A DNA stretch of 64,000 bases, from positions 7,961 through 71,960 of the forward strand of contig JAZQZB010000039.1 of the NCBI GenBank assembly GCA_045633825.1. The letters are read 5' to 3'. This DNA is from Alphaproteobacteria bacterium (GTDB taxonomy: Bacteria; Pseudomonadota; Alphaproteobacteria; RF32; CAG-239). Below, in pieces: positions 1-64,000 of the stretch; positions within the stretch are counted from its first letter, which is position 1; the number at the start of each line of letters is the position of its first letter. Below the pieces are notes generated by a model that saw nothing but the letters and a program-made list of their open reading frames with translations, made no database searches and was not told the origin of the DNA. Made by a program: the position numbers and the translations under genes.

Positions 1-161
1 CAGCCAATATCGAAGCAGCTAGTTTCGTAGGTAAAGTTATTGCCGAACGCGCTGTGAAATCAGGTGTAAGTGAAGTGGTTTTTGACCGCGGAGGTTACAT
101 TTATCACGGTCGTGTTAAAGCTTTGGCAGATGCAGCACGCAGTGCTGGCTTGAAATTCTAA
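1..161 (+). CDS. rplR: 50S ribosomal protein L18, C-terminal fragment (start lies outside window)
   Basis: Frame ending at TAA 159-161 translates to ...[27 protein letters not shown], the conserved L18 C-terminus; rpsE follows as in the spc operon. Confidence 0.85.
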
Positions 162-174
162 AGGAGAATAGAAA

Positions 175-750
175 ATGGCACAACAAGCTGTAGATCAACG
201 TCGTACTAATAGTAAGGCTGAGAAAAAAGAAGAATTGGTTGAAAAACTGGTTCACGTTAATCGTGTTGCCAAAACCGTTAAAGGTGGTCGCACAATGTCA
301 TTTGCTGCCGTTGTTGTAGTCGGTGACCAAAAAGGCCGTGTAGGCTTTGGTTCCGGTAAGGCTTCTGAAGTTCCTGAAGCTATTACAAAAGCTACTAACG
401 AAGCAAAAAGAAACATGATCCGTATTCCTTTGCGTGAAGGCAGAACATTGCACCATGATATTGCCGGTCGTTACGGCGCAGGTAAAGTTTATTTGAGAAC
501 TGCTCCTGCCGGTACCGGAGTTATTGCCGGTGGTCCGATGCGTGCAGTATTTGAAGTTTTGGGCGTTCAAGACGTAGTTGCTAAATCTGTAGGTTCTAAC
601 AATCCTTATAATATGATTAAGGCAACATTTGAAGCATTGAAATCAATTAACTCACCGAGAATGGTTGCTGCCAGACGCGGTAAGAAAGTTGGTGATATTG
701 TTTCTCGTCGTGAAAACTCTAATTCTAAATCTATTGTAGAGGAGGCTTAA
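175..750 (+). CDS. rpsE: 30S ribosomal protein S5
   Basis: ORF track; [17 protein letters not shown]...EVPEAI motif of S5; RBS aggaga upstream; spc-operon position. Confidence 0.95.
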
Positions 751-753
751 TCG

Positions 754-936
754 ATGGCTAAAAAAACTATTAAAGTTACTCAAATTGCAAGCCCTATCGG
801 TAAACCGAAAGATCAAAGAGCTACCTTGGTAGGTTTAGGTTTGAATAAGTTGAATAAAGTGTCTGTATTGGAAGATACTCCGTCTGTTCGCGGAATGATC
901 AGAAAGGTGCAGCATTTGGTTAAAGTCGAAGAGTAA
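754..936 (+). CDS. rpmD: 50S ribosomal protein L30
   Basis: 60 aa, [16 protein letters not shown]... typical L30; 3-nt spacing after rpsE. Confidence 0.9.
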
Positions 937-1089
937 TAAAATCTTGCAAAAGGGGTTGTCATACTTGAAATTTTTTTGCTTATGTATCTTCTTTTGTACA
1001 CGTCGCTCAAAATTTTCGGTGTAGTACAACCCTTTATTAAGATTTTTGAACTTTGAATAATGACTTTTTGTATTTGAAGGATTAAAAAA

Positions 1090-1545
1090 ATGAAACTTAA
1101 CGAAATTAGAGATAACGAAGGCGCCAGAAAATCACGTAAGCGTGTTGCTCGTGGTATTGGTAGTGGTTCAGGTAAAACCGGCGGTCGTGGCCAAAAGGGT
1201 CAAAAATCTCGTTCGGGTGTTGCAGTAAACGGTTTTGAAGGCGGTCAAATGCCAATCTATCGTAGACTTCCGAAAAGAGGTTTTAACAACCACTTTGCTA
1301 AAGAATATGCAGTAGTTAACTTGGATACACTTCAAAAGGCTGTAGATGCCGGAAAATTGAATGCTGAAGATATTAATGTTGAAGCTTTACTTAAAGCCGG
1401 TATCGTTAGCAAAAAATTAGACGGTATTCGTTTATTGGCCCGCGGTGCTATCACATCTAAAGTTAATGTTACAGTAAATTCTGCTTCTAAATCTGCGGTT
1501 GCTGCTGTTGAAAAAGCAGGCGGTAAAGTAAATTTTGTTGCTTAA
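1090..1545 (+). CDS. rplO: 50S ribosomal protein L15
   Basis: [20 protein letters not shown] glycine-rich L15 signature. Confidence 0.95.
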
Positions 1546-1566
1546 TTTTATTGTAAGAAACTGTAA

Positions 1567-1597
1567 AAAACCCTCCTTAATTTAAGGAGGGTTTTTA
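1567..1597. terminator. Rho-independent terminator hairpin after rplO (aaaaaccctccttaa/ttaaggagggttttt)
   Basis: Perfect inverted repeat with flanking A/T runs, seen directly. Confidence 0.6.
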
Positions 1598-1655
1598 ATT
1601 GACGGAATAGGAATTTTGTAGTAAATTTTGGGTAAATTTTGAAAGGTTTTATGAT

Positions 1656-2522
1656 ATGCAAAAGTTTTCATTTCATACTCATACAACAGGTTTTGACGGA
1701 CGTAATACAGAAGAAGAAATGATTCGTCGAGCAGGGGAACTCGGTTGGAATAAAATCGGATTTTCTAATCATTTGATGGTGCATGCAAGAATTACAGAGG
1801 CTCCGATGTTTCAATATGCTCAAAAAGGAGGATATAACGGTATTTATTCTTCGTCTTTTGATGAAGCTGTAGCAAAGTTTGAGCCTCATTATAAGCATAT
1901 TAATGAATTGCAAGAAAAAACCGATGTTAAAATTTTGAAAGGTATGGAGGTAGACTTTTTTGCTGATGAGAGGTGGCAAAGAGGTTTTGAAGATATGGTG
2001 AAATATCTTAAGCCTGATTATTTAATCGGTTCGGCTCATTTTGTTGATGTCGATGGTATTTTGTATAATTCGCATGATTTGAAAAATGCTTCAAAAATAA
2101 AACAGCAGCAATATCTTACCAAATATTGGCAAAATGTCAGAGCAACGGCAAAGTCGGGATATTTTACGTTTTTGGCACATTTGGATTTGATGAAAAAAGT
2201 CGGTTTGGGACAAGAAGAAACTTGGATAGAAGAAGAGAAAAAAACGGTTGATGTTATTCGAGATTCCGGTGTTATGGTAGAATTGAACACTTCTTATTTT
2301 AAGAAAGGGAATGAACCTTATCCGAGTAAAAGAATTATGAAAATGTTAGCTGATGCGGATGTGACGGTTTTGTTGAGTGATGATGCGCATGCAGCGAGTC
2401 AATTAGGTAATAATTTTGATAGAGCATATAATATGGCAAAAGAGTGTGGAATAAAAAATTTTTATAATGATAAAGCAATCAATAATTTTTTGTTACAAAA
2501 AAATAAAAATCGCGGTTTTTGA
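1656..2522 (+). CDS. PHP-domain phosphoesterase (histidinol-phosphatase-like family)
   Basis: N-terminal FHTHT... HxH metal motif and overall PHP-like composition; unusual neighbour of rplO (secY expected). Confidence 0.6.
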   Translation: MQKFSFHTHTTGFDGRNTEEEMIRRAGELGWNKIGFSNHLMVHARITEAPMFQYAQKGGYNGIYSSSFDEAVAKFEPHYKHINELQEKTDVKILKGMEVDFFADERWQRGFEDMVKYLKPDYLIGSAHFVDVDGILYNSHDLKNASKIKQQQYLTKYWQNVRATAKSGYFTFLAHLDLMKKVGLGQEETWIEEEKKTVDVIRDSGVMVELNTSYFKKGNEPYPSKRIMKMLADADVTVLLSDDAHAASQLGNNFDRAYNMAKECGIKNFYNDKAINNFLLQKNKNRGF

Positions 2523-2564
2523 TTTTTTTTATTTAAACTGTCATGCCTTGAGCGAGGAACTCTT
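2498..2564. repeat. Direct repeat copy 1 (aatcgcggtttttgatttttttt...tgtcatgccttgagcgagg), overlaps 3' end of the PHP gene
   Basis: About 50-bp near-identical copy found again at 2796-2856. Confidence 0.7.
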
Positions 2565-2795
2565 TTTCTCTTCCCTTAATTTTAAGGGAAGAAAGGATTT
2601 TTCGCAACTTCAGTTGCTTTAAAAATCCAGATGAGTTTAAATAAATTTTTTTTCTTTACGTTACTTTTGCTTGTCCAAAAGTAACCAAAAGACCCCGCTC
2701 AAGATGTTTTTTTATACGCTTTTTTACTCGGATGTGCCTTTCACTATCGTTGGCAGGCTTTTATCGTATAAAAGGAGAATCTCCTCGTAAAAAAG

Positions 2796-2856
2796 CTAAA
2801 AAACATAAATCGCGGTTTTTTGTTTTTTTATGTCATGCCTTGAGCGAGAAAGGACG
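2796..2856. repeat. Direct repeat copy 2 (aatcgcggttttttgttttttta-tgtcatgccttgagcgaga)
   Basis: Matches 2498-2564, so it looks like a duplicated gene 3' end or small repeat element in the intergenic region. Confidence 0.7.
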
Positions 2857-3000
2857 TTTTTATTTTTTTATCTAAAATATATTTACTTAATCTTAAAATT
2901 ATGGTAATATAAAGTATATATTAATCAAAATAAGGGGTTTAAGAAAATGTGTGAAACAATGCGTAATATCAAGGACGTAGGAAGTGTGAAAGTGGCGGAA

Positions 3001-3034
<34 letters not shown>

Positions 3035-3075
3035 TTAAACTCTGCTAAGCATAATATAAACGAGATTAACATACA

Positions 3076-3115
3076 CCCAAAGGGATAATACCCCTTTGGG
3101 TGTTTTTGCTTTTGT
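3076..3115 (+). terminator. Hairpin plus T-run (acacccaaaggg...ccctttgggtgt ttttgctttt), terminator or attenuator-like, immediately upstream of the 3131 CDS
   Basis: 12-bp perfect stem followed by a T-rich tract; ends about 15 bp before the RBS aaggagaa. Confidence 0.55.
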
Positions 3116-3130
3116 ATAAGGAGAAGTGTC

Positions 3131-4180
3131 ATGACTAAGGAAAATAATGTGTTAGATGTGGTTGAGAAGCCAATTCCAAGAGGAGAATCCCCCTATTTTT
3201 TTAAGTTTTTTAATAAAGGAATAGCTAAAATTAAAGAAGATATACAAAGAAATGATGATGAATATGCAAGAAAAGCAAAAGTGATTAATAGTGCGAATGC
3301 TGATAGATCTAAAGACATTGTTGAAGCAAAAGGTAATATTAGGAGTTTGATAGCAAATAGAATTAATATGCGAAAAGCAAATATTTCAAGAAATATTACT
3401 GATGCAAAGGTTAGAATACTTAATGTTAAAGAAAAAATGGCAAGGTTAAAAGCTACAGTTAAAGCTGTTGTTAGTTATGATTCTAATAAGGGTGTATTAG
3501 AGCGTATTGATAGTGCTCAAAGAGGTGTTGCCGATAAATATGGTAAAAAGAGAGACTCTCTTATTGGTGGTAAAGTAGATGAAGTTGAAAGAAGAGACGG
3601 TAGTATTAGAAAAGAAGTTAGAAATATTGCAAAAGATAGAGTAAATTCTTTTCTTGCCGGGGCAAAAAGAGAATGGTTAAGATGTAAACGTAATTCTAAG
3701 ATGGGTGGTTTAATGCTTAAAACATTACCTTTGTTATATTTTGGCGTTTTAACAAGTCCTGCAAAGATGGCTAAAGATGGTGCTGAATGGGTTGGTAAAA
3801 AAGTTAAACAAGGATATGATTATGTAACTGATCCAGCTAGAATGGCTGTTGCAGCTGTAAGAGCGGGTGAAGTAGTAAGAAAAGCTAAAAGAGAAGTAAG
3901 AAAGGCTAGAATTTTAGCTAATAAAGAGGCATTTCATTTCATGAGAAGTGTTAGGAAAAAATGGAAAGGGGGCGTCGATTTTGCTAAAAGTGTTGTGAGA
4001 AGTGTTAAAGAGGCTCCAGGAAAAGCATGGGCATCTATGAAAGGTTGTTATGAAGAAACAGCTAAAAAGGCTAGAGAAAGTTATAACAATAGTACTGTAG
4101 GAAAAGTTGTTTCAGCTGTACGTACCGGTTATAATGCCGGACTTCAGGCATATGCTGATGCTCGCCGTAGTAATAATTGA
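3131..4180 (+). CDS. Hypothetical Lys/Arg-rich, alpha-helical protein (349 aa)
   Basis: Long ORF with RBS aaggagaa; no recognisable catalytic motif; highly basic. Confidence 0.7.
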   Translation: MTKENNVLDVVEKPIPRGESPYFFKFFNKGIAKIKEDIQRNDDEYARKAKVINSANADRSKDIVEAKGNIRSLIANRINMRKANISRNITDAKVRILNVKEKMARLKATVKAVVSYDSNKGVLERIDSAQRGVADKYGKKRDSLIGGKVDEVERRDGSIRKEVRNIAKDRVNSFLAGAKREWLRCKRNSKMGGLMLKTLPLLYFGVLTSPAKMAKDGAEWVGKKVKQGYDYVTDPARMAVAAVRAGEVVRKAKREVRKARILANKEAFHFMRSVRKKWKGGVDFAKSVVRSVKEAPGKAWASMKGCYEETAKKARESYNNSTVGKVVSAVRTGYNAGLQAYADARRSNN

Positions 4181-4185
4181 GTATT

Positions 4186-4218
4186 TTTCAGGCTCGGATG
4201 AGAAATTTCGAGCCTGAA
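4186..4218. terminator. Terminator hairpin (ttcaggctcggatgagaaatttcgagcctgaa)
   Basis: Inverted repeat directly after the 3131-4180 stop codon. Confidence 0.55.
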
Positions 4219-4261
4219 TTATTTATTTTTTTATTTTTTATATAAATTAAGGAGGAACCAA

Positions 4262-4660
4262 ATGGTAGATAAAATACTTGTAGATGAATTTGAAATTATG
4301 GAAAATGAAGGTCAATATGGATTTTCTTTTCAGCTTGATGAAGAACCGATAGATACTGCAGAGTTTTTATATGATGGACGTAACTGCGGTATTTTGATTC
4401 GTAATGATAAAAAAGCATATATATTTACAAATATTGTTGATGAGGTTCGTCCTGCTTTGCTGAATGCTCCGGAATTGATGATGATTGAAATGAATGGAGA
4501 AGAAGTTGCTAATTCGTATATGTGCGATGTGGTAAAAGTTGATGAGATTCCTGTTGATGATACTTTGCCGGATACTTTGGCTCAAATGCTTGAAGAAATC
4601 AGAGAAGTGTATGGTGAAGAGGGTGTTAAAGCTATTTCTGAAAAGGTATGGAAAATTTAA
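4262..4660 (+). CDS. Hypothetical acidic protein (132 aa), chaperone/immunity-like
   Basis: RBS aaggagg; strongly acidic (D/E-rich); follows the basic 349-aa gene. Confidence 0.65.
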   Translation: MVDKILVDEFEIMENEGQYGFSFQLDEEPIDTAEFLYDGRNCGILIRNDKKAYIFTNIVDEVRPALLNAPELMMIEMNGEEVANSYMCDVVKVDEIPVDDTLPDTLAQMLEEIREVYGEEGVKAISEKVWKI

Positions 4661-4676
4661 TAATAGGAGTTTTTTT

Positions 4677-4883
4677 ATGAGTGAAGAAAATAAAGGTATA
4701 GCATCTAATATATTATCTCGTTTACGTGGTGTCGGTGTTGGAGGAGCTAGTGTTTCGAAAGAGCAATCTCAACAGGCACAGGCAACTAGTTCTAATATGA
4801 GTCAGAAACAAGAAAAGCCTAAAAGAGATATCCAAGAATTGTATGATTTTATTGATGCATATTGCAATAAATCTGAAGAATAG
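4677..4883 (+). CDS. Hypothetical small protein (68 aa, MSEENKGIASN...)
   Basis: ATG at 4677 preceded by taggag RBS. The longer ORF-track start at 4539 lacks an RBS and overlaps the upstream gene. Confidence 0.5.
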   Translation: MSEENKGIASNILSRLRGVGVGGASVSKEQSQQAQATSSNMSQKQEKPKRDIQELYDFIDAYCNKSEE

Positions 4884-4885
4884 TA

Positions 4886-4918
4886 AAAAAAGACTACCTT
4901 AAAAGGTAGTCTTTTTTT
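4886..4918. terminator. Bidirectional terminator (aaaaaagactacctt aaaaggtagtctttttttt)
   Basis: Perfect inverted repeat between convergent genes. Confidence 0.65.
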
Positions 4919-5517
4919 TAGAGATATTTTATTAAAGCAAAGCCGCCGATAAGTAAAATCAAAAAGATTATCGATAAAATGCCTAAATGTTTTTCGATAA
5001 ATATTTTCATCGGGGGACCGAATTTCTTTAATAACCAAGCTACCAAGAAAAATCTCATTCCGCGAGCCAAGACAGAAGCAATACCGAAGACTATCGGGTT
5101 GAGATGAACAACACCACTGGCGATAGTGATTATTTTGTATGGGAACGGGGTTATGCCGGCACCGAAAACAATCCATGCGCCATATTCGTGATAGTAGTTT
5201 TCAAATTCATGGAATTGTTGCATGGCATTATAAAATTCTAAAATCGGTTTGGCAATTAAATCAAAGGCAAAAATACCGATACCATAACCGAAATATCCGC
5301 CAAAAACACTGGCAATAGTAGCGGTGGCGGCAATACGCCAAGCTTTGTTCGGAGTAGCCAATATCATGGGTATGAGCATTATGTCAGGCGGAATCGGGAA
5401 AAATGAACTTTCGATAAAAGCAACAATAAATAAGAACAGTAAAGCATTATCTTTAGATGAAAGCTCAAGCATTGTGTCGTAAGTTTTTTGCACTAAATTG
5501 CGAAAGTATTTAATCAT
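4918..5517 (-). CDS. DedA/YqaA-family membrane protein
   Basis: VAFIESSFFPIPPDIMLIP motif typical of the DedA/SNARE-associated family; multiple TM segments. Confidence 0.7.
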   Translation of the reverse strand: MIKYFRNLVQKTYDTMLELSSKDNALLFLFIVAFIESSFFPIPPDIMLIPMILATPNKAWRIAATATIASVFGGYFGYGIGIFAFDLIAKPILEFYNAMQQFHEFENYYHEYGAWIVFGAGITPFPYKIITIASGVVHLNPIVFGIASVLARGMRFFLVAWLLKKFGPPMKIFIEKHLGILSIIFLILLIGGFALIKYL

Positions 5518-5586
5518 AGTCCCTCAAAATATAAACTAAATTTGATTTATGAATACTAGCTTATTTGATATCAAAAGCAACCAAAT

Positions 5587-5931
5587 TTATGATATTTGAA
5601 TAACTTTTTGTATAAAATTTGGTTTATATATAAATTCGATGCCTTCAACATCGTGGCGGTTTTGGTGTTCAATATGATGTGACATGATAGCGTAGTGTGT
5701 GGCGTTGAACGGAAGAGCATGATTGATGATTTTGGCAATGTTTTTTTCTTGATGGTTAGCAAAATCTTCATCAATAAATATCCAGCGAGGTTTAGCTGTT
5801 TTAGCATAGTTTAATAATAAAAATATATTGTCGGTGGCAAATACCTGCCAGCCTTTTGATTGAAGCAAACGTCCGTAAAGATTGGTAAAATCTTTGTCAT
5901 TGTCCAACATAAAAACAACCTTGTTTGACAT
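5587..5931 (-). CDS. Orphan receiver (CheY-like) domain protein, possibly degenerate
   Basis: 114 aa with an N-terminal acidic pair (MLDNDKD) and a receiver-like fold pattern; no output domain. Confidence 0.45.
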   Translation of the reverse strand: MSNKVVFMLDNDKDFTNLYGRLLQSKGWQVFATDNIFLLLNYAKTAKPRWIFIDEDFANHQEKNIAKIINHALPFNATHYAIMSHHIEHQNRHDVEGIEFIYKPNFIQKVIQIS

Positions 5932-5991
5932 AAATAAAACTCCTGAAAATGTTTGTTTCAGGAGTTTATATAATCGTTTATCAGAATATTT

Positions 5992-6882
5992 TTAGTGGCA
6001 TTTGCAATTTTTGTGGTTGCAACAGCAAGAATTATTTTCTTTTTGATGATAAAAGGCCTCAAGAGTATTGTCTAATAGCATTGCTACAGTCATGGGACCA
6101 ACACCGCCGGGGACCGGAGTTATAAAAGATGCTTTGTCTTTTACATCATCAAAATCTACATCTCCGCAAAGTCCTTCTTCGGTACGATTGATGCCGACAT
6201 CAATAATGATTGCCCCGTCTTTTATCCAATTTGATTTAATTATTTTGGGTTTTCCGCAGGCGGCAATCACTATATCGGCAGTTTTTACAATATCTTCAAT
6301 GTTATTGCTTTTGGAGTGGGTTACGGTAACGGTGCAATCTTGATTTAATAACAGCATTGCCAGTGGTTTGCCTACGATATTAGAACGTCCGATTATAACA
6401 GCATGTTTACCTTTTAGGTCGACATTGGTTGATTTAAGTAAATGTAAAATACCTTTCGGTGTGGCTGAAATAAATCCTCTTGTATCATTGTATGATAACA
6501 GGCCTGTGTTATACGGAGTAAAACCGTCAACATCTTTTGCCGGATTTATACGAGATAAAACTTTTAAGGTATTGATGTGTTTGGGAAGAGGAAGTTGTAC
6601 GATAATTCCGTTGATATGATGATTATCATTCAGTTCATCAATAACTTCTAAAAGAGCATTTTCACCGATAGTGTCGGAAAGTTCTATAACTTCACAACCC
6701 ATACCGATTTCTTGAGCACGTTTTTGTTTGGTTTTTACATATATTTTGCTTGCAGTATTTTCGCCGACAGATATTACCGCCAGAACGGGAATTTCTTCGT
6801 CAGTGAGTTTGGCTATTTTTTCTTTTAAGTTATTATAAAAGTTTGAAGCAATTTGTTTGCCGTTTATAATTGTTGCACTCAT
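5992..6882 (-). CDS. folD: Bifunctional methylenetetrahydrofolate dehydrogenase/cyclohydrolase, with a Cys/His-rich C-terminal tail
   Basis: Conserved FolD core (GRSNIVGKP, PVPGGVGPMT); extra tail ...NNSCCCNHKNCKCH. Confidence 0.9.
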   Translation of the reverse strand: MSATIINGKQIASNFYNNLKEKIAKLTDEEIPVLAVISVGENTASKIYVKTKQKRAQEIGMGCEVIELSDTIGENALLEVIDELNDNHHINGIIVQLPLPKHINTLKVLSRINPAKDVDGFTPYNTGLLSYNDTRGFISATPKGILHLLKSTNVDLKGKHAVIIGRSNIVGKPLAMLLLNQDCTVTVTHSKSNNIEDIVKTADIVIAACGKPKIIKSNWIKDGAIIIDVGINRTEEGLCGDVDFDDVKDKASFITPVPGGVGPMTVAMLLDNTLEAFYHQKENNSCCCNHKNCKCH

Positions 6883-6887
6883 TATTT

Positions 6888-7199
6888 TTATTCCTTTGGT
6901 AGAAAAGAGTTTAATTTTTCTGAAATTTTTTCGTCAGATGTGTTTATAAGTATTTTTTTGTATCTATCTAACTCTCCGGATATAATGTTAAAATCGGATT
7001 TGGCTATTTTGAGTTGTTTGGATAGCCATGATATAAGTTCGGAATTTGCTTTACCTTTTTCGGGGACACTGATAACACTTATTTTTAGGTAGTCTTCGTT
7101 GTCAGGGGTGGTAAAAATTCCGCTTATTTTACAACAAGAAGAGTTAGGACTGAGCCTAACTCTTAAAAGTATTCCGTTATTTGTGGTTTCGAAAAACAA
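6888..7199 (-). CDS. DUF167 (YggU-like) protein
   Basis: About 100 aa, co-oriented downstream of a yggT-like gene as in the common yggT-yggU arrangement. Confidence 0.5.
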   Translation of the reverse strand: MFFETTNNGILLRVRLSPNSSCCKISGIFTTPDNEDYLKISVISVPEKGKANSELISWLSKQLKIAKSDFNIISGELDRYKKILINTSDEKISEKLNSFLPKE

Positions 7200-7200
7200 A

Positions 7201-7503
7201 TTAACCTGCGATAAATAATCTGATGCTGATTATTATTCTGCTGACAAAGTATAAAGCAACAAGAAGAATAATCGGGGCAAAGTCAAAGTTTGAATATACA
7301 GTTTTAATTTTAGACTTAATTAAATTGTATACAGGGGTTGTGGCTTTGTCTAAAAGCTCAACAGTTTTTTGGGCATATTTGTTTGATACTTCCAATACTT
7401 TGAAATGAATTAACCAAGTTAAAGCTACTTGTACCACAACAATCTTGAAATATATATCGACTATTATAGCTAATATTTCAAAAAACGGGTCTAAAATTAT
7501 CAT
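7201..7503 (-). CDS. YggT-family membrane protein
   Basis: 100 aa with two hydrophobic segments and a YGGT-like pattern. Confidence 0.5.
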   Translation of the reverse strand: MIILDPFFEILAIIVDIYFKIVVVQVALTWLIHFKVLEVSNKYAQKTVELLDKATTPVYNLIKSKIKTVYSNFDFAPIILLVALYFVSRIIISIRLFIAG

Positions 7504-7585
7504 AAATATATCTCCTTTGTAATTTTATTTTATTTTATTTAATTCATAAAACATGTTTCGTTATATGTCAATTATAAACAAAATC

Positions 7586-8731
7586 TTACGCAGTTAATTC
7601 TCTTAAGGCTTCTTGATAACGGGCAAGATCAAATCCTTGTCTTCGGCGAACTGTCGGTTGATTTACAGTGTGATTTTGAATGTTTTGTTTGCTTCTTTCC
7701 CATTCTTCTTTAGTCATGCCGTTTCGCATAGCTATAATCATTTCATAAAACATGTCTGAATTTGATTTTAATGTGTTAATTTTATTATTAACTTCATCAG
7801 TTGAAGATGTTTCGGGTTTTGTTCTGGAATAAGTATCTACAAGATGATGATTTAATGAATGATTTATAAAGGTGTTGTTTAAGCGTGTTTCACCCAGAGA
7901 ATAATTGATATCTTGAAAATATTGAGATTCCGGTTCAGGGTGATGATAATGATTTATTGTTAACGAAGGGATATTTTTATAATGATTGTGTTCTTTTTTT
8001 TGGTCCGCAACGGATTGGGTGGCTTGCATTTTGTCTCTTAAACGACGTAATTCACTTAATTTGAATAAGATAAATTTTAATTTTTCTTTGGCCAATTCTT
8101 GCATGGGTGATGCAGGGTTAAGAGCGCATCCCATGTATAAATCCGCAACACGTTTTATTTCTGTTTCACGTACGTTCATAAAATTGATAAAATCATTACG
8201 GAAGTCAATTTCATGTTGTTCGGCTCCGTTTGTTTCAAGCGCACTTTGTCCTCGATCTTGCATTGAAATCCAAAGATGATATTCGTTTACGGGATCCATG
8301 CCGCTATCTTGAGCTTCTAAAGTTTGTGCAATCGAGAAATCAAGATCGCCCGCATTAACAATTTTTTCTCCTATTTTTATTTTGGTTGTATCGGGGCGTT
8401 CGTGAGATTGCCAAAGTATAGGAGACCATTGAGCACGAAAATGAGTAAAATTGCCGGTATTCTTACTTGTCATATGATCGATAAGATAATCATTTTTTTC
8501 TAAATTTTGAGCTTTGATAAGCCCGTCGGCACGTGCTATGAGTTCTTCTTTTTTAAGGTTTTTTACATAGTTTTGTATATATGTGTCGGTGCTGACATAT
8601 GTCGGGGGCATATGATTTATAATAAAGTTATAGTTTTCACCTTCTTTTTGCATTTTTCGTTTCATCTCGGAATATTCATTTATGAATAATTCTTCAAGAG
8701 ATATATCATTATTATGGCTGAATTCTTCCAT
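7586..8731 (-). CDS. Hypothetical protein (381 aa), His/Asn-rich C-terminal half
   Basis: Long ORF co-oriented with the TerB-like gene upstream; no recognisable motif. Confidence 0.6.
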   Translation of the reverse strand: MEEFSHNNDISLEELFINEYSEMKRKMQKEGENYNFIINHMPPTYVSTDTYIQNYVKNLKKEELIARADGLIKAQNLEKNDYLIDHMTSKNTGNFTHFRAQWSPILWQSHERPDTTKIKIGEKIVNAGDLDFSIAQTLEAQDSGMDPVNEYHLWISMQDRGQSALETNGAEQHEIDFRNDFINFMNVRETEIKRVADLYMGCALNPASPMQELAKEKLKFILFKLSELRRLRDKMQATQSVADQKKEHNHYKNIPSLTINHYHHPEPESQYFQDINYSLGETRLNNTFINHSLNHHLVDTYSRTKPETSSTDEVNNKINTLKSNSDMFYEMIIAMRNGMTKEEWERSKQNIQNHTVNQPTVRRRQGFDLARYQEALRELTA

Positions 8732-8756
8732 TGTTATAACTCCTTTGAGTTAAAAA

Positions 8757-9197
8757 TTAAACTTGTTCAAAAATAATTTTACCACGTTCCAGCCATACTA
8801 TTCTGTCGATAACCCATTGGCTGATTTCTTCTATTTTTTCAAGTTCAATGTTCATTGCTTGGCCGATTTGTCCGATTAAGAAAACTTCTTCTTTAGAGAG
8901 ATCTCCGTCGGAGTTGGCTAAAAGGCAAGCTTCTTTTATTAAATGAAGAGCAGCTTGACGATTGGAAATTTTAGAGCTTTGTTGAATAAGTTCATTGACG
9001 GTAGTCGGAGCTAATATTTCGTTAATATGAGATTTGTTTAATCCGAACATAATAGCGGTTTCTTTTACAAATGCTTTTTCTTCATCATTAAAATTGCCGT
9101 CTGATTTGGCGAGTGTAACCAGAATTTTTAAAAATGTAATTTTTTCTTCTTCAGTCATTTGAACGATGTAGTTGTTCTTATCGTTAATGTTTTGCAT
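8757..9197 (-). CDS. TerB-like (tellurite-resistance TerB / DjlA N-terminal-like) domain protein
   Basis: 146 aa; LAKSDGNFNDEEKAFV and LLANSDGDLSKEEV repeated motifs typical of TerB-like helical domains. Confidence 0.5.
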   Translation of the reverse strand: MQNINDKNNYIVQMTEEEKITFLKILVTLAKSDGNFNDEEKAFVKETAIMFGLNKSHINEILAPTTVNELIQQSSKISNRQAALHLIKEACLLANSDGDLSKEEVFLIGQIGQAMNIELEKIEEISQWVIDRIVWLERGKIIFEQV

Positions 9198-9348
9198 AAT
9201 ATTTCTCCTTGTTTATTCTGTTTACTTGTATAATACCAAAAATGTATATCTTTTCAATTAAAATCGGACGAATCGATAAAAAAAAGTTTGAAAAATATGA
9301 AAGCATGGCATAATATTCGGTTATTGAATTTAGAGTATTGGAATAAAA

Positions 9349-10683
9349 ATGAAAAAATATTATATAAAGACTTATGGTTGTCAGATGAATGTTTATGATT
9401 CTCACAGAGTGGCAACTATGTTGAATGATATGGGATTGGAAGAAACATCAGTTTTAAAACAAGCTGATTTGGTTATTTTTAATACTTGTCATATCAGAGA
9501 AAAAGCTACCGAAAAATTGTTTTCCGATTTGGGAAGAACTTATCTTATAAAACAAGAAAGAGCACTTGAAGGTAAAAAAACTTTTATCGGGGTTTTGGGT
9601 TGTGTGGTTCAGGCAGAAGATGAGCAAATTGCCAAAAGAACAGGTTATGTTGATTTTGCTTTGGGGCCTTTGACTTATCATCGATTGCCGGAAATATTGA
9701 AAAAGGTTTTTGGTGATTTGGATGAGCCTATTATTGATACGGAATTTCCGGTTGAGTCAAAATTTGATTTTCTGCCGGAAAATACCTCTCAAGGAGGGTG
9801 TTCGTTTTTGGCAATACAGGAAGGATGTAATAATTTTTGCACTTATTGTGTTGTTCCGTATACTCGAGGTGTGGAAACATCTCGACCGGTTGAAGATGTT
9901 ATTAAAGAAGCTAAAATTTTGGTTGATGGCGGAACATTGGAAATTAATTTGCTCGGGCAAAATGTTAATTCTTATCATGGTGAAGGAGCTGACGGTAAAG
10001 AGAAAAATCTTGCTTATTTGTTGAACCGACTTAATGAAATAGACGGTTTAAAAAGAATAAGATATACGACATCTTATCCGGCAGATGTAAATGATGAGCT
10101 GATTGATTGTCATAAAAATTTACCAAAGTTGATGCCGTATTTACATCTTCCGATACAATCGGGCTCGGATAAGATATTAAAAGCTATGAATCGAAGACAT
10201 AATTCTTCGCAATATTTGGATATTATTGAAAGATTGCGTGAGGCGAATCCTAATTTGGGATTTTCTTCAGATTTCATTGTCGGTTTTCCGGGTGAAACCG
10301 ATGAGGATTTTCAGGCAACTTTGGATGTGGTTGATAAAGTAAAATATATTCAAGCATTTTCTTTTAAATATTCTCGCAGACCGGGAACACCTGCTTCGGT
10401 TATGCCGAATCAGGTAGAAGAAAAGATTAAAAAGGAACGTTTGATTATATTGCAGAATAAATTGTTTGATTATCAGATTAAATTTAATCAGGAATCGGTA
10501 GGTAAAATTGTGCCGGTATTGTTTGAAACTAAAGGTCGTCATAGCGGTCAGTTGGTCGGTCGTACTCCTTATATGCAAAATTTGCATGCCGAAGTAAGTA
10601 AGGATTATTTAAACAAAATAGTTGATATTAAAGTAGAAAGTGCGACAATGAATTCATTGTCGGGAACAGTTGTAAAGGTATAA
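9349..10683 (+). CDS. miaB: tRNA-i6A37 methylthiotransferase
   Basis: MKKYYIKTYGCQMNVYDS N-terminus, radical-SAM CxxxCxxC (CNNFCTYC), TRAM C-terminus. Confidence 0.95.
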   Translation: MKKYYIKTYGCQMNVYDSHRVATMLNDMGLEETSVLKQADLVIFNTCHIREKATEKLFSDLGRTYLIKQERALEGKKTFIGVLGCVVQAEDEQIAKRTGYVDFALGPLTYHRLPEILKKVFGDLDEPIIDTEFPVESKFDFLPENTSQGGCSFLAIQEGCNNFCTYCVVPYTRGVETSRPVEDVIKEAKILVDGGTLEINLLGQNVNSYHGEGADGKEKNLAYLLNRLNEIDGLKRIRYTTSYPADVNDELIDCHKNLPKLMPYLHLPIQSGSDKILKAMNRRHNSSQYLDIIERLREANPNLGFSSDFIVGFPGETDEDFQATLDVVDKVKYIQAFSFKYSRRPGTPASVMPNQVEEKIKKERLIILQNKLFDYQIKFNQESVGKIVPVLFETKGRHSGQLVGRTPYMQNLHAEVSKDYLNKIVDIKVESATMNSLSGTVVKV

Positions 10684-10687
10684 AACT

Positions 10688-11653
10688 ATGGCAGAAATTT
10701 CTTTTGAATTATTTAATAATACATTGGTTCAACAAATGGTAGGGGCACAAGATGCAAACTTAAAGTTGTTGGAAAAAATTATCGGAGTAGAAATAATATC
10801 GGTCGGTAATAACATTACTATCAAAGGCGATAAAACTTCTATTGAACAAGCAAAAACTGCTATTGATGTTTTATATAATAAAGTAAGTCGCGGAATCGAA
10901 ATCGGTGAACAAGAAGTTAAAGCAGTCGTAAGACTTAGCGGTGATAATGTTGATTCACAAACTGCTCAAGATTTGAGTAATATTGTCCTAAAAACTAAAA
11001 AACGCCATATTTATCCTCGTTCGGCTACTCAAGCAGAATATATTCAAACCATGATGCAAAATGAGTTGGTATTCGGTTTGGGGCCTGCCGGTACCGGTAA
11101 AACTTATTTGGCGGTGGCTCTGGCGGTTTCCATGATGCTTGAAGGTACAATCGATAAAATTATCTTATCTCGTCCTGCTGTTGAAGCCGGTGAAAATTTG
11201 GGCTTCTTGCCGGGTGATTTGAAAGATAAGGTCGATCCGTATTTGCGTCCGTTGTATGATGCTTTGTATGAGATGTTGCCGGCTGATCAAGTAGATAAGA
11301 AAATTGCTTTGGGCGAAATCGAAATTGCACCTTTGGCATTTATGCGCGGTCGTACCCTTTCAAATGCTTTTGTGATTTTGGATGAGGCTCAAAATACAAC
11401 CCCTATGCAGATGAAAATGTTTTTAACTCGTTTGGGTGAAAATTCTCGTATGGTGGTAAACGGTGACCTGAGCCAAGTTGATTTGCCCAGAGGAGTAGTT
11501 TCAGGTTTGAGAGATGCTTTGGATGTCTTGAAAGGAACTTCTAATATCGGTTCGGTAAGATTTAGCGCAACAGATGTGGTTCGTCATGGTTTGGTGGCTA
11601 AAATTGTTAAGGCCTACGAAGAAAAAAGTAAAAAAGAATATGGTGATGAATAG
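10688..11653 (+). CDS. phoH: PhoH-like ATPase
   Basis: Walker A GPAGTGKT; conserved miaB-phoH-ybeY order. Confidence 0.9.
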   Translation: MAEISFELFNNTLVQQMVGAQDANLKLLEKIIGVEIISVGNNITIKGDKTSIEQAKTAIDVLYNKVSRGIEIGEQEVKAVVRLSGDNVDSQTAQDLSNIVLKTKKRHIYPRSATQAEYIQTMMQNELVFGLGPAGTGKTYLAVALAVSMMLEGTIDKIILSRPAVEAGENLGFLPGDLKDKVDPYLRPLYDALYEMLPADQVDKKIALGEIEIAPLAFMRGRTLSNAFVILDEAQNTTPMQMKMFLTRLGENSRMVVNGDLSQVDLPRGVVSGLRDALDVLKGTSNIGSVRFSATDVVRHGLVAKIVKAYEEKSKKEYGDE

Positions 11654-12164
11654 TAGCTCTCTCAATATAATAGTCGATGAAGAAGCTTGGAAAATTAAGT
11701 CGGATGATTTTGAAAATCAGGCAAATAGGGTTTTACAAGCTTCTTTAGATTTTTTGGCCGAAAATGATTTGGGCTTTGAGGGGTGGAATAATAAACCCGT
11801 TATAATAGGACTATCATTGAGTAATAATAAAGAAGTTCAAAAGCTTAATTGTGAGTTTAGGGGAAAAGATAAAGCAACTAATGTGTTGTCTTTTGCCAAT
11901 ATTGATGATGAGGTTTTTGAAAGTGAATTTTTATCGGAAGATGTTGTAGAACTCGGCGATATTATAATGGCTGTTGAAACATTGGAAGAAGAGGCAAATA
12001 TAAAAAATATATCGTTGAAGGATCATTTTTCTCATTTGTTGGTACATGGTATTTTACATTTGTTCGGTTATGACCATATTGAAGATGATGAAGCTGATGA
12101 AATGGAAAGTATTGAAATTGATATTTTGAAAAAATTAGGTGTTGCAAATCCGTATGAAGAATAA
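11640..12164 (+). CDS. ybeY: Endoribonuclease YbeY
   Basis: HGILHLFGYDH zinc-binding motif; 14-nt overlap with phoH. Confidence 0.9.
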   Translation: MVMNSSSLNIIVDEEAWKIKSDDFENQANRVLQASLDFLAENDLGFEGWNNKPVIIGLSLSNNKEVQKLNCEFRGKDKATNVLSFANIDDEVFESEFLSEDVVELGDIIMAVETLEEEANIKNISLKDHFSHLLVHGILHLFGYDHIEDDEADEMESIEIDILKKLGVANPYEE

Positions 12165-13680
12165 GTTGCTGCAAATATTGTTCTGGTTGCAAAAGTACAA
12201 AAAATTATGTGCTTTTATTTTTGGAGGTTTGAGTGTTTTGGCATTTGCTCCTCGTTTTTGGGTCTGGTTTGCTTTTATCGGTTTTTCCTTATTGATGTAT
12301 TTGTCAGTAAATACATCTTCTAAAAAAGATTTGTTTAAAATCGGTTATGCGTTTGGTTTTGCACATTTTGCTTTTGGTTTTTCATGGGTAGGAAATGCTC
12401 TTTTGATTGATGCGGCAAAGTTCGGCTGGCTTTATCCTATTACGTTTTTAGCTTCCGGTGCTTTTTTCGGTTTGTTTTTTGCAGTACCCGTGATGTTAAG
12501 CGGTTTGGGAAAAACAAATGTGCAAAAATGGTTGATGTTTTGTTCGTCGTTTGTTTTGTTGGAATGGGTAAGAAGTTTTATTTTTACCGGCTTTCCATGG
12601 AATTTGGTCGGTTATACTTTGGCTTTTTCAGATGAATTGATACAAACAGCATCAGTAGGCGGAACTTATTTGCTCTCACTTATCGGTATTATGGCATATA
12701 GTATTTTCGGAATTGTAAATAAAAAAAATGTAGTAACGGTGATTGTGGCAGTGATGGCGATTTTTGCAATTATGTGGGGTGGTGGTTGTTGGCGTATAAA
12801 AGGTTATGATATTGAGGAAAGTGATGTGGTTGTTCGTTTGGTACAACCGAGTATTCCCCAGACAATGAAATGGAGTAGAGAAGTTCGAGAACAAAATTTT
12901 GTTGAACATATAAGTTTATCAGGGAAAGGAAATGGTAAAATTCCTGATTTGATAGTATGGGGCGAAACAGCTTCGCCATTTATTTTGGATCGTGATGAAT
13001 TTCATCGGAATATGTTAAAACCTCTTTTGGCTAAAGGAAGCTATTTGGTTACCGGAATGATTACTTATGAACAGAAAGAAGACAGATTTATTCCGTATAA
13101 CTCAATGGTGGTTTTTAATAATAATGCAGATCCGGTAGGATATTATCATAAATCGCATTTGGTGCCGTTTGGAGAATATATACCTTTTAGAGAATATTTA
13201 CCTGATTTTATTAAGCCGGTGGCTAATGCTATAGGTGAGTTCGGACAGGGAAAAGGTCCGAGTGTGATGAGGTTTGACGGTTTGCCTTCGTTAGGCGGAA
13301 TAGTTTGTTATGAAGCTATTTTTCCAAATGAGGTTATTGATAAAGATAATAAGCCTGATGTTTTGATAAATGTTACTAATGACGGTTGGTACGGTAATTC
13401 TGCAGGCCCCTATCAGCATTGGGTGGCTACAAAATTGCGCACGGTTGAGAGCGGAATTGAAATAGTTCGTGTTGCTAATAACGGAATTAGCGGTGTTATA
13501 AATTTTTTGGGACAAGAAAAAAATAGTTTAGCTTTGAATGAAAAAAATTTTCTTGATGTAAATTTAGATAAAAATCCGGAAATTAAAACAATATATACTC
13601 AAGTCGGAAATCTTTTAATCGTAAGCTTTTGCTTGATTTTATTGTTTTTTGGTTTTATAAATATGAAATATAAAAATTGA
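12139..13680 (+). CDS. lnt: Apolipoprotein N-acyltransferase
   Basis: N-terminal TM bundle plus C-terminal nitrilase/CN-hydrolase domain (VCYEAIFP). The true start may be the ATG at 12154. Confidence 0.85.
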   Translation: MLQIRMKNKLLQILFWLQKYKKLCAFIFGGLSVLAFAPRFWVWFAFIGFSLLMYLSVNTSSKKDLFKIGYAFGFAHFAFGFSWVGNALLIDAAKFGWLYPITFLASGAFFGLFFAVPVMLSGLGKTNVQKWLMFCSSFVLLEWVRSFIFTGFPWNLVGYTLAFSDELIQTASVGGTYLLSLIGIMAYSIFGIVNKKNVVTVIVAVMAIFAIMWGGGCWRIKGYDIEESDVVVRLVQPSIPQTMKWSREVREQNFVEHISLSGKGNGKIPDLIVWGETASPFILDRDEFHRNMLKPLLAKGSYLVTGMITYEQKEDRFIPYNSMVVFNNNADPVGYYHKSHLVPFGEYIPFREYLPDFIKPVANAIGEFGQGKGPSVMRFDGLPSLGGIVCYEAIFPNEVIDKDNKPDVLINVTNDGWYGNSAGPYQHWVATKLRTVESGIEIVRVANNGISGVINFLGQEKNSLALNEKNFLDVNLDKNPEIKTIYTQVGNLLIVSFCLILLFFGFINMKYKN

Positions 13681-13705
13681 TTTGCTTTTAATGAAAGGAC
13701 AATGA

Positions 13706-14197
13706 ATGATAATATCGCCAAAAAAAGCATCTCGAGGAAGAACTCCTTCGGGCGCACCTAATCCTATAGATGTGCACGTCGGTAATCGTATTCGTATGCG
13801 CAGAAATTTGCTCGGTTGGAGTCAAGAAAAATTGGGTAGTTTGTTGGGCTTGACTTTTCAACAAGTTCAAAAATATGAAAAAGGATTAAATCGAGTTAGT
13901 GCAAGTCGTTTGTGGGATTTTAGTACTGTTTTAAGTATTCCGGTTTCTTTCTTTTTTGAAGATATGGATCAAGGAATTGCTCAACAAAGTCCCAGAATGT
14001 TTAGTAATAGGGATGTAGTTAATCTAAATGAAGAAGTTGATAGTTTTAATGATGATCCGATGAGAAAAAAAGAAACTTTGGATTTGGTTAAGGCTTATTA
14101 TAAAATTGCTAATCGTCAGGCAGCAAGACATTTGTTTGATTTGATTATTGCTATGTCTAAAACTCAATATATGTGTAATAAAAATGATGAAGAATAG
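13706..14197 (+). CDS. XRE-family HTH transcriptional regulator
   Basis: LGWSQEKLGSLLGLTFQQVQKYEKG helix-turn-helix; conserved position after lnt in alphaproteobacteria. Confidence 0.85.
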   Translation: MIISPKKASRGRTPSGAPNPIDVHVGNRIRMRRNLLGWSQEKLGSLLGLTFQQVQKYEKGLNRVSASRLWDFSTVLSIPVSFFFEDMDQGIAQQSPRMFSNRDVVNLNEEVDSFNDDPMRKKETLDLVKAYYKIANRQAARHLFDLIIAMSKTQYMCNKNDEE

Positions 14198-14216
14198 TTT
14201 TTGATGTCTGTTTTAA

Positions 14217-14250
14217 CAGGTGCTCTTTGTTGTTAAAGAGCACCTTTTTT
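14217..14250. terminator. Bidirectional terminator (ggtgctctttgttgttaaagagcacctttttt)
   Basis: Perfect 10-bp stem between convergent genes. Confidence 0.65.
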
Positions 14251-14482
14251 AATTGTTTTTGCATCTTTTATCAGTGGCTCTGTCGGAATTTGGAATATCT
14301 TCTTCATCGCCGAAATTGTACATATTTTTTTCAAATTCACATTCATCATCAAGCCCTATGATGCTATCGATAAGGCGCATCTTTTTTAAAGGTTTTATTG
14401 AAAAATCTTTGTTGTCGATTTCAATATATTCATGAGAGGAATAGTCTTTGATTATTTTTTTATTGTGTTTTTCCGGTATCAT
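14249..14482 (-). CDS. Hypothetical small acidic protein (about 77 aa)
   Basis: ATG at 14482 with aggaga RBS 8 nt upstream. The longer ORF-track start at 14599 lacks an RBS. Confidence 0.4.
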   Translation of the reverse strand: MIPEKHNKKIIKDYSSHEYIEIDNKDFSIKPLKKMRLIDSIIGLDDECEFEKNMYNFGDEEDIPNSDRATDKRCKNN

Positions 14483-14592
14483 ATTTGTTCTCCTGTTAAA
14501 TTTATGTAATATGTAGTATTTGATTTTTATTTTTCCACATAATGTCTTTTTTTTCTTGAGGTTATTGGTTTGTTTTTTTAATATCACTGGCA

Positions 14593-15336
14593 GTGGCATC
14601 TCAAATGAGAGAAATGTTTATGTGGAAAATAAAGGCTAAAAAACCTGATTATAATAAAGTTTTTAAGCAAATTAAGCGTCGCTTAAATTGGGAGGCAAAT
14701 TGGCGTGAGGCTGATTTGTTGTATCAGCAGTTAAGTAAAGATAAGTCTTTTAAAAAAGAATTGTTAAGAAAAGCAATTCATTTAAGTTCTCTTTGGATAC
14801 CTGCTGCTATTTATTTTATGCCTAAAATTGTGCTTATTCCTATATTGGTGATTATTTTAACCGGTAATATTATTTTGGAATATGGCAATTTTAAGAAATA
14901 TTCATGGGCTAGAAAGTCTTTCGGAGTTTTGTTTTTCAGAACACTTCGTAATAAAGAAATGTCGAGAGAAAATTTTCAGTTTACGGGCGCAATATATGTT
15001 TTAACGTCGGCTATTTTATGTTTGTGTTTTTTCGGAAAAGAAATTGCATGCATAGCTTTAACCGTTATGTTGATTTGTGACAGTGTTGCGGCGTTGATAG
15101 GGCGTTCGGTAGGTAAAGTTAAGATTTATAAGAATAAAACTTTAGAAGGAACCTTGGCGTTTTTTATTGTGGCATTGATTATCAATTTGTTGTTTTGGCC
15201 GATTTATCCGTTTACGATAAAAAGTTTGGTTGCTTGTTTGGTAGCAACATTAGCAGAGTTATATGAAGATAAGATAGAAATTGATGATAATTTATCTGTT
15301 CCGATGTTTTTCTCGGTTGTTTTGACTTGGTTTTAA
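14593..15336 (+). CDS. CdsA/dolichol-kinase-like cytidylyltransferase-family membrane protein
   Basis: Multi-TM protein with the CDSVAALIGRSVGK motif characteristic of the CTP-transferase family. Confidence 0.5.
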   Translation: MASQMREMFMWKIKAKKPDYNKVFKQIKRRLNWEANWREADLLYQQLSKDKSFKKELLRKAIHLSSLWIPAAIYFMPKIVLIPILVIILTGNIILEYGNFKKYSWARKSFGVLFFRTLRNKEMSRENFQFTGAIYVLTSAILCLCFFGKEIACIALTVMLICDSVAALIGRSVGKVKIYKNKTLEGTLAFFIVALIINLLFWPIYPFTIKSLVACLVATLAELYEDKIEIDDNLSVPMFFSVVLTWF

Positions 15337-15339
15337 TAT

Positions 15340-16407
15340 TTATAGAGTGTTTTCAATAATGCCCCCGCCTAAAATTGTGTCATTGTTGTTTAATACAACG
15401 GATTGTCCGGAGGTTATGGCACTTTGCGGTGATAGAAATGTTATTTTAACATTGTTATTTTCACTTGTGTTTACAATAACATCACAAGGTTGTTGTGATG
15501 AGCGGATACGAGCTTGACAGTGAAATTCTGTTTTGGGGACCGGAATATGCCAAATAAAATCAGAAGCAATAAGGCTTGATTGAATACAGTCTTCAGCATA
15601 GCCTAAAATTATTTCATTTTTTTCTTTATTGATATTTATGACATATAGCGGACGGTCGGCCGAAACTCCGAGACCTCGTCTTTGGCCGATGGTATATTTC
15701 CAATAGCCTTGATGATGTCCTAATATTTTACCGTCTTTATTGATAAAATTTCCTTGTTTTGGTGTAAATTGTAAAATATCGTTAAGGTCGCCGGAGTAAA
15801 AATCTTGGCTGTCCGGTTTGTCGGATACTTCTAATCCTGCTTTTTTGGCAAGTTCTCTGATTTTGGTTTTATCCATATTGCCCAAAGGTAAAAGGATTTG
15901 AGAAAGTTGTTCTTGGCTTAAACGGTACAGAAAATATGACTGGTCTTTTTTATTGTCGGTACCTCGCAAAATTTGATACATTCCGGTTTGCTCGTTTTGT
16001 TGAATGCGGGCATAGTGGCCGGTTGCAAATTTGTCAAAGATGATGCCTTGTTGTTTGGCAACGGCGGGTAATACCGAAAATTTGATTTTCTGATTGCAAA
16101 CGACACAGGGATTTGGGGTGCGACCGGAAAGATATTCGGAACGGAAATTTTGAATAACGATTTTCTTAAATTCTTCGGTGCAATCAACAACAATATGCGG
16201 AATGTTTAAGTTTTGGCAGATGCGTTTTGCTTGGGCAATATCTTCTTCGTGAGAAGAAAAACAACCTTTGGAGGTTAATTTTTTGAAGGTTTCACTTTCG
16301 TCCCATATATTCATGGTTGCGCCGATTACTTCATGGCCTGCTTCTTTTAAGATTAAAGCGGCTACCGAAGAATCAACACCTCCACTCATGCCTACCAAAA
16401 TTTTCAT
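15340..16407 (-). CDS. mnmA: tRNA-specific 2-thiouridylase
   Basis: PP-loop GMSGGVDSSVAA; C-terminal conserved cysteines. Confidence 0.95.
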   Translation of the reverse strand: MKILVGMSGGVDSSVAALILKEAGHEVIGATMNIWDESETFKKLTSKGCFSSHEEDIAQAKRICQNLNIPHIVVDCTEEFKKIVIQNFRSEYLSGRTPNPCVVCNQKIKFSVLPAVAKQQGIIFDKFATGHYARIQQNEQTGMYQILRGTDNKKDQSYFLYRLSQEQLSQILLPLGNMDKTKIRELAKKAGLEVSDKPDSQDFYSGDLNDILQFTPKQGNFINKDGKILGHHQGYWKYTIGQRRGLGVSADRPLYVININKEKNEIILGYAEDCIQSSLIASDFIWHIPVPKTEFHCQARIRSSQQPCDVIVNTSENNNVKITFLSPQSAITSGQSVVLNNNDTILGGGIIENTL

Positions 16408-16422
16408 TTTATTATACCTTTG

Positions 16423-17145
16423 TTAAATGCGTTCAAAGTCTAAAAATACCGGTTTGCGACCTTCACGAATGGCTTTTCGTTGATATTTGGTTTCTACCCA
16501 ATCGGCAGGAGGGTTGCGCCAATCATCAGATGTATGTGCAGTCCATTTAAAATTAGTGTCTTCATGTAAACGGCGAAGTGTCCAACTTTTGTATACTTTG
16601 TGATCGGTGGCAATACGTAAGATTCCGCCTTTTTTGAGCATGCGGGCGATTTCTTTTAAGTTGTCGGGATTAACAAAGCGACGGGAGGCATGACGTTTTT
16701 TGGGCCACGGATCAGGAAAAAGTAAAAATACTTTACTTAATAAGCCGTCGGGAATTTGTTGAAAAAGAATGCGAACATCATCACTCCAAATTCGGACATT
16801 GTCACAGCGGTCGGGGAGAAGTTTTATAACTTCAGGCATATCGGCATTTTCTTTGATTCCGGTCATCAATGTTAAAAGATTGGCAACACCATTTTTGAAA
16901 ACTTCGGCACCGATAAATCCGATATGATGATTTTTTTGTGATTGACCGGCGATATGTTCGCCATTACCGAAACCGATTTCTAAATATATTTCGTTTACAT
17001 CTTTGCCGAAAATTTCTTTTGAAATTTCGGTATTTGTATTAATGGCTACTTCGGGCAAAAATCTTTCAAGCAGACCTGATTTGGCTTTTCTGATTTTGCG
17101 TCCTTGGCGGCGACCGTAAAATTTTGGTTTGTCGTTTGTCGGCAT
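16423..17145 (-). CDS. trmB: tRNA (guanine-N7)-methyltransferase
   Basis: EIGFGNGEHIAG SAM-binding motif and conserved C-terminal region. Confidence 0.9.
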   Translation of the reverse strand: MPTNDKPKFYGRRQGRKIRKAKSGLLERFLPEVAINTNTEISKEIFGKDVNEIYLEIGFGNGEHIAGQSQKNHHIGFIGAEVFKNGVANLLTLMTGIKENADMPEVIKLLPDRCDNVRIWSDDVRILFQQIPDGLLSKVFLLFPDPWPKKRHASRRFVNPDNLKEIARMLKKGGILRIATDHKVYKSWTLRRLHEDTNFKWTAHTSDDWRNPPADWVETKYQRKAIREGRKPVFLDFERI

Positions 17146-17312
17146 TTTGTATTCTCTTAAGTTTTTTAATTTTTTATTTTGCTCATATTATCAAATTTGT
17201 GTTGATTGGCAAGTAAAATATCAATTAGGTGATATCAGAAAGATTTATTGTTTTTTATTGTAAAAAAATTATTTCAAAATGTGTTATTTTTAATAAAAAA
17301 ACGGAGGTTATT

Positions 17313-17636
17313 ATGGAAACAGTTTTAAGAACTTCGGAAAATGCTAAAAAATGTTTGTGTATGGGATGTCCGTCTTATACAACTAAATGTAAGGTTAAAA
17401 ATTATCCGATAAATATGATGAAACTTATTGACGGTGTGGAAAATATTGAGCATTTTGAAAAGCTTTTTTGCGCTTTCGGTAAAAGTAATTGCATTACGGA
17501 AAATAGAGGATGTTTGTGTGAACAGTGTGATGTTTATAATGAAAATAATTTATCAAAAGAAGACTATTGTTTGGCAACCGGAGGTTTGGATTGCGGCGTT
17601 TGCAACGTTAAGGAAAAAAATACTAAAAAGCATTGA
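17313..17636 (+). CDS. Cys-rich small protein (CLCMGCPSY...C...CLCEQC), DUF2769-like
   Basis: ATG at 17313 with ggagg RBS; 12 cysteines in 107 aa arranged in CxC/CxxC pairs. Confidence 0.5.
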   Translation: METVLRTSENAKKCLCMGCPSYTTKCKVKNYPINMMKLIDGVENIEHFEKLFCAFGKSNCITENRGCLCEQCDVYNENNLSKEDYCLATGGLDCGVCNVKEKNTKKH

Positions 17637-17644
17637 GATAACAA

Positions 17645-18094
17645 ATGCCGAAAAATATTGTAGATATATATAGGCAAGTTTCGGGTGATGAAGAAAAAGG
17701 AGATTTTAATAAAGTAATATCTTTTTGTGAAAAAAATAAAGAGTGTCGAGATGATACTTCGTTAAAGAAAAATGTTTTGATGTTTTGGTCATATAAGAAA
17801 ATTGCCGAGTTTTACGAAAGGGATAAAAAATATAAAAAAGCCTATGAGTTTTGGCAAAAAGCTTTGAGCGTGGCTTTTAAATCATCAACAAAAATAAAAA
17901 TTGCATATCGGTTGTTGGCTTTGATATCAAAGATACGTCAACCGATGAGTGAAAAAGTACAAGAGATAGTTCGTGTTTGCGATTTTTTGCAAAAAGAATA
18001 TATAGTTTCCGGTAATAAGGAAAATGCTTTGAGAATCTCAAAGTTGCAAGAAAAAGCATTAAATTTGCTTAATAAATCAAAATATTTGCATTAA
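17645..18094 (+). CDS. Hypothetical helical (TPR-like) protein
   Basis: ORF of 149 aa with helical repeat-like composition. Confidence 0.45.
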   Translation: MPKNIVDIYRQVSGDEEKGDFNKVISFCEKNKECRDDTSLKKNVLMFWSYKKIAEFYERDKKYKKAYEFWQKALSVAFKSSTKIKIAYRLLALISKIRQPMSEKVQEIVRVCDFLQKEYIVSGNKENALRISKLQEKALNLLNKSKYLH

Positions 18095-19488
18095 TCTTTG
18101 CACAAAATTTTGTATTCGGCAGTTTTGTTATCAAGCATTTTGCGATTGTCGTCTTTTAAGGGGGCAAATTTGCGGGCGATAACATATTGCGGAAGAAGTT
18201 TTTTGATTTCTTCTATCGGTAAAGACCATGCAGATGGTTTGATGCGGATTGCTTTACCTTGTCCGGCAGAAACTTTTGGAGTGATTTCTCCGGTTGCGGC
18301 GTCTTCAAATTCACTTAATGTCAGTTTGATGTTTTGTAATTCGTTAGGTGAAAGAAATTCTATTTCTTCGCCGGAGTTGATGTAGTTTCTGATTTCAAAA
18401 ACAGCTTCATCACCTTGCCATTCAATGATTGAACCGGCAAAAAGCCAGTCACCCAATGTGCGAGTATATTCATAATTTTGGGAAATGTTGGTAAGTTTGC
18501 CGTCATGGAAGCCAAGACAGTAGCCACGATTTTGTAAGGTGTCCAGTTCGTGCATATAATTATTATAATCCCAGTTGTCAGGTGAATTATACCAATCGTC
18601 TATTGCTTTGCGATATACTCGAGCAACCGTTCCGGCATAATATTCGGTTTTATTGCGGCCTTCGACTTTCAGGGAATCGATACCGGCAGAAAGTAAATCA
18701 GGCAGACGAGGCATTAAGCACATATCTTTTGAGTTTAGAAAATATCCGCCGTGTTCGTCTTCGACAACCTCAAAATATTCACCGGGACGAAACTCTTCTT
18801 CGAGTAAAAATTCAAAAGAATCTTTATTGTTTTCATCAATGGTGAGTTCTTTTATCGAACCATCTTTTAAGCGGAGATGAAGTTTATAATGCCAACGGCA
18901 ACAGTGAGCGCATTTGCCTTGGTTAGCAGAACGATCGGCTAAATAGTTTGAAATCAGACAACGGCCGGAATAAGACATGCACATCGCACCGTGCATAAAT
19001 GTTTCAATCAGAATATCAGGGCATTTTTCTCTGATTTCTTTAGCTTCGGCAAAAGTAACTTCACGCCCTAAAACGCATAATTTTGCTCCTTGAGATTGCC
19101 AAAATTTGACAGCTTGCCATGAGCAAATATTGGCTTGAGTCGAAACAAATAAATTTAATTCTGGTGCGGTTTCTTTGACATATTGAAATACACCAGGGTC
19201 GGCAATTAAAACTCCATCCGGTTTCAGTTCTCGTAAAGTTTCAACAAAGGTGGGGAGTTTTTCGACATCACGGTTATGCATAAAAAGGTTTAAGGTTAAA
19301 TATATTTTTTTGCCTTTTGAATGCACAAAGTCGATGCCTTCTTTAAGATCTTCCATAGAAAATTTTGATTGAGCACGTAAGCACATGTCCGGAGTTCCTG
19401 CATATACGGCATCTGCACCATATAAAATAGCTGTTTTTAATTTTACTAAAGAGCCTGCGGGTAAAAGTAATTCTGCTTTTTCTAACAT
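18091..19488 (-). CDS. Peptidase U32 family protein (collagenase-like, PrtC/YhbU)
   Basis: N-terminal LLAPAG..AI.AGADAVY-type motif (LLLPAGSLVKLKTAILYGADAVYAG) plus conserved Cys cluster. Confidence 0.8.
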   Translation of the reverse strand: MLEKAELLLPAGSLVKLKTAILYGADAVYAGTPDMCLRAQSKFSMEDLKEGIDFVHSKGKKIYLTLNLFMHNRDVEKLPTFVETLRELKPDGVLIADPGVFQYVKETAPELNLFVSTQANICSWQAVKFWQSQGAKLCVLGREVTFAEAKEIREKCPDILIETFMHGAMCMSYSGRCLISNYLADRSANQGKCAHCCRWHYKLHLRLKDGSIKELTIDENNKDSFEFLLEEEFRPGEYFEVVEDEHGGYFLNSKDMCLMPRLPDLLSAGIDSLKVEGRNKTEYYAGTVARVYRKAIDDWYNSPDNWDYNNYMHELDTLQNRGYCLGFHDGKLTNISQNYEYTRTLGDWLFAGSIIEWQGDEAVFEIRNYINSGEEIEFLSPNELQNIKLTLSEFEDAATGEITPKVSAGQGKAIRIKPSAWSLPIEEIKKLLPQYVIARKFAPLKDDNRKMLDNKTAEYKILCKD

Positions 19489-19490
19489 GG

Positions 19491-20270
19491 TTATTCCTCA
19501 ATGATAATGTCGGTTGTGTGGGCTGTAAGCTCACCTAAAGGGGTGTTTTTTATAAAAACTTTAGCGATGAACGGGTAGTTTGTTTTTTTATCGCGAACTA
19601 TCCAAAAATATACCGGTTTGTTGGTGGAAAATTCCCATAGTTCATCATCTTCTTCTTCAGATAAAACTTTTTTGATATGCATAGAGCATCGGGAAGCTTT
19701 ACCGGTGTAAAAAGAGTGTTCGTCGGCAATTAGGTTATCGGATCCTTCGTCTTTGAATACAACATCAAAACGACGTTTGCCATCGTATACTTTTAGGGTA
19801 GAATCGCAAAAGCCGAGTTCGTTGAATTGGTGTGTTATTTTGGCAATTACGGTTTGTAAGTCAAAAGTATCGGCAGGGGTGGGAGAAGGGGTAAATTCTT
19901 TTTTCTTTTCTTGTCCGTTTTTAGATGTTATTTGATAAATCGGTTTACCGTTTTCATAAAAAACTTTTTTGCGTCTGGTTTTGGATTTGGATTTTGATTC
20001 ATAGTTATAATCAACGGTAGTCATTTGAGAATTTTTGATTGTTCCGGAAGTTATATAATTGGCTTCGAAAGGATAAATGGTATTGAAAAAACCATTGGTC
20101 ATAACTTTTGATGCTATTTTGTAATTGTTTTTGTTTAAAGTGTATGTAAATTCAGTTTTACTGGCATCAAAAAGTCCTACGGTTACAAAAAAGTTGTGCT
20201 TTACCGTAATGGCTTCGGATAAGTTCGGAAAAATTAAACAGATGAGTAAAATTGTTATAAATTTTTGCAT
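19491..20270 (-). CDS. Secreted DUF3108-like protein
   Basis: Signal peptide MQKFITILLICLIFPNLSEA; size and position upstream of ddl as for DUF3108 in alphaproteobacteria. Confidence 0.5.
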   Translation of the reverse strand: MQKFITILLICLIFPNLSEAITVKHNFFVTVGLFDASKTEFTYTLNKNNYKIASKVMTNGFFNTIYPFEANYITSGTIKNSQMTTVDYNYESKSKSKTRRKKVFYENGKPIYQITSKNGQEKKKEFTPSPTPADTFDLQTVIAKITHQFNELGFCDSTLKVYDGKRRFDVVFKDEGSDNLIADEHSFYTGKASRCSMHIKKVLSEEEDDELWEFSTNKPVYFWIVRDKKTNYPFIAKVFIKNTPLGELTAHTTDIIIEE

Positions 20271-20340
20271 TATATTTATTCTTTCTTTAGTATTTGAGTA
20301 TACCATATCATAAAAATTTATAATTTAAAGGAGTTAATAA

Positions 20341-21249
20341 ATGTCTAAAAAGGTTTTGTTGTTGTCTGGCGGTTTTTCTTCGGAACGTGAAGTCAGTTTA
20401 TCAGCAGGAAAAGATATTGAAAAAGCATTGCTTTCCAAAGGATATGAAGTTATTGTATATGATTTGAAAGATACTTGGGATTTTGTCGAAGTTTTGAAAA
20501 AAGAAAAACCTGATGCGGTTTTTAACGGCCTGTACGGAAACTGGGGAGAAGACGGAGCAATTCAGGGAATGTTGGATTTGTTGCAAATTCCGTATACTCA
20601 TTCGGGAATGCATACATCATTAGTAGGTATGGATAAACATTTAACGAAGTATGTCGCTAAAACTTGCGGTATCAGAGTTGCGCAAAGCCAAAAAATGACG
20701 GCTCGTCAGTTTTTTGCTAATGGGACGGTAATCCCTATGCCTTATGTGGTTAAACCGCTTTCTGACGGTTCTTCGGTTGGTGTATTTATTGTTCGAAATC
20801 AAGAAGATATTTTGAAGGTAAAATATAAAGATATTGATAGAGAAGTTTTGATTGAAAAATATATTCCCGGTCGTGAACTAACGGTTATGTGTTTGGAAGA
20901 TAAGGCTTATGTAGTTACAGAATTAAAAGCAGGTAATGATTTTTATGATTATAATGCTAAATATACTAATGGAGTAACACAACATGTTTTGCCGGCAGAA
21001 GTTCCGTATGAGGTTTCGGAAATTTGTAAGGCATATGCCGAAAAATTGCATCAGGCTTTAGGTTGTAATACTGTTTCGAGAGTAGATTTGAGATGGAATG
21101 AAGAAGATGGTGTGGTATTGTTGGAAATAAATACAAACCCGGGTATGACATCTTTGTCATTGGTTCCGGAACAAGCTAAATATGCAGGCATTTCTTATGC
21201 AGATTTATGTGCAAAATTGGTTGAAGGAGCAAAATGCAGAAAAATGTAG
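20341..21249 (+). CDS. ddl: D-alanine--D-alanine ligase
   Basis: ATP-grasp motifs; about 300 aa. Confidence 0.9.
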   Translation: MSKKVLLLSGGFSSEREVSLSAGKDIEKALLSKGYEVIVYDLKDTWDFVEVLKKEKPDAVFNGLYGNWGEDGAIQGMLDLLQIPYTHSGMHTSLVGMDKHLTKYVAKTCGIRVAQSQKMTARQFFANGTVIPMPYVVKPLSDGSSVGVFIVRNQEDILKVKYKDIDREVLIEKYIPGRELTVMCLEDKAYVVTELKAGNDFYDYNAKYTNGVTQHVLPAEVPYEVSEICKAYAEKLHQALGCNTVSRVDLRWNEEDGVVLLEINTNPGMTSLSLVPEQAKYAGISYADLCAKLVEGAKCRKM

Positions 21250-22145
21250 AATTAGAAAATATTAAGTCTAATTCTGTTGTGGTGGTGGCCGGACCGACTG
21301 CATCGGGAAAGTCGTCGTTGGCTATTGATTTGGCATGTAAATATAACGGTGTTGTTATTAATGCCGATGCATCGCAAGTATATAAAGACATTCCGATAAT
21401 TTCGGCAGCACCTGATGAAAATGATAAAGTAAAGGTTGAACATTTGCTTTATGGAGTGTTAGATGCTGATGAAAAAAATTCTGTTTCGGATTGGAGTAAA
21501 TTGGTTGTTGAGGCAATAAAAAATGTTTGGAAACAAGGAAAGTTGCCCATTGTAACCGGCGGAACAGGGTTTTATATCGAAAATTTGGTTAAGGGTGTTT
21601 CACCGATACCGGAAACTAAAGCTGAAATTAAGCAAAAAGTTGCTGATATATTTGATAAAAGAGGGGTATCGGGAGTTTATGAAACTTTGCAAAATGTTGA
21701 TGGAAATGGGGCAAAGTTAGTAAACTCTAATGATACCACTCGAGTAAGACGAGCTTTGGAAATATTTTATGATACAGGCATATCTATCAGTGAGTGGTTT
21801 CAAAAGCCTTTGGTAAAAATTTTGCCGGAGGCTGATTTTAAGGTAATCGTGTTATTGCCTAAATTGAGTGATTTGGAAGAAAAATGTTCTTTGCGTTTTG
21901 ATATTATGATGCAAAATGGCGCACTAGATGAAGTTAAGTCTTTAATGGATAAAAATATTGCCCCAGAAATGCCGATAATGAAGGCAATCGGAGTACCTGA
22001 ATTAATTAGCTTTATAAAAGGTGAGATTGATTTGGAAAAAGCTGTTGAATTGGCAAAATTACATACCAGACAATATGCGAAAAGACAACTTACGTGGTTT
22101 AGAAATCGGTTAAAAAATATAGAGTGTAAACAAATTGTTTTTTAG
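21234..22145 (+). CDS. miaA: tRNA dimethylallyltransferase
   Basis: P-loop VVAGPTASGKSSLAIDLA. Confidence 0.9.
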   Translation: MQKNVELENIKSNSVVVVAGPTASGKSSLAIDLACKYNGVVINADASQVYKDIPIISAAPDENDKVKVEHLLYGVLDADEKNSVSDWSKLVVEAIKNVWKQGKLPIVTGGTGFYIENLVKGVSPIPETKAEIKQKVADIFDKRGVSGVYETLQNVDGNGAKLVNSNDTTRVRRALEIFYDTGISISEWFQKPLVKILPEADFKVIVLLPKLSDLEEKCSLRFDIMMQNGALDEVKSLMDKNIAPEMPIMKAIGVPELISFIKGEIDLEKAVELAKLHTRQYAKRQLTWFRNRLKNIECKQIVF

Positions 22146-22210
22146 CTGTTAACAAAATAATTTGTTGTTGCATATAGGCTAATATGGTTATAAAAAAATA
22201 AAAGGATTAA

Positions 22211-23275
<1,065 letters not shown>

Positions 23276-23336
23276 GTGATATTTTATCAGCCGAGAGAAT
23301 GTTCTCTCGGCTGATAAAAATGGTTGGGAAAACTTT

Positions 23337-24203
23337 ATGAAACGCCGCAGAAGTTTATTTTTGCATTTGAATCAATTAAAAATACTGGCCAAGAAATTTG
23401 CGCTGGTTATTTTGTTTTTAGCGGCGTTGGTGTTGATGTTGTTAAATAAAAATCATAAAAGTGCGGTTAATGAGGTAGTCGGTACAGGAACAGGTGTCGT
23501 GGTTGCAATAGTCGATGTTTTGGTTTTTCCGGCTAAAGCTATATCTTGGACTTATGATTTTCTTTATGATATTGTTACTGTCAGAAAACAGAATATTGCT
23601 CTTATTAATGAAAATAAAAAATTAAAATTGTTAAAAGATAAATATGAAGCTTTGGAAGTTGAAAACAGGCTTTTGACTGATTTATTGAATTTTGCTACAT
23701 TGCCTGATGTTCAGTATATTTCGGCTAAAGTTGTGGCAGAGGAAAGCGATGCGTTTTCGCAATCTGTGGTTGCTTATATCGGAAATAATAATGTAAATAA
23801 AGGCGATGTTGTTTTGTCTGACAGAGGTGTCGTCGGCAGAATTGATAATGTGGGGTCAGTTTATGCTAAAATTATAACTTTGGCGGATATTAACTCCAGA
23901 ATTCCGGTAATGATTGAAAAAAACAGAGTCAGAGGAATTTTGAGCGGAAATAATACGCCTTTTCCTAAACTTACTTTTGTGCCTTTGGATGCTGAAATTA
24001 TGGTCGGTGATAAGGTCGTTACTTCAGGTATATCCGGCGTTTTTCCTGCAGGATTACCTGTCGGACAGGTTGTGTCTGTATCAAAGCATGAGATAAAAAT
24101 TAAGCCTTTTGCATTGTTGGAAAAACTTGAGTATGTAAAAATTGTGAAATATGGCATCGACGGATTGTTGGTTTCGGATGATAAAGAGGTTGTGAATGAG
24201 TGA
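23337..24203 (+). CDS. mreC: Rod shape-determining protein MreC
   Basis: N-terminal TM, coiled coil, position between mreB and mreD. Confidence 0.85.
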   Translation: MKRRRSLFLHLNQLKILAKKFALVILFLAALVLMLLNKNHKSAVNEVVGTGTGVVVAIVDVLVFPAKAISWTYDFLYDIVTVRKQNIALINENKKLKLLKDKYEALEVENRLLTDLLNFATLPDVQYISAKVVAEESDAFSQSVVAYIGNNNVNKGDVVLSDRGVVGRIDNVGSVYAKIITLADINSRIPVMIEKNRVRGILSGNNTPFPKLTFVPLDAEIMVGDKVVTSGISGVFPAGLPVGQVVSVSKHEIKIKPFALLEKLEYVKIVKYGIDGLLVSDDKEVVNE

Positions 24204-24717
24204 GGATTTTGATGAAAAGGTTGTGACTCATTTTCAAAGATCTTTGCCGATTATAACGTCGGTTTTGTTGCTGTTGTTGGCATATTTGCCGCTGAATTTT
24301 GATTTTTTTTATAATGTCCGTCCTGATTTCGGGCTAATGTGTATTTATTTTTGGATGTTGCATCGTCCGGATTTGTTTGGTATCGGAACCATAATTATTA
24401 TGGGAGTGGTTGCTTCAATAATATCATCATCGGTTGCCGGTTGTGTGTTTATTGCTTATTTGGTTATGTATGTTTTAATATATAATACGCAAAAGTTGTT
24501 TAATGCAAAGTCTTTTGTGGTCGTTTGGTATGGCTTTATGGCGTTATCGCTGGTTTCGATGTTTGTTAAATGGATGGTCGTTTCAATTTATTATAATGAA
24601 TTTTTATCAATATCGATGTTAATATTGGGGTATTTGATCGGAATAGTTTTATATCCTATGATATCTATGATTTTAGCTTTTGTTCAAAATAAATTTATTC
24701 AAGGTGACGGGCTATGA
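24196..24717 (+). CDS. mreD: Rod shape-determining protein MreD
   Basis: Polytopic 173-aa membrane protein overlapping mreC and mrdA. Confidence 0.75.
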   Translation: MSEDFDEKVVTHFQRSLPIITSVLLLLLAYLPLNFDFFYNVRPDFGLMCIYFWMLHRPDLFGIGTIIIMGVVASIISSSVAGCVFIAYLVMYVLIYNTQKLFNAKSFVVVWYGFMALSLVSMFVKWMVVSIYYNEFLSISMLILGYLIGIVLYPMISMILAFVQNKFIQGDGL

Positions 24718-26537
24718 ATCGAGATAATGATAAAGGAAAAATTTTAATCGGTCGAGCGCTTTTTTTGGGAGCAATACAGCTTATATTGTTATTTTTGCTT
24801 GTTTTCAGGCTGTATTATCTTCAGGTGTATCAGGCAGATAAATATAAGACATTGGCTGATGAAAACAGAATTTCAACTCGTTTATTGGTTCCGCCAAGAG
24901 GAATTATTTATGATCGACATGAAAATATGTTGGCTGAAAATAAACAAAATTTTCAAGTATTGATTGTGGCTGAACAAACTCCGGATGTTGATAAAACATT
25001 AGCAGCATTTAAGAAAATTATGCCTTTAACGGAAGATGAAGAGAAAAAAATAAGAAAAGATTTAAAAAGAAACAGAAGTTTTGTGCCGATTAAAATTAAG
25101 GATAATTTAGATTGGGAGCAACTTACAAAAATTATGTTGAATATGCCTGATTTGCCGGGAATTGTTATTGATGAAGGTTTATCAAGATATTATCCGTTTG
25201 ATGATATTTTTGCTCATGTGGTCGGATATGTGGCGTCTGTTGAAGAAGATGAAAATACTAAAAAAGATCCTTTGTTAGAAGTTCCCGGTTTTAAGATTGG
25301 TAAGTCGGGAATTGAAAAGTTGTTTGATGACGAGTTGCGCGGTATTGCCGGAAGTCAGAAATTGGAAGTTAATGCTATCGGCCGAATTATTAAAGAAATT
25401 GAAAGTGTCGAAGGTGTTGCCGGTGAAAGAGTTGATTTAAGTTTGGATCTACGATTGCAAAAAGAAGCATATGATTTGTTGGGAGATGAAAGTGGCGCAA
25501 TTGTTATGATGAAAGTTGATACGGGGGAAATATTGACATTTGCTTCGGCTCCGTCATTTGATCCAAATTTGTTTGGACGAGGATTGTCAGTGAAAGAATG
25601 GAATGAACTTACTAATAACGAAAAGAAACCATTGCTTAATAAAGCTGTTTCAGGACAATATTCTCCGGGCTCTACTTTTAAGATGTTGGTCGGCTTGGCG
25701 GCTTTAAGACATGGAGTTAATAATCGAAAAACAAAAGCATTTTGTTCGGGTAAAATGACGCTTGGTAATCATACATTTCATTGTTGGAAAGATGGCGGAC
25801 ACGGGTATGTCGATTTGGAGCAGGCTTTGCAACATTCTTGTGATATTTATTTTTATGAAGTTGCGCAAAAACTCGGGATAAATAAAATTGCTGAAATTGC
25901 GAGAGAATTTGGTTTGGGAATGAAAACCGATATAGGAATTGAAAACGAAAAAAGTGGTTTTATTCCGGATACGGATTGGAAAATGCGACGTTTCGGAGAA
26001 CCTTGGCAACAAGGTGAAAGTATTATTTCCGGTATCGGACAAGGATATATTTTAACTACACCTATACAGTTGGCTACAATGGTGTCGCGTATTGCTAACG
26101 GTGGTTATGAAGTTCATCCGACATTTAAAAAATTTGATAAAAATAATAAACTTGAGTTAAAGAAACTGGATGTTTCGGCATATGGTTTGGAAATTATTAA
26201 AAAGGGTATGTATGATGTTATAAATACGCTTGGAGGTACTGCATATAGTGCTCGATTTGATTTTCAAGGTAAAAAGATGGCCGGCAAAACAGGTACAACT
26301 CAAGTTAGAAGAATTTCGATGAAAGAAAGACAAAGCGGAGTGTTAAAACAAGAGGATTTGCCTTGGAAATACCGTAATCATGCTTTGTTTGTGGGGTATG
26401 CACCGCATGATAATCCGAAATATGGTGTGGCTGTATTGATAGAACATGGAAAATCGGGAACGGCAGCGGCTCATTTGGGGGGTAAAATTTTGCGTAAAGC
26501 TATAGAACTTGATGCTACGGATCAGCCGATTGATTAG
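24714..26537 (+). CDS. mrdA: Penicillin-binding protein 2 (elongasome transpeptidase)
   Basis: SxxK (GSTFK), SCD and KTGT motifs. Confidence 0.95.
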   Translation: MNRDNDKGKILIGRALFLGAIQLILLFLLVFRLYYLQVYQADKYKTLADENRISTRLLVPPRGIIYDRHENMLAENKQNFQVLIVAEQTPDVDKTLAAFKKIMPLTEDEEKKIRKDLKRNRSFVPIKIKDNLDWEQLTKIMLNMPDLPGIVIDEGLSRYYPFDDIFAHVVGYVASVEEDENTKKDPLLEVPGFKIGKSGIEKLFDDELRGIAGSQKLEVNAIGRIIKEIESVEGVAGERVDLSLDLRLQKEAYDLLGDESGAIVMMKVDTGEILTFASAPSFDPNLFGRGLSVKEWNELTNNEKKPLLNKAVSGQYSPGSTFKMLVGLAALRHGVNNRKTKAFCSGKMTLGNHTFHCWKDGGHGYVDLEQALQHSCDIYFYEVAQKLGINKIAEIAREFGLGMKTDIGIENEKSGFIPDTDWKMRRFGEPWQQGESIISGIGQGYILTTPIQLATMVSRIANGGYEVHPTFKKFDKNNKLELKKLDVSAYGLEIIKKGMYDVINTLGGTAYSARFDFQGKKMAGKTGTTQVRRISMKERQSGVLKQEDLPWKYRNHALFVGYAPHDNPKYGVAVLIEHGKSGTAAAHLGGKILRKAIELDATDQPID

Positions 26538-26548
26538 GGAAAAGAAAA

Positions 26549-27688
26549 ATGTATAAGTCGTATGAAACAAGTTTTAGAGGACATAAATTAAGTTTCGCCG
26601 AAAGATTTTGGAGCATAAGCTTTTCATATGTTTTATTGATATTTATTTTGGCAACTATCGGAATTTTTATGTTGTATTCGGCTGCAAACGGAAGTTGGAA
26701 GCCATGGGCTTTTGCACAATTAGTTCGTTTCGGCTTGGGTTTTGGTATGATGATGTTTATGGCTTTGCTGGATATCCGAGTGTTTTTAAGATTTTCGTAT
26801 TTGTTTTATTTTGCTGTTTTGGTATTGTTGGTTTTTGTTGATGTGTTCGGGTATGTCGGTATGGGGGCTCAACGATGGATAAATTTGGGATTTATGAAGT
26901 TGCAACCGTCGGAATTGATGAAGATCGCAATGGTTATGGCTTTGGCCAGATATTTTAACTCGATAACATTGCAAAGTATTGAAACGATTAAGGGAATAAT
27001 TATTCCGTTGCTAATGGTAATTGTGCCGGTGGGATTGGTTTTGGTGCAGCCTGATTTGGGTACGGCATTGATGTTGTTGTTTACTGCCGGTGCAATGTTT
27101 TTTGTGGTCGGAGTACAGCTTTGGAAATTCGGATTGGTAGGGTTAGGCTTGATAATTTCGTTGCCGGTGGTATGGCAATTTTTACATAATTATCAGAAAA
27201 ATCGTGTTTTGACTTTTTTAGATCCCGAAAGAGATCCTCTGGGTGCCGGTTATCATATTATTCAATCTAAAATTGCGCTCGGTTCCGGAGGTGTTTTCGG
27301 TAAGGGATTTTTAAATGGAACCCAGAGCCATTTGAATTTTTTGCCGGAAAAACATACAGACTTTATTTTTACGATGCTTTCGGAAGAATTTGGAATTATC
27401 GGAGCTGTTTTTGTTATATTTATAAACTTTTTATTGATTGCTTACAGTTATGTTTTTGCCTTAAGGTCTGCAAGTTATTATGGAAAACTGTTGGCTATCG
27501 GCCTTACAACAAGTTATTTTTTGTATGTTATTATAAATATTGCGATGGTTTTGGGATTGTTACCGGTAGTCGGTGTGCCGTTACCTTTGATTTCTTACGG
27601 AGGAACGGTTATACTTTCGGTAATGAGCAGTTTCGGAATTATTTTGGCAATTAATTCTAATAGAAATATTAACATCGGAAAAGATTAA
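26549..27688 (+). CDS. rodA: Peptidoglycan glycosyltransferase RodA (SEDS family)
   Basis: FtsW/RodA polytopic pattern after mrdA. Confidence 0.95.
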   Translation: MYKSYETSFRGHKLSFAERFWSISFSYVLLIFILATIGIFMLYSAANGSWKPWAFAQLVRFGLGFGMMMFMALLDIRVFLRFSYLFYFAVLVLLVFVDVFGYVGMGAQRWINLGFMKLQPSELMKIAMVMALARYFNSITLQSIETIKGIIIPLLMVIVPVGLVLVQPDLGTALMLLFTAGAMFFVVGVQLWKFGLVGLGLIISLPVVWQFLHNYQKNRVLTFLDPERDPLGAGYHIIQSKIALGSGGVFGKGFLNGTQSHLNFLPEKHTDFIFTMLSEEFGIIGAVFVIFINFLLIAYSYVFALRSASYYGKLLAIGLTTSYFLYVIINIAMVLGLLPVVGVPLPLISYGGTVILSVMSSFGIILAINSNRNINIGKD

Positions 27689-27764
27689 TATAGGCGGAAA
27701 ACATGACTTATTTACTTGATTTTGTTTTTTGAAATGTAATATTATTATACAGACATAATCAAGA

Positions 27765-29048
27765 ATGAAAAGGGCGGAAAATTTGAGATTTGATGCAGAG
27801 AAATATTTGTTGGAAACTTTAGAGCGCATTACTAAAAATCGTGCTGAATATAAGGTTTTGTACGTTAATATTTCTAAATTGAAGCCTAAAAACAGGCATC
27901 CGAAATTTGTAAAAATAATAACCAGATTGTTTGATGATTTGGTCTTTATTGCTAATGGAACAATGTTTGTTTTGGAAAATGGTGATTTTGTTATTTTGGG
28001 TAAAAATATTACCGATAAAATAGTAAGCGATGTTTTGGAAAAATTGCGCGTGGGTTTAATCTCGGATCCTGTATGGGTATCTAAAAGTTCAAGTGAGTTT
28101 GTTCAAGTTTATGAGCCGGAAGATTTTGATGATTTTTATAAAAAAATCGAAGAGATGATACAAGGTGAAAGAGTGATCAGTGATGTTGTTTATCGTCGTG
28201 CGGTAGATGCTGAACAAATGGATGTAATTAAAGAACATTTGGACATGGTCAGTCTTGTTGATGTTGTTAAGCATCAGGGGGTTATCAGATTAGAAAATTC
28301 ATCTAATTATCGTCGGTTGTTTGATGAATATTTTGTTGCCGTAAAAGATTTGAGCCGGAATTTTGATAAAAATATTGATTTGGTCGGAAATAAATGGTTG
28401 TTTTTGTATTTGACACAAACATTAGATAAAAAAACAATGGCCTCTTTTATGGTCTCCGATATTAGAAATAAAGTGGAAAAGGTTAGTTTAAATCTTAATT
28501 TATCGACAGTTAATACTTCAGATTTTATAAATTTTGAACAATATATTAAGAGTTTGGGGCAACATATTATAGTTGAGGTTCAACCGATTGATGTTTTAAA
28601 TAATATGAAGCTTTATTTTCAAGTTAGAGAAAAGTTGCGTAAATTGGGACACGAGGTTTTGCTTGATGCAACAAGTTTGGAAATGTTGTCATCCATAAAT
28701 ATTAAGGAATTGGATGTCGATTATGTTAAGCTTTTTTGGCATGATTTGATGGATGAATATAGTAAACAAGATGATGAAATTATAAATTTGTTTGAAGAAA
28801 TCGGTAAAAATAAAATTATTTTAGCAAAATGTTTAAATGAAACGGCTGTGCGCTGGGGAATAAAAAAGGGTATCAGAGCTTTTCAAGGACCGTATATTGA
28901 TATGTTGGAAGTGGCAATGATCAGAAAAAATTGCCCGAATGGCAGAAGATGTACGGCCGGTGATTGTTTGAAGCGTAAAAAAATGATTTCCGGATATTTT
29001 AGAGATATGTGTGAATATAAAGAAATTTTAGATAGAAACCCTGGATAA
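27765..29048 (+). CDS. Degenerate EAL-like domain protein with uncharacterised N-terminal domain (paralogue 1)
   Basis: C-terminal region aligns by eye to the EAL fold (...LLDATSLEMLSS..DVDYVKLFWHD...ILAKCLNETAVRWGIKKGIRAFQGPY), but the DDFGTG and EAL catalytic motifs are replaced. Confidence 0.55.
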   Translation: MKRAENLRFDAEKYLLETLERITKNRAEYKVLYVNISKLKPKNRHPKFVKIITRLFDDLVFIANGTMFVLENGDFVILGKNITDKIVSDVLEKLRVGLISDPVWVSKSSSEFVQVYEPEDFDDFYKKIEEMIQGERVISDVVYRRAVDAEQMDVIKEHLDMVSLVDVVKHQGVIRLENSSNYRRLFDEYFVAVKDLSRNFDKNIDLVGNKWLFLYLTQTLDKKTMASFMVSDIRNKVEKVSLNLNLSTVNTSDFINFEQYIKSLGQHIIVEVQPIDVLNNMKLYFQVREKLRKLGHEVLLDATSLEMLSSINIKELDVDYVKLFWHDLMDEYSKQDDEIINLFEEIGKNKIILAKCLNETAVRWGIKKGIRAFQGPYIDMLEVAMIRKNCPNGRRCTAGDCLKRKKMISGYFRDMCEYKEILDRNPG

Positions 29049-29052
29049 AAAT

Positions 29053-30252
29053 ATGGCAAGTACTCGAAAAGAAATATTTGATGATATAAATAGTTTTTGT
29101 GCAAATAGAAGTTTGTATAATGCTCTTTATGTTAATTTGTATAAAATTGGTGAAAAATATAGAACTTCTGTTTATAAAAATGAGTTGGAAACAATGTTTT
29201 TGTCGTTGGTTAAAGATAATGCGGCAAAAACTTTTTTTGTTCAAAATGACGGGTTTTTGGTTGTTTATGATAAAGCAAAAAATGATGATGTTTTGTCTTT
29301 GTTGATAAAAGTCGGGTTTTTGTTTCGTGAAGATGAAACGATAAAAAATAATCCGGATTTACAAAAAAACGGGGTTGTTGTTTTTTATGATGTGGAAAAT
29401 GAATATACATCATTATGCAGAAAAATAGAAGCTTCGTATGAAGAAGAAAAAATTAAAGTTAATCCGAGGTTCATAGAACAAAACGGTTATAAAAAACAGG
29501 CTGTTAATAATAAAAAAATATTTACTACCGAAATGTTATCGAAGGTTCAGAAAATTATATCTGTGTCTGATTTTTCAAGCTTTATTCGTCGTCAAGCGGT
29601 CTGTGCAATTATCGGAAAATCCGCTCCTCAAAGAATTTTTGAAGAAGTTTTTGTCGATATTGAAGATGTTTGTGATTCATTGTTACCGGGGGTTAATATA
29701 AAATCTGATCCTTGGCTTAATCTGGCTTTGTGTGATACATTGGATAAAAGAGTGTTGGATATTATATCTCGCCATGATGATGGTGATTTACTCGGTAATT
29801 TCAGTGTTAATGTAAATGTATCTTCAATATTGTCAGATGAGTTTATTCAGTTCGATGACAGTATTAACGGAGCTATGCGTACAACAATAGCTTTAGAATT
29901 GCGATTGGAAGATATTTTCAGCGATATAAATTCATATCTTTTGGCAAAAACTTTTGCTAAAGCACGCGGATATAAAATTTGTATTGATGGTATAACTATT
30001 GATAAATTGAATTATATAAATCGTCAGAAGTTAGATTGTGATTTGATGAAAATAGAATGGCATCCTTCGTTGATTGATGTTTTTAATAAAGATGAACATT
30101 TTATGGATTATCAGAATAAAGGGGAAAGAGCCAAGATTATTTTGTGTAATATTGATGATCAGTCTGCGGTTGAAGCGGGAAATAATATGGGTATTAATAT
30201 GTATCAGGGAAGATATGTCCAGAGAATGATAAATGATAATAAGCCGATGTAA
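29053..30252 (+). CDS. Degenerate EAL-like domain protein (paralogue 2)
   Basis: Same architecture as the upstream gene (ALYVNLYKIG...; C-terminal ...ILCNIDDQSAVEAGNNMGINMYQGRY); 5-nt intergenic spacing. Confidence 0.55.
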   Translation: MASTRKEIFDDINSFCANRSLYNALYVNLYKIGEKYRTSVYKNELETMFLSLVKDNAAKTFFVQNDGFLVVYDKAKNDDVLSLLIKVGFLFREDETIKNNPDLQKNGVVVFYDVENEYTSLCRKIEASYEEEKIKVNPRFIEQNGYKKQAVNNKKIFTTEMLSKVQKIISVSDFSSFIRRQAVCAIIGKSAPQRIFEEVFVDIEDVCDSLLPGVNIKSDPWLNLALCDTLDKRVLDIISRHDDGDLLGNFSVNVNVSSILSDEFIQFDDSINGAMRTTIALELRLEDIFSDINSYLLAKTFAKARGYKICIDGITIDKLNYINRQKLDCDLMKIEWHPSLIDVFNKDEHFMDYQNKGERAKIILCNIDDQSAVEAGNNMGINMYQGRYVQRMINDNKPM

Positions 30253-30257
30253 TTTGA

Positions 30258-30286
30258 ATAAAAAGTCCTGTTATATAACAGGATTT
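30258..30286. terminator. Bidirectional terminator (aaaagtcctgttatataacaggatttttt)
   Basis: Perfect hairpin between convergent genes. Confidence 0.65.
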
Positions 30287-30287
30287 T

Positions 30288-31217
30288 TTATTCTCGTAAC
30301 CAACGGGATGCTTCTATGGCTGCCATAGCACCGGAACCTGCTGCAATTACTGCTTGACGAAATTGAGGGTCTTTGACATCGCCACAGGCAAAAACTCCTT
30401 CGATATTAGTTTGGCAAGAATCAGGTTTGGTTATGATATAGCCATTATTATCCAAGTTTATTTCGCCACGTAAAAATTCGGTATTCGGTTTGTGACCTAT
30501 GGCAATAAAAACGCCGTCAATTTTGATTATTTCTTCTTTGTCGTTTTGAACATTTTTGATTTTTATGGCTTTTAGATTTTTGTCTTCACCAATAAATTTT
30601 TCTATTGTAGCATTATATTTTATATTTATTTTGGGGTGTTGCTTTATTTTTTCTTGAGCTTTGATATCGGCTCTTAAAGATTCTCGACGATGAATTATGG
30701 TTACGGAACGAGCAAAATTGGCTAAATATAGGGCTTCTTCTAAAGCTGTATTACCGCCGCCGATAACAGCAACATCTTTTCCTTTATAAAAATAACCGTC
30801 ACAAGTGGCGCAAACTGATATGCCATAACCTTTGTATGCTTCTTCCGATTCAATATCCAGCCATTTGGCAGAGGCGCCGGTGGCGATGATGATGCTTTTA
30901 GCATAAAAAACATTATGATTTTGTGAGGAACATTCAAAAGGTGAGTGCGAAAAATCAACTTCAACGATAGTGTCGTTGATAATATTAACTCCTAAATTAA
31001 TGGCTTGTTTTTTCATTGTTTCCATAAGTTCATTACCGGTTATCGGGTGTTCAAAGCCGGGAAAGTTTTCGACATCGTTGCTTAATGTTAATTGTCCGCC
31101 AATTTCGTTGCCGGAAACCAAAATGGTATTTTTGCCGGTGCGAGAAGTGTATATTCCGGCAGTATAACCGGCAGGTCCGGAACCGATGATTAAGATGTCG
31201 CTTTGATATTGTGCCAT
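30288..31217 (-). CDS. trxB: Thioredoxin reductase
   Basis: GSGPAGYTA FAD motif, CATC redox-active disulfide, GGGNTA NADPH motif. Confidence 0.95.
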   Translation of the reverse strand: MAQYQSDILIIGSGPAGYTAGIYTSRTGKNTILVSGNEIGGQLTLSNDVENFPGFEHPITGNELMETMKKQAINLGVNIINDTIVEVDFSHSPFECSSQNHNVFYAKSIIIATGASAKWLDIESEEAYKGYGISVCATCDGYFYKGKDVAVIGGGNTALEEALYLANFARSVTIIHRRESLRADIKAQEKIKQHPKINIKYNATIEKFIGEDKNLKAIKIKNVQNDKEEIIKIDGVFIAIGHKPNTEFLRGEINLDNNGYIITKPDSCQTNIEGVFACGDVKDPQFRQAVIAAGSGAMAAIEASRWLRE

Positions 31218-31220
31218 TGG

Positions 31221-31436
31221 TTAGTTTATTTTATTACATGAGCATTCGGCATTGCTGTCACAAATGCAAATAATTTCTGTCGGTTTAACGGCGTTGGATT
31301 GCATGCAAGGGCAATCGTCATCATAATTTTCGCAGCCGCAAGCAGTTTTGTTAATGTTGTTCGGGTAAGAACATCCGCAGTTATTATCTTCATCGCAATC
31401 ACATTCATTTTCATTTTTGATAAAATCTTTTTGCAT
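31221..31436 (-). CDS. Cys-rich small protein (71 aa, about 16 Cys), metallothionein-like
   Basis: ORF with repeated CxC/CGC/CxCD motifs; 3 nt upstream of trxB in the same orientation. Confidence 0.45.
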   Translation of the reverse strand: MQKDFIKNENECDCDEDNNCGCSYPNNINKTACGCENYDDDCPCMQSNAVKPTEIICICDSNAECSCNKIN

Positions 31437-31514
31437 GTTTTCCTCGTGTAAAAAAATAAAAAAACTGCCTGATTTTTTATCAGACAGTTTTTATATAAGT
31501 ATGAATAAAATATT

Positions 31515-31988
31515 TTAAATGTATTTTACTTCCAATATTTCAAAAGATTTGTTTCCTGAAGGAGCTCTAAATTCGGCAATATCTCCGACTTCTTTACCGA
31601 TAAGGGCTTTAGCCAAAGGAGAAGATAAAGAAATTTTATTTTTTTCGATATCGGCCTCATAGTCGCCGACAATTTGATAAGAATTTTCTTCGTCAGAATC
31701 TTCGTCAGCAACTAAAACAGTAGCACCAAAACGGATTACATCGCTTTTGACGGAAGCAACATCAATAACTTGGGCACGACTTAATACGGCTTCCAAATCT
31801 TGAATACGGCCTTCAATAAAGCTTTGTTTTTCTTTGGCGGCAGAATATTCGGCATTTTCAGATAAATCGCCTTGAGCTCTGGCTTCAGAGATTGCGGCAA
31901 TGATATTCGGGCGTTCAACACCTTTTAGGTTTTTTAATTCGGCTTCCAATGCGTTAAATCCGATTTTAGTCAAAGGAAATTTTTCCAT
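31515..31988 (-). CDS. greA: Transcription elongation factor GreA
   Basis: 157 aa; conserved N-terminal coiled coil and C-terminal FKBP-like domain motifs. Confidence 0.95.
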   Translation of the reverse strand: MEKFPLTKIGFNALEAELKNLKGVERPNIIAAISEARAQGDLSENAEYSAAKEKQSFIEGRIQDLEAVLSRAQVIDVASVKSDVIRFGATVLVADEDSDEENSYQIVGDYEADIEKNKISLSSPLAKALIGKEVGDIAEFRAPSGNKSFEILEVKYI

Positions 31989-32199
31989 TTTTTCACCTTT
32001 AGTTTTTTAATGTTGAAAAAAAGAACTGCGAGGGAGATGAATCCTTCACAGAACGCTTTATTTGTTTTTAATGGAAATGAATATAACAGTTAAAAAAAAT
32101 AAATCAAGAGTTTTCTTTGGGGAAAAATTTTTTAAATGCCTACACAAAAGAAAATTTTGTTATTAAACTAAAGAAGTATTTTTTAGAAAATTTTCGGAG

Positions 32200-32664
32200 A
32201 TGAAACTTATGAAAAAAATCTATCTTTTGTCAGCAGTAGCTGCAGGTTTACTCGCTTTGTCATCTAATGCTAATGCGTATGATTCTACAGGTTGTGGATT
32301 AGGTTCTATGGCTTGGAGAGGACAATCGGGTATTGTTCCTCAAGTTTTGGCTGTTACAACTAATGGTATATTCGGAACACAAACATTTGGTATTACTACA
32401 GGTACATCAGGTTGTGATCCTAACGGTCGTGTTAGTGGTGGTACAGGCAGAATGTTGCTTTCTTTCTTGGAAAACAATATGGAACAATTTGCTTTTGACG
32501 CTTCCGTCGGTCATGGTGAAACTTTGGTAACCGTTGCAGGTATCTTAAATGCTGATGTAGAAGACTTGTCTGCAAAAATTCACAGTAATTTCGGTACATT
32601 GTTTGCCAGCAATGATGTTGATGCGGTGGAATTGACTTTATCAATTTTATCTATGAACGCATAA
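32200..32664 (+). CDS. Secreted small protein, DUF3015-like
   Basis: Signal peptide (…LSSNANA), about 150 aa, conserved Cys pair (GCGLGS…SGCD). Confidence 0.5.
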   Translation: MKLMKKIYLLSAVAAGLLALSSNANAYDSTGCGLGSMAWRGQSGIVPQVLAVTTNGIFGTQTFGITTGTSGCDPNGRVSGGTGRMLLSFLENNMEQFAFDASVGHGETLVTVAGILNADVEDLSAKIHSNFGTLFASNDVDAVELTLSILSMNA

Positions 32665-32840
32665 AAGTTCAAAAAGGTGCCTAGTTGGCATCTGATACAG
32701 AAATTTCGGTTCGGCGAAATGCTCATGTACTTCTTTTGTACACTCCGCTTTCGCCGTCCTTATTTCTTATCATATGCACACACTATTCACCTTTTTTATA
32801 AAATTGATTCAGATAAATTATTTTCCGACTTTTATAAAAA

Positions 32841-34637
32841 ATGTTTTCAATGCGGTACTTTGTCTTTTTTTTGAGTTTTTTATTTTCTTTTAGTGTTTGG
32901 GCAGAAGATTTGTCGTCATCTGCCGAGTGGTTGGCTGTCGGGCATTATCAAAACAAAAAAAGCTCGATTGATTCACCTAATTTCTTTTTAAGTGAAGAGG
33001 GTAAAACTAATCCCAAAGCAGAATTGGAAGCTACGATAAATTTATTTAATTCTGATGACAATAAATTGAAGTGTCAGTTTCCGTCACGCTATTTATTCCT
33101 TAAAAAACACAAATTGATAAAATCAAATTTCCCCAAATGTAAAGAATTTGAGGAGTTTAAGCGTGATTTGCAACCGGCAGGGGTAACGCTATTGTTTACT
33201 GATGCGTATATGAATAATCCTTCATCATTGTTCGGGCATACTTTAATCAGAATTGATACTAAACGCAAAGGTACGCAGATGTTGGCTCATGGGGCGAATT
33301 ACGGTGCTTTTACCGGTGAAAATCCGGGGCCGTTGTACGCATTGTTCGGATTGACCGGCAGATATTTCGGAGGTTTTACGGTTAAGCCTTATTATGATAT
33401 TATCAATACCTATAACAATATTGAAAATCGTGATATTTGGGAACTTAATCTCGATTTCAATGAGCCGGAATTGGAATTTTTTGTGGCTCATTTGTGGGAG
33501 ATCGGGCAAACACAATCAAGGTATTATTTCTTTACAAAAAATTGTTCATATATGCTTTTGGAAATGTTAGATGCGGTTCGTCCGTCGTTAAAATTGGCTT
33601 CGAAATTTCCGGTGCAAGTTATTCCATTGGATAGTTTTAAGGCGGTTTTTCGTTCTAAAGATTTGGTCAAAAATATAAATTATCGTCCGTCACGACAAAA
33701 GCAAATCGTTGATGCGGTAAATGGTATGAACAAGAAACAAAAAGAGATTTATTTTAATGTTTTGGCTGAAAAAAAATATGACTTGCCTGATGATTTGAGT
33801 GAAGATGAAAAATCGGATATTTTGGGAACGGCATATCAATTTGTGCAGTATCAATATGTGGCAAAAAAATTGGAATTAGCTGATTATCGCAAACAAAGTT
33901 TCGATATTTTGCGCCAAAGAAGCATGTTGAAAACCTCAAAGAAAGAAAAAGAAATAAAAGGAAAATCGCCTTTGGAGGCTCATGAATCTATGAGGTTGAC
34001 TGTGGGTGTCGGGGTAAAAGGCGGTAATGTTTTTGAGGAAATTGCTTATCGACCGGCATATCATTCTTTAACAGATAATAGTTTCGGTTTATTAAAAGGG
34101 GCGGAGATAAGTTTTTTGGAAACAAAATTGCGCCATTATAATCAAGACAATAAAACAGTTTTGCAAAATTTGGATTTGTTGACAATTCGTTCGATTTCGC
34201 CGGTCGATAAAATGTTTAATCCTCTGTCATTTCAGATAAAAGCCAATGTCGAAAGGTGGACTGACTCTACAAGCGAAAAAGAAGGCTATATCGGTAATTT
34301 GGAATTTGGAACAGGTAAGGCTTATGCTTTTTCGGATAATGTTTGGGGTTTTATTTTTGGTAATAATAAGGTGTCAACCGGTGGATTTTTGCCGCATAAT
34401 TCAATGTTGTCTTTCGGGTTAAATCTAGGGTTTTTGGCTGATTTTGATAAATGGAAGGGGTTGTTTGAGATATCGCCTTGGCGGGCAAGTCAAAAAATGG
34501 GTAATATGACAAGTTATCGCGCAGAATTAAATTATGTGATTGATAATAATGTTTCAATTTCGGCAGAAGCTTTGTTTGAAGACAGATATGGCAAAGATGA
34601 AAACGAGTTTGGAATAAAATTGCGCTATTTCTTTTAA
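32841..34637 (+). CDS. Outer-membrane protein with N-terminal DUF4105-like (Lnb N-terminal) domain and C-terminal beta-barrel
   Basis: Signal peptide; GHTLIRID motif; C-terminal aromatic residue (…LRYFF) typical of OMPs. Confidence 0.5.
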   Translation: MFSMRYFVFFLSFLFSFSVWAEDLSSSAEWLAVGHYQNKKSSIDSPNFFLSEEGKTNPKAELEATINLFNSDDNKLKCQFPSRYLFLKKHKLIKSNFPKCKEFEEFKRDLQPAGVTLLFTDAYMNNPSSLFGHTLIRIDTKRKGTQMLAHGANYGAFTGENPGPLYALFGLTGRYFGGFTVKPYYDIINTYNNIENRDIWELNLDFNEPELEFFVAHLWEIGQTQSRYYFFTKNCSYMLLEMLDAVRPSLKLASKFPVQVIPLDSFKAVFRSKDLVKNINYRPSRQKQIVDAVNGMNKKQKEIYFNVLAEKKYDLPDDLSEDEKSDILGTAYQFVQYQYVAKKLELADYRKQSFDILRQRSMLKTSKKEKEIKGKSPLEAHESMRLTVGVGVKGGNVFEEIAYRPAYHSLTDNSFGLLKGAEISFLETKLRHYNQDNKTVLQNLDLLTIRSISPVDKMFNPLSFQIKANVERWTDSTSEKEGYIGNLEFGTGKAYAFSDNVWGFIFGNNKVSTGGFLPHNSMLSFGLNLGFLADFDKWKGLFEISPWRASQKMGNMTSYRAELNYVIDNNVSISAEALFEDRYGKDENEFGIKLRYFF

Positions 34638-34710
34638 TTTATAACCTTGCAATTTTTATATAAGATGTATATGCTTATTTTAAAATTAAAAAATATAAGG
34701 AGTTTTATTT

Positions 34711-35163
34711 ATGTTAAGAGATGATTTGCAAAATGCGTTGAAAACAGCAATGTTGGCTAAAGATACCGTTACAACAAGTGCGGTAAGAATGATTATTGCC
34801 GGCCAAAAAGAAAAAGATGTCGAAGCCAGAGGTAAGGGCAAAGAAAAGGCTACTGATGAAGAATTGATGGCTATGATGCAAACAATGATTAAACAACGCA
34901 ATGATTCAATTAAGATGTATATTGACGGCAACCGTCCGGAATTGGCTGATAAAGAAAAAGCCGAAATTGCCATTATCGAACGTTTTTTGCCTAAACAAAT
35001 GTCTGATGATGAGATTGCCGGCGTGGTTAAGATGTTGATTGCCGAAACAGGTGCTTCTTCAATGAAAGATATGGGCAAAATTATGGGCGCTTTGAAATCT
35101 AAATATGCCGGTCAGTTGGATATGGGCAAAGCTAACGGAATTATTAAAAATTTGTTGAGCTAA
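34711..35163 (+). CDS. GatB/YqeY-domain protein
   Basis: 150 aa; conserved position upstream of dnaG-rpoD in alphaproteobacteria. Confidence 0.8.
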   Translation: MLRDDLQNALKTAMLAKDTVTTSAVRMIIAGQKEKDVEARGKGKEKATDEELMAMMQTMIKQRNDSIKMYIDGNRPELADKEKAEIAIIERFLPKQMSDDEIAGVVKMLIAETGASSMKDMGKIMGALKSKYAGQLDMGKANGIIKNLLS

Positions 35164-35169
35164 AAATTT

Positions 35170-36972
35170 ATGGCGAATACGGATTTACAAAGATTTTGTG
35201 ACGAACTTCGAGCTAAAATATCAATAGTTGATGTGGTAGGCTCGAAGATTAAGCTCGTGCGAAAAGGGCGTGAGTATCAGGCTTGTTGTCCGTTTCATAA
35301 TGAAAAAACTCCGTCTTTTACGGTTAATGAAGCAAAAGGTTTTTATCACTGTTTCGGTTGTGGTGCGCATGGCGATATTATTAAATTTGAAATGGAAGCT
35401 AATGGTCTGACATTTATTGAGGCAGTGGAAAAATTGGCTCATAAGGTCGGTATGCAACTTCCTAAACTTTCGTCGGAGAGTAAAGAACAAGCTGAAAAAA
35501 GAGCTACGGCATACGATATTATGGAAATGGCGGCAAAGTTTTTTGAAAAAAATCTGCGCTTGCCTGACGGTCAAGAGGCTTTGAATTATCTTTATGGTCG
35601 AGGTTTTGATGATAAGATTATCGAAAAGTTTCGTTTAGGCTTTGCTCCGAATAATAACGGTTTGAAGGCTTTGTTGTCTTCGCGCGGTATTTCCGATAAT
35701 GAAATGGCGGAACTTGGTTTGATTTCTATTCCTGAAGATACCAAAAGAAATCCGCATGATTTTTTTAGAAATCGTGTAATGATTCCGATTATGGATAAGC
35801 GTAACCGAGTTATTGCTTTTGGTGGTCGGGTTATGGATAAGAGCCAGCCGAAATATCTGAACTCACCCGAAACACCGGTGTTTAATAAAAGGCGCATTTT
35901 GTATAACCTTAATTATGCTCGTGAAAGCGGGTATGAGGCTAAAAGGTTGATTGTTTGCGAAGGTTATATGGATGTGATTGCCATGGATAAGTATGGTATC
36001 GGTTATGCAGTGGCACCATTGGGAACGGCTTTGACTGAAGATCAAATTCAAGAGGCTTGGAAAGTGGTTAATGAGCCTATTTGCTGTTTTGACGGCGATA
36101 ATGCCGGTATCAGAGCAGCTATTCGCTCGGTTGACAGAGTTTTACCGATATTGAAACCGGGATATTCTTTGCAATATGCCTTTTTGCCGGATAAAATGGA
36201 TCCGGATGAATTTTTGAAGGAAAAAGGAACGGAAGAATTTTTGAAAACCGTTACCGATACAACTCCGCTGAAGGAGCTTTTGTGGAAAAAAACTTTGGAG
36301 GGTAAGTCGGTTGATACTCCGGAACAAAAAGCACGAATTGAAAAAGAAATAAAAGAAGAAGTTGCCAAGATAGCTAATGAAATGGTTAAAAATTATTATA
36401 TTCGTGAAATGAAAAATAAGGTTTATAATGAATTGGTAGAACCTAATCGTCAGGTTTACCAAACGGGAAAATTTGAAAAAACATATAAATCGAGGCCTCA
36501 AGTTCGGGTATATAAAACAGATTTAGATGATTTGGTCGGTAAATATATTGTTTCGGCTTTGGTATGTTATCCGTCGTTGGTTGATGAATATGAAGAAAAG
36601 TTGTTAGATTTTTCCATAAAGGATGATAATTTACGTTCAATGTATGAAAATATTTTGGATATTGTGCAGGATAATCCGGATATAAAAAATGAAGCAGAGT
36701 TGATTGAAAAGCTTAAAGAACGTGATTTTGAGCAAATTTTGAAAGAAAAAACCGATTTGACGGTCTTGAAAAAACAATGTCCGGATATTATTAAAATGCG
36801 TAAAAATTTGGATAGCAGATTAGTTGAAATTCAGTTGAAACGTTTGGATAATGAAATTAGAGAATGTAAACGTTTGTTGGCAAGCGGAAATTTCAGTGAT
36901 GAAGATTATTTGCGATATGAAGCTTATAAAAAAGAGCGTAATGCAATTTTGATAGATGTCGAAGATTGTTAA
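35170..36972 (+). CDS. dnaG: DNA primase
   Basis: CHC2 zinc finger (CCPFHNEKTPSF...CFGCGAHGD) and TOPRIM domain. Confidence 0.95.
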   Translation: MANTDLQRFCDELRAKISIVDVVGSKIKLVRKGREYQACCPFHNEKTPSFTVNEAKGFYHCFGCGAHGDIIKFEMEANGLTFIEAVEKLAHKVGMQLPKLSSESKEQAEKRATAYDIMEMAAKFFEKNLRLPDGQEALNYLYGRGFDDKIIEKFRLGFAPNNNGLKALLSSRGISDNEMAELGLISIPEDTKRNPHDFFRNRVMIPIMDKRNRVIAFGGRVMDKSQPKYLNSPETPVFNKRRILYNLNYARESGYEAKRLIVCEGYMDVIAMDKYGIGYAVAPLGTALTEDQIQEAWKVVNEPICCFDGDNAGIRAAIRSVDRVLPILKPGYSLQYAFLPDKMDPDEFLKEKGTEEFLKTVTDTTPLKELLWKKTLEGKSVDTPEQKARIEKEIKEEVAKIANEMVKNYYIREMKNKVYNELVEPNRQVYQTGKFEKTYKSRPQVRVYKTDLDDLVGKYIVSALVCYPSLVDEYEEKLLDFSIKDDNLRSMYENILDIVQDNPDIKNEAELIEKLKERDFEQILKEKTDLTVLKKQCPDIIKMRKNLDSRLVEIQLKRLDNEIRECKRLLASGNFSDEDYLRYEAYKKERNAILIDVEDC

Positions 36973-37098
36973 CCTTTTGTGAAAATGGCTGTTTTTTTGG
37001 TGCGAATCGAAATAATAAACTTGACAATATGGGAAAAAATTATTAAAAATTATACCTGTTTTAAGCTTAAATAAAAATCGATTTTTTTAGGAAAATTT

Positions 37099-39168
37099 AT
37101 GTCGGATATAGAAAATTCTGATTTGTATGATGGCGGATCTATGGATGCGCCGTTAATTGATTCGTTGGGTAGTGCCGTAAAACGTTTGATTGATAAAGGG
37201 CGTGCCCGTGGTTTTATCACAGTTGAAGAGTTAAATAAAGTACTTCCGTCTGAAAGAGAAACTTCCGAGCATATTGAAGATATTATGACTTCGATATCTG
37301 ATATGGGTATAAGCATTATTTCCGAAGCCGATGTCGATGGTTTTGATGGCGAAGGCGAGGGAGATACTGATTATATCGATGATGATGAAGAGGGCGGTAA
37401 CTTCGATGAAAAAGACTTGGGACGAAATGATGATCCGGTTAGAATGTATTTGAAAGAAATGGGTTCTGTCGAATTGTTATCTCGAGAAGGCGAAATTGCT
37501 ATTGCTAAACGTATAGAGGCCGGTAAAACCGTTATGATTGACGGTTTGTGCGAAAGCCCGATGACTATTAAGGCAATAGCTTCTTGGCGTGATGAACTCT
37601 TAAACGGTAATATGCAACTTCGTGATATTATCGACTTGGAAATGATGTATGGCGATGATGTTGATGCCATGGCATTCGAAGAAGATGATAATAACGGTAA
37701 TGAAGATTTGGATAAAGTTGCCCGAGAACTCGATGAAAAAGAAAATCTTGATGATATTGATGAAGATATTGATGATGATATGGAGTTGGAAGGCGCCGTT
37801 GATGAAGATGATGATGCTGCCGATGAAATGCAAGACGGTGGCGAAGACGGTGGCGAAGGTGGTGATGATGATGATATGGAAAACGGTGCAGTTCGTACCT
37901 CGGCATCTATCGCTGCAATGGAAGAAGCCTTAAAAGAACCCGTCGTCGAAATGTTGAATAAAATTGCCGGATATTACGATGATCTGCGCAAAATTCAGAG
38001 CCAGAGAGTTCAAGCTATTTTGGCCGGTAAAAGTTTAACCCCGAGTGTTGAGAAAAAATATATTGAAGTTAAAAAAGATTTGGTTGAGTTGATGAGTTCA
38101 ATTCACCTTAATGCTATCAGAGTTGAACAGTTGGTTGAACAACTTAACGGTTTGAATAAGCGCCTTATGGGATTTGAAGGAAAATTGTTGCGCTATGCAA
38201 TGAGTTGTAAAATTAAACGTGAGGACTTTTTAAATGTTTATCAAAAGGCTGAATTAGATCCTAATTGGCTTGATACAATCGCTAAAATTAAAGATAAACA
38301 TTGGCAAGAATTTGTTGCTAAATATGGTTTAGAAATTACCGAACTTCGAGATAGTGTTGCTCAAATGGCTCAAGAGTGCGGATTGCCGATTAGTGAATAT
38401 CGTCGTATGGTAGATACTATTAAAAAAGGCGAAAGAGAAGCCGAAAGAGCTAAAAAAGAAATGATTGAAGCTAACCTTCGTTTGGTTATTTCGATTGCTA
38501 AAAAATATACTAACAGAGGTTTGCAATTCTTGGATCTGATTCAAGAAGGTAATATCGGTTTGATGAAAGCCGTTGATAAGTTTGAATATCGTCGTGGTTA
38601 TAAGTTCTCGACTTATGCTACTTGGTGGATAAGACAAGCTATTACTCGTTCAATCGCTGATCAGGCAAGAACAATTCGTATTCCTGTTCATATGATTGAA
38701 ACAATTAACAAAATGGTGCGCACTTCTCGTCAAATGTTGGCAGAAATGGGACGCGAGCCGGTACCTGAAGAATTGGCAAAACGTTTGTCGATGCCTTTGG
38801 AAAAAGTTCGTAAGGTTATGAAAATTGCTAAAGAGCCGGTTTCTTTAGAAGCTCCGGTCGGTGATGAAGAAGATTCATCTTTGGGCGATTTTATTGCTGA
38901 TGAGAGTGCATTGCAACCTCTTGATTCGGCCATTCATTCAAATTTGAAAGAAACTTGTACACGCATTTTGTCTTCGTTGACACCAAGAGAAGAACGTGTG
39001 CTTCGTATGCGTTTCGGTATCGGTATGAATACAGACCATACTTTGGAAGAAGTCGGTCAACAATTTAATGTTACCAGAGAGCGTATTCGTCAAATTGAAG
39101 CAAAAGCTTTGCGTAAGTTAAAACATCCGAGCAGATCAAGAAAGCTTCGTTCGTTCTTGGATCAATAG
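37099..39168 (+). CDS. rpoD: RNA polymerase sigma-70 factor RpoD with extended acidic non-conserved region
   Basis: Regions 1.1-4.2 recognisable (…[27 protein letters not shown]); D/E-rich insert about 37.6-37.9 kb. Confidence 0.97.
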
Positions 39169-39180
39169 TTTACATAAATA

Positions 39181-39207
39181 AAAAGCCAATCGAAAGATTG
39201 GCTTTTT
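39181..39207. terminator. Bidirectional terminator (aaaagccaatcgaaagattggcttttt)
   Basis: Perfect hairpin between rpoD and the convergent gene. Confidence 0.7.
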
Positions 39208-39219
39208 ATTTAGAAGTAT

Positions 39220-40344
39220 TTAGTATACTTTAAGTTTTTCCAATTGTGCTTTTGCGATTGCAATGTCTTTTTCTGACATGACATTTTGTCCTCTTTCTAA
39301 AGGTTTATACAAATGATCGTTTGCTGTAAATTCGCCATGCAAACTATCTATCTCTTTTGTTGTGATACCGCCATAAAGCTCAATATTATTAAATGGGGCT
39401 TCAGATATACTCATTATTGGTCCTTCTACTGTATAATTTTTACCTTGACGCCAGCTATTATATTTTTGCATTTCTTCTTTAACAAGGTTATTGTCAGGAT
39501 TTTTTTCACAATCTTTTTTCATATAGGCAAATAATTGAGCTTCAACATTTTGAAGTTTTGTGTCTTTAAAATAAGCACCTTTATCAGATGTGTCAGTATT
39601 CGGATATCTTTTATTAGCACTTTCCATTAAGCGATTTATTTCGGCAATAGCTTTATCTTTTTCTGAATCAGGCATTAATGGACCAAAATTTTCCATACGA
39701 ACAATGTTATAATAAGCTGTATGCATGGCAACAGAAAATTGTTCATTATCAAGTTTATCATAAGGATTTATTTCTTTTTTCGGTTGTTGTGTTTTAGGTG
39801 TTTCTATTCCACGTAATTCTTTCTTCCTTTTTGCCCACGCATTAAGTCTTTGTCCGGATACTTCCATGGTTGCTCTAAAGCCTCTGTAAATGTTTGAGTT
39901 ATTGCTTAAACTATCTTGAACGGCGTTAGCTTCGTCATGGAGAGCTTGGGTAATTGTTTTTTCTCCGGTTAAAACAGAGCCACTGTTTTTTAGAGTGCGT
40001 CCGAGGTTTTTAGTCATTTGTTTGAGCCAAGATTCTTTGGGCTTTTCTTTTACGCCAATGTATGATGTTTTTCCGTTTAAGTTGGTCTTTAGGGCGCTGC
40101 TCATATCATATTTTGCCTGCATATCCAAATCTCTTTTTTTATCTTTGATTGATTTTATTAAATCGTTAAAAGATTTTTTGGCATTGTCTAAAAAATCTTT
40201 TGCTTTTTCTTTATCTTTTTTATGAAGATCTTTAACTGCATATTCAAAAGATATTTTTCCTGATACAACATCCCCCATAGTATATAAAAAATCAGCAAAA
40301 GTAGAGTTAGATGTAAATTGTTTAGTGTCGTTAGTATCACTCAT
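39220..40344 (-). CDS. Hypothetical Lys/Asp/Glu-rich protein (about 374 aa)
   Basis: ATG at 40344 with gggag RBS; no recognisable domain. Confidence 0.6.
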   Translation of the reverse strand: MSDTNDTKQFTSNSTFADFLYTMGDVVSGKISFEYAVKDLHKKDKEKAKDFLDNAKKSFNDLIKSIKDKKRDLDMQAKYDMSSALKTNLNGKTSYIGVKEKPKESWLKQMTKNLGRTLKNSGSVLTGEKTITQALHDEANAVQDSLSNNSNIYRGFRATMEVSGQRLNAWAKRKKELRGIETPKTQQPKKEINPYDKLDNEQFSVAMHTAYYNIVRMENFGPLMPDSEKDKAIAEINRLMESANKRYPNTDTSDKGAYFKDTKLQNVEAQLFAYMKKDCEKNPDNNLVKEEMQKYNSWRQGKNYTVEGPIMSISEAPFNNIELYGGITTKEIDSLHGEFTANDHLYKPLERGQNVMSEKDIAIAKAQLEKLKVY

Positions 40345-40392
40345 GGTTCGCACTCCCTAAATTGTTCCTATTAAAAAATAATTTACCACAAA

Positions 40393-40410
40393 TGTTGACT
40401 AAAGTCAACA
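40393..40410. promoter_or_regulatory. Perfect 18-bp palindrome tgttgactaaagtcaaca (candidate operator for the adjacent XRE regulator)
   Basis: Seen directly in the divergent intergenic region; contains a TTGACT -35-like hexamer. Confidence 0.5.
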
Positions 40411-40460
40411 CGAATTAAATTTAAAGTAGCTATACTTCAATAAAAAGGTGGTATTTTATA

Positions 40461-40670
40461 TTGAGTAACAGATTGAAAATCATTGGCTCCAGAATACGAG
40501 AATCTCGCAAAAAACAAAATTTATTACAAATTGATTTAGCGGTAATGGTAGGTATTGACAGGGCTTATTTGTCAGAAATTGAAAATGGGCGAACCAATGT
40601 TTCAATAAATTTGTTATATGCTATTGCCGATGCCTTAAAGGAAGCAATTTCAAATATATTGCCTGAGTAA
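40461..40670 (+). CDS. XRE-family HTH protein (69 aa; TTG start)
   Basis: LLQIDLAVMVGIDRAYLSEIENGRTNVSINLLYAIADAL HTH; RBS aaaggtgg upstream of TTG. Confidence 0.75.
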   Translation: MSNRLKIIGSRIRESRKKQNLLQIDLAVMVGIDRAYLSEIENGRTNVSINLLYAIADALKEAISNILPE

Positions 40671-40736
40671 ATTTTTCTTTTCAAAATTTGACATGATTCT
40701 CGTTTTGTGATAATATTAAAAATTGTGGGGAGGGAT

Positions 40737-41237
40737 ATGCTGATGAAATCAACTATGTTGCCTCAAGTTTTTTATTATCATTTTAGGCCTAATTATGTTT
40801 GGCTTATTTTGACACTTTTGTTGTTGTGGTTTGTGCTTAGTTTGTTATGCAGATTTCCGGCGATTGTTTATTGGTGGGAGTTTTGGGGACTGTTGGGAAG
40901 CGGTATTTATTCACTTGCGTTGTGGTCTTTTAAATATTTAATAAAACATAAAATGGCGGTTATTGATGATAAATATATAAAAATTGATCATTGTAGAGCC
41001 TTGCCATGGAGATTGGTTGCTTGTGCAGAAAAGAAAACAGCAAGATGTTGTTTCAAAAAATTACCGATTATTGTAATTCGTACTAAAAAACCGATAAATT
41101 ATAGTTATAATCTGCTACAAAAGATGTGTTCAAAAATGGATTTTACTGCTTTTTCGATAGCATTATATGCTTTGACACCAAGCGATGTAAAAAAGATTAT
41201 GGAAATAATTTCTCGAAAAACAATTTTGCTTGGATAA
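40737..41237 (+). CDS. Hypothetical membrane protein (two TM helices)
   Basis: ATG at 40737 with ggggaggg RBS; hydrophobic N-terminal half. Confidence 0.55.
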   Translation: MLMKSTMLPQVFYYHFRPNYVWLILTLLLLWFVLSLLCRFPAIVYWWEFWGLLGSGIYSLALWSFKYLIKHKMAVIDDKYIKIDHCRALPWRLVACAEKKTARCCFKKLPIIVIRTKKPINYSYNLLQKMCSKMDFTAFSIALYALTPSDVKKIMEIISRKTILLG

Positions 41238-41312
41238 ACAATAAAATTTTGCTTGACTATAAATATAATTTGTCATATTTACACATAAGTATTGTTTATT
41301 TAGAAACATTAC

Positions 41313-41389
41313 GGGCCCTTAGCTCAGTTGGTTAGAGCAGGCCGCTCATAACGGTCTGGTCGTTGGTTCGAGTCCATCAGGGCCCACCA
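41313..41389 (+). tRNA. tRNA with CAU anticodon, most likely tRNA-Ile2 (lysidine; would be machine-called tRNA-Met)
   Basis: Cloverleaf folded by hand: acceptor 7 bp GGGCCCU/AGGGCCC, D arm GCUC-AGUUGGUUA-GAGC, anticodon loop CUCAUAA, T arm GGUUCGAGUCC, CCA encoded. Near-identical over D and anticodon arms to E. coli ileX. Confidence 0.9.
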
Positions 41390-41390
41390 A

Positions 41391-41426
41391 TTTAAAAGTC
41401 TTATCAAAATTGATAAGACTTTTTTG
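41391..41426 (+). terminator. Terminator hairpin after the tRNA (aagtcttatcaaaattgataagactttttt)
   Basis: Perfect 10-bp stem plus T-run. Confidence 0.65.
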
Positions 41427-42017
41427 TTTTGATATGGGATGTTCAATTCCAACATCAATTCGTTTATGACTGCCGTCATAACTCATTGTGTTTCATTGCG
41501 TCTCACCGCAAAACTCCGGCCACAGGCAGGTTTTTGCGGTGCCGTCCTCTTTTTTTTATGCATTGATGAGGCCGAGAAAGCTTAAATAGTTGCGGGGTTT
41601 GTGATATTCAATGTTTCTTTCATGATGTGAGCACATAAACCATCGCCAAGCGATTTTTTATTAAAATCATGAAAAATAGATACTTTTGGATTGACCTCGT
41701 CCAAAACAAAAAACGCCTAATTTGAGGGGTTTTCTTACCACCCAACCTCGCACTCCATATCCATGACCAGGTTAAACAGAATTTGGAAACGTATACTTAT
41801 AACTATAAAAATGCTTTAATATTTTTTTATTAGCTTGATTTTAAAAATATAACATCTATATTTTTGAGTGTGCTTGTTGGCGAGCCCGTTCACTCGTGCA
41901 AAGACTTTTGGTCAGCCAATTATTGATAATATAACCTTTTTCAAGATTGTTATCAAACTACAGATTACGAGTGCTTTTTTCTGATAATAACCTTGAAGTA
42001 ATAGAAAGGATTATATT

Positions 42018-42476
42018 ATGACAAATATAGATTTTTTTAAAAAGCAAGCAAAATTACTCTTAAAGGACTGGCAAAATAGAGAGCAAAAGCATTTTGGCTT
42101 TAATGTTAAGGAGCTTTTTCGACTTTATGAGGTAAATGCACATGAACAGCCTACATTAATGAAAGCACAACATCTTCTTGCGCAAGCTTTGGGGCGTAAA
42201 AGTTGGGCTGAGCTGATAAATGATTCAGATGAAAGCTTGGAATATACTAAGAATGCATTCATCGAAAACATAAAAGAAGAAAAAATGCTAGATGCTATGT
42301 GGAATGAAACATTTTCTGAAACTGAAGCGCATTCTGATGAATTTAATGAAGAAGACGGTTATCATGGAATTGTCGAATGCTTACATTGCGGACAAAGGTT
42401 TCCTATTGATAAACCTAATCATTTGCCTAGTTGTGATGGAGAAGATTGGGATTTAGTTCCAATTGAAGAACTGTAA
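42018..42476 (+). CDS. Hypothetical protein (152 aa; CLHCGQRF...SCDGEDW Cys/His cluster)
   Basis: ORF with RBS aaaggat; followed by a terminator-like hairpin at 42483-42524. Confidence 0.5.
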   Translation: MTNIDFFKKQAKLLLKDWQNREQKHFGFNVKELFRLYEVNAHEQPTLMKAQHLLAQALGRKSWAELINDSDESLEYTKNAFIENIKEEKMLDAMWNETFSETEAHSDEFNEEDGYHGIVECLHCGQRFPIDKPNHLPSCDGEDWDLVPIEEL

Positions 42477-42605
42477 TTATTAAGAACGGCCAGACCTTTT
42501 GGGGGTTTGGCTGTTCTATTTTTTATAATCTAAATATTTTATATATTTTACTGGACTTCTTTGTTTTTCCAAGCATTCATTGTATTGTAAACAAAGGAGT
42601 TTATT

Positions 42606-42920
42606 ATGAATACAGTTAAAATCTATTTAGTGCGAAAACCTTCGGATTTTGAAGAAGTAAAAACTTTATGCAAAAAGTATACGCATGAGGCCGAAGAGGT
42701 CTTAATTGAAGAAACTGTCAACCTACCACCAACTTGGTATGAGGAGTTTTGCCAACGCCCATTGGATAACTACATTTTCTTATCCGGTAAAGGCGGTTAT
42801 GATGATACAGGCCACCGCAAAGTAGTTGCTATAAAATGCCTAGGCAAGCCAACGCTTTATGTTGATCCTTCCGGTTCAAGCTACTGCCGATATATGGGAG
42901 TGGAAAATGAAGACCTATAA
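42606..42920 (+). CDS. Hypothetical protein (104 aa)
   Basis: ORF with aaaggag RBS. Confidence 0.5.
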   Translation: MNTVKIYLVRKPSDFEEVKTLCKKYTHEAEEVLIEETVNLPPTWYEEFCQRPLDNYIFLSGKGGYDDTGHRKVVAIKCLGKPTLYVDPSGSSYCRYMGVENEDL

Positions 42921-43176
42921 AGACATTCCACCTAATCACAAAATCAGCATGCCGATGGTTTATAACCACGCAATCAGAGTACTTGATAGACTGGATAGAC
43001 GACTGAGCAGACTTAACACCCCGGCGCTACCAATTAAATATAAATACGAAATCAATCGTCTTGCACATAAACTGGAAAAATGGTCGCTAAATACAAAGCC
43101 ATTGAAAAGGAGTTGGAATATGTCCGATCCAAAATATCAAAAACCTAACTTTACAGATCATATAGTAAATTATTGA
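42907..43176 (+). CDS. Hypothetical basic protein (89 aa)
   Basis: ATG at 42907 with ggag RBS; 14-nt overlap with the upstream gene suggests translational coupling. Confidence 0.4.
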   Translation: MKTYKDIPPNHKISMPMVYNHAIRVLDRLDRRLSRLNTPALPIKYKYEINRLAHKLEKWSLNTKPLKRSWNMSDPKYQKPNFTDHIVNY

Positions 43177-43742
43177 ATTTGTCTTAACGATATATTGTAA
43201 TCGTATGATGTTATAACAATTTTGTTAATTTTAATATATTTATCAAAATCTTTATCTGTGTTTTTTAATTTATCATTTATGGTTTCTTGTAAATTATTTA
43301 AATTAAGGAACCCTGTTTGTTTAGTATCTAAGAAACATTTTGATAATAGTAAGTGCACCTGATTTGACACAAAGAGATATAATGGGTTTATTTGATTATT
43401 AAAATCATTATTTAGTTCATAAATTACTTTAGGGTCTATTATACGAAATTCTACTTGAGTATCAACTACAACGTTATAAGGTACAGTTTTAATATTATTA
43501 CATCCAAAAGAGTGGGCTGTGCTATTAAAAGTTTGACAGCGTATATCAACAATATCAAAAGTTTGAAAAAAAGGACATTTCCAACAAAACCTCTCACTAT
43601 TTTCATAAATTTTAGTCGGTTTTCCACATGTTTTTTTTATAATATTAAAACCTTCATGTCTAAAATATAGTGGCCATATATATTCCAGAATAGTATTCCA
43701 AAATTTTAATATTAATTCCGCAAAACTTAGTGTATTATCCAT
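43170..43742 (-). CDS. Divergent SPFH (band-7/stomatin/prohibitin-like) domain protein
   Basis: …IIKKTCGKPTKIYENSERFCWKCPFFQTFDIVDIRCQTFN…NIKTVPYNVVVDTQVEFRIIDPKVIYELN matches the SPFH core pattern (G..GPG.HF.IPF..V..VD.R....TKDN..V.VDAVV.YRV.DP) with unusual Cys/Trp substitutions. Coordinates follow the ORF track; the printed line labels are offset by 1 here. Confidence 0.55.
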   Translation of the reverse strand: MDNTLSFAELILKFWNTILEYIWPLYFRHEGFNIIKKTCGKPTKIYENSERFCWKCPFFQTFDIVDIRCQTFNSTAHSFGCNNIKTVPYNVVVDTQVEFRIIDPKVIYELNNDFNNQINPLYLFVSNQVHLLLSKCFLDTKQTGFLNLNNLQETINDKLKNTDKDFDKYIKINKIVITSYDYNISLRQIQ

Positions 43743-43770
43743 ATTTTCACCTCTCAACATATTCTTTATC

Positions 43771-44229
43771 TTACAATTTCAAATACTTCAAAAACGCATC
43801 GCAACCTTCAACGATATCCCAATAGGTTTCATCAAAATTGCCGGTGTACCAAGGGTCTTTGATATTGCGAGGTTTGTTTGCAAAATCGAGTAAGCGATGG
43901 ATTTTGTTTTCCGTATCCGGACCGACGAGCGATTGAATGTCCTCAATATTGCTGTCGTCCATCGCCAAAATATAGTCATAATAAGCATAATAGCGCGGAC
44001 GAATGCGGCGGGAATAATGCTCCTCAAACGGCACATGCATGGATTTCAACATCTCGCGCGTGCCATGATGAATGCCGGCATGACACATCTCGTTGTAACT
44101 TTCAGTCGCGGCAGAATCAATTTCAAACTTGTCAGCCAAACCGCGTTCCTCAACCATTTGCTTAAACACAAACTGCGCCATCGGCGATCGACAAATATTC
44201 CCCAGACATACAAACAGAACTTTGATCAT
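43771..44229 (-). CDS. Low-molecular-weight protein tyrosine phosphatase / ArsC-like
   Basis: CLGNICRSP P-loop (CX5R) at the N-terminus; start taken at MIKVLFVC…. Confidence 0.85.
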   Translation of the reverse strand: MIKVLFVCLGNICRSPMAQFVFKQMVEERGLADKFEIDSAATESYNEMCHAGIHHGTREMLKSMHVPFEEHYSRRIRPRYYAYYDYILAMDDSNIEDIQSLVGPDTENKIHRLLDFANKPRNIKDPWYTGNFDETYWDIVEGCDAFLKYLKL

Positions 44230-44374
44230 TAAAATACCTAAAAAAATATATGCTCTTCTTATTATATCCATATAAGATAAAAATCAATGATCTTGGAAGA
44301 TTAATTAAAAAGATTGCATTAAAACTTTTTGTTACCTATATATATTATATCGCAATTTAACTGGAACTTAGTTT

Positions 44375-46069
44375 ATGTATACATCAATAAAAATCAATAA
44401 TTACAAATGCTTTGTTGCTGATAATGAACCTCAAGGATTTGATATAATAAAGCCGATAAATGTTATTATTGGCAAAAACAATAGTGGAAAATCAAAACTG
44501 TTGGAAGCTTTAGGAAAAATTATAACTCAAAAGCCAGGAGACCTGACTTTTAATGGAATTTTTACTAGGAACATAGAAATAGATGAATTAGAACGGGCAT
44601 TTGCAAGAAATGGCAATACGGATCCGGCACAATTCTTAACGAGGTGGTCATCTAACTCGAACTCTTGGGAAGAAGTGGGAAAATATTTAATTGGGTCAAC
44701 AGCTATATTTACACTACAAAATCAATCTTATCAGCTCCAGCAAATATATCCAGCACATAGAAATCCATATTGGCGAGAAGATGATGTATTAAATCAAATA
44801 AGACAAAACCTCTCAATTAATCCCTTTGAAAACTACCGATTCCTTCATTTACAGGCAGAAAGGGATATTGTCCAAGAACCAATAAATTATAATGATGATA
44901 TTTCCAAGTCTTGGATTAAATCCAATGCCGAGGGTATTTGTGGACTTATTTCTCGCATGCTAAATGACGAAAGTGGAAATGATAAAGGTTGGAGAGAGTA
45001 TATTGAAAAAGATTTCCTCAACCTTATTAATCTAATTGTTTCACCAGAAATAACGTTTACTAGGATTTATACTAAAACATTTTCTAATCATTATCATGAA
45101 ATATATTTAGAAGAAAAGGATAAAGGTGGAATAAAATTATCTGATTGTGGTAGTGGTCTAAAGACAATTATTGCTACACTGACCCTGTTACATGTCATAC
45201 CTCATTTAACTGGAAATTATAAAAATGTTTTTGCGTTGGAAGAACTTGAAAACAATCTGCACCCAAGCTTAGAGAGGAAATTGTTAAAGCACATTTGGCT
45301 ATATTCTGACAGGTATCACGATGCTATTATCTTTTTAACAACACATTCTAATGTTGCTTTAGATTTGTTTGGAAAAGATTATCGCTCACAAATTGTCCGC
45401 GTATGTAATGATGGACACAAGTCAATCGTGGAAACAGTCATTTCTGATAATGATAAACAAATCTTATTAGATGATCTAGGTGTAAAGGCTAGTGATTTAT
45501 TACAGGCGAACTGCTTAATTTGGGTGGAAGGACCATCTGATAGAATTTATATTAAAAAGTGGTTGGATTTATTCTCCAATTATAAACTTGAAGAAGGATT
45601 ACAATACCAATTTATTTGTTATGGTGGTGCTTTGTTATCGAGTTATACAGCTACTACTCACAATAGAAATCTAATTGATTTGTTAAAAGTGAATAGACAC
45701 TCATATGTTGTCATGGATAGTGATAAAGAGAGTGATGATGCAACATTAAAAAATAGAGTCCAAAGAATATCCAAGGAACTTCCTAATAGTCACTGGATTA
45801 CTGCTGGCAAAGAAATTGAAAATTATTTACCAACAGCAGCTTTAACAGAATACTTTGGTAAAACAATAAATATAAAGAAAAATGCTTCTTTCTCTAATTT
45901 ATACAAGAAAGCAAAAAATGTTAAAACTTTTGATAAGGTTTCTTTTGCCTCTGAGATTACAAAAAATAAAAATTATACAAAAGATAATTTGTGTAAATGC
46001 TTAGATTTAGAGCATAAAATCAATGAACTAATGGAATTCATCAAAAAAAGCAATACATCAAAATGTTAA
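44375..46069 (+). CDS. OLD-family ABC-type ATPase with C-terminal TOPRIM-like nuclease domain
   Basis: Walker A GKNNSGKSKLL, ABC-signature-like LSDCGSGLKT, Walker B FALEELENNLHP, H-loop TTHS; then VEGPSD glutamate and VVMDSDKESDD DxD, a TOPRIM-like pair about 60 aa apart. Confidence 0.7.
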   Translation: MYTSIKINNYKCFVADNEPQGFDIIKPINVIIGKNNSGKSKLLEALGKIITQKPGDLTFNGIFTRNIEIDELERAFARNGNTDPAQFLTRWSSNSNSWEEVGKYLIGSTAIFTLQNQSYQLQQIYPAHRNPYWREDDVLNQIRQNLSINPFENYRFLHLQAERDIVQEPINYNDDISKSWIKSNAEGICGLISRMLNDESGNDKGWREYIEKDFLNLINLIVSPEITFTRIYTKTFSNHYHEIYLEEKDKGGIKLSDCGSGLKTIIATLTLLHVIPHLTGNYKNVFALEELENNLHPSLERKLLKHIWLYSDRYHDAIIFLTTHSNVALDLFGKDYRSQIVRVCNDGHKSIVETVISDNDKQILLDDLGVKASDLLQANCLIWVEGPSDRIYIKKWLDLFSNYKLEEGLQYQFICYGGALLSSYTATTHNRNLIDLLKVNRHSYVVMDSDKESDDATLKNRVQRISKELPNSHWITAGKEIENYLPTAALTEYFGKTINIKKNASFSNLYKKAKNVKTFDKVSFASEITKNKNYTKDNLCKCLDLEHKINELMEFIKKSNTSKC

Positions 46070-46110
46070 AGGAGCAAATTTATATATAAATTGCTTGAGG
46101 AACTGATAAA

Positions 46111-46953
46111 ATGAAACAACAAATTAATGGAAACGATATATTATACTACTTTCTAAAATCAATGTTGGATGTGGAAAAAGAATTAGCACATGATTTTATT
46201 AGAAAGGCAATTATTAATTTAGGAATATGGATGTCGCCTGAATATTATGAGCATTTACCAGTTTTTTCTCCTTTTGTAATAAGAGATGCTAAGTGTCGTG
46301 GAAATAAGCTTAAAAAAATACCAGAACGTTGGGGAGAACCAACTGAAAAAGGCTATTTTAAGGATGATAACTCTATTATTAAGGGATATGTTCGCTCATT
46401 TACTATACATTCTCCTTTTTCATCCTACGATGGTTGCAAAATTGGAAATGCTTATGTCGCTTCGCACGTATGGAGACAGCCTATTGGTTTTTCAACAAAT
46501 GAGGATTTGGCATCAAAAAATCCATGGTTAAATTCATTTATACCTAATTTGGTTTGGTTACCTCAACAATTATCCAAATTAAGTGATCGTGAAGGAGGGT
46601 ATGTACAAACATTTATCCAAAAAGTTTCCTACCAAATATATCATGATATTATAACTGACTCCCCTGTATTAACAAATTCATTATGGAATAAATTACCGGT
46701 GGAAGATATATCTGATACAGAAAAAATTGTTTTATCTGATATCTCATTTTTTAATTACGATGCAAAAGCGCTTGAAAGGCGAAAATCAGTAATTATCAAT
46801 GTTATTAACGCATTACAACAGAGAATATCCGGAAGAAATATTGAAAATAAAGTTGTTTCCGACAGGTATACTGATGGTTTGAATTCTTTATCATCTGCCA
46901 ATTTAATAGATCTTAAAAATGATTTGGAAGACTATATCAGGCAATTATCTTAA
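46111..46953 (+). CDS. Hypothetical protein (280 aa), candidate partner of the OLD-like ATPase
   Basis: 42-nt spacing after the ATPase gene in the same orientation. ASHVW…NPWLN…NLVWLP could be a Cys-less HNH-like (ββα-Me) motif (speculative). Confidence 0.5.
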   Translation: MKQQINGNDILYYFLKSMLDVEKELAHDFIRKAIINLGIWMSPEYYEHLPVFSPFVIRDAKCRGNKLKKIPERWGEPTEKGYFKDDNSIIKGYVRSFTIHSPFSSYDGCKIGNAYVASHVWRQPIGFSTNEDLASKNPWLNSFIPNLVWLPQQLSKLSDREGGYVQTFIQKVSYQIYHDIITDSPVLTNSLWNKLPVEDISDTEKIVLSDISFFNYDAKALERRKSVIINVINALQQRISGRNIENKVVSDRYTDGLNSLSSANLIDLKNDLEDYIRQLS

Positions 46954-48507
46954 ATCCGCTAACTTTATTTGGCGATTTACACTAAATATATTTCTTAATT
47001 CTTCGTGTGTAAAGTTTCTCTCCTGATGTCTCTCAATTAGCTTAATCATGTTGCTAACTGTTATCCCTGATCCAGAAACAGAAGATTCTTCTGCCTCAGC
47101 TCGTATTTGTCTGTCTATAGTATCTATAAAACCGCCAGCAATATATGTGAAAAATCCTATAGGATACTGACAATCGCTATAGTTAGCGATATTTTCAATA
47201 TAATTATGAACCATCCTGTTGTGGTGATCACCTGTAATAGAATATCTGCTGTAGGCCTTATTATCTATTATAGATTGATATCCGTTTTCATCAGAAATAA
47301 GCAATACATCCGGAGCTGATTTAGCTCCTGTTTGACCAAGATGTTGAGCATTATAACCGAAAATATCCTTAAAAATATTAGTCGTTGCAATTTCAAAATC
47401 TGTTGCTTCATCTTTTCCTTTAAAAGCCATTTCATAGTAACCAGATAAAAAACCACCTATAGCCCCATGTGGATATTCTCTATATAGTACATTTTCTACG
47501 AGTGATGCATCTGTTCCTGTATTCTGTGCTATATTCTCAACAATATCCGCATTTATTTTTGATATTGGTTTATGTATTGAATATGCAATAAATGCTTGCC
47601 GAATTCTTTGTATCTCAATAGACCTACTGGAAACCGTACCTGTATTTAACAGATTTCGCGTATCTTTTCGATGCCATGGATCCAAGCCATATCTTCTTTG
47701 AAAAAACTCATGATCATCTGGTCGTATAATAAAAGATGGAGGGTTTGCCAATATAAATCTTACTTCTTCTAGTTTTTCAGGCAACAATACTACTTTTCCA
47801 TCTTCCCTGTATATTAACTGGATATACTCCAACCAATTTGCTATCGTGTTGGCTGTATCTAGTAAATGGCTATATGGGTGCTCTAAATTAACAATACCAG
47901 TTGAAGGAGCGTGTGTATCAATAAAATCCCTAGGTAATGATCTATCTCCATCATTTCTAAATGTTATAATTTTTCTAATAACATCTTCCAAACAATTTTC
48001 TGTATCATCAACACCTTCAGTCATCACAACTTTAGCCATTTCTTCTTCTGTCAAATAACAGATTCTTTCATCAATGAGAAGACGTAATATAAAAATAAAT
48101 GGATGCACGTGAAATCTAGGAGACACCTTTGTTTTAATGCCAAATGGTGATGGAAATTGATATTTTAATACTTGATTTTTAAGCACAGTAACTGGAGATT
48201 TCCCTTCCATAATAGCTTCACCTGCTAAAGTTAGATATGGGATTCCCGTTGATTCCTGAATAAATATTAAGCCAAGACTTGATAACCACGCCTGGTATGT
48301 TCTTCCTCCAGATCCTGAATGGTCTCTTCTCTCACCAATTCTTTTTAAGCCACTCCTTTCAAGTTCTTCTTCAAATTGAATATGAACTGATCTACTACGT
48401 GTCCATTGCGCAGATAATGCAACATTAGAAAAAGCGGCTAATACTTCAGGAATACTATTTAACTTTCTTTTAGGACGAGTAACCCACCAATAATTCAGAA
48501 TTGCCAT
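46945..48507 (-). CDS. Putative Type II restriction endonuclease (PD-(D/E)xK near C-terminus)
   Basis: 520-aa ORF 6 nt downstream of a C5-MTase in an operon; C-terminal APDVLL…SIIDNKAY resembles a PD…(D/E)xK core. Confidence 0.55.
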   Translation of the reverse strand: MAILNYWWVTRPKRKLNSIPEVLAAFSNVALSAQWTRSRSVHIQFEEELERSGLKRIGERRDHSGSGGRTYQAWLSSLGLIFIQESTGIPYLTLAGEAIMEGKSPVTVLKNQVLKYQFPSPFGIKTKVSPRFHVHPFIFILRLLIDERICYLTEEEMAKVVMTEGVDDTENCLEDVIRKIITFRNDGDRSLPRDFIDTHAPSTGIVNLEHPYSHLLDTANTIANWLEYIQLIYREDGKVVLLPEKLEEVRFILANPPSFIIRPDDHEFFQRRYGLDPWHRKDTRNLLNTGTVSSRSIEIQRIRQAFIAYSIHKPISKINADIVENIAQNTGTDASLVENVLYREYPHGAIGGFLSGYYEMAFKGKDEATDFEIATTNIFKDIFGYNAQHLGQTGAKSAPDVLLISDENGYQSIIDNKAYSRYSITGDHHNRMVHNYIENIANYSDCQYPIGFFTYIAGGFIDTIDRQIRAEAEESSVSGSGITVSNMIKLIERHQERNFTHEELRNIFSVNRQIKLADLR

Positions 48508-48513
48508 GACGAA

Positions 48514-49557
48514 CTACTCCTTAATACTTGCCTCAACAGATTCGTAAGGAATTTCGGCAAAAGTTTTTAATATTGCTTCAAATATAATTTTGGCACCTTC
48601 TGCAGGAACCGCCATACCTATTTGTTTTCTTACAGACTCTTTACTTCCCTTAAATAAAAAGTCATCAGGGAAAGTCTGTAATCTAGCTCTTTCTCTATTG
48701 GTCAAAGCTCTATTTTCTTTCCAATGATATACATGTGTACCACCACCGCCTGAACCTGTAATGGTATACGCTGGTTTTTTAGGATCCAACCTTTTATAAA
48801 TTTGGCTGATTTTGGCACCCTTAACTTTTAACTGTAATTCCTTAGGCATGGTTGCTGTAAAAGCATTTTGACCAGGTTTTATATATTTCAATCGTTCAAT
48901 TACTCGAGGAGATTGTTTTGTCTGTTCATTATTGTGTGCATCTTTTGAAATTGGCGGGTTTTCAATAGCTTCCTTACATGTTTTGGTTTTATATAACTTA
49001 GGAGAAGGTACTCTAAATTTGTAAGGCAAGTCATTTCTAATACCTACAATTATCATCCTATGCCTAGCTTGAGGGATGCCGTAATCTTCAAAATGATATA
49101 GATTCGGATAAATTTTATACCCGGCATCAATCATATCCTGTTGTATACGCTTAAATGCAGACCCTTCATTAGCGGACTTAATGCCTCCAACATTTTCAGC
49201 CAAAAACCATTGGGGTTGATATTTTTTTAGTACTAGAATTCCATAGGAATATAATGGCCCAAACTTTCCCTTAAATCCTAGTTGTTCTCCAACTACAGAA
49301 AAGTCATTACAAGGAAAACCAAAAGCTAGAGCATCTATTGCACCTAACTTTCCAATATCAAGTGTATGGACATCCTCACAATACACACTTTTAGGAGCAT
49401 TTGGACATATGTTATGAGTATAAGTTTCACATGTATCCCTATCGTAATCATTTGCCCATGCATGCTCTATCTTCATGCCAGGAACATCAGCATTCATAGC
49501 ACCCCATGCCAGGCCCCCAGGCCCACAAAACAATTCTCCAAGTTTAAACTTTTTCAT
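48514..49557 (-). CDS. DNA (cytosine-5)-methyltransferase
   Basis: Motif I FCGPGG, motif IV PCNDFS, motif VI ENV, motif VIII QARHRMIIVG; start taken at MKKFKLGELF. Confidence 0.9.
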   Translation of the reverse strand: MKKFKLGELFCGPGGLAWGAMNADVPGMKIEHAWANDYDRDTCETYTHNICPNAPKSVYCEDVHTLDIGKLGAIDALAFGFPCNDFSVVGEQLGFKGKFGPLYSYGILVLKKYQPQWFLAENVGGIKSANEGSAFKRIQQDMIDAGYKIYPNLYHFEDYGIPQARHRMIIVGIRNDLPYKFRVPSPKLYKTKTCKEAIENPPISKDAHNNEQTKQSPRVIERLKYIKPGQNAFTATMPKELQLKVKGAKISQIYKRLDPKKPAYTITGSGGGGTHVYHWKENRALTNRERARLQTFPDDFLFKGSKESVRKQIGMAVPAEGAKIIFEAILKTFAEIPYESVEASIKE

Positions 49558-49799
49558 TATCAATCTCTTCAAAATCTCTCTTAGTAAGGAGTATAAAATC
49601 AAAAGGTAAAGAATCAACTAAATTATTATAATTAAAATTTTCATAATATGTCTTTTAAAGAAAACGTTGATCTTAAGGTGCATATCGGCAAGAATATATT
49701 GTTTAAGAAACTTGTATTTTAAATAAAGTGTTGCAAAAAAAATAAGGTGAAAGTATTGTTTTGTAAAATATATTAAGAATTTTCAAAAGGACTTGGACT

Positions 49800-51821
49800 A
49801 TGCATATATCAAATGTAGAAATTCATAATTTTAGAAATTTCAATGATGTTAGAATAAAATTAAAAGATGGAGTAAATGTAATATTGGGTCCAAATAATGC
49901 AGGAAAAACAAATTTATTAAAAGTTATTAATCTGCTCTCTAATAGAGAAAATTTGAAAGTTTCAGATTTTAATTTTAATAATCTTTTTGATAACGCTAAA
50001 AGCTTTTTAAGTGAAGCTCCTAAAATTGAAATAACTTATACAATAGAACATATATTTAATTATGATAAGATTGATAATGCTATAATAAAATTAAAAAACT
50101 TTATCATTTACAGTGATGATGGCAATCTTCAGCCACAATCTGATGGAAACTATAAAATTATAGGAAAATTCAAGTTATCTTATGGACTTAATGAAAAATT
50201 TATTCAGGAATATAAAAACGATATTCAAAATGTACAAAATTCAGCAAATAAAGAATATTTTAATAAATTTATAGAAATTTTAGAAAAGTATATAGAGTAC
50301 TATAACTGGACATGTTATAATGCAAATGATGAGATAGTAAATAATTTTTCAGAAATTGGAAATATATTCAGCATAGACTTTATTCCTGCAGATCGTAAGA
50401 CAGATTCTTTGCTTCCGGAGACAAGAAAATTTATAAAACAAAAAATTAAAGAGGATGAGTTGTCTCGAGGAAATATAAGAACTGACGTATCAAAAGTTTT
50501 TAATGATAGGTTACAACACATTAAAATGGATATTCAAGAGGCATTTAAAGAAGACCAGGAACGTATAGGTATAACCAATGGGCACAACATATTAGAAACA
50601 GATTTTAAATATGAAGGTGATGCGGCGGATTGTTTCCAGTTTATTTTAAAAGACGAGGATAAACAATATAATCTTCCCCTAGAGAACAATGGATTGGGAT
50701 ACAATAATTTAATACAGATTTACAATATTATTAAATTTAATATTCATGACGACTATAACATTATATTGATGGAAGAACCGGAGTCCCATTTGCATCCTGC
50801 TATGCAATATAAGCTATTCAAATATTTACAAAGTTTGGAAGAATCTAAAGAGAATAAAATAAAAAATCAAATAGTAATTACAACTCACTCGCCTAATATA
50901 TCTGCTTCTTCAAATATAGATGATATTATCAGTGTACATTACTTTCGAGATTCTACATATGGAGTTTTAATCGAAAATATCAAAGAAAAGTTTGTTTCAG
51001 AGGATACTAGTAAAAATCAAAAATTGCAACAATCTAAAGAGCATTTAATGAAGTTTTTAGATGTAACAAGAAGTGACATGCTTTTTACAGAAAAAACAAT
51101 ATTAGTAGAAGGTTTAGCTGAAAAAATGTTAATGCCATTATTCTCAATTCATGAGAAAATAGATTTGATTGATAATCATATTTCTCTTGTGGAAGTTGGG
51201 GGAATTAATTTTAAACATTTCTTACCACTATTTATCAATGGAAAAAATAAGGTGCTTTGTATTCGAGATTGCGATTTTTCTTATAAAGATAATGATGATA
51301 ATCTAAATATAAACAAGGAAGAATATAAGAAACATATATCAGAGTTGGATATAATTAATGAAGATTATAAAGGTAACGCTAATATTCGCGGAATTACGCA
51401 AATGAAAGGAGGTTCTACTTTTGAAGATGAATTGTATTTAGATAATATTTGTGAAGATGATAAAGATGAAAGTAAAGATAGTATCTGTAAAAATTTATTA
51501 AAATTAGTTTTACCTAAAAGCATCATAGAGTCTAGATTAATTAAAAAGCTTGACCTTTTGTTTTGGTATGAACACAAAGAAGAAATACCAAATGAGAAGA
51601 CTAAGAATAAAATTACAAATAAACTAGAAATATATAAAAAATTTTACGATAGCGCAGAAGACGATAAAAAATATATTGAAGATTTATTTTTTGCAAAATT
51701 GTTTTTAAGTTATGCATTTAATCAAAAAGGAAATTTAGCTCTTTCTATTTTAGTATCTCCTTTTGCTGATACTCTAAAAACTCCAAAATATATAAAGGAA
51801 GGACTAAAATGGATAAAATAA
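49800..51821 (+). CDS. gajA: Gabija GajA-like OLD-family ATPase/TOPRIM endonuclease
   Basis: Walker A GPNNAGKTNLL, Walker B LMEEPESHLHP, H-loop TTHSPN, TOPRIM ILVEGLAEKML glutamate plus RDCD; overlaps a UvrD-like helicase gene. Confidence 0.75.
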   Translation: MHISNVEIHNFRNFNDVRIKLKDGVNVILGPNNAGKTNLLKVINLLSNRENLKVSDFNFNNLFDNAKSFLSEAPKIEITYTIEHIFNYDKIDNAIIKLKNFIIYSDDGNLQPQSDGNYKIIGKFKLSYGLNEKFIQEYKNDIQNVQNSANKEYFNKFIEILEKYIEYYNWTCYNANDEIVNNFSEIGNIFSIDFIPADRKTDSLLPETRKFIKQKIKEDELSRGNIRTDVSKVFNDRLQHIKMDIQEAFKEDQERIGITNGHNILETDFKYEGDAADCFQFILKDEDKQYNLPLENNGLGYNNLIQIYNIIKFNIHDDYNIILMEEPESHLHPAMQYKLFKYLQSLEESKENKIKNQIVITTHSPNISASSNIDDIISVHYFRDSTYGVLIENIKEKFVSEDTSKNQKLQQSKEHLMKFLDVTRSDMLFTEKTILVEGLAEKMLMPLFSIHEKIDLIDNHISLVEVGGINFKHFLPLFINGKNKVLCIRDCDFSYKDNDDNLNINKEEYKKHISELDIINEDYKGNANIRGITQMKGGSTFEDELYLDNICEDDKDESKDSICKNLLKLVLPKSIIESRLIKKLDLLFWYEHKEEIPNEKTKNKITNKLEIYKKFYDSAEDDKKYIEDLFFAKLFLSYAFNQKGNLALSILVSPFADTLKTPKYIKEGLKWIK

Positions 51822-53737
51822 CATCTCAGGATGATTTGAGAATCTACGACGATAACAATAATTTTCGAATTTTTGCTGGCCCAGGTGCAGGAAAGACACA
51901 TTTAGTTATTGAAAATATTAAATTCATTATAAAAAACAGTAAAAAGTTAAAATTCAACAATCAACGAAAAATTTTGTGCATCACCTATACGAATGCGGCG
52001 GTTGATGAAATCACTAGAAGGTTAGGGCCTTTTTCAAAATTTGTTGTAGTATCAACTATTCACTCTTTTATAAATGATTATATTATATGTCCTTTTCAAA
52101 AACAGTTGAAACTACAAATTCAAAAAGAATTTAACATTAACATTCCTAAAAAAAATAAATTATCCTCTGTTCAAGAAGGTTTTACCGTATTAAGCGGACA
52201 TAAAAAAGAAGATATCTATGGTTGGATTAAAAAGAAATACCCGGAAATTGATGAGAAAATGTATTCTGATATATCAAGAATGAAAATGACTAATATTTCT
52301 ATTGATATAAGTGATATTAATAAATATCCTTTCAATGAAAACGCAAAGGCATGTATAAAACAAATAAACAACAATCAAAATATTTCTAATATTATTAAAG
52401 AGTATATTTGGTCTGTTGCTAACAAATTATCATTTGACGAAATTTTGTATTTTGGATTTGATTTATTAAAAAATTATCCTATTGTATCTTACATATTAAG
52501 AGCAGAATTTCCCTATGTCTTACTTGATGAATATCAAGACACAAATCCTATTCAAAATAAAATTATCAGCATGATGTCTGAAAAAGAGTGCTCAATTATG
52601 GTTGTCGGAGACATTGCTCAATCAATTTATTCTTTTCAAGGTGCAAAATATCAAGAATTTCAAAATTTTTGTATAGCATCTCCTCTGGACACAATAACCA
52701 AAGCAATAGAAGATAATCGTAGGTGTAATAAAAACATAATTAATTTATTAAATTTTCTAAGACAGACAGATACAGCTTTCCAACAAAAATGCATACAAAA
52801 CAAAAATACTGATAAAGTCACTTTTATTATTCAAAAAAATAAGACTATGCATAAATCCATATATGAAATTATTCCGAATAATACGCAAATATTATGTCGT
52901 AAATGGACTGAGGCGTTTAATTATATTTCAGATGTTTCTGATGAACAGAAAAAATTAATAAATTCAATTTATAATGCCTATACATATTCTGTTAATAAAG
53001 ATTTATCAAAAGAAATAGAACTAAGAAAGGATTTATGGATAGACTCCGCCTTAGATATAGCTACTTTGCAAGAAGCTTATGAAAAGAAAAATCTTCCAAA
53101 AGCATTGAATATATTTGAAAAATATCTTGATATTAAAGATTTATTCAAGAATTTTGATGCAAGTAAAATGGCAAGCTTAAAAGATATTACAAATTTATGG
53201 AAAGATATTTTTTCTAGTAATATTGAAAATTGTACCTTAAAAAATTTAATTAAGGATATAAATGTTCGTCTTGATCAATTACAGAATATAAATATATTAA
53301 AGAAATTTGAATATCCACAATCCCCTGATGACGAAGGTTATTTTGATGAAATTTATAAACATATTAACTATATAACGTATTCTTGTGCAAAAAAAATTGT
53401 ATTAGATTTGTTTTCGCCATCATCAAAGCATATGACGATACATAAAGCAAAGGGAAAAGAATTTGATAATGTTCTAGTTAACTTAGAACCTTTTTCTCGC
53501 GGCGAAGAAAAAACTATAGCCCCATCAAATGTTTTCATTTGCCCTCAAATTATTGGAGATAATTGTTATAATGAATATACAAGAATAGCATATGTTGGTT
53601 GTAGCAGAGCCAGAAATAAACTCTATATTCATTTAAAGGGAGATGAACAAACTGAAGACGCAATTAGAAAAGCTTTAAATAATTATTACAGTAATAATCC
53701 AGAGAAACAAAATTTCTTTGATTTTATTTATTTTTAA
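51809..53737 (+). CDS. gajB: Gabija GajB-like UvrD/PcrA-family helicase
   Basis: SF1 motifs: I AGPGAGKT, Ia ITYTNAA, II LDEYQDT, III GDIAQSIYSFQGA, V/VI IHKAKGKEFD, YVGCSRARNKLY. Confidence 0.75.
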   Translation: MDKITSQDDLRIYDDNNNFRIFAGPGAGKTHLVIENIKFIIKNSKKLKFNNQRKILCITYTNAAVDEITRRLGPFSKFVVVSTIHSFINDYIICPFQKQLKLQIQKEFNINIPKKNKLSSVQEGFTVLSGHKKEDIYGWIKKKYPEIDEKMYSDISRMKMTNISIDISDINKYPFNENAKACIKQINNNQNISNIIKEYIWSVANKLSFDEILYFGFDLLKNYPIVSYILRAEFPYVLLDEYQDTNPIQNKIISMMSEKECSIMVVGDIAQSIYSFQGAKYQEFQNFCIASPLDTITKAIEDNRRCNKNIINLLNFLRQTDTAFQQKCIQNKNTDKVTFIIQKNKTMHKSIYEIIPNNTQILCRKWTEAFNYISDVSDEQKKLINSIYNAYTYSVNKDLSKEIELRKDLWIDSALDIATLQEAYEKKNLPKALNIFEKYLDIKDLFKNFDASKMASLKDITNLWKDIFSSNIENCTLKNLIKDINVRLDQLQNINILKKFEYPQSPDDEGYFDEIYKHINYITYSCAKKIVLDLFSPSSKHMTIHKAKGKEFDNVLVNLEPFSRGEEKTIAPSNVFICPQIIGDNCYNEYTRIAYVGCSRARNKLYIHLKGDEQTEDAIRKALNNYYSNNPEKQNFFDFIYF

Positions 53738-53906
53738 TATTTGAAGTAATTTTAATCACTTATTATGTTTTTATGTAAAGCATTCGAAATCTTAAGTCTG
53801 TGCATTTTTTTGCACTATTTATTGCAAATTTTGCAACAACTAAATGATTTTTTAAGGTTTGCATTGTTTTTTTACATCTCATTGATTTTTCAAAATATTT
53901 AATCCA

Positions 53907-53977
53907 AATTTGGTCATTTGTGACTTTTCCATTTGGCAAATTGTGGAGTTTTCATTTGGTCATTTGTGGAATTTTTT
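53907..53977. repeat. Iteron-like array A: three tandem ~22-bp units (catttggtcatttgtggaatttt consensus)
   Basis: Seen directly; units tttggtcatttgtgactttt / ccatttggcaaattgtggagtttt / catttggtcatttgtggaatttttt. Confidence 0.7.
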
Positions 53978-54486
53978 CAAATTTCCTTGCTCAAAATATC
54001 CTGGCTTTTGGTAAGCATTTTGCGGATGTATTCATCTAAGATTGCAGAGGTTTGGTATTCATCGGTTCCGAGTTCAGCGGCAATTAAAGCCCCATATCGC
54101 ACTGGGAAACTCATAAAAAAATCTCTCAATGCTCGGCCGAGATTAAAGGAATAATTACCGGCACGTTTGCGGTCAACCATCTCGCCGGTTAGCATCTTGA
54201 GTTTGGCTTTGGCCAGCATTGCTCGGTAATAAATGTCCGCCGTTTTGGCCTGCTGAAACGTTCCCATATTGCTCATCTTGATACCACCCTGCGCCTCAAA
54301 CAGCGGGTCCGGTTTGCGTTGCTGTGCCGGATCGGTATTCATAAACCACTCTCGGTTTGCCTCATCAACATCAATTTTATTGTTTGCAGTTTTATGAATA
54401 CGCCCGGACTTTATCGCCGTCTGCACCGCATTCAGGTTCACCCCATGAATACGTGCATATTCTCGCATTGATACTAATTTTCCCAT
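53977..54486 (-). CDS. HTH DNA-binding protein resembling phage terminase small subunit (TerS-like)
   Basis: N-terminal MREYARIHGVNLNAVQTAIKSGRI HTH, as in Nu1/TerS-like proteins; GC-richer than surroundings by eye. Confidence 0.45.
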   Translation of the reverse strand: MGKLVSMREYARIHGVNLNAVQTAIKSGRIHKTANNKIDVDEANREWFMNTDPAQQRKPDPLFEAQGGIKMSNMGTFQQAKTADIYYRAMLAKAKLKMLTGEMVDRKRAGNYSFNLGRALRDFFMSFPVRYGALIAAELGTDEYQTSAILDEYIRKMLTKSQDILSKEI

Positions 54487-54508
54487 TAGATTTTCCTTTC
54501 AAAACACC

Positions 54509-54542
54509 AAGTGACCAGCCCGATTTCAAAAGTGACCAGCCC
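54509..54542. promoter_or_regulatory. Two 13-bp direct repeats aagtgaccagccc (54509-54521, 54530-54542) in the promoter region of the TerS-like gene
   Basis: Seen directly; 8-bp spacer. Confidence 0.5.
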
Positions 54543-54640
54543 CCAATTTTTGAAAATCATATAACTATTTGATATTAAAAGATTTATTAAATATACCCGA
54601 CCAGCCGGAAATTTTCTGTTCAGCTAGCGAAACGGCGCGG

Positions 54641-54683
54641 CTTGCGTCCCCGCATACGAAAAATTGCTAGGAAGGACCCGCAA
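54641..54683. repeat. Direct repeat copy 1 (gcgtccccgcatacgaaaaattgctaggaaggacccgc)
   Basis: About 85% identical to 56591-56627; the two copies flank the GHKL ATPase gene. Confidence 0.65.
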
Positions 54684-54781
54684 TCCACTAAATGTTTATA
54701 TCCTATATTCAGAATAAGAATATAATTGACGATTATTCTGCTATGAATCTTTTGTAATCTTATTGATTATTTTGTAATTTA

Positions 54782-56458
54782 TTAACTTGAAATATTCTTG
54801 TCAGATGTCCTTGGGCGAAATTCTAATTTTAATTTATCTTTTATAAAATCTTTTAATACAATGATTTCTATTTTTCGTGCTTTAGAAGAATTGTCTAAGA
54901 AATATCTTCTAATCCCATTATCCTTCGCAATTGATAATTTACGTTCTTCTTTACATAAATCCTGTACGGTATCATCATTTTTTAATTTAATATCCCAACA
55001 TACAATAGTATGCACATTGTCGAAGCAGTGATTAAACTTACCAGATAAAATATATTTAAATTCAACATAAAATATTTTACTATCCGAAAGCGCTGTGTCA
55101 TTCTTTGATTTAACAAGAACGTCTATACCTTCGTGTGTATCATAATCAACGATGCTAAAATTAAATAATTTAGGTTCTAGCATATCTAATAACATAAATA
55201 AAGAAAAAACACCATTTTCTTGTCTTGGTTCAATTAGCTCATGTCCCTTATAAACACAAGTATTTGCCTTATTTACTTGGTCAATACGATATTTATAGTC
55301 CCTTTTTTCTTTTTCCATTGTTCTATAACCATCAGCTTCTTCTGAAAGCCAATCTAAAAAACGCCAATCATCACCTTCTAAAATACTATCAAATATTTTT
55401 TTTACTTCACTTCTAATATCTTCTAAAATTTCTTGAGGTGTATTTTCCGTTGACCCTCTATTGGCTGTTAGTTTTAATCCTTGACAATTAAAGAAAGCAT
55501 GAAAACGAGTATATTCACTACCTTTGATTGCTATCCATTCATTTTTGCGTTGTATAGGGATAAAGTCTTTGCAAAGCCATAATCCGTATCTTTCTTGAAC
55601 AGTATAGGAACCCGTTGGCGCGACATAGCCGGCATGTCGTATCATTTTATTATAGTCAGTTTTTACTTTATTTCCTTCAATCATAAAGATTGCTTGATAT
55701 GATAATTCTGGTGAATTTTTTAAATGTCCTTGTTTAATAATTTTTTTACAATACCTATTAGGAGCATCTACGGTAAAGTCATCAAATAGTTTATTAATGT
55801 TGGATGTTTCTTGTGGAAAAATATGCCCAAATACTAGTTCTTCCGGCTTACAAACATTTAGTCCCTTTAATTTTAATTTAACATTTTCATATGTCTTAAT
55901 GTTAAACTCTTTTTCTGGAGAACCAAATTTTGTAAACCAATAAATATAATCTTTAAGGATTTCTTGGGTAAAACGATCGCGATGATTATTATTGTATCCT
56001 AAAACAGTAATTTTTGTTCCTTGAAAATTTGGATCAATTTCTTGAATTTCAACTCCTGGAATTTCTCTATTAGATAATTTTGTATATGGATCGTTCATCT
56101 CAGCTGAATAAGCTTTACCATCTTTGCATGTTTCAACTTTAACATTGGTACTATTAAAGTAAACTTTCGTTCCATGTCCCTTTTCTCCTATATTTTCCTG
56201 ATCTCTTTTTGTAGAGTCTCCTAAATTAAAGAAACTATGAAGTTCATCGATATTCATGCCTAGACCATCATCAGTCAGCGTAATTTGAAGTAATTGTCTT
56301 CCAGATATTTTTACCATATCAAATAAAATTTCAATATTTTGAGCATTAGCGTCAAAAGAATTACTAATTGCCTCACGAACAATTTCCAATGGGTTAGAAA
56401 AGTCATTTGCTATTTCTATAAACTCTTGTGTTGCTTCAACTTTAGGTAAATATTGCAT
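54782..56458 (-). CDS. GHKL-family (HATPase_c-like) ATPase, standalone 558-aa protein
   Basis: Bergerat fold motifs: N-box EAISNSFDANA, G1 DDGLGM, G2 GEKGHGTK. Confidence 0.7.
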   Translation of the reverse strand: MQYLPKVEATQEFIEIANDFSNPLEIVREAISNSFDANAQNIEILFDMVKISGRQLLQITLTDDGLGMNIDELHSFFNLGDSTKRDQENIGEKGHGTKVYFNSTNVKVETCKDGKAYSAEMNDPYTKLSNREIPGVEIQEIDPNFQGTKITVLGYNNNHRDRFTQEILKDYIYWFTKFGSPEKEFNIKTYENVKLKLKGLNVCKPEELVFGHIFPQETSNINKLFDDFTVDAPNRYCKKIIKQGHLKNSPELSYQAIFMIEGNKVKTDYNKMIRHAGYVAPTGSYTVQERYGLWLCKDFIPIQRKNEWIAIKGSEYTRFHAFFNCQGLKLTANRGSTENTPQEILEDIRSEVKKIFDSILEGDDWRFLDWLSEEADGYRTMEKEKRDYKYRIDQVNKANTCVYKGHELIEPRQENGVFSLFMLLDMLEPKLFNFSIVDYDTHEGIDVLVKSKNDTALSDSKIFYVEFKYILSGKFNHCFDNVHTIVCWDIKLKNDDTVQDLCKEERKLSIAKDNGIRRYFLDNSSKARKIEIIVLKDFIKDKLKLEFRPRTSDKNISS

Positions 56459-56590
56459 TTTGGGCTCCTGTGAACATTATATTGATTATAAAATTTAATA
56501 CATTGTAGGAAACAGTACGATAGAAAACAATAAAAAAATGTAATTAACAACAGTTAACATATACACTATACAATTGTTAATATAACACAA

Positions 56591-56627
56591 ATTAGTTTGC
56601 GGTCCCGCATATGAATTATCGCCAGGA
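56591..56627. repeat. Direct repeat copy 2 (gcggtcccgcatatgaattatcgccaggaaggacccgc)
   Basis: Matches 54641-54683; lies just upstream of the GHKL gene. Confidence 0.65.
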
Positions 56628-56989
56628 AGGACCCGCTGGTACCTTTACCCCCTAAAAAGGACTGGGCCTCTATACAAAACCGGCGGTTATGGTCATGTTA
56701 GTATCATACTATCCTTAATTCTAGAAACCACCGCTCATTTTGTATTGAGAATAGGGCAGATTTGTTTATTAGCTCCTTTACAAATATTCGCCGGTTTTGT
56801 GGGTATGGCACAGGGCAAAATGCCGGCTTCGTTTTTCTTGTATAAGCAAGAGCGTTTGGCCACATCTTTGGAGGCTCTGATTTCGGCAACCTTATCAAAT
56901 GTTTTTTGATCTATAATGGCCGGGTGTTGCCCGTCATAGAGTTCATTTTTGTGTTTGACTTTGCCAAGATAAATAAGTATTGGTGTTTT

Positions 56990-57105
56990 TTTATTTAATG
57001 GTTTTGCAGAAATTCATTTCATGGTTTTACAATTTATCGTTCGGTAGTTTGAGAGTTTTTCGTTCGGCAGTTTGAGGATTTTATATTCGGTAATTTAAAT
57101 CTTTT
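56990..57105. repeat. Iteron-like array B: five tandem ~22-23-bp units
   Basis: ttatttaatggttttgcagaaa / ttcatttcatggttttacaattta / tcgttcggtagtttgagagttttt / cgttcggcagtttgaggatttta / tattcggtaatttaaatcttttt; a 61-bp block is repeated in array C. Confidence 0.75.
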
Positions 57106-57360
57106 TAATTGTTCTGATTATTTTTGGTAAACTTAATTTCCCATTTATTAAAAATATATAGATTTAATCCGAGAGCTTTTATAACAAGTAATAACTTACC
57201 TGTTTGAGTGGTGTTTTTTCCGTTTTCAACATCACTGATAAATCTACGACCAGTTCCAGATATTCAAGCAAGTTCTTCTTGAGTTACTCCTTGTTGTTTA
57301 CGAATATCTCGTATTAATTTTCCTATATCTTTCATTGTTGTTAAATCTTGGCTATTCATA
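57106..57360 (-). pseudogene. Frameshifted XRE/HigA-like HTH antitoxin gene
   Basis: ATG at 57360 gives MNSQDLTTMKDIGKLIRDIRKQQGVTQEELA then TGA. The -1 frame continues ISGTGRRFISDVENGKNTTQTGKLLLVIKALGLNLYIF…, a canonical XRE HTH split by a frameshift near 57262. Confidence 0.65.
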
Positions 57361-57375
57361 ATAAACCTCTTTTTT

Positions 57376-57446
57376 TGTTACCATTCGGTATCAATAGTGT
57401 ATAAATTTGTGCAGATATCAAGTTTTTGTTACCGAACAGTATCATT
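57376..57446. promoter_or_regulatory. Paired operator-like half-sites (gttaccattcggtatca / gttaccgaacagtatca) upstream of the HTH pseudogene
   Basis: Seen directly; partially inverted cores. Confidence 0.4.
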
Positions 57447-57566
57447 ATTATTATATGGTAAAACAAAGTTTTATGTATCAAAGCAAAATAATTTTTACAA
57501 AAAAAAGAGTATCCTTGCAGGAATACTCTTTTTCAAATTTTAAGGGGTATTTTTTATGAAAGTATT

Positions 57567-57962
57567 TTATGGTAAGCCAAGTTTTTTTAATGCTTTTTCA
57601 AAAACATATTCCAATCCGGCATTTTTTATTTCATCAACATAAATTACGTTTCTTATATATTTTAAATCACATAGAATTATCTCATCAGATTTATCAATAT
57701 AAAAATTTGGTTCATAAATAATATAGCGGCCTGTAAATTTAGATAAAAAATTTAAAATGTTTTTATATTTATTAATATATTGAGCAATTAAAATTATTGC
57801 TTTTTCTCTATCATAGTTTTGAATAACTTCTGTTATATCCTTGGAAGATGTTTGTACTTTAGCTATACGGTGAGCATTTTTAAGTATTTCATTAGCAATA
57901 TTGTAAATATTGTCTGTTTTTTTATTTTCTTTATTGATATCAATCTGATAATTCTCCATCAT
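57567..57962 (-). CDS. Hypothetical protein (131 aa)
   Basis: ORF 14 nt downstream of the AAA ATPase gene on the same strand. Confidence 0.5.
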   Translation of the reverse strand: MMENYQIDINKENKKTDNIYNIANEILKNAHRIAKVQTSSKDITEVIQNYDREKAIILIAQYINKYKNILNFLSKFTGRYIIYEPNFYIDKSDEIILCDLKYIRNVIYVDEIKNAGLEYVFEKALKKLGLP

Positions 57963-57976
57963 TTATTTAATATCCC

Positions 57977-59260
57977 TTAATCCTTTAGTGAACCAATAGG
58001 AACTATTAAAACACCATCTTTACGACGATAAGCATAATTACCTACACCGATTAAAACCATTTTGAATGATGGAGCTTTCATTTTTGTTGTATCAATATTG
58101 GCTTCCAGCTTATTTAATGTTGTCGCCCCTTCTTCAATAAGTCTGTCACCGCCGAGTTTGATTTCAATTAATCCATAAGAGCCATTACGTAAATGAACAA
58201 CAGCATCACACTCTAAATCATTTCTATCTCTATAGTGATATACCTGTCCATCTAAAGCATCTGCATAAATACGTAAATCTCTGATACATAAGTTTTCAAA
58301 CATCAATCCCATTGTTTGGAGGTCATTTATTAAATCTTTTGCCCCAAGACCTAATGCAGCAGTTCCGATAGAAGGGTCAGTAAAGTAACGAGTATCAGAA
58401 GCCCTGATTGCTGTTTTGGAACGTAAATTAGGATTCCAAGCTAAAGAATCCTCAATAACAAAAATCTTCTTTAATGCTGATATATATGAGCTGATAGTTA
58501 CATTTTTGTTTGTTAAATCTTCAGTACCCTCATTAGCATAAACATCTTGTGTTATTGATGATATTTTTGCTTGCGAAGCAATAGAGCGTGCATATGAACG
58601 CAATATACGTTTAGTTTTTTCAGCATCCCTTTTAACGTTATCAATTCGTGAAATATCATCATTGACCACAGCATCAAAGTAGTTAATTGCCAATTGTAAA
58701 GCAACATCAGTATTTGTTCCAATGGATTTAGGCCATCCACCGCGACAAATTAAAAAAGCAATTTGTTCTAAGTCTAAACTATTGGTTCCTGTAACTTTCT
58801 CATTGTCAGAGAATAAATCGGCCAAAGAAACGCTACCATTACTTTCGCCTGATTCATATAAACTCATTGGACGCATTAACATGCGAGAAATTCTTCCGGT
58901 ACCACTATGTGATATTTCTGATAAATCAGCAGGAACAGCAGAACCTGTTAATACAAATTGACCAAATTCATCACGTTTATCAACCTCAAAACGTATGGCA
59001 TCCCAAAGTTTTGGAGCTAATTGCCATTCGTCAATTAATCTTGGAGTTTCACCATTTAACAGAAATGATGGATCCATATCTGCCATTTCTATGTTTTGCT
59101 TTTTTTGTGCGGGATCTTGCATAAGTAATATACTTTTAGCAATCTGGCTTGCTGTTGTTGTTTTACCGCACCATTTAGCACCTTCAATTAACACGGCACC
59201 GGAACTGGCTAATTTTTTCTGTAAAATACTATCTGCTAATCTTGTTTTATATTCTTTCAT
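57977..59260 (-). CDS. AAA+ ATPase of the AAA_14/DUF4143 family (COG1373-like)
   Basis: Walker A GAKWCGKTT near the N-terminus, Walker B-like FVLTGS, about 427 aa as for DUF4143 ATPases. Confidence 0.65.
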   Translation of the reverse strand: MKEYKTRLADSILQKKLASSGAVLIEGAKWCGKTTTASQIAKSILLMQDPAQKKQNIEMADMDPSFLLNGETPRLIDEWQLAPKLWDAIRFEVDKRDEFGQFVLTGSAVPADLSEISHSGTGRISRMLMRPMSLYESGESNGSVSLADLFSDNEKVTGTNSLDLEQIAFLICRGGWPKSIGTNTDVALQLAINYFDAVVNDDISRIDNVKRDAEKTKRILRSYARSIASQAKISSITQDVYANEGTEDLTNKNVTISSYISALKKIFVIEDSLAWNPNLRSKTAIRASDTRYFTDPSIGTAALGLGAKDLINDLQTMGLMFENLCIRDLRIYADALDGQVYHYRDRNDLECDAVVHLRNGSYGLIEIKLGGDRLIEEGATTLNKLEANIDTTKMKAPSFKMVLIGVGNYAYRRKDGVLIVPIGSLKD

Positions 59261-59304
59261 GTTGAAACTCCTTGGTAATATCTATTAATATAAACTATAT
59301 TTTA

Positions 59305-59413
59305 TTATTTTGCAAGTTTTCATTTCATGTTTTTGCAATTTTTCATTTAATGGTTTTGCAGAAATTCATTTTATGTTTTTGCAATTTATCGTTCGGCAGT
59401 TTGAGAGTTTTTT
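59305..59413. repeat. Iteron-like array C: four to five tandem ~22-bp units (catttcatgtttttgcaattttt etc.)
   Basis: Seen directly; the block 59352-59412 is about 93% identical to 56999-57060. Confidence 0.75.
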
Positions 59414-59520
59414 GTAATTAAAGTAAGATTGAGATAACGCTTGATTTTTTGAATAAAATTCACTTTAATTATAAAACACCTATCAATTATTATTAGGACT
59501 TAATTAAAACGGAGTGGACT

Positions 59521-61116
59521 ATGAGACTATTGATTATCGGCGGTGGGGCATCTGGGGCAAGTTGTGCAACCAGATTCAGAAGATTAAATGAACAAGCCCA
59601 AATTACTATATTGGAAAAGACGGATGAAGTTTCTATTGCTAATTGTGGTTTGCCTTATTATATTTCCGGTGTGATTGAAAATCGTGATGACATATTGGTT
59701 TCTAATCCTCAAAAATTTAAGTCATGGTTTAATATTGATGTAAAACTTAAAACAGAAGTAGTTCAAATCAATAAAGAAGAAAAGTATGTTATAACAAATA
59801 CGGATGAGCAAATTTCATACGATTATTTGGTAATAGCAACGGGGGCAACTCCCATTGTGCCAAACTTTGAAGGTTTAAATAAAGACAAAATATTTGTGGT
59901 GCGTTCACTTTATGATGCTGATAAAATCAAAGCCCATATTAAGAAAAATAATATTCATAAAGTAGCAGTTATCGGGGGCGGTTTTATTGGCGTAGAGGTT
60001 GCCGAAAATATGATAGAAATGGGCTTAAAAACCTCTTTGATTGAAATGAACAATCAGATTTTGGCGCCTTTGGATGTGGAAATGGTACAACTTGCTCATA
60101 AAGAAATGCTATCCAACGGAATTGATTTGATTTTATCTGATGGTGTTCAAAAGTTTGACGGCAATAAAATTGTTTTAAATTCCGGTAAAGAAGTTGAATT
60201 TGATATGTGTGTTTTGGCCATTGGTGTTAAACCTGAAATCAAATTGGCAGAAACAGCCGGACTTCAAATCAACCGAGGCATTATTGTTGATGAAACATTA
60301 AAAACGTCTGATGCATTTATTTATGCTGCCGGTGATAATGTGGAAATAAAAGATTTTGTCAGTTTGCAAAATACTTTGGTGCCATTGGCAGGACCGGCCA
60401 ACCGTCAAGGGCGTATTATTGCCGATAACATTAACGGGGTGCGTTCTACATATAAAAGCACGCAAGGATCATCTGTTGTTAAAGTGTTCGGCTTAACGGT
60501 TGCAAGTTCAGGTAATAATGAAAAGCAATTAAAACAAAAGCAAATCCCATATTTAAAAACGTATGTATATTCACGCTCTCGTGCCGGATATTATCCGGAT
60601 GCTGATGCAATTTTATTTAAGTTATTGTTTAACAAAGACGGAAAAATTTTGGGCATTCAGGGAATAGGTAAAAGTGGTGTTGAAAAAAGGGTTGATGTGG
60701 TGGCAACCATTATGAGAAATAACGGATCTATTCAAGATATGATTGATGCGGAACTTTGTTATGCACCACCGTATTCCAGTGCGAAAGATCCTGTCAATGT
60801 GTTGGGCATGAATGCCGATAATATTATAAACGGATTAGTAAAACCTGCCTTTATAGAAGATTTGGAAGAGGCTCTTGTTATAGATGTTCGCCCACCGATG
60901 ATGTATCAGCAAGGAGCTGTTCAAAATGCTATTAACATTCCGATTATGGAAATTAGACAGCGTTTGAATGAAATTCCAAAAGATAAGAAAGTGGTTTTAT
61001 CTTGTTCAACAGGATATACCAGTTATTGCGCCTCCAGAATTTTAATGCAAAACGGCTTTGATAATGTTTACTCCTTTATGGGGGGATATGATTTTTATAA
61101 AGCAGTAAAATCGTAA
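59521..61116 (+). CDS. CoA-disulfide reductase / NADH oxidase-family flavoprotein with C-terminal rhodanese domain
   Basis: FAD motif IIGGGASG, redox Cys (SIANCGLPY), second Rossmann VIGGGFIGVE, C-terminal rhodanese (…LSCSTGYTS…). Confidence 0.8.
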   Translation: MRLLIIGGGASGASCATRFRRLNEQAQITILEKTDEVSIANCGLPYYISGVIENRDDILVSNPQKFKSWFNIDVKLKTEVVQINKEEKYVITNTDEQISYDYLVIATGATPIVPNFEGLNKDKIFVVRSLYDADKIKAHIKKNNIHKVAVIGGGFIGVEVAENMIEMGLKTSLIEMNNQILAPLDVEMVQLAHKEMLSNGIDLILSDGVQKFDGNKIVLNSGKEVEFDMCVLAIGVKPEIKLAETAGLQINRGIIVDETLKTSDAFIYAAGDNVEIKDFVSLQNTLVPLAGPANRQGRIIADNINGVRSTYKSTQGSSVVKVFGLTVASSGNNEKQLKQKQIPYLKTYVYSRSRAGYYPDADAILFKLLFNKDGKILGIQGIGKSGVEKRVDVVATIMRNNGSIQDMIDAELCYAPPYSSAKDPVNVLGMNADNIINGLVKPAFIEDLEEALVIDVRPPMMYQQGAVQNAINIPIMEIRQRLNEIPKDKKVVLSCSTGYTSYCASRILMQNGFDNVYSFMGGYDFYKAVKS

Positions 61117-61239
61117 GCAAAAAGCATATTTTAACGATTATAAAACAAGCAGGCAGAATAAAAGTATATTTATTTGAGAAAATTTTGTTGTTGTCGTTTA
61201 AATCAGTTATTAAGTTGCAAGAAAAGTGTTAAGATAAAA

Positions 61240-61272
61240 ATACCTCTCTTTTTTTAAGAGAGGTATTTGGGA
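61240..61272. terminator. Bidirectional terminator (aaaatacctctctttttttaagagaggtatttgg)
   Basis: Perfect hairpin between convergent genes. Confidence 0.7.
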
Positions 61273-62949
61273 TTATATTGTTGCGGTTGCTTTTTTTAGC
61301 CATTCTTTTAATTTATTATCGCAAAGAGGGGATAGTTTTTCAAAAACTGTTTTATGATAATTATTAAGCCAAGTTATTTCTTGTTCGTTTAACATATTTT
61401 TGTTGATTAATTTAAGGCAGAAAGGAACAAGAGTTAAAGGAGTAAATTTGAGCATGTTATCAGAATATAAACTTGTTGTCTCTTCAATGATAACCAAGTT
61501 TTCAAGTCTTATTCCGTATTCGCCTTCAAGATAAAAGCCCGGTTCTATCGAAACAACCATATCTTTTTTCAAAGGTACATTGTTTTTTTGTGAAATTGAT
61601 TGCGGACCTTCGTGAACATTTAAGAAATGACCGACACCATGACCCGTTCCGTGAGCATAGTCTTGTCCCATTTGCCATAATTTTGCACGAGATAAAATAT
61701 CTAAAGCACTACCGACGGTATTTTGCGGGAAAAGGGTAGATGCTACGGCAATATGTGCTTTTAGGACTTGTGTATAGTTTTGTCTCATTTCATCACTCGG
61801 AGTGCCGATAGCAATAGTACGAGTGATGTCGGTTGTCCCGTCAAAGTATTGTGCGCCGCTGTCGAGCAGTAATAAAGAATCTCCTTCAATTTTTTTATTT
61901 GTTTCTTGTGTCGGATGATAGTGAATTATAGCACCGTTTGAGGCAAATCCGGCAATAGTATTAAAGCTTTCGGAATAAAAATTTTCTCCTTGTTTTCTAA
62001 AATTTAGGAGTTTATCAATAATTGATAATTCATCGATATTATCTGATGTGTTTTCCAAATAGTGAAGTAATTTGCAAACAGCTAAACCATCTCTGATATG
62101 GGCATTTTTAATACCGGTTATTTCAACCGGATTTTTTTGAGATTTCCAATCGACAATCGGGTTGTTAATGTTATTTAACCAAATATGCTTGTCTTTCATT
62201 AAAAATTGAATTCTTTTAGGAGTGCGATTATAGGCAACTCCGATATTTTTGCCTTTATAATTATCTAATTCTTTATCCAAAGTTGAAAAATCATTTGTAA
62301 ACAGTGATACCTCTCCTTGAGCAGAGATAAGAGCAAATGCGCGAATGATAGGAGTGTTTGGGATTAAGTCGGAACGTAAATTCATAAGCCACGAAACACA
62401 ATCGCATTCACAAATTAAATAACCGTCAAGTTTATTGTCGTTGATGAATTTAGTAAAATAAGATATTTTTTCTTCTGATGAAATTCCGCAAAATTGTTCT
62501 TCTAATTCAAAAATGTCGGCTTCGGCTTTAATAATGCGATCGCCAAGAATGTTTGCTTTGTCATCAACAAAATCATGATTAGATAATGAACGTTTCCAAA
62601 AGTCGACCTCGGAGATGCTGTGACACCAAGAATTGTATAAAAATTTGGTGGGATTTTCGACGTTGTTTTGTATCCATGTTCCGATAGATTCTCTAGTACA
62701 TATAACAGTTATTAAATTGTTATCGACTTGATTACGGGCTTGCAGTTCATAACGACCGTCAACAAGTAAAACGGATTTATCTCTGAAAATTATTAAGTTT
62801 CCGGCAGAACCGTTAAATCCGGTCAGCTCAAAAATTTTATTTTCTTTATCTAAAATATCTTGGCCTAAAAACAGATTGTTTCTGGTTACAATATAGGCAT
62901 CAAAATTTAATGAAATAAGTTGTTTTTGAATTTCTGAAATGGTAATCAT
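61273..62949 (-). CDS. pepP: Xaa-Pro aminopeptidase (M24B, aminopeptidase P)
   Basis: HGTGHGVGHFLNVHEGP metal-binding motif; about 560 aa with N-terminal creatinase-like domains. Confidence 0.85.
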   Translation of the reverse strand: MITISEIQKQLISLNFDAYIVTRNNLFLGQDILDKENKIFELTGFNGSAGNLIIFRDKSVLLVDGRYELQARNQVDNNLITVICTRESIGTWIQNNVENPTKFLYNSWCHSISEVDFWKRSLSNHDFVDDKANILGDRIIKAEADIFELEEQFCGISSEEKISYFTKFINDNKLDGYLICECDCVSWLMNLRSDLIPNTPIIRAFALISAQGEVSLFTNDFSTLDKELDNYKGKNIGVAYNRTPKRIQFLMKDKHIWLNNINNPIVDWKSQKNPVEITGIKNAHIRDGLAVCKLLHYLENTSDNIDELSIIDKLLNFRKQGENFYSESFNTIAGFASNGAIIHYHPTQETNKKIEGDSLLLLDSGAQYFDGTTDITRTIAIGTPSDEMRQNYTQVLKAHIAVASTLFPQNTVGSALDILSRAKLWQMGQDYAHGTGHGVGHFLNVHEGPQSISQKNNVPLKKDMVVSIEPGFYLEGEYGIRLENLVIIEETTSLYSDNMLKFTPLTLVPFCLKLINKNMLNEQEITWLNNYHKTVFEKLSPLCDNKLKEWLKKATATI

Positions 62950-62950
62950 T

Positions 62951-63817
62951 TTATTTAACCTTTTGCATTAGGGCTGCGCGCCAATTATCCATTGAATATA
63001 ATTTTTTTAGTTGTAGTCCTTGTTGTTCGTGGGCTGATATAACATCGTTTACTTGGTCTTCGACAAAACCTGATAGGATACAATAACCGTTGAATGTTAA
63101 ATTTTTAGCTAAATCAGAGGCAAAAGCAATGAGGGGATTGGCTAAAATATTGCATAATATTAAATTATAAGGTGAATTTGATTGAATAATATTATGTTTG
63201 TAGCCGTCGCTGACAATAGCTTGAATTTGATTGGTTAAATTATTAGTTGCGGCGTTTGAATTAGTAACAATTATGGCTTCGTCATCGATATCACCGGCAA
63301 TGATTTGAGTATTATTCCAAAGTTTTGCGGCGCAGAGTGATAATATGCCGGAGCCGGTTCCGATATCTAAAATTTTGTTTGGAGTAAATTCAGAATTATA
63401 AAGGTCAGAAATGGCGTTGATACAGCATTGAGTCGTTTGATGATTAGAGCCAAAGGCTGTGGCGGCATAAATTTGGAGCGGAATTTTATCGGTTTTGGGA
63501 GGGGTGTTTTCGTGAACACCGTATATGCAAAAATTACAAATTTCAAACGCATCAAATTTTATGACATAGTCTTTTAGCCAATTTTCGCTTTTTAATTCGG
63601 TTATTTCATAAGGCGGTAGTTTAACGGAATAAAGTTTGGCTTCATCTAACATTTGTTGTTCGTTAAAATCGTTGCCTAAATAGCCTATATATTCATCAAT
63701 TCCGTTATCATTGTAGTTTTGAGATACTACTTCAAAGAAATTATTTAAAAATTCATCGAAGTTTTCTTTAACTGGTTCTAACGGTTTGAAGGTAATTTGC
63801 CAGCATCTTGATGTCAT
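62951..63817 (-). CDS. prmA: Ribosomal protein L11 methyltransferase
   Basis: SAM motif ILDIGTGSGILSLCAAKL, GDIDDEAI, about 290 aa. Confidence 0.85.
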   Translation of the reverse strand: MTSRCWQITFKPLEPVKENFDEFLNNFFEVVSQNYNDNGIDEYIGYLGNDFNEQQMLDEAKLYSVKLPPYEITELKSENWLKDYVIKFDAFEICNFCIYGVHENTPPKTDKIPLQIYAATAFGSNHQTTQCCINAISDLYNSEFTPNKILDIGTGSGILSLCAAKLWNNTQIIAGDIDDEAIIVTNSNAATNNLTNQIQAIVSDGYKHNIIQSNSPYNLILCNILANPLIAFASDLAKNLTFNGYCILSGFVEDQVNDVISAHEQQGLQLKKLYSMDNWRAALMQKVK

Positions 63818-63927
63818 TATTTTAATTATCCCATTGCTTGTTATAATTTTGTTTACTAAAATGAGTTTATGATATAATAATTAAAAATAGATTTATATAA
63901 CTTTATTTTAATCGGTGATGTAGGCTC

Positions 63928-64000
63928 ATGAAAAAAATAATAATTTGTTTGTTAGCTTGTTTGAGTTTGAATGCATGTGTTAAGGCAGGCGATTTTGATT
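63928..64000 (+). CDS. Putative lipoprotein, N-terminal fragment (MKKIIICLLACLSLNAC…)
   Basis: Lipobox-like LNAC after a hydrophobic signal; runs off the window end. Confidence 0.4.
   Translation, partial: MKKIIICLLACLSLNACVKAGDFD

Follow-up and report, generated by a model that had tools for sequence, protein, structure and literature searches.

How did a low-GC gut alphaproteobacterium come to carry a dense cluster of anti-phage genes between a tRNA gene and the housekeeping gene pepP, and did these genes arrive together or in succession? In the 64,000-nucleotide stretch of DNA analysed here (hereinafter, the window), the left flank consists of folD, miaB, lnt, mnmA, ddl, miaA, mreBC, PBP2, rodA, dnaG and rpoD, and the right flank of pepP and prmA, all housekeeping genes; the features in between are listed in Table 1. 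The first-pass annotation had interpreted the intervening DNA as a single ~18-kb island inserted 3' of the tRNA and ending at cdr; the variable defence block stands, whereas the single insertion bounded by cdr does not. Judging from the sequence comparisons, the block 3' of the tRNA is, to all appearances, a genuine, strain-variable anti-phage defence island that was evidently assembled piecemeal on a wrecked phage-like mobile element, not by a single insertion. The reading that we favour, with a probability of roughly 0.7, is that the entire stretch from the tRNA to pepP (~41390-61272) serves as an integration hot spot, hypervariable in content, with a decayed mosaic defence island on an element like that of L098, one of the relatives compared. 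As defence islands go, this one is of an ordinary, well-known type and leaves current concepts unchanged; it documents the build-up and decay of immunity genes at a single site in a lineage of uncultured gut alphaproteobacteria, with empty sites at base-pair level both for a 15-kb block and for the Gabija cassette.

Table 1. Features of the variable region and its borders (positions in the window)
Feature	Position	Strand	Evidence or remark
tRNA, CAT anticodon	41313..41389	+	ARAGORN: Met
Post-tRNA segment	41390..41770	+	sequence homology to relatives
o152	42018..42476	+	zinc-ribbon-like region at C-terminus
o104 and o105, small phage-derived genes	42606..43176	+	
SPFH/Band-7-like protein	43170..43760	-	marginal, 24.6 bits vs cut-off 23.6
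LMW-PTP (LMWPc)	43771..44271	-	123 bits
OLD-like ABC ATPase, 564 aa	44375..46069	+	AAA_21 64.5 bits, AAA_15 52.4 bits
o280	46111..46953	+	member of widespread uncharacterised family
FokI-cleavage-domain nuclease	46945..48507	-	FokI_cleav_dom 48.8 bits, PADLOC REase_II 91 bits
C5 cytosine methylase (m5C)	48514..49617	-	DNA_methylase 251 bits, PADLOC MTase_II 390 bits
Gabija cassette	49630..53905	+	26% GC
GajA	49800..51821	+	PADLOC 280.6 bits, residues 1-672, full length
GajB	51809..53737	+	PADLOC 331.9 bits, full length; Pfam UvrD-helicase 134.6 bits
Period-23 repeat array, Gabija right junction	53908..53975	.	homologous array L098 13542-13612
Orphan phage terminase small subunit (TerS)	53977..54486	-	phrog_57, 3e-20
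D4 copy a, GC-rich conserved element	54595..54690	+	
GHKL ATPase (HATPase_c_3, MORC/MutL-like)	54782..56458	-	profile match
D4 copy b, partial	56597..56650	+	
Large serine recombinase fragment, 53 residues	56816..56974	-	homology to L082/L084
Period-23 repeat block, left copy of direct repeat around DUF4143 module	56987..57090	.	
XRE-family HTH, frameshifted	57179..57359	-	HTH_3 9e-12 after joining
o131 and AAA_14/DUF4143 ATPase	57567..59260	-	
AAA_14+DUF4143 ATPase	57977..59260	-	PADLOC candidate PDC-S01, 201 bits
Period-23 repeat block upstream of cdr	59293..59415	.	
cdr module	59317..61128	+	CoA-disulfide reductase and rhodanese, 59521-61116
Spacer to pepP stop codon	61129..61272	.	species-specific

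The two ends of the variable region

The tRNA gene with the CAU anticodon is indeed present at the left boundary, as first annotated, and is retained after rpoD in L001, L002 and L005; its acceptor stem, GGGCCC with C4:G69 and C5:G68, suggests tRNA-Ile2 (lysidine). The sequence that follows has its counterparts next to a different tRNA: 41390-41545 is nearly identical to the stretch 3' of tRNA-Lys(CTT) in L087, and 41545-41770, an element of ~230 nt, likewise lies 3' of tRNA-Lys in L083 and L090. No counterpart of the next gene, o152, was seen in the relatives compared.

At the other end, the housekeeping genes had been thought to resume at cdr, with the right edge at 59520. The flanks are as described with the exception of cdr itself, which is a horizontally shared module and in these comparisons goes with the variable region. 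At the nucleotide level, it is 96.7% identical to a counterpart that another species carries in many different contexts, and the homology stops at 61128, 12 nt past the stop codon. The spacer beyond is common to the conspecific L092 and absent from L094, and the true right edge, by this comparison, is the pepP stop at 61273.

Could everything from 41390 to 61128, cdr included, then be one integrase-less, cis-mobilisable element that targets tRNA 3' ends and depends for its movement on a nearby conjugative element, whose integrase would act in trans, with the defence genes as later passengers? Such elements (CIMEs), as well as tandem accretion of islands at tRNA genes, are known from the ICESt1/CIME literature, and the relatives show a similar arrangement. 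The CCA end of the tRNA is the exact starting point of the homology with L087, even though the tRNA there is Lys(CTT); in L086, L087 and L090, a degenerate copy of the tRNA-Lys 3' end (TCTTATCCACCACCA, 12/15 matches) comes after the cdr module, and in L086 and L090, the ~230-nt element then recurs in a tandem-island layout; genes for type IV secretion (VirB9/10/11) lie just past the cdr segment in relatives; and the near-identity of the module between species is compatible with such mobility. In the window, however, there is neither a second att-like copy nor any conjugation gene or tyrosine integrase (or remnant thereof), and the homology ends at 61128, ~100 nt short of the degenerate tRNA end of the relatives. 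A second copy of the tRNA 3' end, which the first-pass annotation had suggested looking for at the right boundary, was sought throughout the window with a 25-mer (up to 3 mismatches) and a 15-mer (up to 2 mismatches), as were tRNA-Lys-type 3' ends, and none of these searches gave a match; furthermore, tRNA(CAT) and tRNA-Lys share only stretches of 8-9 nt. Altogether, we regard the single cis-mobilisable element as a possibility on the unlikely side. The left-end homology, for its part, speaks against the favoured backbone: sequence that lies 3' of tRNA-Lys in other genomes could just as well derive from another element, one that targets tRNA ends.

The same observations raise the question of whether the tRNA or the cdr module could be the site of a chimeric join between the genomes of two co-occurring species. 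The post-tRNA sequence and the cdr module are closest to contigs of another species, and contigs of relatives often end in these places (L001 104 nt past the tRNA, L092 at 61099, L095-97 ~285 nt past pepP). Such an artefact is nevertheless barely credible: L092, an independent sample (99.66% nucleotide identity), has the same cdr/pepP junction, the runs shared by the two tRNAs are too short for a k-mer mis-join, and the remaining segments in common, with 80-92% identity, fall short of near-identity and therefore are not reads of the other species.

Nested insertions and composition

The relatives compared are mostly other species (pepP 68-91% identical at the amino acid level, or unknown), and they lack different portions of the region. 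In L083, L085, L086, L088 and L090, LMW-PTP is separated from cdr by 85 nt, as opposed to 15,185 nt in the window, so that ~15.2 kb (44230-59414) is missing where the two adjoin, with LMW-PTP forming the left edge of the insertion. In L094 (pepP 91% identical), pepP is followed by one gene for a 334-aa protein and then by the start of LMW-PTP, a distance of ~1.3 kb, with ~17 kb of the window sequence missing. In L005, tRNA(CAT) is followed by 2.6 kb and then by a distant cdr, and in L087, the tRNA by 0.84 kb of remnants and then cdr. Conversely, 43822-49629 is collinear with L098 and L099 (80-83% nucleotide identity; proteins 74-93% identical), L098 carrying this defence block, with its gene order unchanged, inside an intact element. 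Within this collinear context, the Gabija cassette is a precise 4.28-kb insertion, in place of which L098 and L099 have 14 nt. Thus, the insertions are nested: 15.2 kb from LMW-PTP to cdr, the 4.3-kb Gabija cassette, and the repeat-flanked GHKL and DUF4143 modules. The first-pass annotation had proposed looking in related genomes for an empty site, with cdr-pepP-prmA immediately 3' of the tRNA. Presence/absence polymorphism was found for the sub-blocks (15.2 kb, 4.3 kb and ~17 kb) but not for the whole block: no relative among those compared has that arrangement, and no close conspecific with an empty site was found, the collections containing only one other contig of the species, L092, which stops at 61099.

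These findings bear directly on the scenario of a single classical island, inserted in one step by a tyrosine integrase at the 3' end of the tRNA, with cdr as its other border. The tRNA at the left edge, the anomalous composition and the accessory gene content all speak for it. However, the tRNA end is not repeated, no integrase adjoins the tRNA, per-gene GC content ranges from 22% to 46%, and cdr is not a stable boundary; moreover, separate sub-blocks have their own empty sites in different relatives, and because these sites are nested, the scenario is largely refuted and has to be considered improbable.

The compositional heterogeneity noted in the first-pass annotation is real, but the span at 53.9-57.0 kb, described there as much GC-richer than the background, is for the most part not: GC content in 1-kb windows peaks at 0.386 against a background of 35.1%, and the only GC-richer parts there are TerS (45.7%) and short elements around 54.6 and 56.6-56.9 kb, whereas the GHKL gene inside this span is at 29.7%. 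The heterogeneity is mainly an AT shift (mean of 30.8% over 44272-59316), with the Gabija cassette as the clear anomaly, o131 at 22.5% and the SPFH gene at 24.9%; LMW-PTP is at 41.9%.

The locus resembles tRNA-side defence islands and integration hot spots of bacterial chromosomes: several unrelated anti-phage systems are grouped next to a tRNA with conserved core genes on both sides, their content differs from relative to relative, and the DNA is AT-shifted and scarred by mobile elements. It differs in the lack of an att repeat and of an intact integrase, in the serine-type recombinase remnant, located at the end far from the tRNA, and in its host lineage, uncultured gut Alphaproteobacteria, which is little studied.

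Remnants of a phage-related element and the junction repeats

Which element, then, could have served as the backbone? Beyond the defence block, L098 contains the conserved element D4, a 571-aa serine recombinase, DUF2924 and a tRNA-Pro. In the relatives, elements with DUF2924 and a large serine recombinase lie 0.5-1.2 kb 3' of tRNA genes, namely tRNA-Pro in L098, the initiator tRNA in L150 and, in L152, a tRNA(CAT) of the same type as that in the window; in the latter two, the module begins 0.5-0.6 kb 3' of a tRNA(CAT). The window, in agreement with the first-pass annotation, contains no intact integrase; all that is left is a fragment of 53 residues, 94-96% identical to L082/L084 and 43% identical to the 571-aa enzyme of L098. 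Given that this remnant is at the far end, 15 kb from tRNA(CAT), in a position opposite to that in L098, L150 and L152, the link between tRNA(CAT) and the element is indirect.

Other remnants point to a family of temperate phages. The TerS also matches terminases of Wolbachia and Rhodobacter phages, and in Wolbachia phage WO, the recombinase gene is located directly downstream of the DUF2924 gene (PMC10299305). IMG/VR contigs with a TerS homologue also hold homologues of o104 (52-57% amino acid identity; 93% to L083 and 70% to L098) and D4, and several of them hold DUF2924 and the recombinase as well; a pattern search of IMG/VR for D4 retrieved 12 contigs, of which 11 are these TerS-homologue contigs. 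In the window, TerS, D4 and the recombinase fragment are collinear with the phages but heavily deleted, D4 being ~100 nt from TerS as opposed to 3.5 kb in the phages, and o104 lies elsewhere. The window retains fragments of such a phage and no structural genes; a prophage of the DUF2924/serine-recombinase family was rejected, TerL also being absent from the window, as was a PICI-like phage satellite (TerS and a broken HTH are present, whereas a primase, any replication gene and an intact integrase were not found).

Under the favoured reading of a hot spot with a decayed mosaic island, the backbone would be an element collinear with the intact one in L098, residing 3' of a tRNA, with a DUF2924 and large-serine-recombinase module related to this family of temperate phages and a cargo of LMW-PTP, the OLD-like ATPase, o280 and a type IIS-like restriction-modification pair. 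Gabija, GHKL and the HTH/o131/DUF4143 modules would have been added later in the lineage of the window, each at a junction marked by period-23 arrays or D4. Deletions then would have removed DUF2924 and most of the recombinase and therefore immobilised the island. That the island is old and degraded, as had been surmised, is borne out by the recombinase fragment, the frameshifted HTH, the orphan TerS and the displaced D4; because only 53 recombinase residues remain, the island is decayed and probably immobile. The intact relative of the element in L098 is a candidate for mobility.

The junctions themselves deserve attention. Positions 59339-59415 are 92% identical to 56987-63, and the homology break-points with relatives (59317, 59397 and 59415) all fall inside the repeat block upstream of cdr. 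The two D4 copies lie on either side of the GHKL gene, and copy b continues into sequence that is 85-90% identical to L082 5241-5571. These two kinds of repeats may mark cassette exchange. The stronger proposal, that the period-23 arrays and D4 are dedicated, integron-like recombination sites at which the DUF2924/serine-recombinase phage-derived elements would take up and exchange individual defence cassettes (Gabija, GHKL, DUF4143 and AbiE among them), combined with o280 being a defence nuclease of a new fold, strikes us as doubtful. An integron proper was rejected: there is no tyrosine integrase, the junction repeats are the period-23 arrays and D4, and inspection by eye detected no consistent R''/R' GTTRRRY cores in them.

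The defence genes

Each of the gene families named in the first-pass annotation was recovered where it had been placed, through Pfam, PADLOC and PHROG-type profile matches, including the frameshifted antitoxin, which is an XRE-family HTH gene split by a frameshift. The Gabija-like pair turned out to consist of full-length GajA and GajB. GajA combines an ABC ATPase with an OLD-type Toprim domain (Pfam AAA_15 and OLD-like_TOPRIM, 47.9 bits; GajA chains in the PDB, E=3e-15), and the downstream gene, which overlaps gajA by 13 nt, encodes a UvrD-like SF1 helicase. This is the organisation of the Bacillus cereus Gabija, from which the present system differs in that its proteins are ~29% identical to Bacillus plasmid homologues and in that it forms a 4.3-kb cassette inside another element.

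The case for an OLD-type nuclease is less clear-cut. The ABC ATPase domain of the 564-aa protein is solid, but the Toprim signal of its isolated C-terminus stays below the Pfam cut-off (PF20469, 17.6 vs 23.2 bits) and no PDB sequence match was found. In common with stand-alone, class 1 OLD-family nucleases, the ATPase is N-terminal, and GajA profiles and BLASTP to GajA align collinearly through the VEG glutamate motif of the Toprim domain. The protein is 77% identical to its L098 counterpart and 57% identical to a stand-alone homologue in L090. PARIS (AriA/AriB) was considered and rejected: the AriA profile scores 66 bits, but no AriB (DUF4435 Toprim) was found.

As seen from the relatives, the adjoining o280 is not an obligate partner of this ATPase; its homologues in L108 and L109 stand alone, beside tyrosine integrases. 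There is no Pfam or PADLOC match to o280, its fold is confidently predicted with no PDB neighbour, and H119, N146 and D159 are invariant in the family. This uncharacterised, by prediction well-folded family, which travels with integrases and defence genes, is one of the leads that the region provides.

The methyltransferase and the adjoining endonuclease (46945..49617) appear to form a Type II, IIS-like restriction-modification pair, 87-88% identical to the L098 proteins, and the SPFH gene fills the slot that is occupied by GmrSD in L098. By family membership, the island would provide layered immunity against phages and plasmids, comprising cleavage guarded by methylation, the nuclease-helicase pair of Gabija and three ATPase or nuclease candidates that each stand alone. 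As a minor observation, a PD-(D/E)xK-like motif is discernible, by eye only, at the C-terminus of the GHKL ATPase.

Gene content and composition

The region 3' of the tRNA gene is a genuine defence island in a hypervariable locus, and we estimate at roughly 70% the probability that it was built by successive insertions on a serine-recombinase element of phage origin, now decayed. Every gene family named in the first-pass annotation was confirmed by profile searches (see the table), and its outline of an accessory, tRNA-associated, degraded region with no working integrase stands. The parts that deserve further attention are the repeats at the module junctions, a cdr module shared across species, and the o280 family.

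Features of the window and of related contigs (handles beginning with L); the families of island proteins are from profile searches
Feature	Position	Strand	GC	Remark
Left flank, housekeeping				folD, miaB, lnt, mnmA, ddl, miaA, mreBC, PBP2, rodA, dnaG, rpoD
rpoD-tRNA interval	39220-41237			orf377 (-), XRE HTH, membrane-like orf176
XRE HTH, 69 aa	40461-40670
Period-23 array, different motif	41222-41271			just upstream of tRNA
tRNA, anticodon CAT	41313-41389	+		single tRNA in window (ARAGORN, Rfam)
230-nt element	41545-41770			L090 1807-2014, 11735-11903; L086 3168-3392
SPFH (marginal match)	43.2-44.3 kb, with LMW-PTP	-	24.9%
LMW-PTP	43.2-44.3 kb, with SPFH	-	41.9%
ABC ATPase, 564 aa				followed by o280
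o280, 280 aa	46111-46953			no Pfam domain
FokI-domain nuclease				C5 methylase next
Gabija cassette	49630-53905		26% (GajA/GajB)	GajA, GajB full length, overlapping
Period-23 arrays	53908-53975, 56987-57090, 59293-59415			L082 8201; L084 9797; L087 897; L098 13542 (also L099)
TerS			45.7%	phrog_57, 3e-20
D4 element	54595-54690 (a), 56597-56650 (b, partial)			L082 5194-5330; L098 14149-14285; L112 4451-4587
GHKL ATPase	54782-56458		29.7%
Recombinase fragment	56816-56974			53 residues
77-nt direct repeat	56987-57063, 59339-59415			92% identical
XRE HTH				frame broken by frameshift
o131			22.5%
AAA_14+DUF4143 ATPase				PADLOC candidate PDC-S01
cdr module	59317-61128
Right flank, housekeeping				pepP, prmA
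DUF2924 + large serine recombinase				L098 15543-18942; L152 8928-11514; L150 8142-10824

The tRNA has G1:C72, C4:G69 and C5:G68 pairs and resembles E. coli ileX more closely than elongator tRNA-Met; it is probably a tRNA-Ile2 read via lysidine rather than a tRNA-Met. Rfam gave no match in the island besides this gene. Against a background GC of 35.1%, 44272-59316 averages 30.8%, and the earlier impression that 53.9-57 kb is much GC-richer fits TerS and two short elements of high GC but nothing else there.

At the level of sequence, the putative Gabija system and restriction-modification pair satisfy the definitions of these systems. The 564-aa ATPase is OLD-like, with a Toprim domain score under threshold. 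The protein that follows it, o280, is a member of a widespread family without a Pfam domain (175 matches) and is not an obligate partner of the ATPase: a homologue of the latter stands alone in L090, a contig of another species, and relatives of o280 are found either alone next to tyrosine integrases or paired with a different, 353-aa neighbour. Structure prediction for o280 gives a very confident model to which no solved structure is similar; the invariant H/N/D residues of the protein recall a His-Me finger nuclease. The GHKL ATPase shows only weak likeness to MORC/MutL N-termini and to the BbrUII/HgiDII family; by eye, its C-terminal stretch GIDVLVK...YVEFKY resembles a PD-(D/E)xK nuclease motif. 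A literature search on DUF4143 in defence returned nothing useful. Of the readings as a PICI, an integron, PARIS or Septu, the first three were rejected for want of their defining components, and Septu is a possible reading.

Nested variation among relatives

The closest rpoD sequences, at most 87% identical in amino acids, come from MAGs of uncultured Alphaproteobacteria in the gut and rumen; 30.3-39.2 kb of the window is syntenic with them. The species itself is rare in the collections searched, with an identical pepP in two contigs (73.7 kb in NCBI, 13.5 kb in Logan); no exact match to the rpoD, cdr, prmA or orf176 protein was found, and the one metagenome scan made with cdr gave a single, uninformative contig.

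Among relatives, the region is variable in a nested fashion. In five contigs of another species with a 97%-identical cdr (L083, L085, L086, L088 and L090), LMW-PTP lies 190 nt upstream of cdr, and only 85 nt of the sequence there lacks a counterpart in the window, where 15,185 nt (44230-59414) are present instead. In a further relative (L094; pepP 91% identical in amino acids, 90.5% in nucleotides), the order is prmA, pepP, one 334-aa gene and the start of LMW-PTP, so that the distance from LMW-PTP to pepP is about 1.3 kb there versus 17 kb in the window. Two other contigs, L098 and L099, are collinear with the window over 43822-49629 (80-83% nucleotide identity; 74-93% for the LMW-PTP, ATPase, o280, nuclease and methylase proteins), and the 4.28-kb Gabija cassette corresponds to 14 nt at the same point; the Gabija junctions, on inspection, show no target-site duplication. 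In L005, an alphaproteobacterial contig, rpoD and the same tRNA(CAT) are followed 2.6 kb on by a distant cdr. On the far side of pepP, the relatives either have other genes or reach the end of their contigs, and in none of those examined is the tRNA directly joined to cdr-pepP-prmA. Thus, the proposal of a single 18-kb insertion at 41390-59520 has to be abandoned, given that sub-blocks differ between relatives in nested fashion.

The interval between rpoD and the tRNA varies too: orf377 and the HTH-orf176 pair are absent from the related contig L001, in which 650 nt separate rpoD from the tRNA, and L002 and L005 have different small genes there.

A probably phage-derived backbone and its junction repeats

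To the right of the shared defence block, L098 carries a period-23 array (23-nt tandem repeats), the conserved element D4, two small genes, a 571-aa large serine recombinase and DUF2924, with a tRNA-Pro 1.2 kb past DUF2924, its 3' end toward the element. The window keeps this order with substitutions and deletions: the array at 53908-53975, TerS, D4 copy a, GHKL, the partial D4 copy b, the recombinase fragment and a further repeat block. The fragment is 94-96% identical to L082 and L084. The recombinase gene has lost both its ends, and DUF2924 is missing. TerS is 67-72% identical to homologues in 19 IMG/VR contigs; within this family, o104 homologues are present in five contigs, D4 in 14, the recombinase in several, and the full DUF2924-recombinase pair in six D4-centred loci. 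The recombinase, D4 and TerS follow the same order in the phage contigs as in the window once the latter is flipped. In Wolbachia, too, DUF2924 with a recombinase gene after it has been noted, within a rearranged region of phage WO (PMC10299305).

In L152, the DUF2924-recombinase module begins about 0.5 kb beyond the 3' end of a tRNA(CAT) of the type present in the window, and in L150 about 0.6 kb beyond that of the initiator tRNA, so that, with the tRNA-Pro(TGG) of L098, three independent modules lie 0.5-1.2 kb 3' of Pro(TGG), window-type CAT and initiator CAT tRNAs. Insertion near tRNA genes is unusual for serine recombinases. Unlike in these three contigs, the remnant in the window is tRNA-distal and abuts cdr, as in L084.

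Across all scanned loci, about 0.78 Mb in total, the period-23 arrays built from two related motifs are confined to the junctions between modules of these islands. The 77-nt direct repeat brackets the HTH/o131/DUF4143 module, in place of which L082 has an AbiE pair; GHKL is bracketed by the two D4 copies; and the homology break-points upstream of cdr all fall within the array. D4 itself is GC-rich and about 90-105 nt long, and the sequences past it are wholly divergent between loci. Its pattern was found in 12 IMG/VR contigs, 11 of them with TerS homologues; there were 14 single matches there to a 16-mer taken from the period-23 repeat, about the number expected by chance on a rough estimate. 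These repeats are possible iteron-like protein-binding or recombination sites. Bases around the GGAAGGACC core of D4 look complementary, with stems that differ between loci; RNAalifold on 14 copies yielded no covarying consensus, and Rfam, permissive settings included, no match.

The cdr module and the limits of the island

So where does the island end? The first-pass annotation placed cdr among the housekeeping genes that resume beyond it, and this boundary is not safe, because the sequence behind the tRNA is linked to other loci and the cdr module is shared across species. Right after the tRNA CCA, 41390-41545 is nearly identical to the sequence behind tRNA-Lys(CTT) in L087, and the next 230 nt likewise follow tRNA-Lys in L083 and L090; this 230-nt element reappears in L086 and L090 past cdr and a degenerate copy of the tRNA-Lys 3' end, with type IV secretion genes beyond. 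The cdr module is 96.7% identical in nucleotides to that of the other species, other shared pieces being 80-92% identical, and the homology ends 12 nt past the stop codon. At the protein level, cdr is 75% identical to Gastranaerophilales and 54% to L005. In the other species, the module occupies at least 10 different neighbourhoods, among type IV secretion genes, serine recombinases, AbiE and type I restriction-modification with TIR. The module looks recently transferred across species, possibly across phyla.

These links bring up another reading, that the whole of 41390-61128 is a tRNA-end element mobilised in trans, which we consider less likely. A repeat of the tRNA 3' end was searched for in the window and not found, nor were tRNA-Lys-type ends. 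Plasmids and phages had no megablast match to 41390-61128, and exact scans of IMG/VR found neither the post-tRNA hairpin nor the 230-nt element. Strand exchange by large serine recombinases takes place at a 2-bp core, and no long repeat is left behind; therefore, the missing tRNA-end repeat is no argument against origin from a decayed serine-recombinase element, the reading we prefer. That cdr and pepP were joined by chimeric assembly is unlikely, since L092, a contig from an independent sample (99.66% identical), contains the same junction.

The 230-nt element is non-coding, with hairpins, and copies of it flank an island of about 10 kb in another species.

What the first reader, a model, noticed from the sequence alone, without database searches (positions are those of the whole stretch)
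53907..59413. Three arrays of ~22-bp iteron-like direct repeats partition the right half of the island into cassettes
Arrays at 53907-53977, 56990-57105 and 59305-59413 each contain 3-5 contiguous ~22-23-bp units with a shared consensus (roughly yCATTTcrTGGTTTTGCArAAtT / CGTTCGGyAGTTTGAGAGTTTT). Arrays B and C also share a 61-bp block at about 93% identity. The arrays bracket two modules (TerS-like with GHKL ATPase; HTH pseudogene with 131-aa protein and DUF4143 ATPase). Units are contiguous with no spacers, so this is not a CRISPR array. Possible roles are recombinase or transposase binding sites at cassette ends, replication iterons of a satellite/PICI-like element, or repressor operators. 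Recurrence at each module boundary suggests a site-specific mechanism that stacks defence cassettes.
Basis: seen in the sequence. Interest (0 to 1): 0.65.

Follow-up and report, generated by a model that had tools for sequence, protein, structure and literature searches.

The report
Iteron-like arrays of a decayed phage-satellite island
The three 23-bp repeat arrays are real. They are copies of one conserved non-coding module belonging to a family of small, tRNA-associated, phage-derived mobile elements in uncultured gut Alphaproteobacteria, and they mark the points where such elements and their defence or toxin cargo have recombined, not the sites of an integron-like cassette machine.

Summary
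Observation confirmed. There are three same-strand arrays of contiguous 23-bp units: A 53907-53975, B 56992-57106, C 59298-59412. B and C share 77 nt at 92% identity. A position weight matrix (PWM) built only from other genomes finds arrays at these three sites and nowhere else in the 64 kb.

The same array occurs in 13 species-level gut Alphaproteobacteria MAGs and 10 metagenome contigs. Its unit order is fixed: CATTTNATGNTTTTGCA x3-4 (T1), CGTTCGGYAGTTTGAG x1-2 (T2), one more T1, then ATTCGGTAA x2-3.

It sits in a mini-element encoding a Nu1-like TerS, a DnaD/O-like replication initiator, a large serine recombinase (LSR) and DUF2924. The array lies between the recombinase operon and a variable cargo slot (Fic, AbiE, HipBA, DUF4143, CoA-disulfide reductase). 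The slot ends in a terminator hairpin and a ...TCCACCACCA att remnant.

In this window the element is a fossil: only about 210 bp of the recombinase and initiator genes remain.

Homology between genomes breaks at array edges and unit boundaries, so cassette variation at the arrays is real. Three things argue against a site-specific cassette system:
- A related recombinase crosses over at tRNA 3' ends.
- The arrays are absent from the other defence-system boundaries in the island.
- Other short segments are also duplicated around inserted modules.

Most likely the arrays are protein-binding iterons (origin and/or operator). Recombination through them between related elements shuffles modules. 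Their biochemical function is inferred, not shown.

The parts
53907..53975 (+). Array A: three 23-bp units (AATTTGGTCATTTGTGACTTTTC / CATTTGGCAAATTGTGGAGTTTT / CATTTGGTCATTTGTGGAATTTT). This is a T2-variant ('A-type') unit. The array abuts the stop codon of the TerS-like gene.
   Evidence: L017 has a single A-type unit at the same place, with the same left flank 'ctcattgattttcaaaatattt'. L016-L022 have a 4-unit A/T1-like array directly upstream of DUF3489. L009 contains a hybrid unit, TATTCGGCTGTTTGTGGATTTTT, that links the A and T2 types.
56992..57106 (+). Array B: T1, T1, T2, T2 and one TATTCGGTAAT unit. This is the array normally found upstream of the DUF2924-LSR-Rep operon. Its first T1 unit and everything to its left have been deleted.
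   Evidence: Its left flank 'agataaataagtattggtgttttt' matches the conserved Lcons block of L009/L010/L012. Its right junction GAGGATTTT..AATTGTTCTGATT with the HipB-like 3' end is shared with L003 and L009.
59298..59412 (+). Array C: T1 x4 (the first degenerate) plus T2. It starts 38 nt upstream of the DUF4143 start codon and is truncated after T2, where the upstream region of the CoA-disulfide reductase gene begins.
   Evidence: L006/L028/L037/L040/L043 are 98.5% identical to window 57392-59413. They then continue with T1', ATTCGGTAA x3, the hairpin and the att remnant instead of the reductase gene. L014 shares the array-C/reductase junction.
53977..54486 (-). TerS-like gene (Nu1-type small terminase, 169 aa), a relic of the element's packaging module.
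   Evidence: phrog_57 at 3.1e-20. It is 91% identical to the L010 protein. Homologous 169-aa genes directly precede a GpA large terminase in prophages L024/L026/L028, and a 169-aa gene sits in the same position in L029.
54511..54681 (.). GTGACCAGCC x3 (54511-54520, 54532-54541, 54597-54606) and GC-rich 40-nt element copy 1 (54642-54681), upstream of TerS. A candidate cos/terminase-binding region.
   Evidence: The same arrangement occurs in L010/L031. The cos assignment is inference only.
54782..56458 (-). GHKL (HATPase_c_3) ATPase, 558 aa. Cargo inserted between two copies of the GC-rich element.
   Evidence: No L002-L013 locus holds a GHKL homolog; in L010 a lipoprotein gene occupies the TerS-Rep interval.
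56597..56636 (.). GC-rich 40-nt element, copy 2 (83% identical to copy 1).
   Evidence: Window 56594-56665 is 93% identical to L010 2684-2754.
56765..56974 (-). Remnant of the replication-initiator gene (last 14 codons, HFALCHTHKTGEYL) fused to a mid-gene fragment of the large serine recombinase gene (IYLGKVKHKNELYDGQHPAIIDQKTFDKVAEIRASKDVAKRSCLYKKNE).
   Evidence: blastn 56815-56974 is 94-95% identical to the LSR genes of L001/L010, and 56765-56824 is 93% identical to the end of the L010 Rep gene. Translations.
57105..57359 (-). HipB-like XRE/HTH_3 antitoxin pseudogene (in-frame TGA). HipA is missing.
   Evidence: L014 has the intact HipB-HipA pair between two arrays.
57567..59260 (-). 131-aa ORF and AAA_14+DUF4143 ATPase (PADLOC candidate PDC-S01). 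This module is bracketed by arrays B and C.
   Evidence: DUF4143-containing modules are also bracketed by two arrays in L009 (same module) and L044 (different partner gene).
59521..61116 (+). CoA-disulfide reductase with rhodanese domain. It behaves as cargo to the right of array C, not as fixed chromosomal flank.
   Evidence: It is 97% identical to L014, with homology ending at the stop codon. In L014 it is followed by the hairpin and att remnant. In L045 it sits in the slot after AbiE.
41313..41389 (+). tRNA-Met, the proposed left anchor of the island (not demonstrated in this window). A related LSR prophage is joined exactly at this tRNA's CCACCA end in L024.
   Evidence: In L014 the same tRNA-Met-to-reductase interval is only 3.2 kb.

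Best explanation
The three arrays are copies, complete or truncated, of one conserved non-coding module. The module belongs to a family of small phage-derived ('satellite-like') integrative elements of uncultured gut Alphaproteobacteria.

An intact element reads, in array orientation:
1. TerS(-) and a GC-rich cos-like region.
2. A DnaD/O-like replication initiator(-), the large serine recombinase(-) and DUF2924(-).
3. About 0.4-0.9 kb of non-coding DNA, repeat-rich in several loci, and an AT-rich conserved block (Lcons).
4. The array: T1 x3-4, T2 x1-2, T1', ATTCGGTAA x2-3, all in 23-bp phase.
5. A variable cargo slot.
6. A terminator hairpin and a ...TCCACCACCA att remnant.

Shown: this architecture, its recurrence in many species, and that homology between genomes breaks at array edges.

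Inferred, step 1: the window holds a composite of decayed elements. Two deletions reduced the recombinase and initiator genes to about 210 bp. Array B is the recombinase-side array, array C is the array at the head of the DUF4143 operon, and array A is the variant unit set found at the TerS end.

Inferred, step 2: arrays bracket modules because related elements or cargo circles recombined through this shared ~100-190-bp sequence. A Campbell-type single crossover or unequal crossing-over duplicates the shared segment on both sides of what is inserted. The serine recombinase itself acts at tRNA-3'-end-like sites.

Inferred, step 3, the least certain: the module works as an iteron array. That is, phased binding sites for an element-encoded DNA-binding protein, most plausibly the DnaD/O-like initiator. 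In this reading it serves as origin and/or copy-control site, and as operator for the divergent promoters at its two edges (the recombinase or DUF4143 operon leftwards, cargo rightwards).

The overall confidence of 0.5 breaks down roughly as follows: identity of the module about 0.85, recombination through shared homology about 0.6, binding by the initiator specifically about 0.35.
For: Recurrence:
- The exact 21-nt T2 pattern hits 13 Alphaproteobacteria species-representative MAGs (plus one chance hit) and 10 gut metagenome contigs. The unit order and neighbours are the same each time.
- Arrays occur only at the three sites in the window.

Element gene set:
- LSR with Resolvase/Recombinase/Zn_ribbon domains.
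- DUF2924.
- The 263-aa neighbour matches phrog_2514 'DnaD-like helicase loader' at 3e-19 and phrog_345 'replication initiation O-like' at 8e-9.
- TerS matches phrog_57.

Mobility: the LSR is 98-99% identical among four different species representatives, which indicates recent spread.

Cargo slot:
- Fic, AbiEii with its upstream partner, Fic plus helicase, HipBA, DuOB plus DUF488, or empty.
- Always bounded by the array on one side and by the hairpin plus TCCACCACCA on the other.

Fossil status of the window.

Arrays as breakpoints:
- L006/L028 are 98.5% identical up to the last base of the T2 unit of array C, then unrelated.
- L014 is 97% identical from inside array C to the reductase stop codon.
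- L003/L009/L010 join at the edges of array B.
- All right-hand junctions fall after the TTTTT that ends a unit.

Modules bracketed by two same-orientation arrays occur in the window, L009, L014 and L044. Non-array segments are duplicated around inserts too (GC element, Lcons).

Iteron-like character:
- Contiguous 23-bp direct repeats, with information content spread over about 17-20 of the 23 positions.
- An 80-85% AT stretch immediately to the left of the array.
- Arrays are present in all mini-elements that carry the DnaD-like initiator (two lineages only 37% identical, with different unit variants). They are absent from the full prophages L024-L027, L029 and L030, which use DUF6291/DUF6362 instead.
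- A sigma-70-like promoter, TTGCAA-17-TATATT, reads out of the first unit of array C into DUF4143.
Against: - No binding protein is demonstrated.
- A different repeat lies directly after the initiator gene: a 22-nt palindromic unit, three copies at 51-bp spacing. By analogy with SaPI/PICI it is an equally good origin candidate.
- Arrays are about 3 kb from the initiator gene.
- Three unit types in a fixed order suggest more than one binding protein.
- About half of the arrays seen have no initiator or recombinase gene within the stretch of DNA fetched around them (L005, L007, L014, the L006/L028 group, and the window, where only remnants survive), yet their units are well kept.
- L017's second element uses DUF6291 but still has an A-type unit.
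- Array A lies between convergent genes, so an operator role does not fit there.
- No array-bearing sequence was found in 2.9 million viral contigs. Packaging as a satellite is therefore unproven.
- The initiator family has only two lineages, so the covariation argument rests on n=2.
Confidence: 0.5

Rival explanations
1. The arrays form an operator/promoter control region bound by a regulator other than the initiator. Candidates are the small winged-helix-like DUF3489 protein, a HipB-like XRE protein, or a helper-phage activator. The array would set expression of the cargo gene to its right and of the recombinase or DUF4143 operon to its left, with no role in replication.
For: - Apart from array A and its L017 counterpart, each array whose neighbours were examined lies next to the start of at least one transcription unit.
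- In L016-L022 a 4-unit array ends about 50 nt upstream of a TATAAT, just before DUF3489.
- The first unit of array C supplies the -35 hexamer of a TTGCAA-17-TATATT promoter for DUF4143.
- The cargo slot is closed by an intrinsic-terminator-like hairpin, as in a moron expression unit.
- T2 and ATTCGGTAA units contain TTCGGTA, a half-site of the TACCG-N2-CGGTA palindromes upstream of the HipB-like gene.
Against: - Array A, and the single unit in L017, sit between convergent gene ends.
- No candidate regulator gene accompanies all arrays.
- Promoter-like matches in the region are not above shuffled expectation: 34 found vs 30.1 expected.
- Five to nine contiguous 23-bp direct repeats are more typical of iterons than of operators (my own background knowledge).
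Confidence: 0.22
2. The arrays are recombination sites of a cassette platform. Circular 'array plus module' units would be inserted into a resident array, with crossover in or next to the T2 unit, by a site-specific recombinase such as the LSR with DUF2924. This would make the system a serine-recombinase analogue of an integron that stacks defence and toxin cassettes.
For: - Modules are bracketed by same-orientation arrays in four independent contexts (window, L009, L014, L044).
- All right-hand junctions fall at unit boundaries.
- In L003 two T2 units are fused directly to a chromosomal block downstream of a tRNA-like 3' end, and the last 23 nt of that block resemble a T2/A unit.
- A recombinase gene sits next to the array in intact copies.
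Against: - A homologous LSR (62% identical) crosses over at the tRNA 3' end CCACCA, not in an array. Full prophages with LSR plus DUF2924 have no arrays.
- Units are direct repeats, without the dyad symmetry around a central dinucleotide expected of LSR att sites (sequence).
- Most cargo has an array on one side only.
- There are no arrays at the Gabija, RM or AAA_21 borders.
- Unit copy number varies freely (T1 0-4, T2 1-3), as expected from slippage or unequal crossing-over.
- Non-array segments are duplicated around inserts in the same loci.
Confidence: 0.1
3. The arrays have no sequence-specific function of their own. They would be a tandem-repeat-prone stretch of AT-rich intergenic DNA that hitch-hikes with the element and matters only as a patch of homology.
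For: - Copy number is variable, and truncated arrays are tolerated.
- Arrays persist in decayed loci without element genes.
Against: - The same three unit types, in the same order and 23-bp phase, are kept across elements whose initiators are 37% and whose recombinases are 73% identical, and next to unrelated flanks.
- Unit positions show strong, position-specific conservation (biased by the way units were collected).
Confidence: 0.08

Closest known systems
Iteron origins of plasmids, e.g. R6K gamma ori (seven contiguous 22-bp iterons), pPS10 (four contiguous 22-bp), RK2 oriV, P1 oriR/incA (from my own background knowledge)
   Same: Contiguous direct repeats of 22-23 bp in one orientation. An AT-rich stretch next to them. 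An initiator gene in the same element. A promoter at the edge of the array. Extra iteron clusters elsewhere in the replicon.
   Different: There are three unit types in a fixed order rather than one. The array is about 3 kb from the initiator gene. The initiator is DnaD/O-like, not Rep_3/pi-like. No binding or replication data exist. Many arrays lack an initiator gene in cis.
Satellite phage P4 ori and crr, and SaPI/PICI origins (from my own background knowledge)
   Same: A small integrative, helper-dependent type of element with an integrase, its own initiator, packaging functions (cos/TerS) and repeated initiator-binding sites. In P4 these sites are at two separate places in the element.
   Different: P4 and PICIs use tyrosine integrases and primase-helicase initiators. 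SaPI origins lie directly 3' of rep, and here that position is occupied by a different 22-nt repeat. Helper dependence and packaging are untested here.
[quoted passage not shown] 2022, PMC9122126, listed and not read in full)
   Same: A fixed slot in a phage-derived element, bounded by conserved sequence, holds different defence or toxin systems in different genomes.
   Different: Different host clade and element family. The slot here is headed by a repeat array and closed by a terminator hairpin and an att remnant.
Integron attI/attC cassette arrays
   Same: Variable genes separated by recurring short sequence elements, next to a recombinase gene.
   Different: The units are tandem direct repeats, not single imperfect palindromes. 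The recombinase is a large serine recombinase that appears to act at tRNA 3' ends. Genes have both orientations and their own promoters. Most modules carry an array on one side only.
Marine VEIMEs (PMC9618062) and Tycheposons (from my own background knowledge)
   Same: Small integrative elements with serine or tyrosine recombinases, replication genes and TerS homologues. Tycheposons are tRNA-targeting and accumulate in islands.
   Different: No repeat arrays are described there: 'iteron' and 'direct repeat' have 0 occurrences in PMC9618062. The hosts and gene families differ.

Membership tests
Iteron-type replication origin | Several direct repeats of about 17-23 bp in helical phase and one orientation | tested here: met
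   23-bp period, 3-9 contiguous units, all on the same strand.
Iteron-type replication origin | Cognate initiator gene in the same replicon | tested here: inconclusive
   Intact relatives carry a DnaD/O-like initiator about 3 kb away. In the window only its last 14 codons remain. Many arrays have no initiator gene within the fetched locus.
Iteron-type replication origin | Adjacent AT-rich unwinding element and/or DnaA boxes | tested here: inconclusive
   80-85% AT over about 60 bp to the left of canonical arrays, against a 65% background. TTATCCACC occurs in the att remnant, but its first positions vary between loci.
Iteron-type replication origin | Initiator binds the repeats and the region supports replication | not testable with these tools
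   Needs EMSA or footprinting and a replication assay.
Phage satellite (PICI/P4-like in the broad sense) | Integrase, own replication function and packaging-redirecting genes, no structural genes, size well below a phage genome | tested here: inconclusive
   LSR, DUF2924, DnaD-like Rep, TerS and a cos-like region lie within about 6 kb and no structural genes are visible. Related full prophages have GpA terminase, and L029 also gpW and portal genes. No complete element with both ends was recovered, so size and the absence of structural genes are not established.
Phage satellite (PICI/P4-like in the broad sense) | Induced and packaged by a helper phage | not testable with these tools
   There were 0 hits to array patterns in viral contigs. 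This is uninformative either way.
Integron-like cassette array | Each cassette ends in a recombination site with imperfect dyad symmetry, cassettes are co-oriented, and the integrase acts at those sites | tested here: not met
   Units are direct repeats. Modules have both orientations. Arrays are missing from the other module borders. The related recombinase crosses over at the tRNA end.
Large-serine-recombinase att site | An imperfect inverted repeat of about 40-50 bp around a central dinucleotide, located at the element/chromosome junction | tested here: not met
   The element/chromosome homology break for the related prophage is at CCACCA|TCATCAAAAGCC of tRNA-Met. In array-bearing elements the att-like remnant lies beyond the cargo slot.
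Tn7-like transposon ends | Multiple ~22-bp transposase sites in inverted orientation at the two ends, with tnsABC-type genes | tested here: not met
   All arrays have the same orientation. There are no transposase genes among the neighbours.
CRISPR array | Repeats separated by unique spacers of similar length | tested here: not met
   Units are contiguous.
Known structured RNA family (Rfam) | Match to a covariance model at the gathering score | tested here: not met
   Only two sub-threshold chance matches in 53600-59600, neither on an array.

The most novel reading that the evidence does not exclude
The arrays are the recombination sites of a serine-recombinase-based cassette platform. Circular 'array plus module' units carrying defence, toxin-antitoxin or metabolic genes would be captured into, and excised from, a resident array next to the LSR-DUF2924 operon. 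That would give gut Alphaproteobacteria an integron-like system built on different chemistry.
Probability: 0.1. Interest if true: 0.85.

Novelty: new variant of a known kind. Interest (0 to 1): 0.4.

Why it matters
If the inference holds, the finding defines a previously undescribed family of small phage-derived elements in uncultured gut Alphaproteobacteria. Full-text searches for DUF2924 and DUF3489 returned 3 and 1 papers, none of them about such elements.

The family combines a large serine recombinase, DUF2924, a DnaD-like initiator and a Nu1-like TerS. It has a sharply bounded accessory-gene slot that carries Fic, AbiE, HipBA, DUF4143/PDC-S01 and DuOB-DUF488 in different species.

The array is a short, highly specific DNA marker. 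A 21-nt pattern gave 23 true hits and 4 chance hits across 596 Gb of genomes plus a large metagenome set. It could be used to harvest cargo, that is, candidate defence genes, from metagenomes.

It also offers a tractable test case for how conserved non-coding modules drive module shuffling between satellites. For this particular window, the practical message is that the arrays are relics in a decayed island.

Tried and rejected
- Exact-protein look-ups of three window proteins (DUF4143, reductase, TerS) found nothing on record.
- Two array patterns gave no hit in the viral contig collection.
- Rfam found nothing relevant.
- blastn of the 5.8-kb region against GenBank phages gave only two weak partial matches to unannotated faecal phage contigs, inside the DUF4143 gene.
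- The promoter/terminator scan was not above shuffled expectation.
- Tn7-like ends were considered because Tn7R has contiguous 22-bp TnsB sites. Rejected: all arrays are co-oriented and there are no tns genes.
- CRISPR and integron attC were rejected on anatomy.
- LSR att site was rejected because a related prophage's junction lies at the tRNA-Met CCACCA end.
- I first took CoA-disulfide reductase as the chromosomal right flank. Rejected: homology to L014 stops at its stop codon, and it sits inside the cargo slot in L014 and L045.
- I first read 'CCAATGGGGTCTTATCCACCACCA' as a tRNA fragment. It is better described as the element-side arm of an att remnant that shares only the ~CCACCA core with tRNA-Lys and tRNA-Met ends. 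A DnaA-box reading (TTATCCACC) is not conserved enough.
- The test for covariation between initiator and unit sequence is limited to two initiator lineages.
- Code 4/25 recoding of the in-frame TGA in the HTH gene was rejected: orthologues have Gly there and other ORFs are intact.

Full report
**1. The observation**

The window is AT-rich (about 34% GC). Tandem Repeats Finder reports period-23 arrays at 53908-53975, 57024-57090 and 59299-59384.

Reading the sequence in 23-nt register gives:
- A: three units.
- B: five units (T1, T1, T2, T2 and a TATTCGGTAAT unit).
- C: five units (T1 x4, the first degenerate, then T2).

All units are contiguous and on the + strand. B and C share 77 nt at 92% identity.

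The T2 and A patterns occur three times each, against 0.06 and 0.13 expected. A position weight matrix (PWM) built only from arrays of other genomes picks out these three places clearly in 64 kb, on either strand. Phased three-unit scores are 50-98, against simulated maxima of at most 15.6; one marginal position (60352, 15.8) barely exceeds the null. The period is 23.

**2. Surroundings in the window**

tRNA-Met lies at 41313-41389. To its right come, in order:
- an AAA_21/AAA_15 ATPase with a partner gene;
- a FokI-like restriction enzyme with a C5 methylase;
- Gabija (GajA 49800-51821, GajB 51809-53737);
- array A;
- a TerS-like gene (phrog_57, 3e-20);
- a GHKL ATPase;
- array B;
- an HTH_3 pseudogene, a 131-aa ORF and an AAA_14+DUF4143 ATPase (PADLOC PDC-S01);
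- array C;
- a CoA-disulfide reductase.

Immediately to the left of array B is a 160-bp mid-gene fragment of a large serine recombinase (LSR) gene. It is fused to the last 14 codons of another gene.

**3. The same array elsewhere**

One scan of 185,579 species-representative genomes for TTTNTCGTTCGGYAGTTTGAG gave 14 loci. Thirteen are uncultured Alphaproteobacteria MAGs from gut samples, each with one matching place. One is a chance hit in a Latescibacteria genome. The same scan of metagenome contigs gave 13 loci: 10 true arrays, several explicitly from human gut, and 3 chance hits.

Alignment shows a fixed composite:
- T1 (CATTTNATGNTTTTGCA) x3-4;
- T2 (CGTTCGGYAGTTTGAG) x1-2;
- one more T1 (TATTTCTTGATTTTACA);
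- ATTCGGTAA x2-3.

A conserved AT-rich block (Lcons, TTTTATAAGTGATTGAATTTGCAGATAAATAA) precedes the array.

**4. What the array belongs to**

In array orientation the recurrent neighbours are:
- LSR (542 aa; Resolvase, Recombinase and Zn_ribbon domains), on the minus strand;
- DUF2924, on the minus strand;
- 0.4-0.9 kb of non-coding DNA, with long tandem repeats in several loci;
- Lcons;
- the array;
- a variable cargo;
- a hairpin followed by a T-run (AGATACCAGCTCAGACCAGATTGAGCTGTATCTTTTT);
- CCAATGGGGTCTTATCCACCACCA.

The gene after the LSR (263 aa) matches phage 'DnaD-like helicase loader' and 'replication initiation O-like' families. Beyond it lie a GC-rich 40-nt element, GTGACCAGCC repeats and the TerS gene.

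Homologous recombinases (57-65% identical) sit at the end of full prophages with DUF6291/DUF6362 and SAM synthetase (plus a ParB-methylase in most). Those that still carry the packaging region have a 169-aa TerS and a GpA large terminase, and L029 also has gpW and portal genes. The array-bearing elements are therefore reduced, phage-derived mini-elements with integration, replication and packaging-recognition genes, which is a satellite-like gene set.

Their LSR is 98-99% identical among four different species representatives, which indicates recent spread.

**5. Where the recombinase acts**

In L024-L027 the related prophage is joined to an intact tRNA-Met exactly at ...GGGCCCACCA|TCATCAAAAGCC. 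In L028 the same prophage end is joined to ...AATCCACCACCA|TCATCAAAAGCC.

In L015 the CCAATGGGGGCTTATCCACCACCA motif is followed by the genuine downstream region of a tRNA-Lys gene seen intact in L007.

The att-like sites are thus tRNA-3'-end-like sequences lying 100 bp to 4 kb to the right of the arrays, beyond the cargo. The arrays are not the att sites. For the array-bearing LSR lineage this is inferred from the conserved right-end motif, not from an empty-site comparison.

**6. The cargo slot**

Between ...ATTCGGTAATATTTAGGT and the hairpin, different loci hold:
- nothing (L006, L007, L028 and relatives; about 35 nt);
- Fic;
- AbiEii with its upstream partner;
- Fic plus an 848-aa helicase;
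- AbiE plus CoA-disulfide reductase.

HipBA, DuOB plus DUF488 and DUF4143 modules occur in or next to the array as well. This is a hotspot of the kind described for P2/P4 (PMC9122126, seen).

**7. Reading the three window arrays**

Array B keeps the right part of Lcons ('agataaataagtattggtgttttt'), so it is the recombinase-side array. One deletion, apparently through the 11-nt match AGATAAATAAG, removed the first T1 unit, the non-coding region, DUF2924 and the 5' part of the LSR gene. A second deletion fused LSR codon ~277 to the end of the initiator gene. Array B's right junction with the 3' end of a HipB-like gene is shared with L003 and L009 and reflects loss of HipA, which is intact in L014.

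Array C is the array that always precedes the DUF4143 operon (L006, L028, L037, L040, L043, L044). Those loci are 98.5% identical to the window up to the last base of the T2 unit, and then continue with T1', ATTCGGTAA x3, the hairpin and the att remnant. The window and L014 instead continue with the reductase gene, which is 97% identical, with homology ending at its stop codon.

Array A is a T2-variant. A hybrid unit in L009 links the two types. L017 has one such unit at the TerS stop codon with the same left flank, and there DUF3489 occupies the place taken by Gabija in the window. L016-L022 have a 4-unit array of A-type and T1-like units directly upstream of DUF3489.

In the close relative L014, the whole tRNA-Met-to-reductase interval is 3.2 kb. 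It holds two arrays around HipBA and no recombinase, against 18 kb here.

**8. Why arrays bracket modules**

Same-orientation arrays flank a module in the window, L009, L014 and L044. Right-hand homology breaks fall at unit boundaries.

Against a dedicated cassette mechanism:
- Unit numbers vary freely (T1 0-4, T2 1-3).
- Most cargo has an array on one side only.
- Arrays are absent from the other defence-system borders of the same island.
- Other short segments are duplicated around inserts in the same loci. The GC-rich 40-mer flanks the GHKL gene in the window, and Lcons flanks a two-gene insert in L004.

The simplest account is single-crossover or unequal recombination between related elements through whatever conserved non-coding segment they share. 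This duplicates that segment on both sides of the insert. A site-specific route cannot be excluded; I give it about 0.1.

**9. What the array does**

This part is inference.

For iterons:
- Contiguous 23-bp direct repeats, as in R6K, pPS10 and RK2 (my own background knowledge).
- An 80-85% AT stretch to the left of the array.
- An initiator gene as the last gene of the operon whose likely promoter (Lcons) abuts the array.
- Arrays are present in both lineages of mini-element that carry the DnaD-like initiator (37% identical, with different unit variants). They are absent from full prophages with other replication genes.

Against iterons:
- A 22-nt palindromic repeat in three copies directly after the initiator gene is an equally good origin candidate.
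- Many arrays lack an initiator gene in cis.
- There are three unit types.
- L017's DUF6291-type element still has an A-type unit.

The main rival is an operator role for the divergent promoters at the array edges (for TTGCAA-17-TATATT into DUF4143; for DUF3489). The two roles could also coexist, as they do in iteron plasmids.

**10. Comparison and novelty**

The arrays behave like iterons of a satellite, and the slot behaves like a P4-type defence hotspot. Membership in the integron, Tn7-end, CRISPR, LSR-att or Rfam families was tested and not met (see the membership table).

Full-text searches found no description of an LSR+DUF2924+DnaD-like+TerS element, or of these repeats.

I rate it a new variant of a known kind, of moderate interest. 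The family and its array-marked cargo slot are worth describing. In this window the arrays are relics, and their biochemical role is unproven.

Noticed in passing
window 54642-54681 and 56597-56636: A GC-rich 40-nt element (TTGCG(T/G)CCCCGCATA..GGAAGGACCCGC) occurs twice, bracketing the GHKL ATPase gene. Related elements have one copy, between TerS and the initiator gene. It is a possible cos-type site, and a second example of a short duplicated segment around an insert.
   Followed up: partly
window 54511-54606: GTGACCAGCC x3 lies just upstream of the TerS-like gene. L010 and L031 have GTGACCAGCCA in three copies at the same place. This looks like terminase-binding (cosB R-site-like) repeats.
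   Followed up: partly
window 56693-56714; L031 299-422; L045 10701-10820: A 22-nt palindrome-containing repeat, TCATGTTAGTATCATACTATCC. The window has one copy. Intact elements have three copies at 51-bp spacing directly after the initiator gene. It is an alternative origin or operator candidate.
   Followed up: partly
window 57105-57359 (-): The HipB-like HTH_3 gene carries an in-frame TGA where L009 and L014 have Gly, and HipA is missing. L003 is also disrupted. This is a decaying toxin-antitoxin remnant.
   Followed up: yes
window 49800-53737: A complete Gabija pair (GajA 6.8e-84, GajB 2.3e-99 in PADLOC). It sits where DUF3489 lies in L017, immediately to the left of array A.
   Followed up: partly
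window 44375-49617: An AAA_21/AAA_15 ATPase (best PADLOC hits AriA, NsnB, GajA, AbiLi) with an unannotated 280-aa partner, then a FokI-cleavage-domain restriction enzyme and a C5 methylase. None is bordered by arrays.
   Followed up: no
L009 1893-3563 (array orientation): The recombinase gene is a fusion: an N-terminal resolvase domain followed by an RVT_1 reverse-transcriptase domain, probably a defence RT inserted into the LSR gene.
   Followed up: partly
L001 2420-3070; L016 8752-9448 (tool coordinates): Long tandem repeats (66-260 bp, core CACGTAAGGTAAAWTCCCGRAG plus an A-rich tract) lie between DUF2924 and the array in several loci (L001, L005, L008, L010, L016). They are absent from full prophages and deleted in the window. 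Function unknown.
   Followed up: no
window 41545-41770: A block beginning TTGATGAGGCC..TTGCGGGGTTTGTGA, about 170 bp after tRNA-Met, is 87% identical to the sequence right after a tRNA-Lys gene in L007. In L003 it is fused directly to T2 units. It may be the left arm of an integrated element.
   Followed up: partly
window 41222-41271: A 23-bp x2.2 tandem repeat (AATTTTGCTTGAATAAACAATAA) lies immediately upstream of tRNA-Met. It has the same period as the arrays but a different sequence.
   Followed up: no
window 42606-42920: A 104-aa ORF clusters with a 102-aa gene of the related full prophages (L024 17001-17309). This suggests further prophage debris at the left end of the island.
   Followed up: no

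What the first reader, a model, noticed from the sequence alone, without database searches (positions are those of the whole stretch)
54641..56627. Standalone GHKL ATPase gene bracketed by ~40-bp GC-rich direct repeats
The 558-aa GHKL/HATPase_c-like protein (N-box, G1, G2 present) has no obvious partner. It is flanked about 1.95 kb apart by near-identical repeats (…cccgcataYgaa…aggaaggacccgc) in a GC-rich segment that is compositionally foreign. The remaining intergenic DNA at 56.46-57.0 kb is GC-rich and non-coding and looks like decayed foreign sequence. GHKL ATPases of this type occur in several nucleic-acid-targeting defence contexts. A single-gene, repeat-flanked version could be a distinct mobile defence cassette.
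Basis: partly seen in the sequence, partly recalled or inferred. Interest (0 to 1): 0.6.

Follow-up and report, generated by a model that had tools for sequence, protein, structure and literature searches.

The report
GHKL defence-like gene between duplicated cos sites
A stand-alone ATPase gene with a likely nuclease tail, probably an anti-phage gene, sits as cargo between two copies of a phage DNA-packaging (cos) site in a decayed phage-like element; this is a known kind of arrangement, but one copy starts at the predicted packaging cut, which hints at how the cargo was captured.

Summary
A 558-aa ORF (54782-56458, minus strand) with a genuine GHKL ATPase plus transducer module is bracketed by 41-42-nt direct repeats (54640-54681 and 56595-56636, 83% identical, found nowhere else in the window).

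The repeats are not cassette-specific. They match the cos site of a widespread family of lambda-like (gpA-terminase) phages and their recombinase-bearing, satellite-like derivatives. The motif is an 11-nt cohesive-end equivalent followed by CGCATA-N12-AGGAAGGACCC. In Rhodobacter RcC phages the experimentally defined genome ends fall exactly inside this motif.

The GC-rich flanks are remnants of such an element: an intact TerS homologue, cosB-like iterons, and fragments of a rep-like gene and a serine recombinase. The remnant lies in a 15-kb defence island. The AT-rich GHKL gene is cargo in the element's variable slot next to cos.

The same cassette (98% nt) lies between the same sites in a different backbone. 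The right-hand copy starts at the predicted cos nick, which implicates terminase-cut ends in its capture.

The protein has the paraMORC3 architecture (GHKL, S5, C-terminal E-D-ExK), like the validated Shedu I-D protein VcSduA. It lacks DUF4263, has no PADLOC model, and has no conserved partner across 80 loci. Its function is untested.

The parts
54782..56458 (-). 558-aa GHKL ATPase, transducer (S5-like) domain and C-terminal E-D-ExK domain (paraMORC3-type architecture)
   Evidence: ORF. Pfam HATPase_c_3. AF2 model pLDDT 85.7. Foldseek matches to Hsp90, MORC3/4, MutL and GyrB over about 420 columns, E down to 4.5e-14. Invariant E414, D446, E466, K468 in 46 homologues. The C-terminal fold is not confirmed.
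54640..54681 (+). Left repeat: a complete cosN region. It has the cohesive-end equivalent GCTTGCGTCCC (54640-54650) and the right-end arm CGCATA-N12-AGGAAGGACCCGC. It is continuous with cosB-like iterons and terS.
   Evidence: Matches the composite cos pattern. Homologous to the junction of the physical ends of RcKemmy and RcDormio.
56595..56636 (+). Right repeat: the cohesive-end equivalent GTTTGCGGTCC (56595-56605) and the right-end arm only, with no cosB. Similarity starts exactly at the predicted cos nick.
   Evidence: From 56606 onward it is identical to the L013/L004-type backbone. The sequence upstream (aatta) is unrelated to that upstream of the left copy (gcgcg).
54682..56594 (.). Cassette interior (29% GC): the GHKL gene with 100 nt downstream and 136 nt upstream non-coding DNA. 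98% identical to metagenome contig L002.
54506..54639 (.). cosB-like module: iterons GTGACCAGCC (54511-54520, 54532-54541) and CGACCAGCC (54598-54606), and a GCTAG box (54623-54627) placed 23 nt before CGCATA
   Evidence: Sequence. Conserved in L003-L019 and in phage contigs, with lineage-specific iterons. RcKemmy has three GTGGAAACC repeats and the same 23-nt GCTAG-to-CGCATA spacing.
53977..54486 (-). 169-aa terminase small subunit homologue, full length. It starts 154 nt from the cohesive-end equivalent at 54640 and 195 nt from the far end of the left repeat.
   Evidence: phrog_57 E 3e-20. Homologous to genes annotated as terminase small subunit in Rhodobacter RcC phages and to family f3 of the phage contigs.
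56637..56827 (-). Right-end flank of an L004/L013-type element, including the last 14 codons of its rep-like gene (56781-56822). The rest of that gene is deleted.
   Evidence: blastn 89-95% to L004, L005 and L013; tblastn 14/14 aa.
56816..56974 (-). Fragment of a large serine recombinase gene (aa 226-278 of 542), a pseudogene remnant
   Evidence: tblastn 96% to the L004 recombinase and 70% to the L003 recombinase. Pfam Resolvase, Recombinase and Zn_ribbon_recom on the intact L003 protein.

Best explanation
What it is: the ORF encodes a GHKL ATPase with a transducer domain, fused to a roughly 165-aa C-terminal domain that carries an invariant E-D-ExK signature.

Where it sits: it is a cargo gene in the variable slot at the cos-proximal right end of a phage-derived element. 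That element is a lambda-like cos family with a gpA terminase, of which many members are satellite-like: serine recombinase, DUF2924, a rep-like gene, cos, and defence cargo. The window holds a decayed copy inside a 15-kb defence island between the LMWPc and CoADR genes of an AT-rich gut alphaproteobacterium.

What the repeats are: two copies of the element's cos right end. Each has an 11-nt cohesive-end equivalent plus the conserved arm CGCATA-N12-AGGAAGGACCC. The left copy is a full cos with cosB iterons and terS. The right copy starts at the predicted nick.

Inferred protein mechanism: by analogy with VcSduA (Shedu I-D), ATP-driven dimerisation of the GHKL clamp on DNA gates the C-terminal nuclease, which cuts invading phage DNA.

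Inferred origin of the arrangement: a terminase-cut right end of one element was joined to DNA that carried the GHKL gene next to another cos. The sites then allowed the cassette to be exchanged between backbones.
For: Protein:
- GHKL fold with transducer domain.
- Invariant motifs in 46 homologues.
- No conserved partner in 80 loci from more than 15 phyla and archaea.
- Neighbours include PrimPol/TOTE, PbeA, type IV REases, AriA, GajA, type I S subunits and integrases.
- In the window it sits beside Gabija, an R-M pair and PDC-S01.
- Precedent: VcSduA is a GHKL-middle-PD-(D/E)xK protein and a validated single-gene defence; E27A and K557A abolish it (PMC12137116). The paraMORC3 family was described as GHKL + S5 + E-D-ExK, encoded by stand-alone genes (PMC2292703).

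cos identity:
- The motif is found in 43 + 12 IMG/VR contigs, next to iterons, in genomes with terS, gpA terminase (PF05876, PF20454) and a lambda-type portal.
- 10 of 43 sites lie within 150 nt of a contig end, against 0.99 expected.
- RcKemmy and RcDormio have defined ends with an 11-base 5' overhang (PMC8601537). Their joined ends read GCTAG-N23-|CGCATA-N12-GGAAGAACC after three iterons.
- The composite pattern hits 39 sources, all of them sites of this motif (for the two RcC genomes, the joined physical ends), and gives 0 hits in 20 shuffles of 3.3 Mb.

Empty sites and mobility:
- L004, L005, L008 and L013 join the window's two flanks through a single site.
- Related strains have an empty slot (L100) or a 209-aa gene there (L102).
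- L002 carries the same cassette in another backbone.

Known context: defence hotspots adjacent to cos are described in P2 and P4 (PMC9122126).
Against: - The nuclease fold of the C-terminal domain is not confirmed. There is no Pfam or PADLOC hit, no PDB sequence hit, no Foldseek hit in PDB or BFVD, and hhalign against a Cas4-like family is negative.
- No experiment exists on this family.
- The termini of the window's own element family have not been mapped. The assignment rests on homology to RcC phages, and a 43-nt nhmmer model alone is not significant on their junction (E 0.27).
- Which side carries the overhang rests on the convention that records start with the cohesive end (my own knowledge).
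- In L002 the left copy is heavily diverged although the cassette is 98% identical. A simple cut-and-religate cassette model does not predict this.
- Only two occurrences of the cassette are known.
Confidence: 0.6

Rival explanations
1. One reading: a dedicated mobile defence cassette whose 40-nt repeats are its own recombination sites. It would be inserted and excised by a site-specific recombinase, as with integron or IMEX cassettes, possibly the element's serine recombinase.
For: The same cassette occurs in two backbones, with identity ending inside the repeats on both sides. The site has conserved arms around a hypervariable centre. A large serine recombinase is encoded by the intact elements.
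Against: The site occurs in over 70 loci without the gene and is a single copy in nearly all of them. Only the window, L002 and L007/L015 have two copies. Other cargo genes in the same slot have no second site. The arms are not inverted repeats, and there is no integron integrase or attC symmetry. The site does not split at the chromosomal junction; the island's junction with the host lies elsewhere, at about 59413. The motif maps to physical genome ends of cos phages.
Confidence: 0.12
2. The duplication is a by-product of ordinary homologous or illegitimate recombination between two related elements that were co-resident or in tandem, followed by deletions. Terminase cutting plays no part, and the match between the right copy's boundary and the nick is chance.
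For: The window's left module is L003/L007-like (about 80%) and its right flank is L004/L013-like (89-96%), so the backbone is a chimera. The remnant has at least three internal deletions. A second pair of about 100-nt direct repeats (56988-57087 and 59317-59412) flanks other cargo. L007/L015 show tandem cos modules.
Against: The right copy's similarity starts within one base of the predicted nick, in a conserved module of about 190 nt (roughly a 2% chance). The same junction is kept in L002 while both flanks differ. Only 15-40 nt of identity is available for RecA-type exchange.
Confidence: 0.25
3. The protein is not an autonomous defence nuclease. It could be the restriction subunit of an R-M system with an unlinked methylase, like the GHKL-bearing BbrUII/HgiDII enzymes. 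Alternatively it could be a phage or satellite DNA-processing or counter-defence factor.
For: Weak N-terminal matches to NCBIfam BbrUII/HgiDII (E 7e-9) and PADLOC REase_II. A C5 methylase lies 5 kb away. Phage-type relatives carry SAM synthetase, a counter-defence-like gene, in the same slot.
Against: The score is 34.7 against a cut-off of 550, and only the GHKL part aligns. The methylase already pairs with a FokI-like REase. Homologues are overwhelmingly chromosomal and solitary, with no linked methylase: only isolated methylase matches among the 132 neighbours.
Confidence: 0.15

Closest known systems
VcSduA, the Shedu type I-D single-gene defence of Vibrio cholerae (PMC12137116); Shedu GHKL class (bioRxiv 10.1101/2023.08.10.552793)
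   Same: A single polypeptide with an N-terminal GHKL ATPase, an Hsp90/MORC-like middle domain and a C-terminal nuclease-type motif. It stands alone and is carried on mobile islands. The catalytic Glu is at an equivalent position (E27 in VcSduA, E29 here).
   Different: The defining Shedu nuclease domain DUF4263 is not detectable here or in 20 distant relatives. No PADLOC SduA hit. No match to solved Shedu structures by sequence or Foldseek. The protein is shorter (558 aa; the VcSduA nuclease Lys is K557). It is untested.
paraMORC3 family (Iyer, Abhiman and Aravind 2008, PMC2292703)
   Same: GHKL + S5 + an extra C-terminal globular domain with E-D-ExK. Sporadic distribution across distant bacteria and archaea. 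A subset are stand-alone genes without a conserved neighbourhood.
   Different: I could not test sequence membership, because no paraMORC3 profile or member sequence was available. The paper reports profile hits to RecB nucleases, which I could not reproduce with the tools at hand.
[quoted passage not shown]
   Same: Variable anti-phage cargo directly next to the cos site, in a phage family and in its satellite-like derivatives that share the cos signal. Cargo is swapped between backbones.
   Different: Different phage lineage (lambda-type gpA terminase, serine recombinase, Alphaproteobacteria and gut/rumen hosts). Here the cos right end is duplicated on both sides of the cargo, and one copy is truncated at the predicted nick. 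The two papers read here do not mention such a duplication.
Lambda cos (cosQ-cosN-cosB followed by Nu1); cos of Rhodobacter RcC-cluster phages (PMC8601537)
   Same: The order is right-end arm, cohesive end, iterated TerS-binding-like repeats, then terS or early left-end genes. RcC phages have an 11-base 5' overhang. The distance from site to terS start is 154-195 nt here and 191 nt in lambda (lambda figure from my own knowledge).
   Different: The sequence motif (CGCATA-N12-AGGAAGGACCC) is specific to this family. The functional roles of its sub-sites have not been tested.

Membership tests
GHKL (Bergerat-fold) ATPase superfamily | Motifs I-IV (ExxxNxxD; DxGxG; G-rich lid; GT) and the Bergerat fold | tested here: met
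   Pfam HATPase_c_3 at 51 bits against a cut-off of 25. Invariant E29, N33, D36, D63, G65, G67, G91-K98 and T148. Foldseek matches to Hsp90, MORC, MutL and GyrB, E 1e-8 to 4.5e-14.
MORC/paraMORC-type GHKL + S5 module | A transducer (S5-fold) domain directly after the GHKL domain | tested here: met
   Structural alignments of 384-460 columns to MORC3, MORC4, MORC2 and SMCHD1 ATPase modules and to Hsp90 N-M domains. Model pLDDT above 85 over residues 100-400.
paraMORC3 (Iyer 2008) | C-terminal restriction-endonuclease-fold domain with E-D-ExK | tested here: inconclusive
   The motif residues E414, D446, E466 and K468 are invariant and lie on a helix-strand-strand-strand core. No HMM, profile or fold match to any nuclease was found.
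paraMORC3 (Iyer 2008) | Sporadic, laterally mobile; a subset are stand-alone genes | tested here: met
   80 loci from more than 15 phyla and archaea at 45-63% identity. The best neighbour family occurs in 7 of 80 loci.
Shedu (SduA) | DUF4263 (PF14082) PD-(D/E)xK nuclease domain | tested here: not met
   No DUF4263 hit at E up to 10 in 17 C-terminal domains, nor in the full protein or 20 distant relatives. No PADLOC SduA hit. No PDB sequence or Foldseek hit.
BbrUII/HgiDII restriction enzymes (NF050001) | Full-length match above the curated cut-off; linked methylase | tested here: not met
   34.7 bits against a cut-off of 550, residues 20-169 only. No adjacent methylase.
Lambda-like cos site | Coincides with the physical cohesive ends of virion DNA | tested here: met
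   Met for the related RcKemmy and RcDormio phages: defined ends with an 11-base 5' overhang fall between the 11 nt and CGCATA of the shared composite motif. It cannot be tested for the window's own element. Contig-end enrichment (10/43 against 0.99 expected) supports it.
Lambda-like cos site | Linked to a gpA-type terminase, terS and portal, with iterated repeats between the cut site and the left-end genes | tested here: met
   Synteny in IMG/VR contigs. PF05876, PF20454 and PF05136. Iterons in every lineage. The window keeps terS and the iterons only.
Integron gene cassette (attC) or Xer/dif module | attC inverted-repeat structure with IntI nearby, or a dif-like 11-6-11 site | tested here: not met
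   Checked by inspection only. The arms are not inverted repeats. There is no covariation supporting a hairpin, no tyrosine integrase next to the site, and no resemblance of the right arm to a XerD arm.

The most novel reading that the evidence does not exclude
Terminase-cut cos ends act as the entry point and exchange site for cargo in cos-proximal defence hotspots. A DNA segment bounded by two directly oriented cos right ends, here the 1.9-kb GHKL cassette, could be released with cohesive ends. It could then be ligated into any co-resident phage or satellite with a compatible cos. This would be a recombinase-free 'cos cassette' mechanism. It would explain how unrelated defence genes reach this hotspot, a question that PMC13586616 leaves open.
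Probability: 0.2. Interest if true: 0.75.

Novelty: new variant of a known kind. Interest (0 to 1): 0.5.

Why it matters
There are three points.

1. A very widespread family has the same logic as the validated GHKL-Shedu VcSduA but a different, unrecognised C-terminal domain. It has more than 1,600 proteins in the 90%-identity collection and 608 representatives at 50% identity. Members are 45-63% identical across bacteria and archaea. No PADLOC 2.0 model matches it. It is a cheap single-gene candidate for phage-defence testing.

2. The work defines a conserved cos motif and a cos-proximal cargo slot for a large group of lambda-like phages and satellite-like elements of Alphaproteobacteria and of gut and rumen bacteria. 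This extends the 'defence hotspot next to cos' rule beyond P2 and P4.

3. The duplicated cos right end, with one copy truncated at the predicted nick, is a concrete and testable clue to how cargo is captured at that hotspot.

Tried and rejected
- RNA element: Rfam found nothing at gathering threshold in the window and nothing meaningful at E up to 10 around the site. A column-pair scan of 53 distinct sites showed no convincing covariation.
- Recombinase attP: the site is not split at the chromosomal junction. The island's junction with the host is at about 59413, inside a different repeat module.
- Integron attC or Xer dif: rejected by inspection (no inverted arms, no integron integrase).
- Repeats as a general property of the gene family: no site in the 81 other homologue loci. 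Flanking direct repeats occur in 7/80 homologue loci against 12/185 control genes.
- Partner gene: none.
- C-terminal domain identity, all negative: Pfam, NCBIfam, PADLOC and PHROGs; PDB profile search; Foldseek against PDB and BFVD with a pLDDT-90 domain model; hhalign against a Cas4-like phage nuclease family; Pfam on 20 distant relatives to look for DUF4263.
- Contigs ending inside N12: a left-arm-only scan found none.
- A 43-nt nhmmer model did not reach significance on the RcKemmy junction. A spaced composite pattern did.
- A literature search for the motif string found only unrelated papers.
Full report
**The observation**

The window has an ORF at 54782..56458 on the minus strand that encodes 558 aa. 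Pfam HATPase_c_3 matches residues 26-142 (E 1.7e-13, above the cut-off) and nothing matches the remaining 400 residues. A 40-nt direct repeat lies at 54642-54681 and 56597-56636, 83% identical and 1955 nt apart. A degenerate pattern derived from it matches only these two places in the window and none of 100 shuffles. By eye the similarity begins two bases earlier, at G54640 and G56595.

The gene and the cassette interior are 29-30% GC, at or below the host's 34-35%. The flanks are 40-46% GC.

**What the flanks are**

The ORF to the left (53977-54486, minus strand, 169 aa) matches the PHROG terminase small subunit family (E 3e-20).

The GC-rich 'non-coding' DNA to the right is a skeleton of a mobile element, 89-96% identical to metagenome contigs L004, L005 and L013. 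It consists of:
- 56597-56714: the repeat plus 80 nt.
- 56693-56827: the end of a rep-like gene, whose last 14 codons are intact.
- 56816-56974: codons 226-278 of a 542-aa large serine recombinase.
- 56988-57087: a further conserved non-coding module.

Strains of the same species have the LMWPc gene directly next to the CoADR gene (L101, L103, L104). The window's 44272-59414 is therefore a 15-kb island. It contains:
- an AAA_21 ATPase;
- a FokI-like REase with a C5 methylase;
- Gabija (GajA and GajB);
- the element remnant with the GHKL gene;
- a PDC-S01/DUF4143 ATPase.

Two sister contigs (L100, L102) carry the recombinase element at the same chromosomal place. Next to the site, L100 has an empty slot and L102 has a 209-aa gene.

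**The repeat belongs to the element, not to the gene**

An exact-pattern scan found the site in 16 metagenome contigs and one viral contig. All have the same layout. Defence-type cargo (often type I R-M) and a small gene such as DUF3489 are followed by three or four iterons (GTGACCAGCC or variants). Next comes a conserved stretch of about 100 nt that ends in the site. Conservation stops exactly at ...GGACCCG. After that comes a variable slot of zero to three genes, and then a rep-like gene, the large serine recombinase and DUF2924.

L004, L005, L008 and L013 join the window's left flank to its right flank through a single site. They are the empty form of the window's arrangement.

The 2.5-kb metagenome contig L002 is 98% identical to the window over 54649-56635. 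Beyond the right copy it continues into the flank typical of a different backbone (L012/L017 type). Beyond the left copy it continues into a diverged iteron module. However, two copies of the site occur only in the window, in L002 (where the second copy is degenerate), and in L007/L015, which hold two complete iteron-plus-site modules in tandem.

**The site is a cos site**

Relaxing the pattern to CCGCATA-N12-AGGAAGGACCC gave 43 IMG/VR contigs, and a left-arm pattern gave 12 more. These are complete phage-type genomes:
- On the iteron side lie a ParB-N/methylase gene, several small genes, a TerS homologue of the window's 169-aa protein, a gpA-type large terminase (PF05876 and PF20454) and a lambda-family portal.
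- On the other side lie cargo such as SAM synthetase, then DUF6362, DUF6291, DUF2924 and the serine recombinase.

Ten of the 43 sites lie within 150 nt of a contig end, where 0.99 is expected (20 against 4.6 within 700 nt).

The window's TerS has homologues annotated as terminase small subunit in the Rhodobacter capsulatus RcC-cluster phages. Those phages have experimentally defined ends with an 11-base 5' overhang (PMC8601537). I joined the right and left ends of RcKemmy and RcDormio and read the complement. This gives three GTGGAAACC iterons, then CGCTAG, then 23 nt of which the last 11 are the first 11 bases of the record, then the physical end, then CGCATA-N12-GGAAGAACC. The window's left copy has the same GCTAG-N23-CGCATA spacing.

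A composite pattern (GCTAG, 22-24 nt, CGCATA, 11-14 nt, GGAAGNACC) hits 39 sources in 3.3 Mb. All of them are sites of this motif, and both Rc junctions are among them. It gives no hit in 20 shuffles. A plain 43-nt nhmmer model is not significant on the Rc junction, so the spaced motif and the synteny carry the argument.

GenBank records of cos phages begin with the cohesive end (my own knowledge; lambda does). On that basis the window's cohesive-end equivalents are 54640-54650 and 56595-56605. The conserved arm beyond CGCATA occupies the position of lambda cosQ, and the iterons occupy that of cosB.

**The junction**

The right copy has the cohesive-end equivalent and the right-end arm but no cosB. 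Its similarity to the left copy starts at the first base of the predicted 11-nt overhang. The bases before it are gcgcg on the left and aatta on the right; L002 also has aatta.

Read in virion orientation, the complete right end of one element (L004/L013 type) abuts the GHKL cassette. The cassette is followed by a complete cos of another type (L003/L007-like iterons) and then terS. I infer that a terminase-cut right end was joined to DNA carrying the GHKL gene next to another cos. A chance boundary within one base of the nick, in a conserved module of about 190 nt, has roughly a 2% probability.

Evidence against a simple 'cut at both cos sites and religate' cassette model is that L002's left copy is heavily mutated while its cassette is 98% identical. 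This could be decay of a redundant cos, but I cannot show it. Ordinary recombination between co-resident related elements remains a serious rival. A second pair of direct repeats (56988-57087 and 59317-59412) flanking other cargo shows that the island is a patchwork.

**The protein**

A search of 5.8 billion proteins gave 1,608 hits. The best 120 are 54-98% identical over the full length. An exhaustive search of 50%-identity representatives gave 608. A genome scan gave 80 loci from Alphaproteobacteria, Bacillota, Acidobacteriota, Bacteroidota, Spirochaetota, Chlorobiota, Planctomycetota-like MAGs, Thermoplasmata, Methanofastidiosia and others, at 45-63% identity. No neighbour family is shared by more than 7 of the 80 loci.

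Among 132 immediate neighbours:
- Pfam finds ResIII/DEAD helicases (6), the TOTE primase domain (4) and integrases (4).
- PADLOC finds PrimPol, PbeA, type IV REases, AriA, HEC-01A, GajA, type I S subunits, bSEFIR and BnzB.

An AlphaFold2 model has pLDDT 85.7. Over about 420 columns it matches Hsp90, TRAP1, MORC2/3/4, SMCHD1, MutL, GyrB and Top6B ATPase-plus-transducer modules (E 4.5e-14 to 1e-8).

Residues 393-558 model confidently on their own (pLDDT 90.4) as helix, three strands, and a beta-rich subdomain. E414 lies on the helix, D446 on the second strand and E466-x-K468 on the third. All four are invariant in 46 homologues. This is the E-D-ExK pattern of PD-(D/E)xK nucleases. None of the following recognises the domain: Pfam, PADLOC, a PDB profile search, Foldseek against PDB or BFVD, or hhalign against a Cas4-like family. 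The nuclease assignment is therefore an inference.

**Comparison with what is known**

The architecture is that of the paraMORC3 family: GHKL, S5, and a C-terminal RE-fold domain with E-D-ExK, partly encoded by stand-alone genes (PMC2292703). It is also that of VcSduA, a single-gene GHKL-nuclease system of Vibrio cholerae. VcSduA protects against T1-like phages and needs both its ATPase Glu and its nuclease Lys. It is classed as Shedu type I-D because its nuclease domain is DUF4263 (PMC12137116; bioRxiv 2023.08.10.552793).

DUF4263 is not detectable here or in 20 distant relatives. I therefore do not file the protein under Shedu. It probably works like VcSduA but is a different family.

[quoted passage not shown] How such cargo is acquired is still discussed (PMC13586616).

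**Verdict**

The finding is real and mostly explained. It is a candidate single-gene GHKL-nuclease defence carried in the cos-proximal hotspot of a decayed phage or satellite remnant, and the 'repeats' are a duplicated cos right end.

- Shown: the fold of the N-terminal two thirds, the absence of a partner gene, the identity of the flanks, the empty sites, the second backbone, and the cos homology.
- Inferred: nuclease activity, defence function, and the role of terminase-cut ends.

Interest is moderate. It comes from an uncatalogued but very widespread family and from a concrete clue to how cargo is captured at cos.

Noticed in passing
window 56988-57087 and 59317-59412: A second pair of about 100-nt direct repeats (three TTTTCATTTCATG-like units plus CGTTCGGYAGTTTGAGRG units), also present in L004 and L100. 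It brackets an XRE-like pseudogene, a 131-aa ORF (57567-57962, minus strand) and a PDC-S01/DUF4143 ATPase (57977-59260, minus strand). The island's junction with the host lies right after the second copy (about 59413), so this module may hold the recombinase attachment site.
   Followed up: partly
window 44272-59414: A 15-kb defence island inserted between the LMWPc (43771-44271) and CoADR (59521-61116) genes; the site is empty in sister strains (L101, L103, L104). It holds an AAA_21 ATPase with a 280-aa ORF (44375-46953), a FokI-like REase with a C5 methylase (46945-49617), Gabija GajA/GajB (49800-53737), the GHKL cassette and PDC-S01.
   Followed up: partly
L037 (Leptospira sp. 'Mane', NZ_CP177134.1) 2200-12500: Repeats of about 175 nt (78-97% identical) separate at least five consecutive genes, including the GHKL homologue. 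This looks like an array of repeat-delimited gene cassettes. L063 (Leptospira vanthielii) shows a weaker version.
   Followed up: no
L003 and L140 (both from IMGVR_UViG_3300042816_000265, 52.5 kb): One viral contig holds two cos sites. One is in a satellite-like unit (recombinase, rep-like gene, type I R-M, no structural genes seen). The other is in a phage-type unit (ParB/methylase and small left-end genes). This could be a helper phage and its satellite side by side.
   Followed up: no
L007 9124-9488 and L015 910-1271 (site-oriented coordinates): Two complete iteron-plus-cos modules in tandem, 191 nt apart, with different iteron sequences (GACCAGCC and GACCACCC).
   Followed up: partly
cos sites of 53 distinct loci: The 12 nt between CCGCATA and AGGAAGGACCC are hypervariable between lineages (GAAAAAT, GAATTAT and GGCCTAT cores even within one species). 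In L124 and L136 they read GGCCGAAAGGCC, a GNRA-type hairpin. The cause is unknown.
   Followed up: no
window 53908-53976: Tandem 'CCACAA(A/T)TG' type repeats just beyond the terS stop codon, conserved in L002, L003, L012 and L019. Function unknown.
   Followed up: no
window 57150-57400, minus strand: Read by eye, this looks like an XRE/HTH_3-type gene interrupted by a stop codon (…QQGVTQEELA*ISGTGRRFISDVENGK…). Not checked with any tool.
   Followed up: no
L001 (4.5-kb metagenome contig with the 80%-identical homologue P0002): This closest distinct homologue has no cos site nearby but lies about 600 nt from a 219-aa small serine resolvase gene.
   Followed up: no
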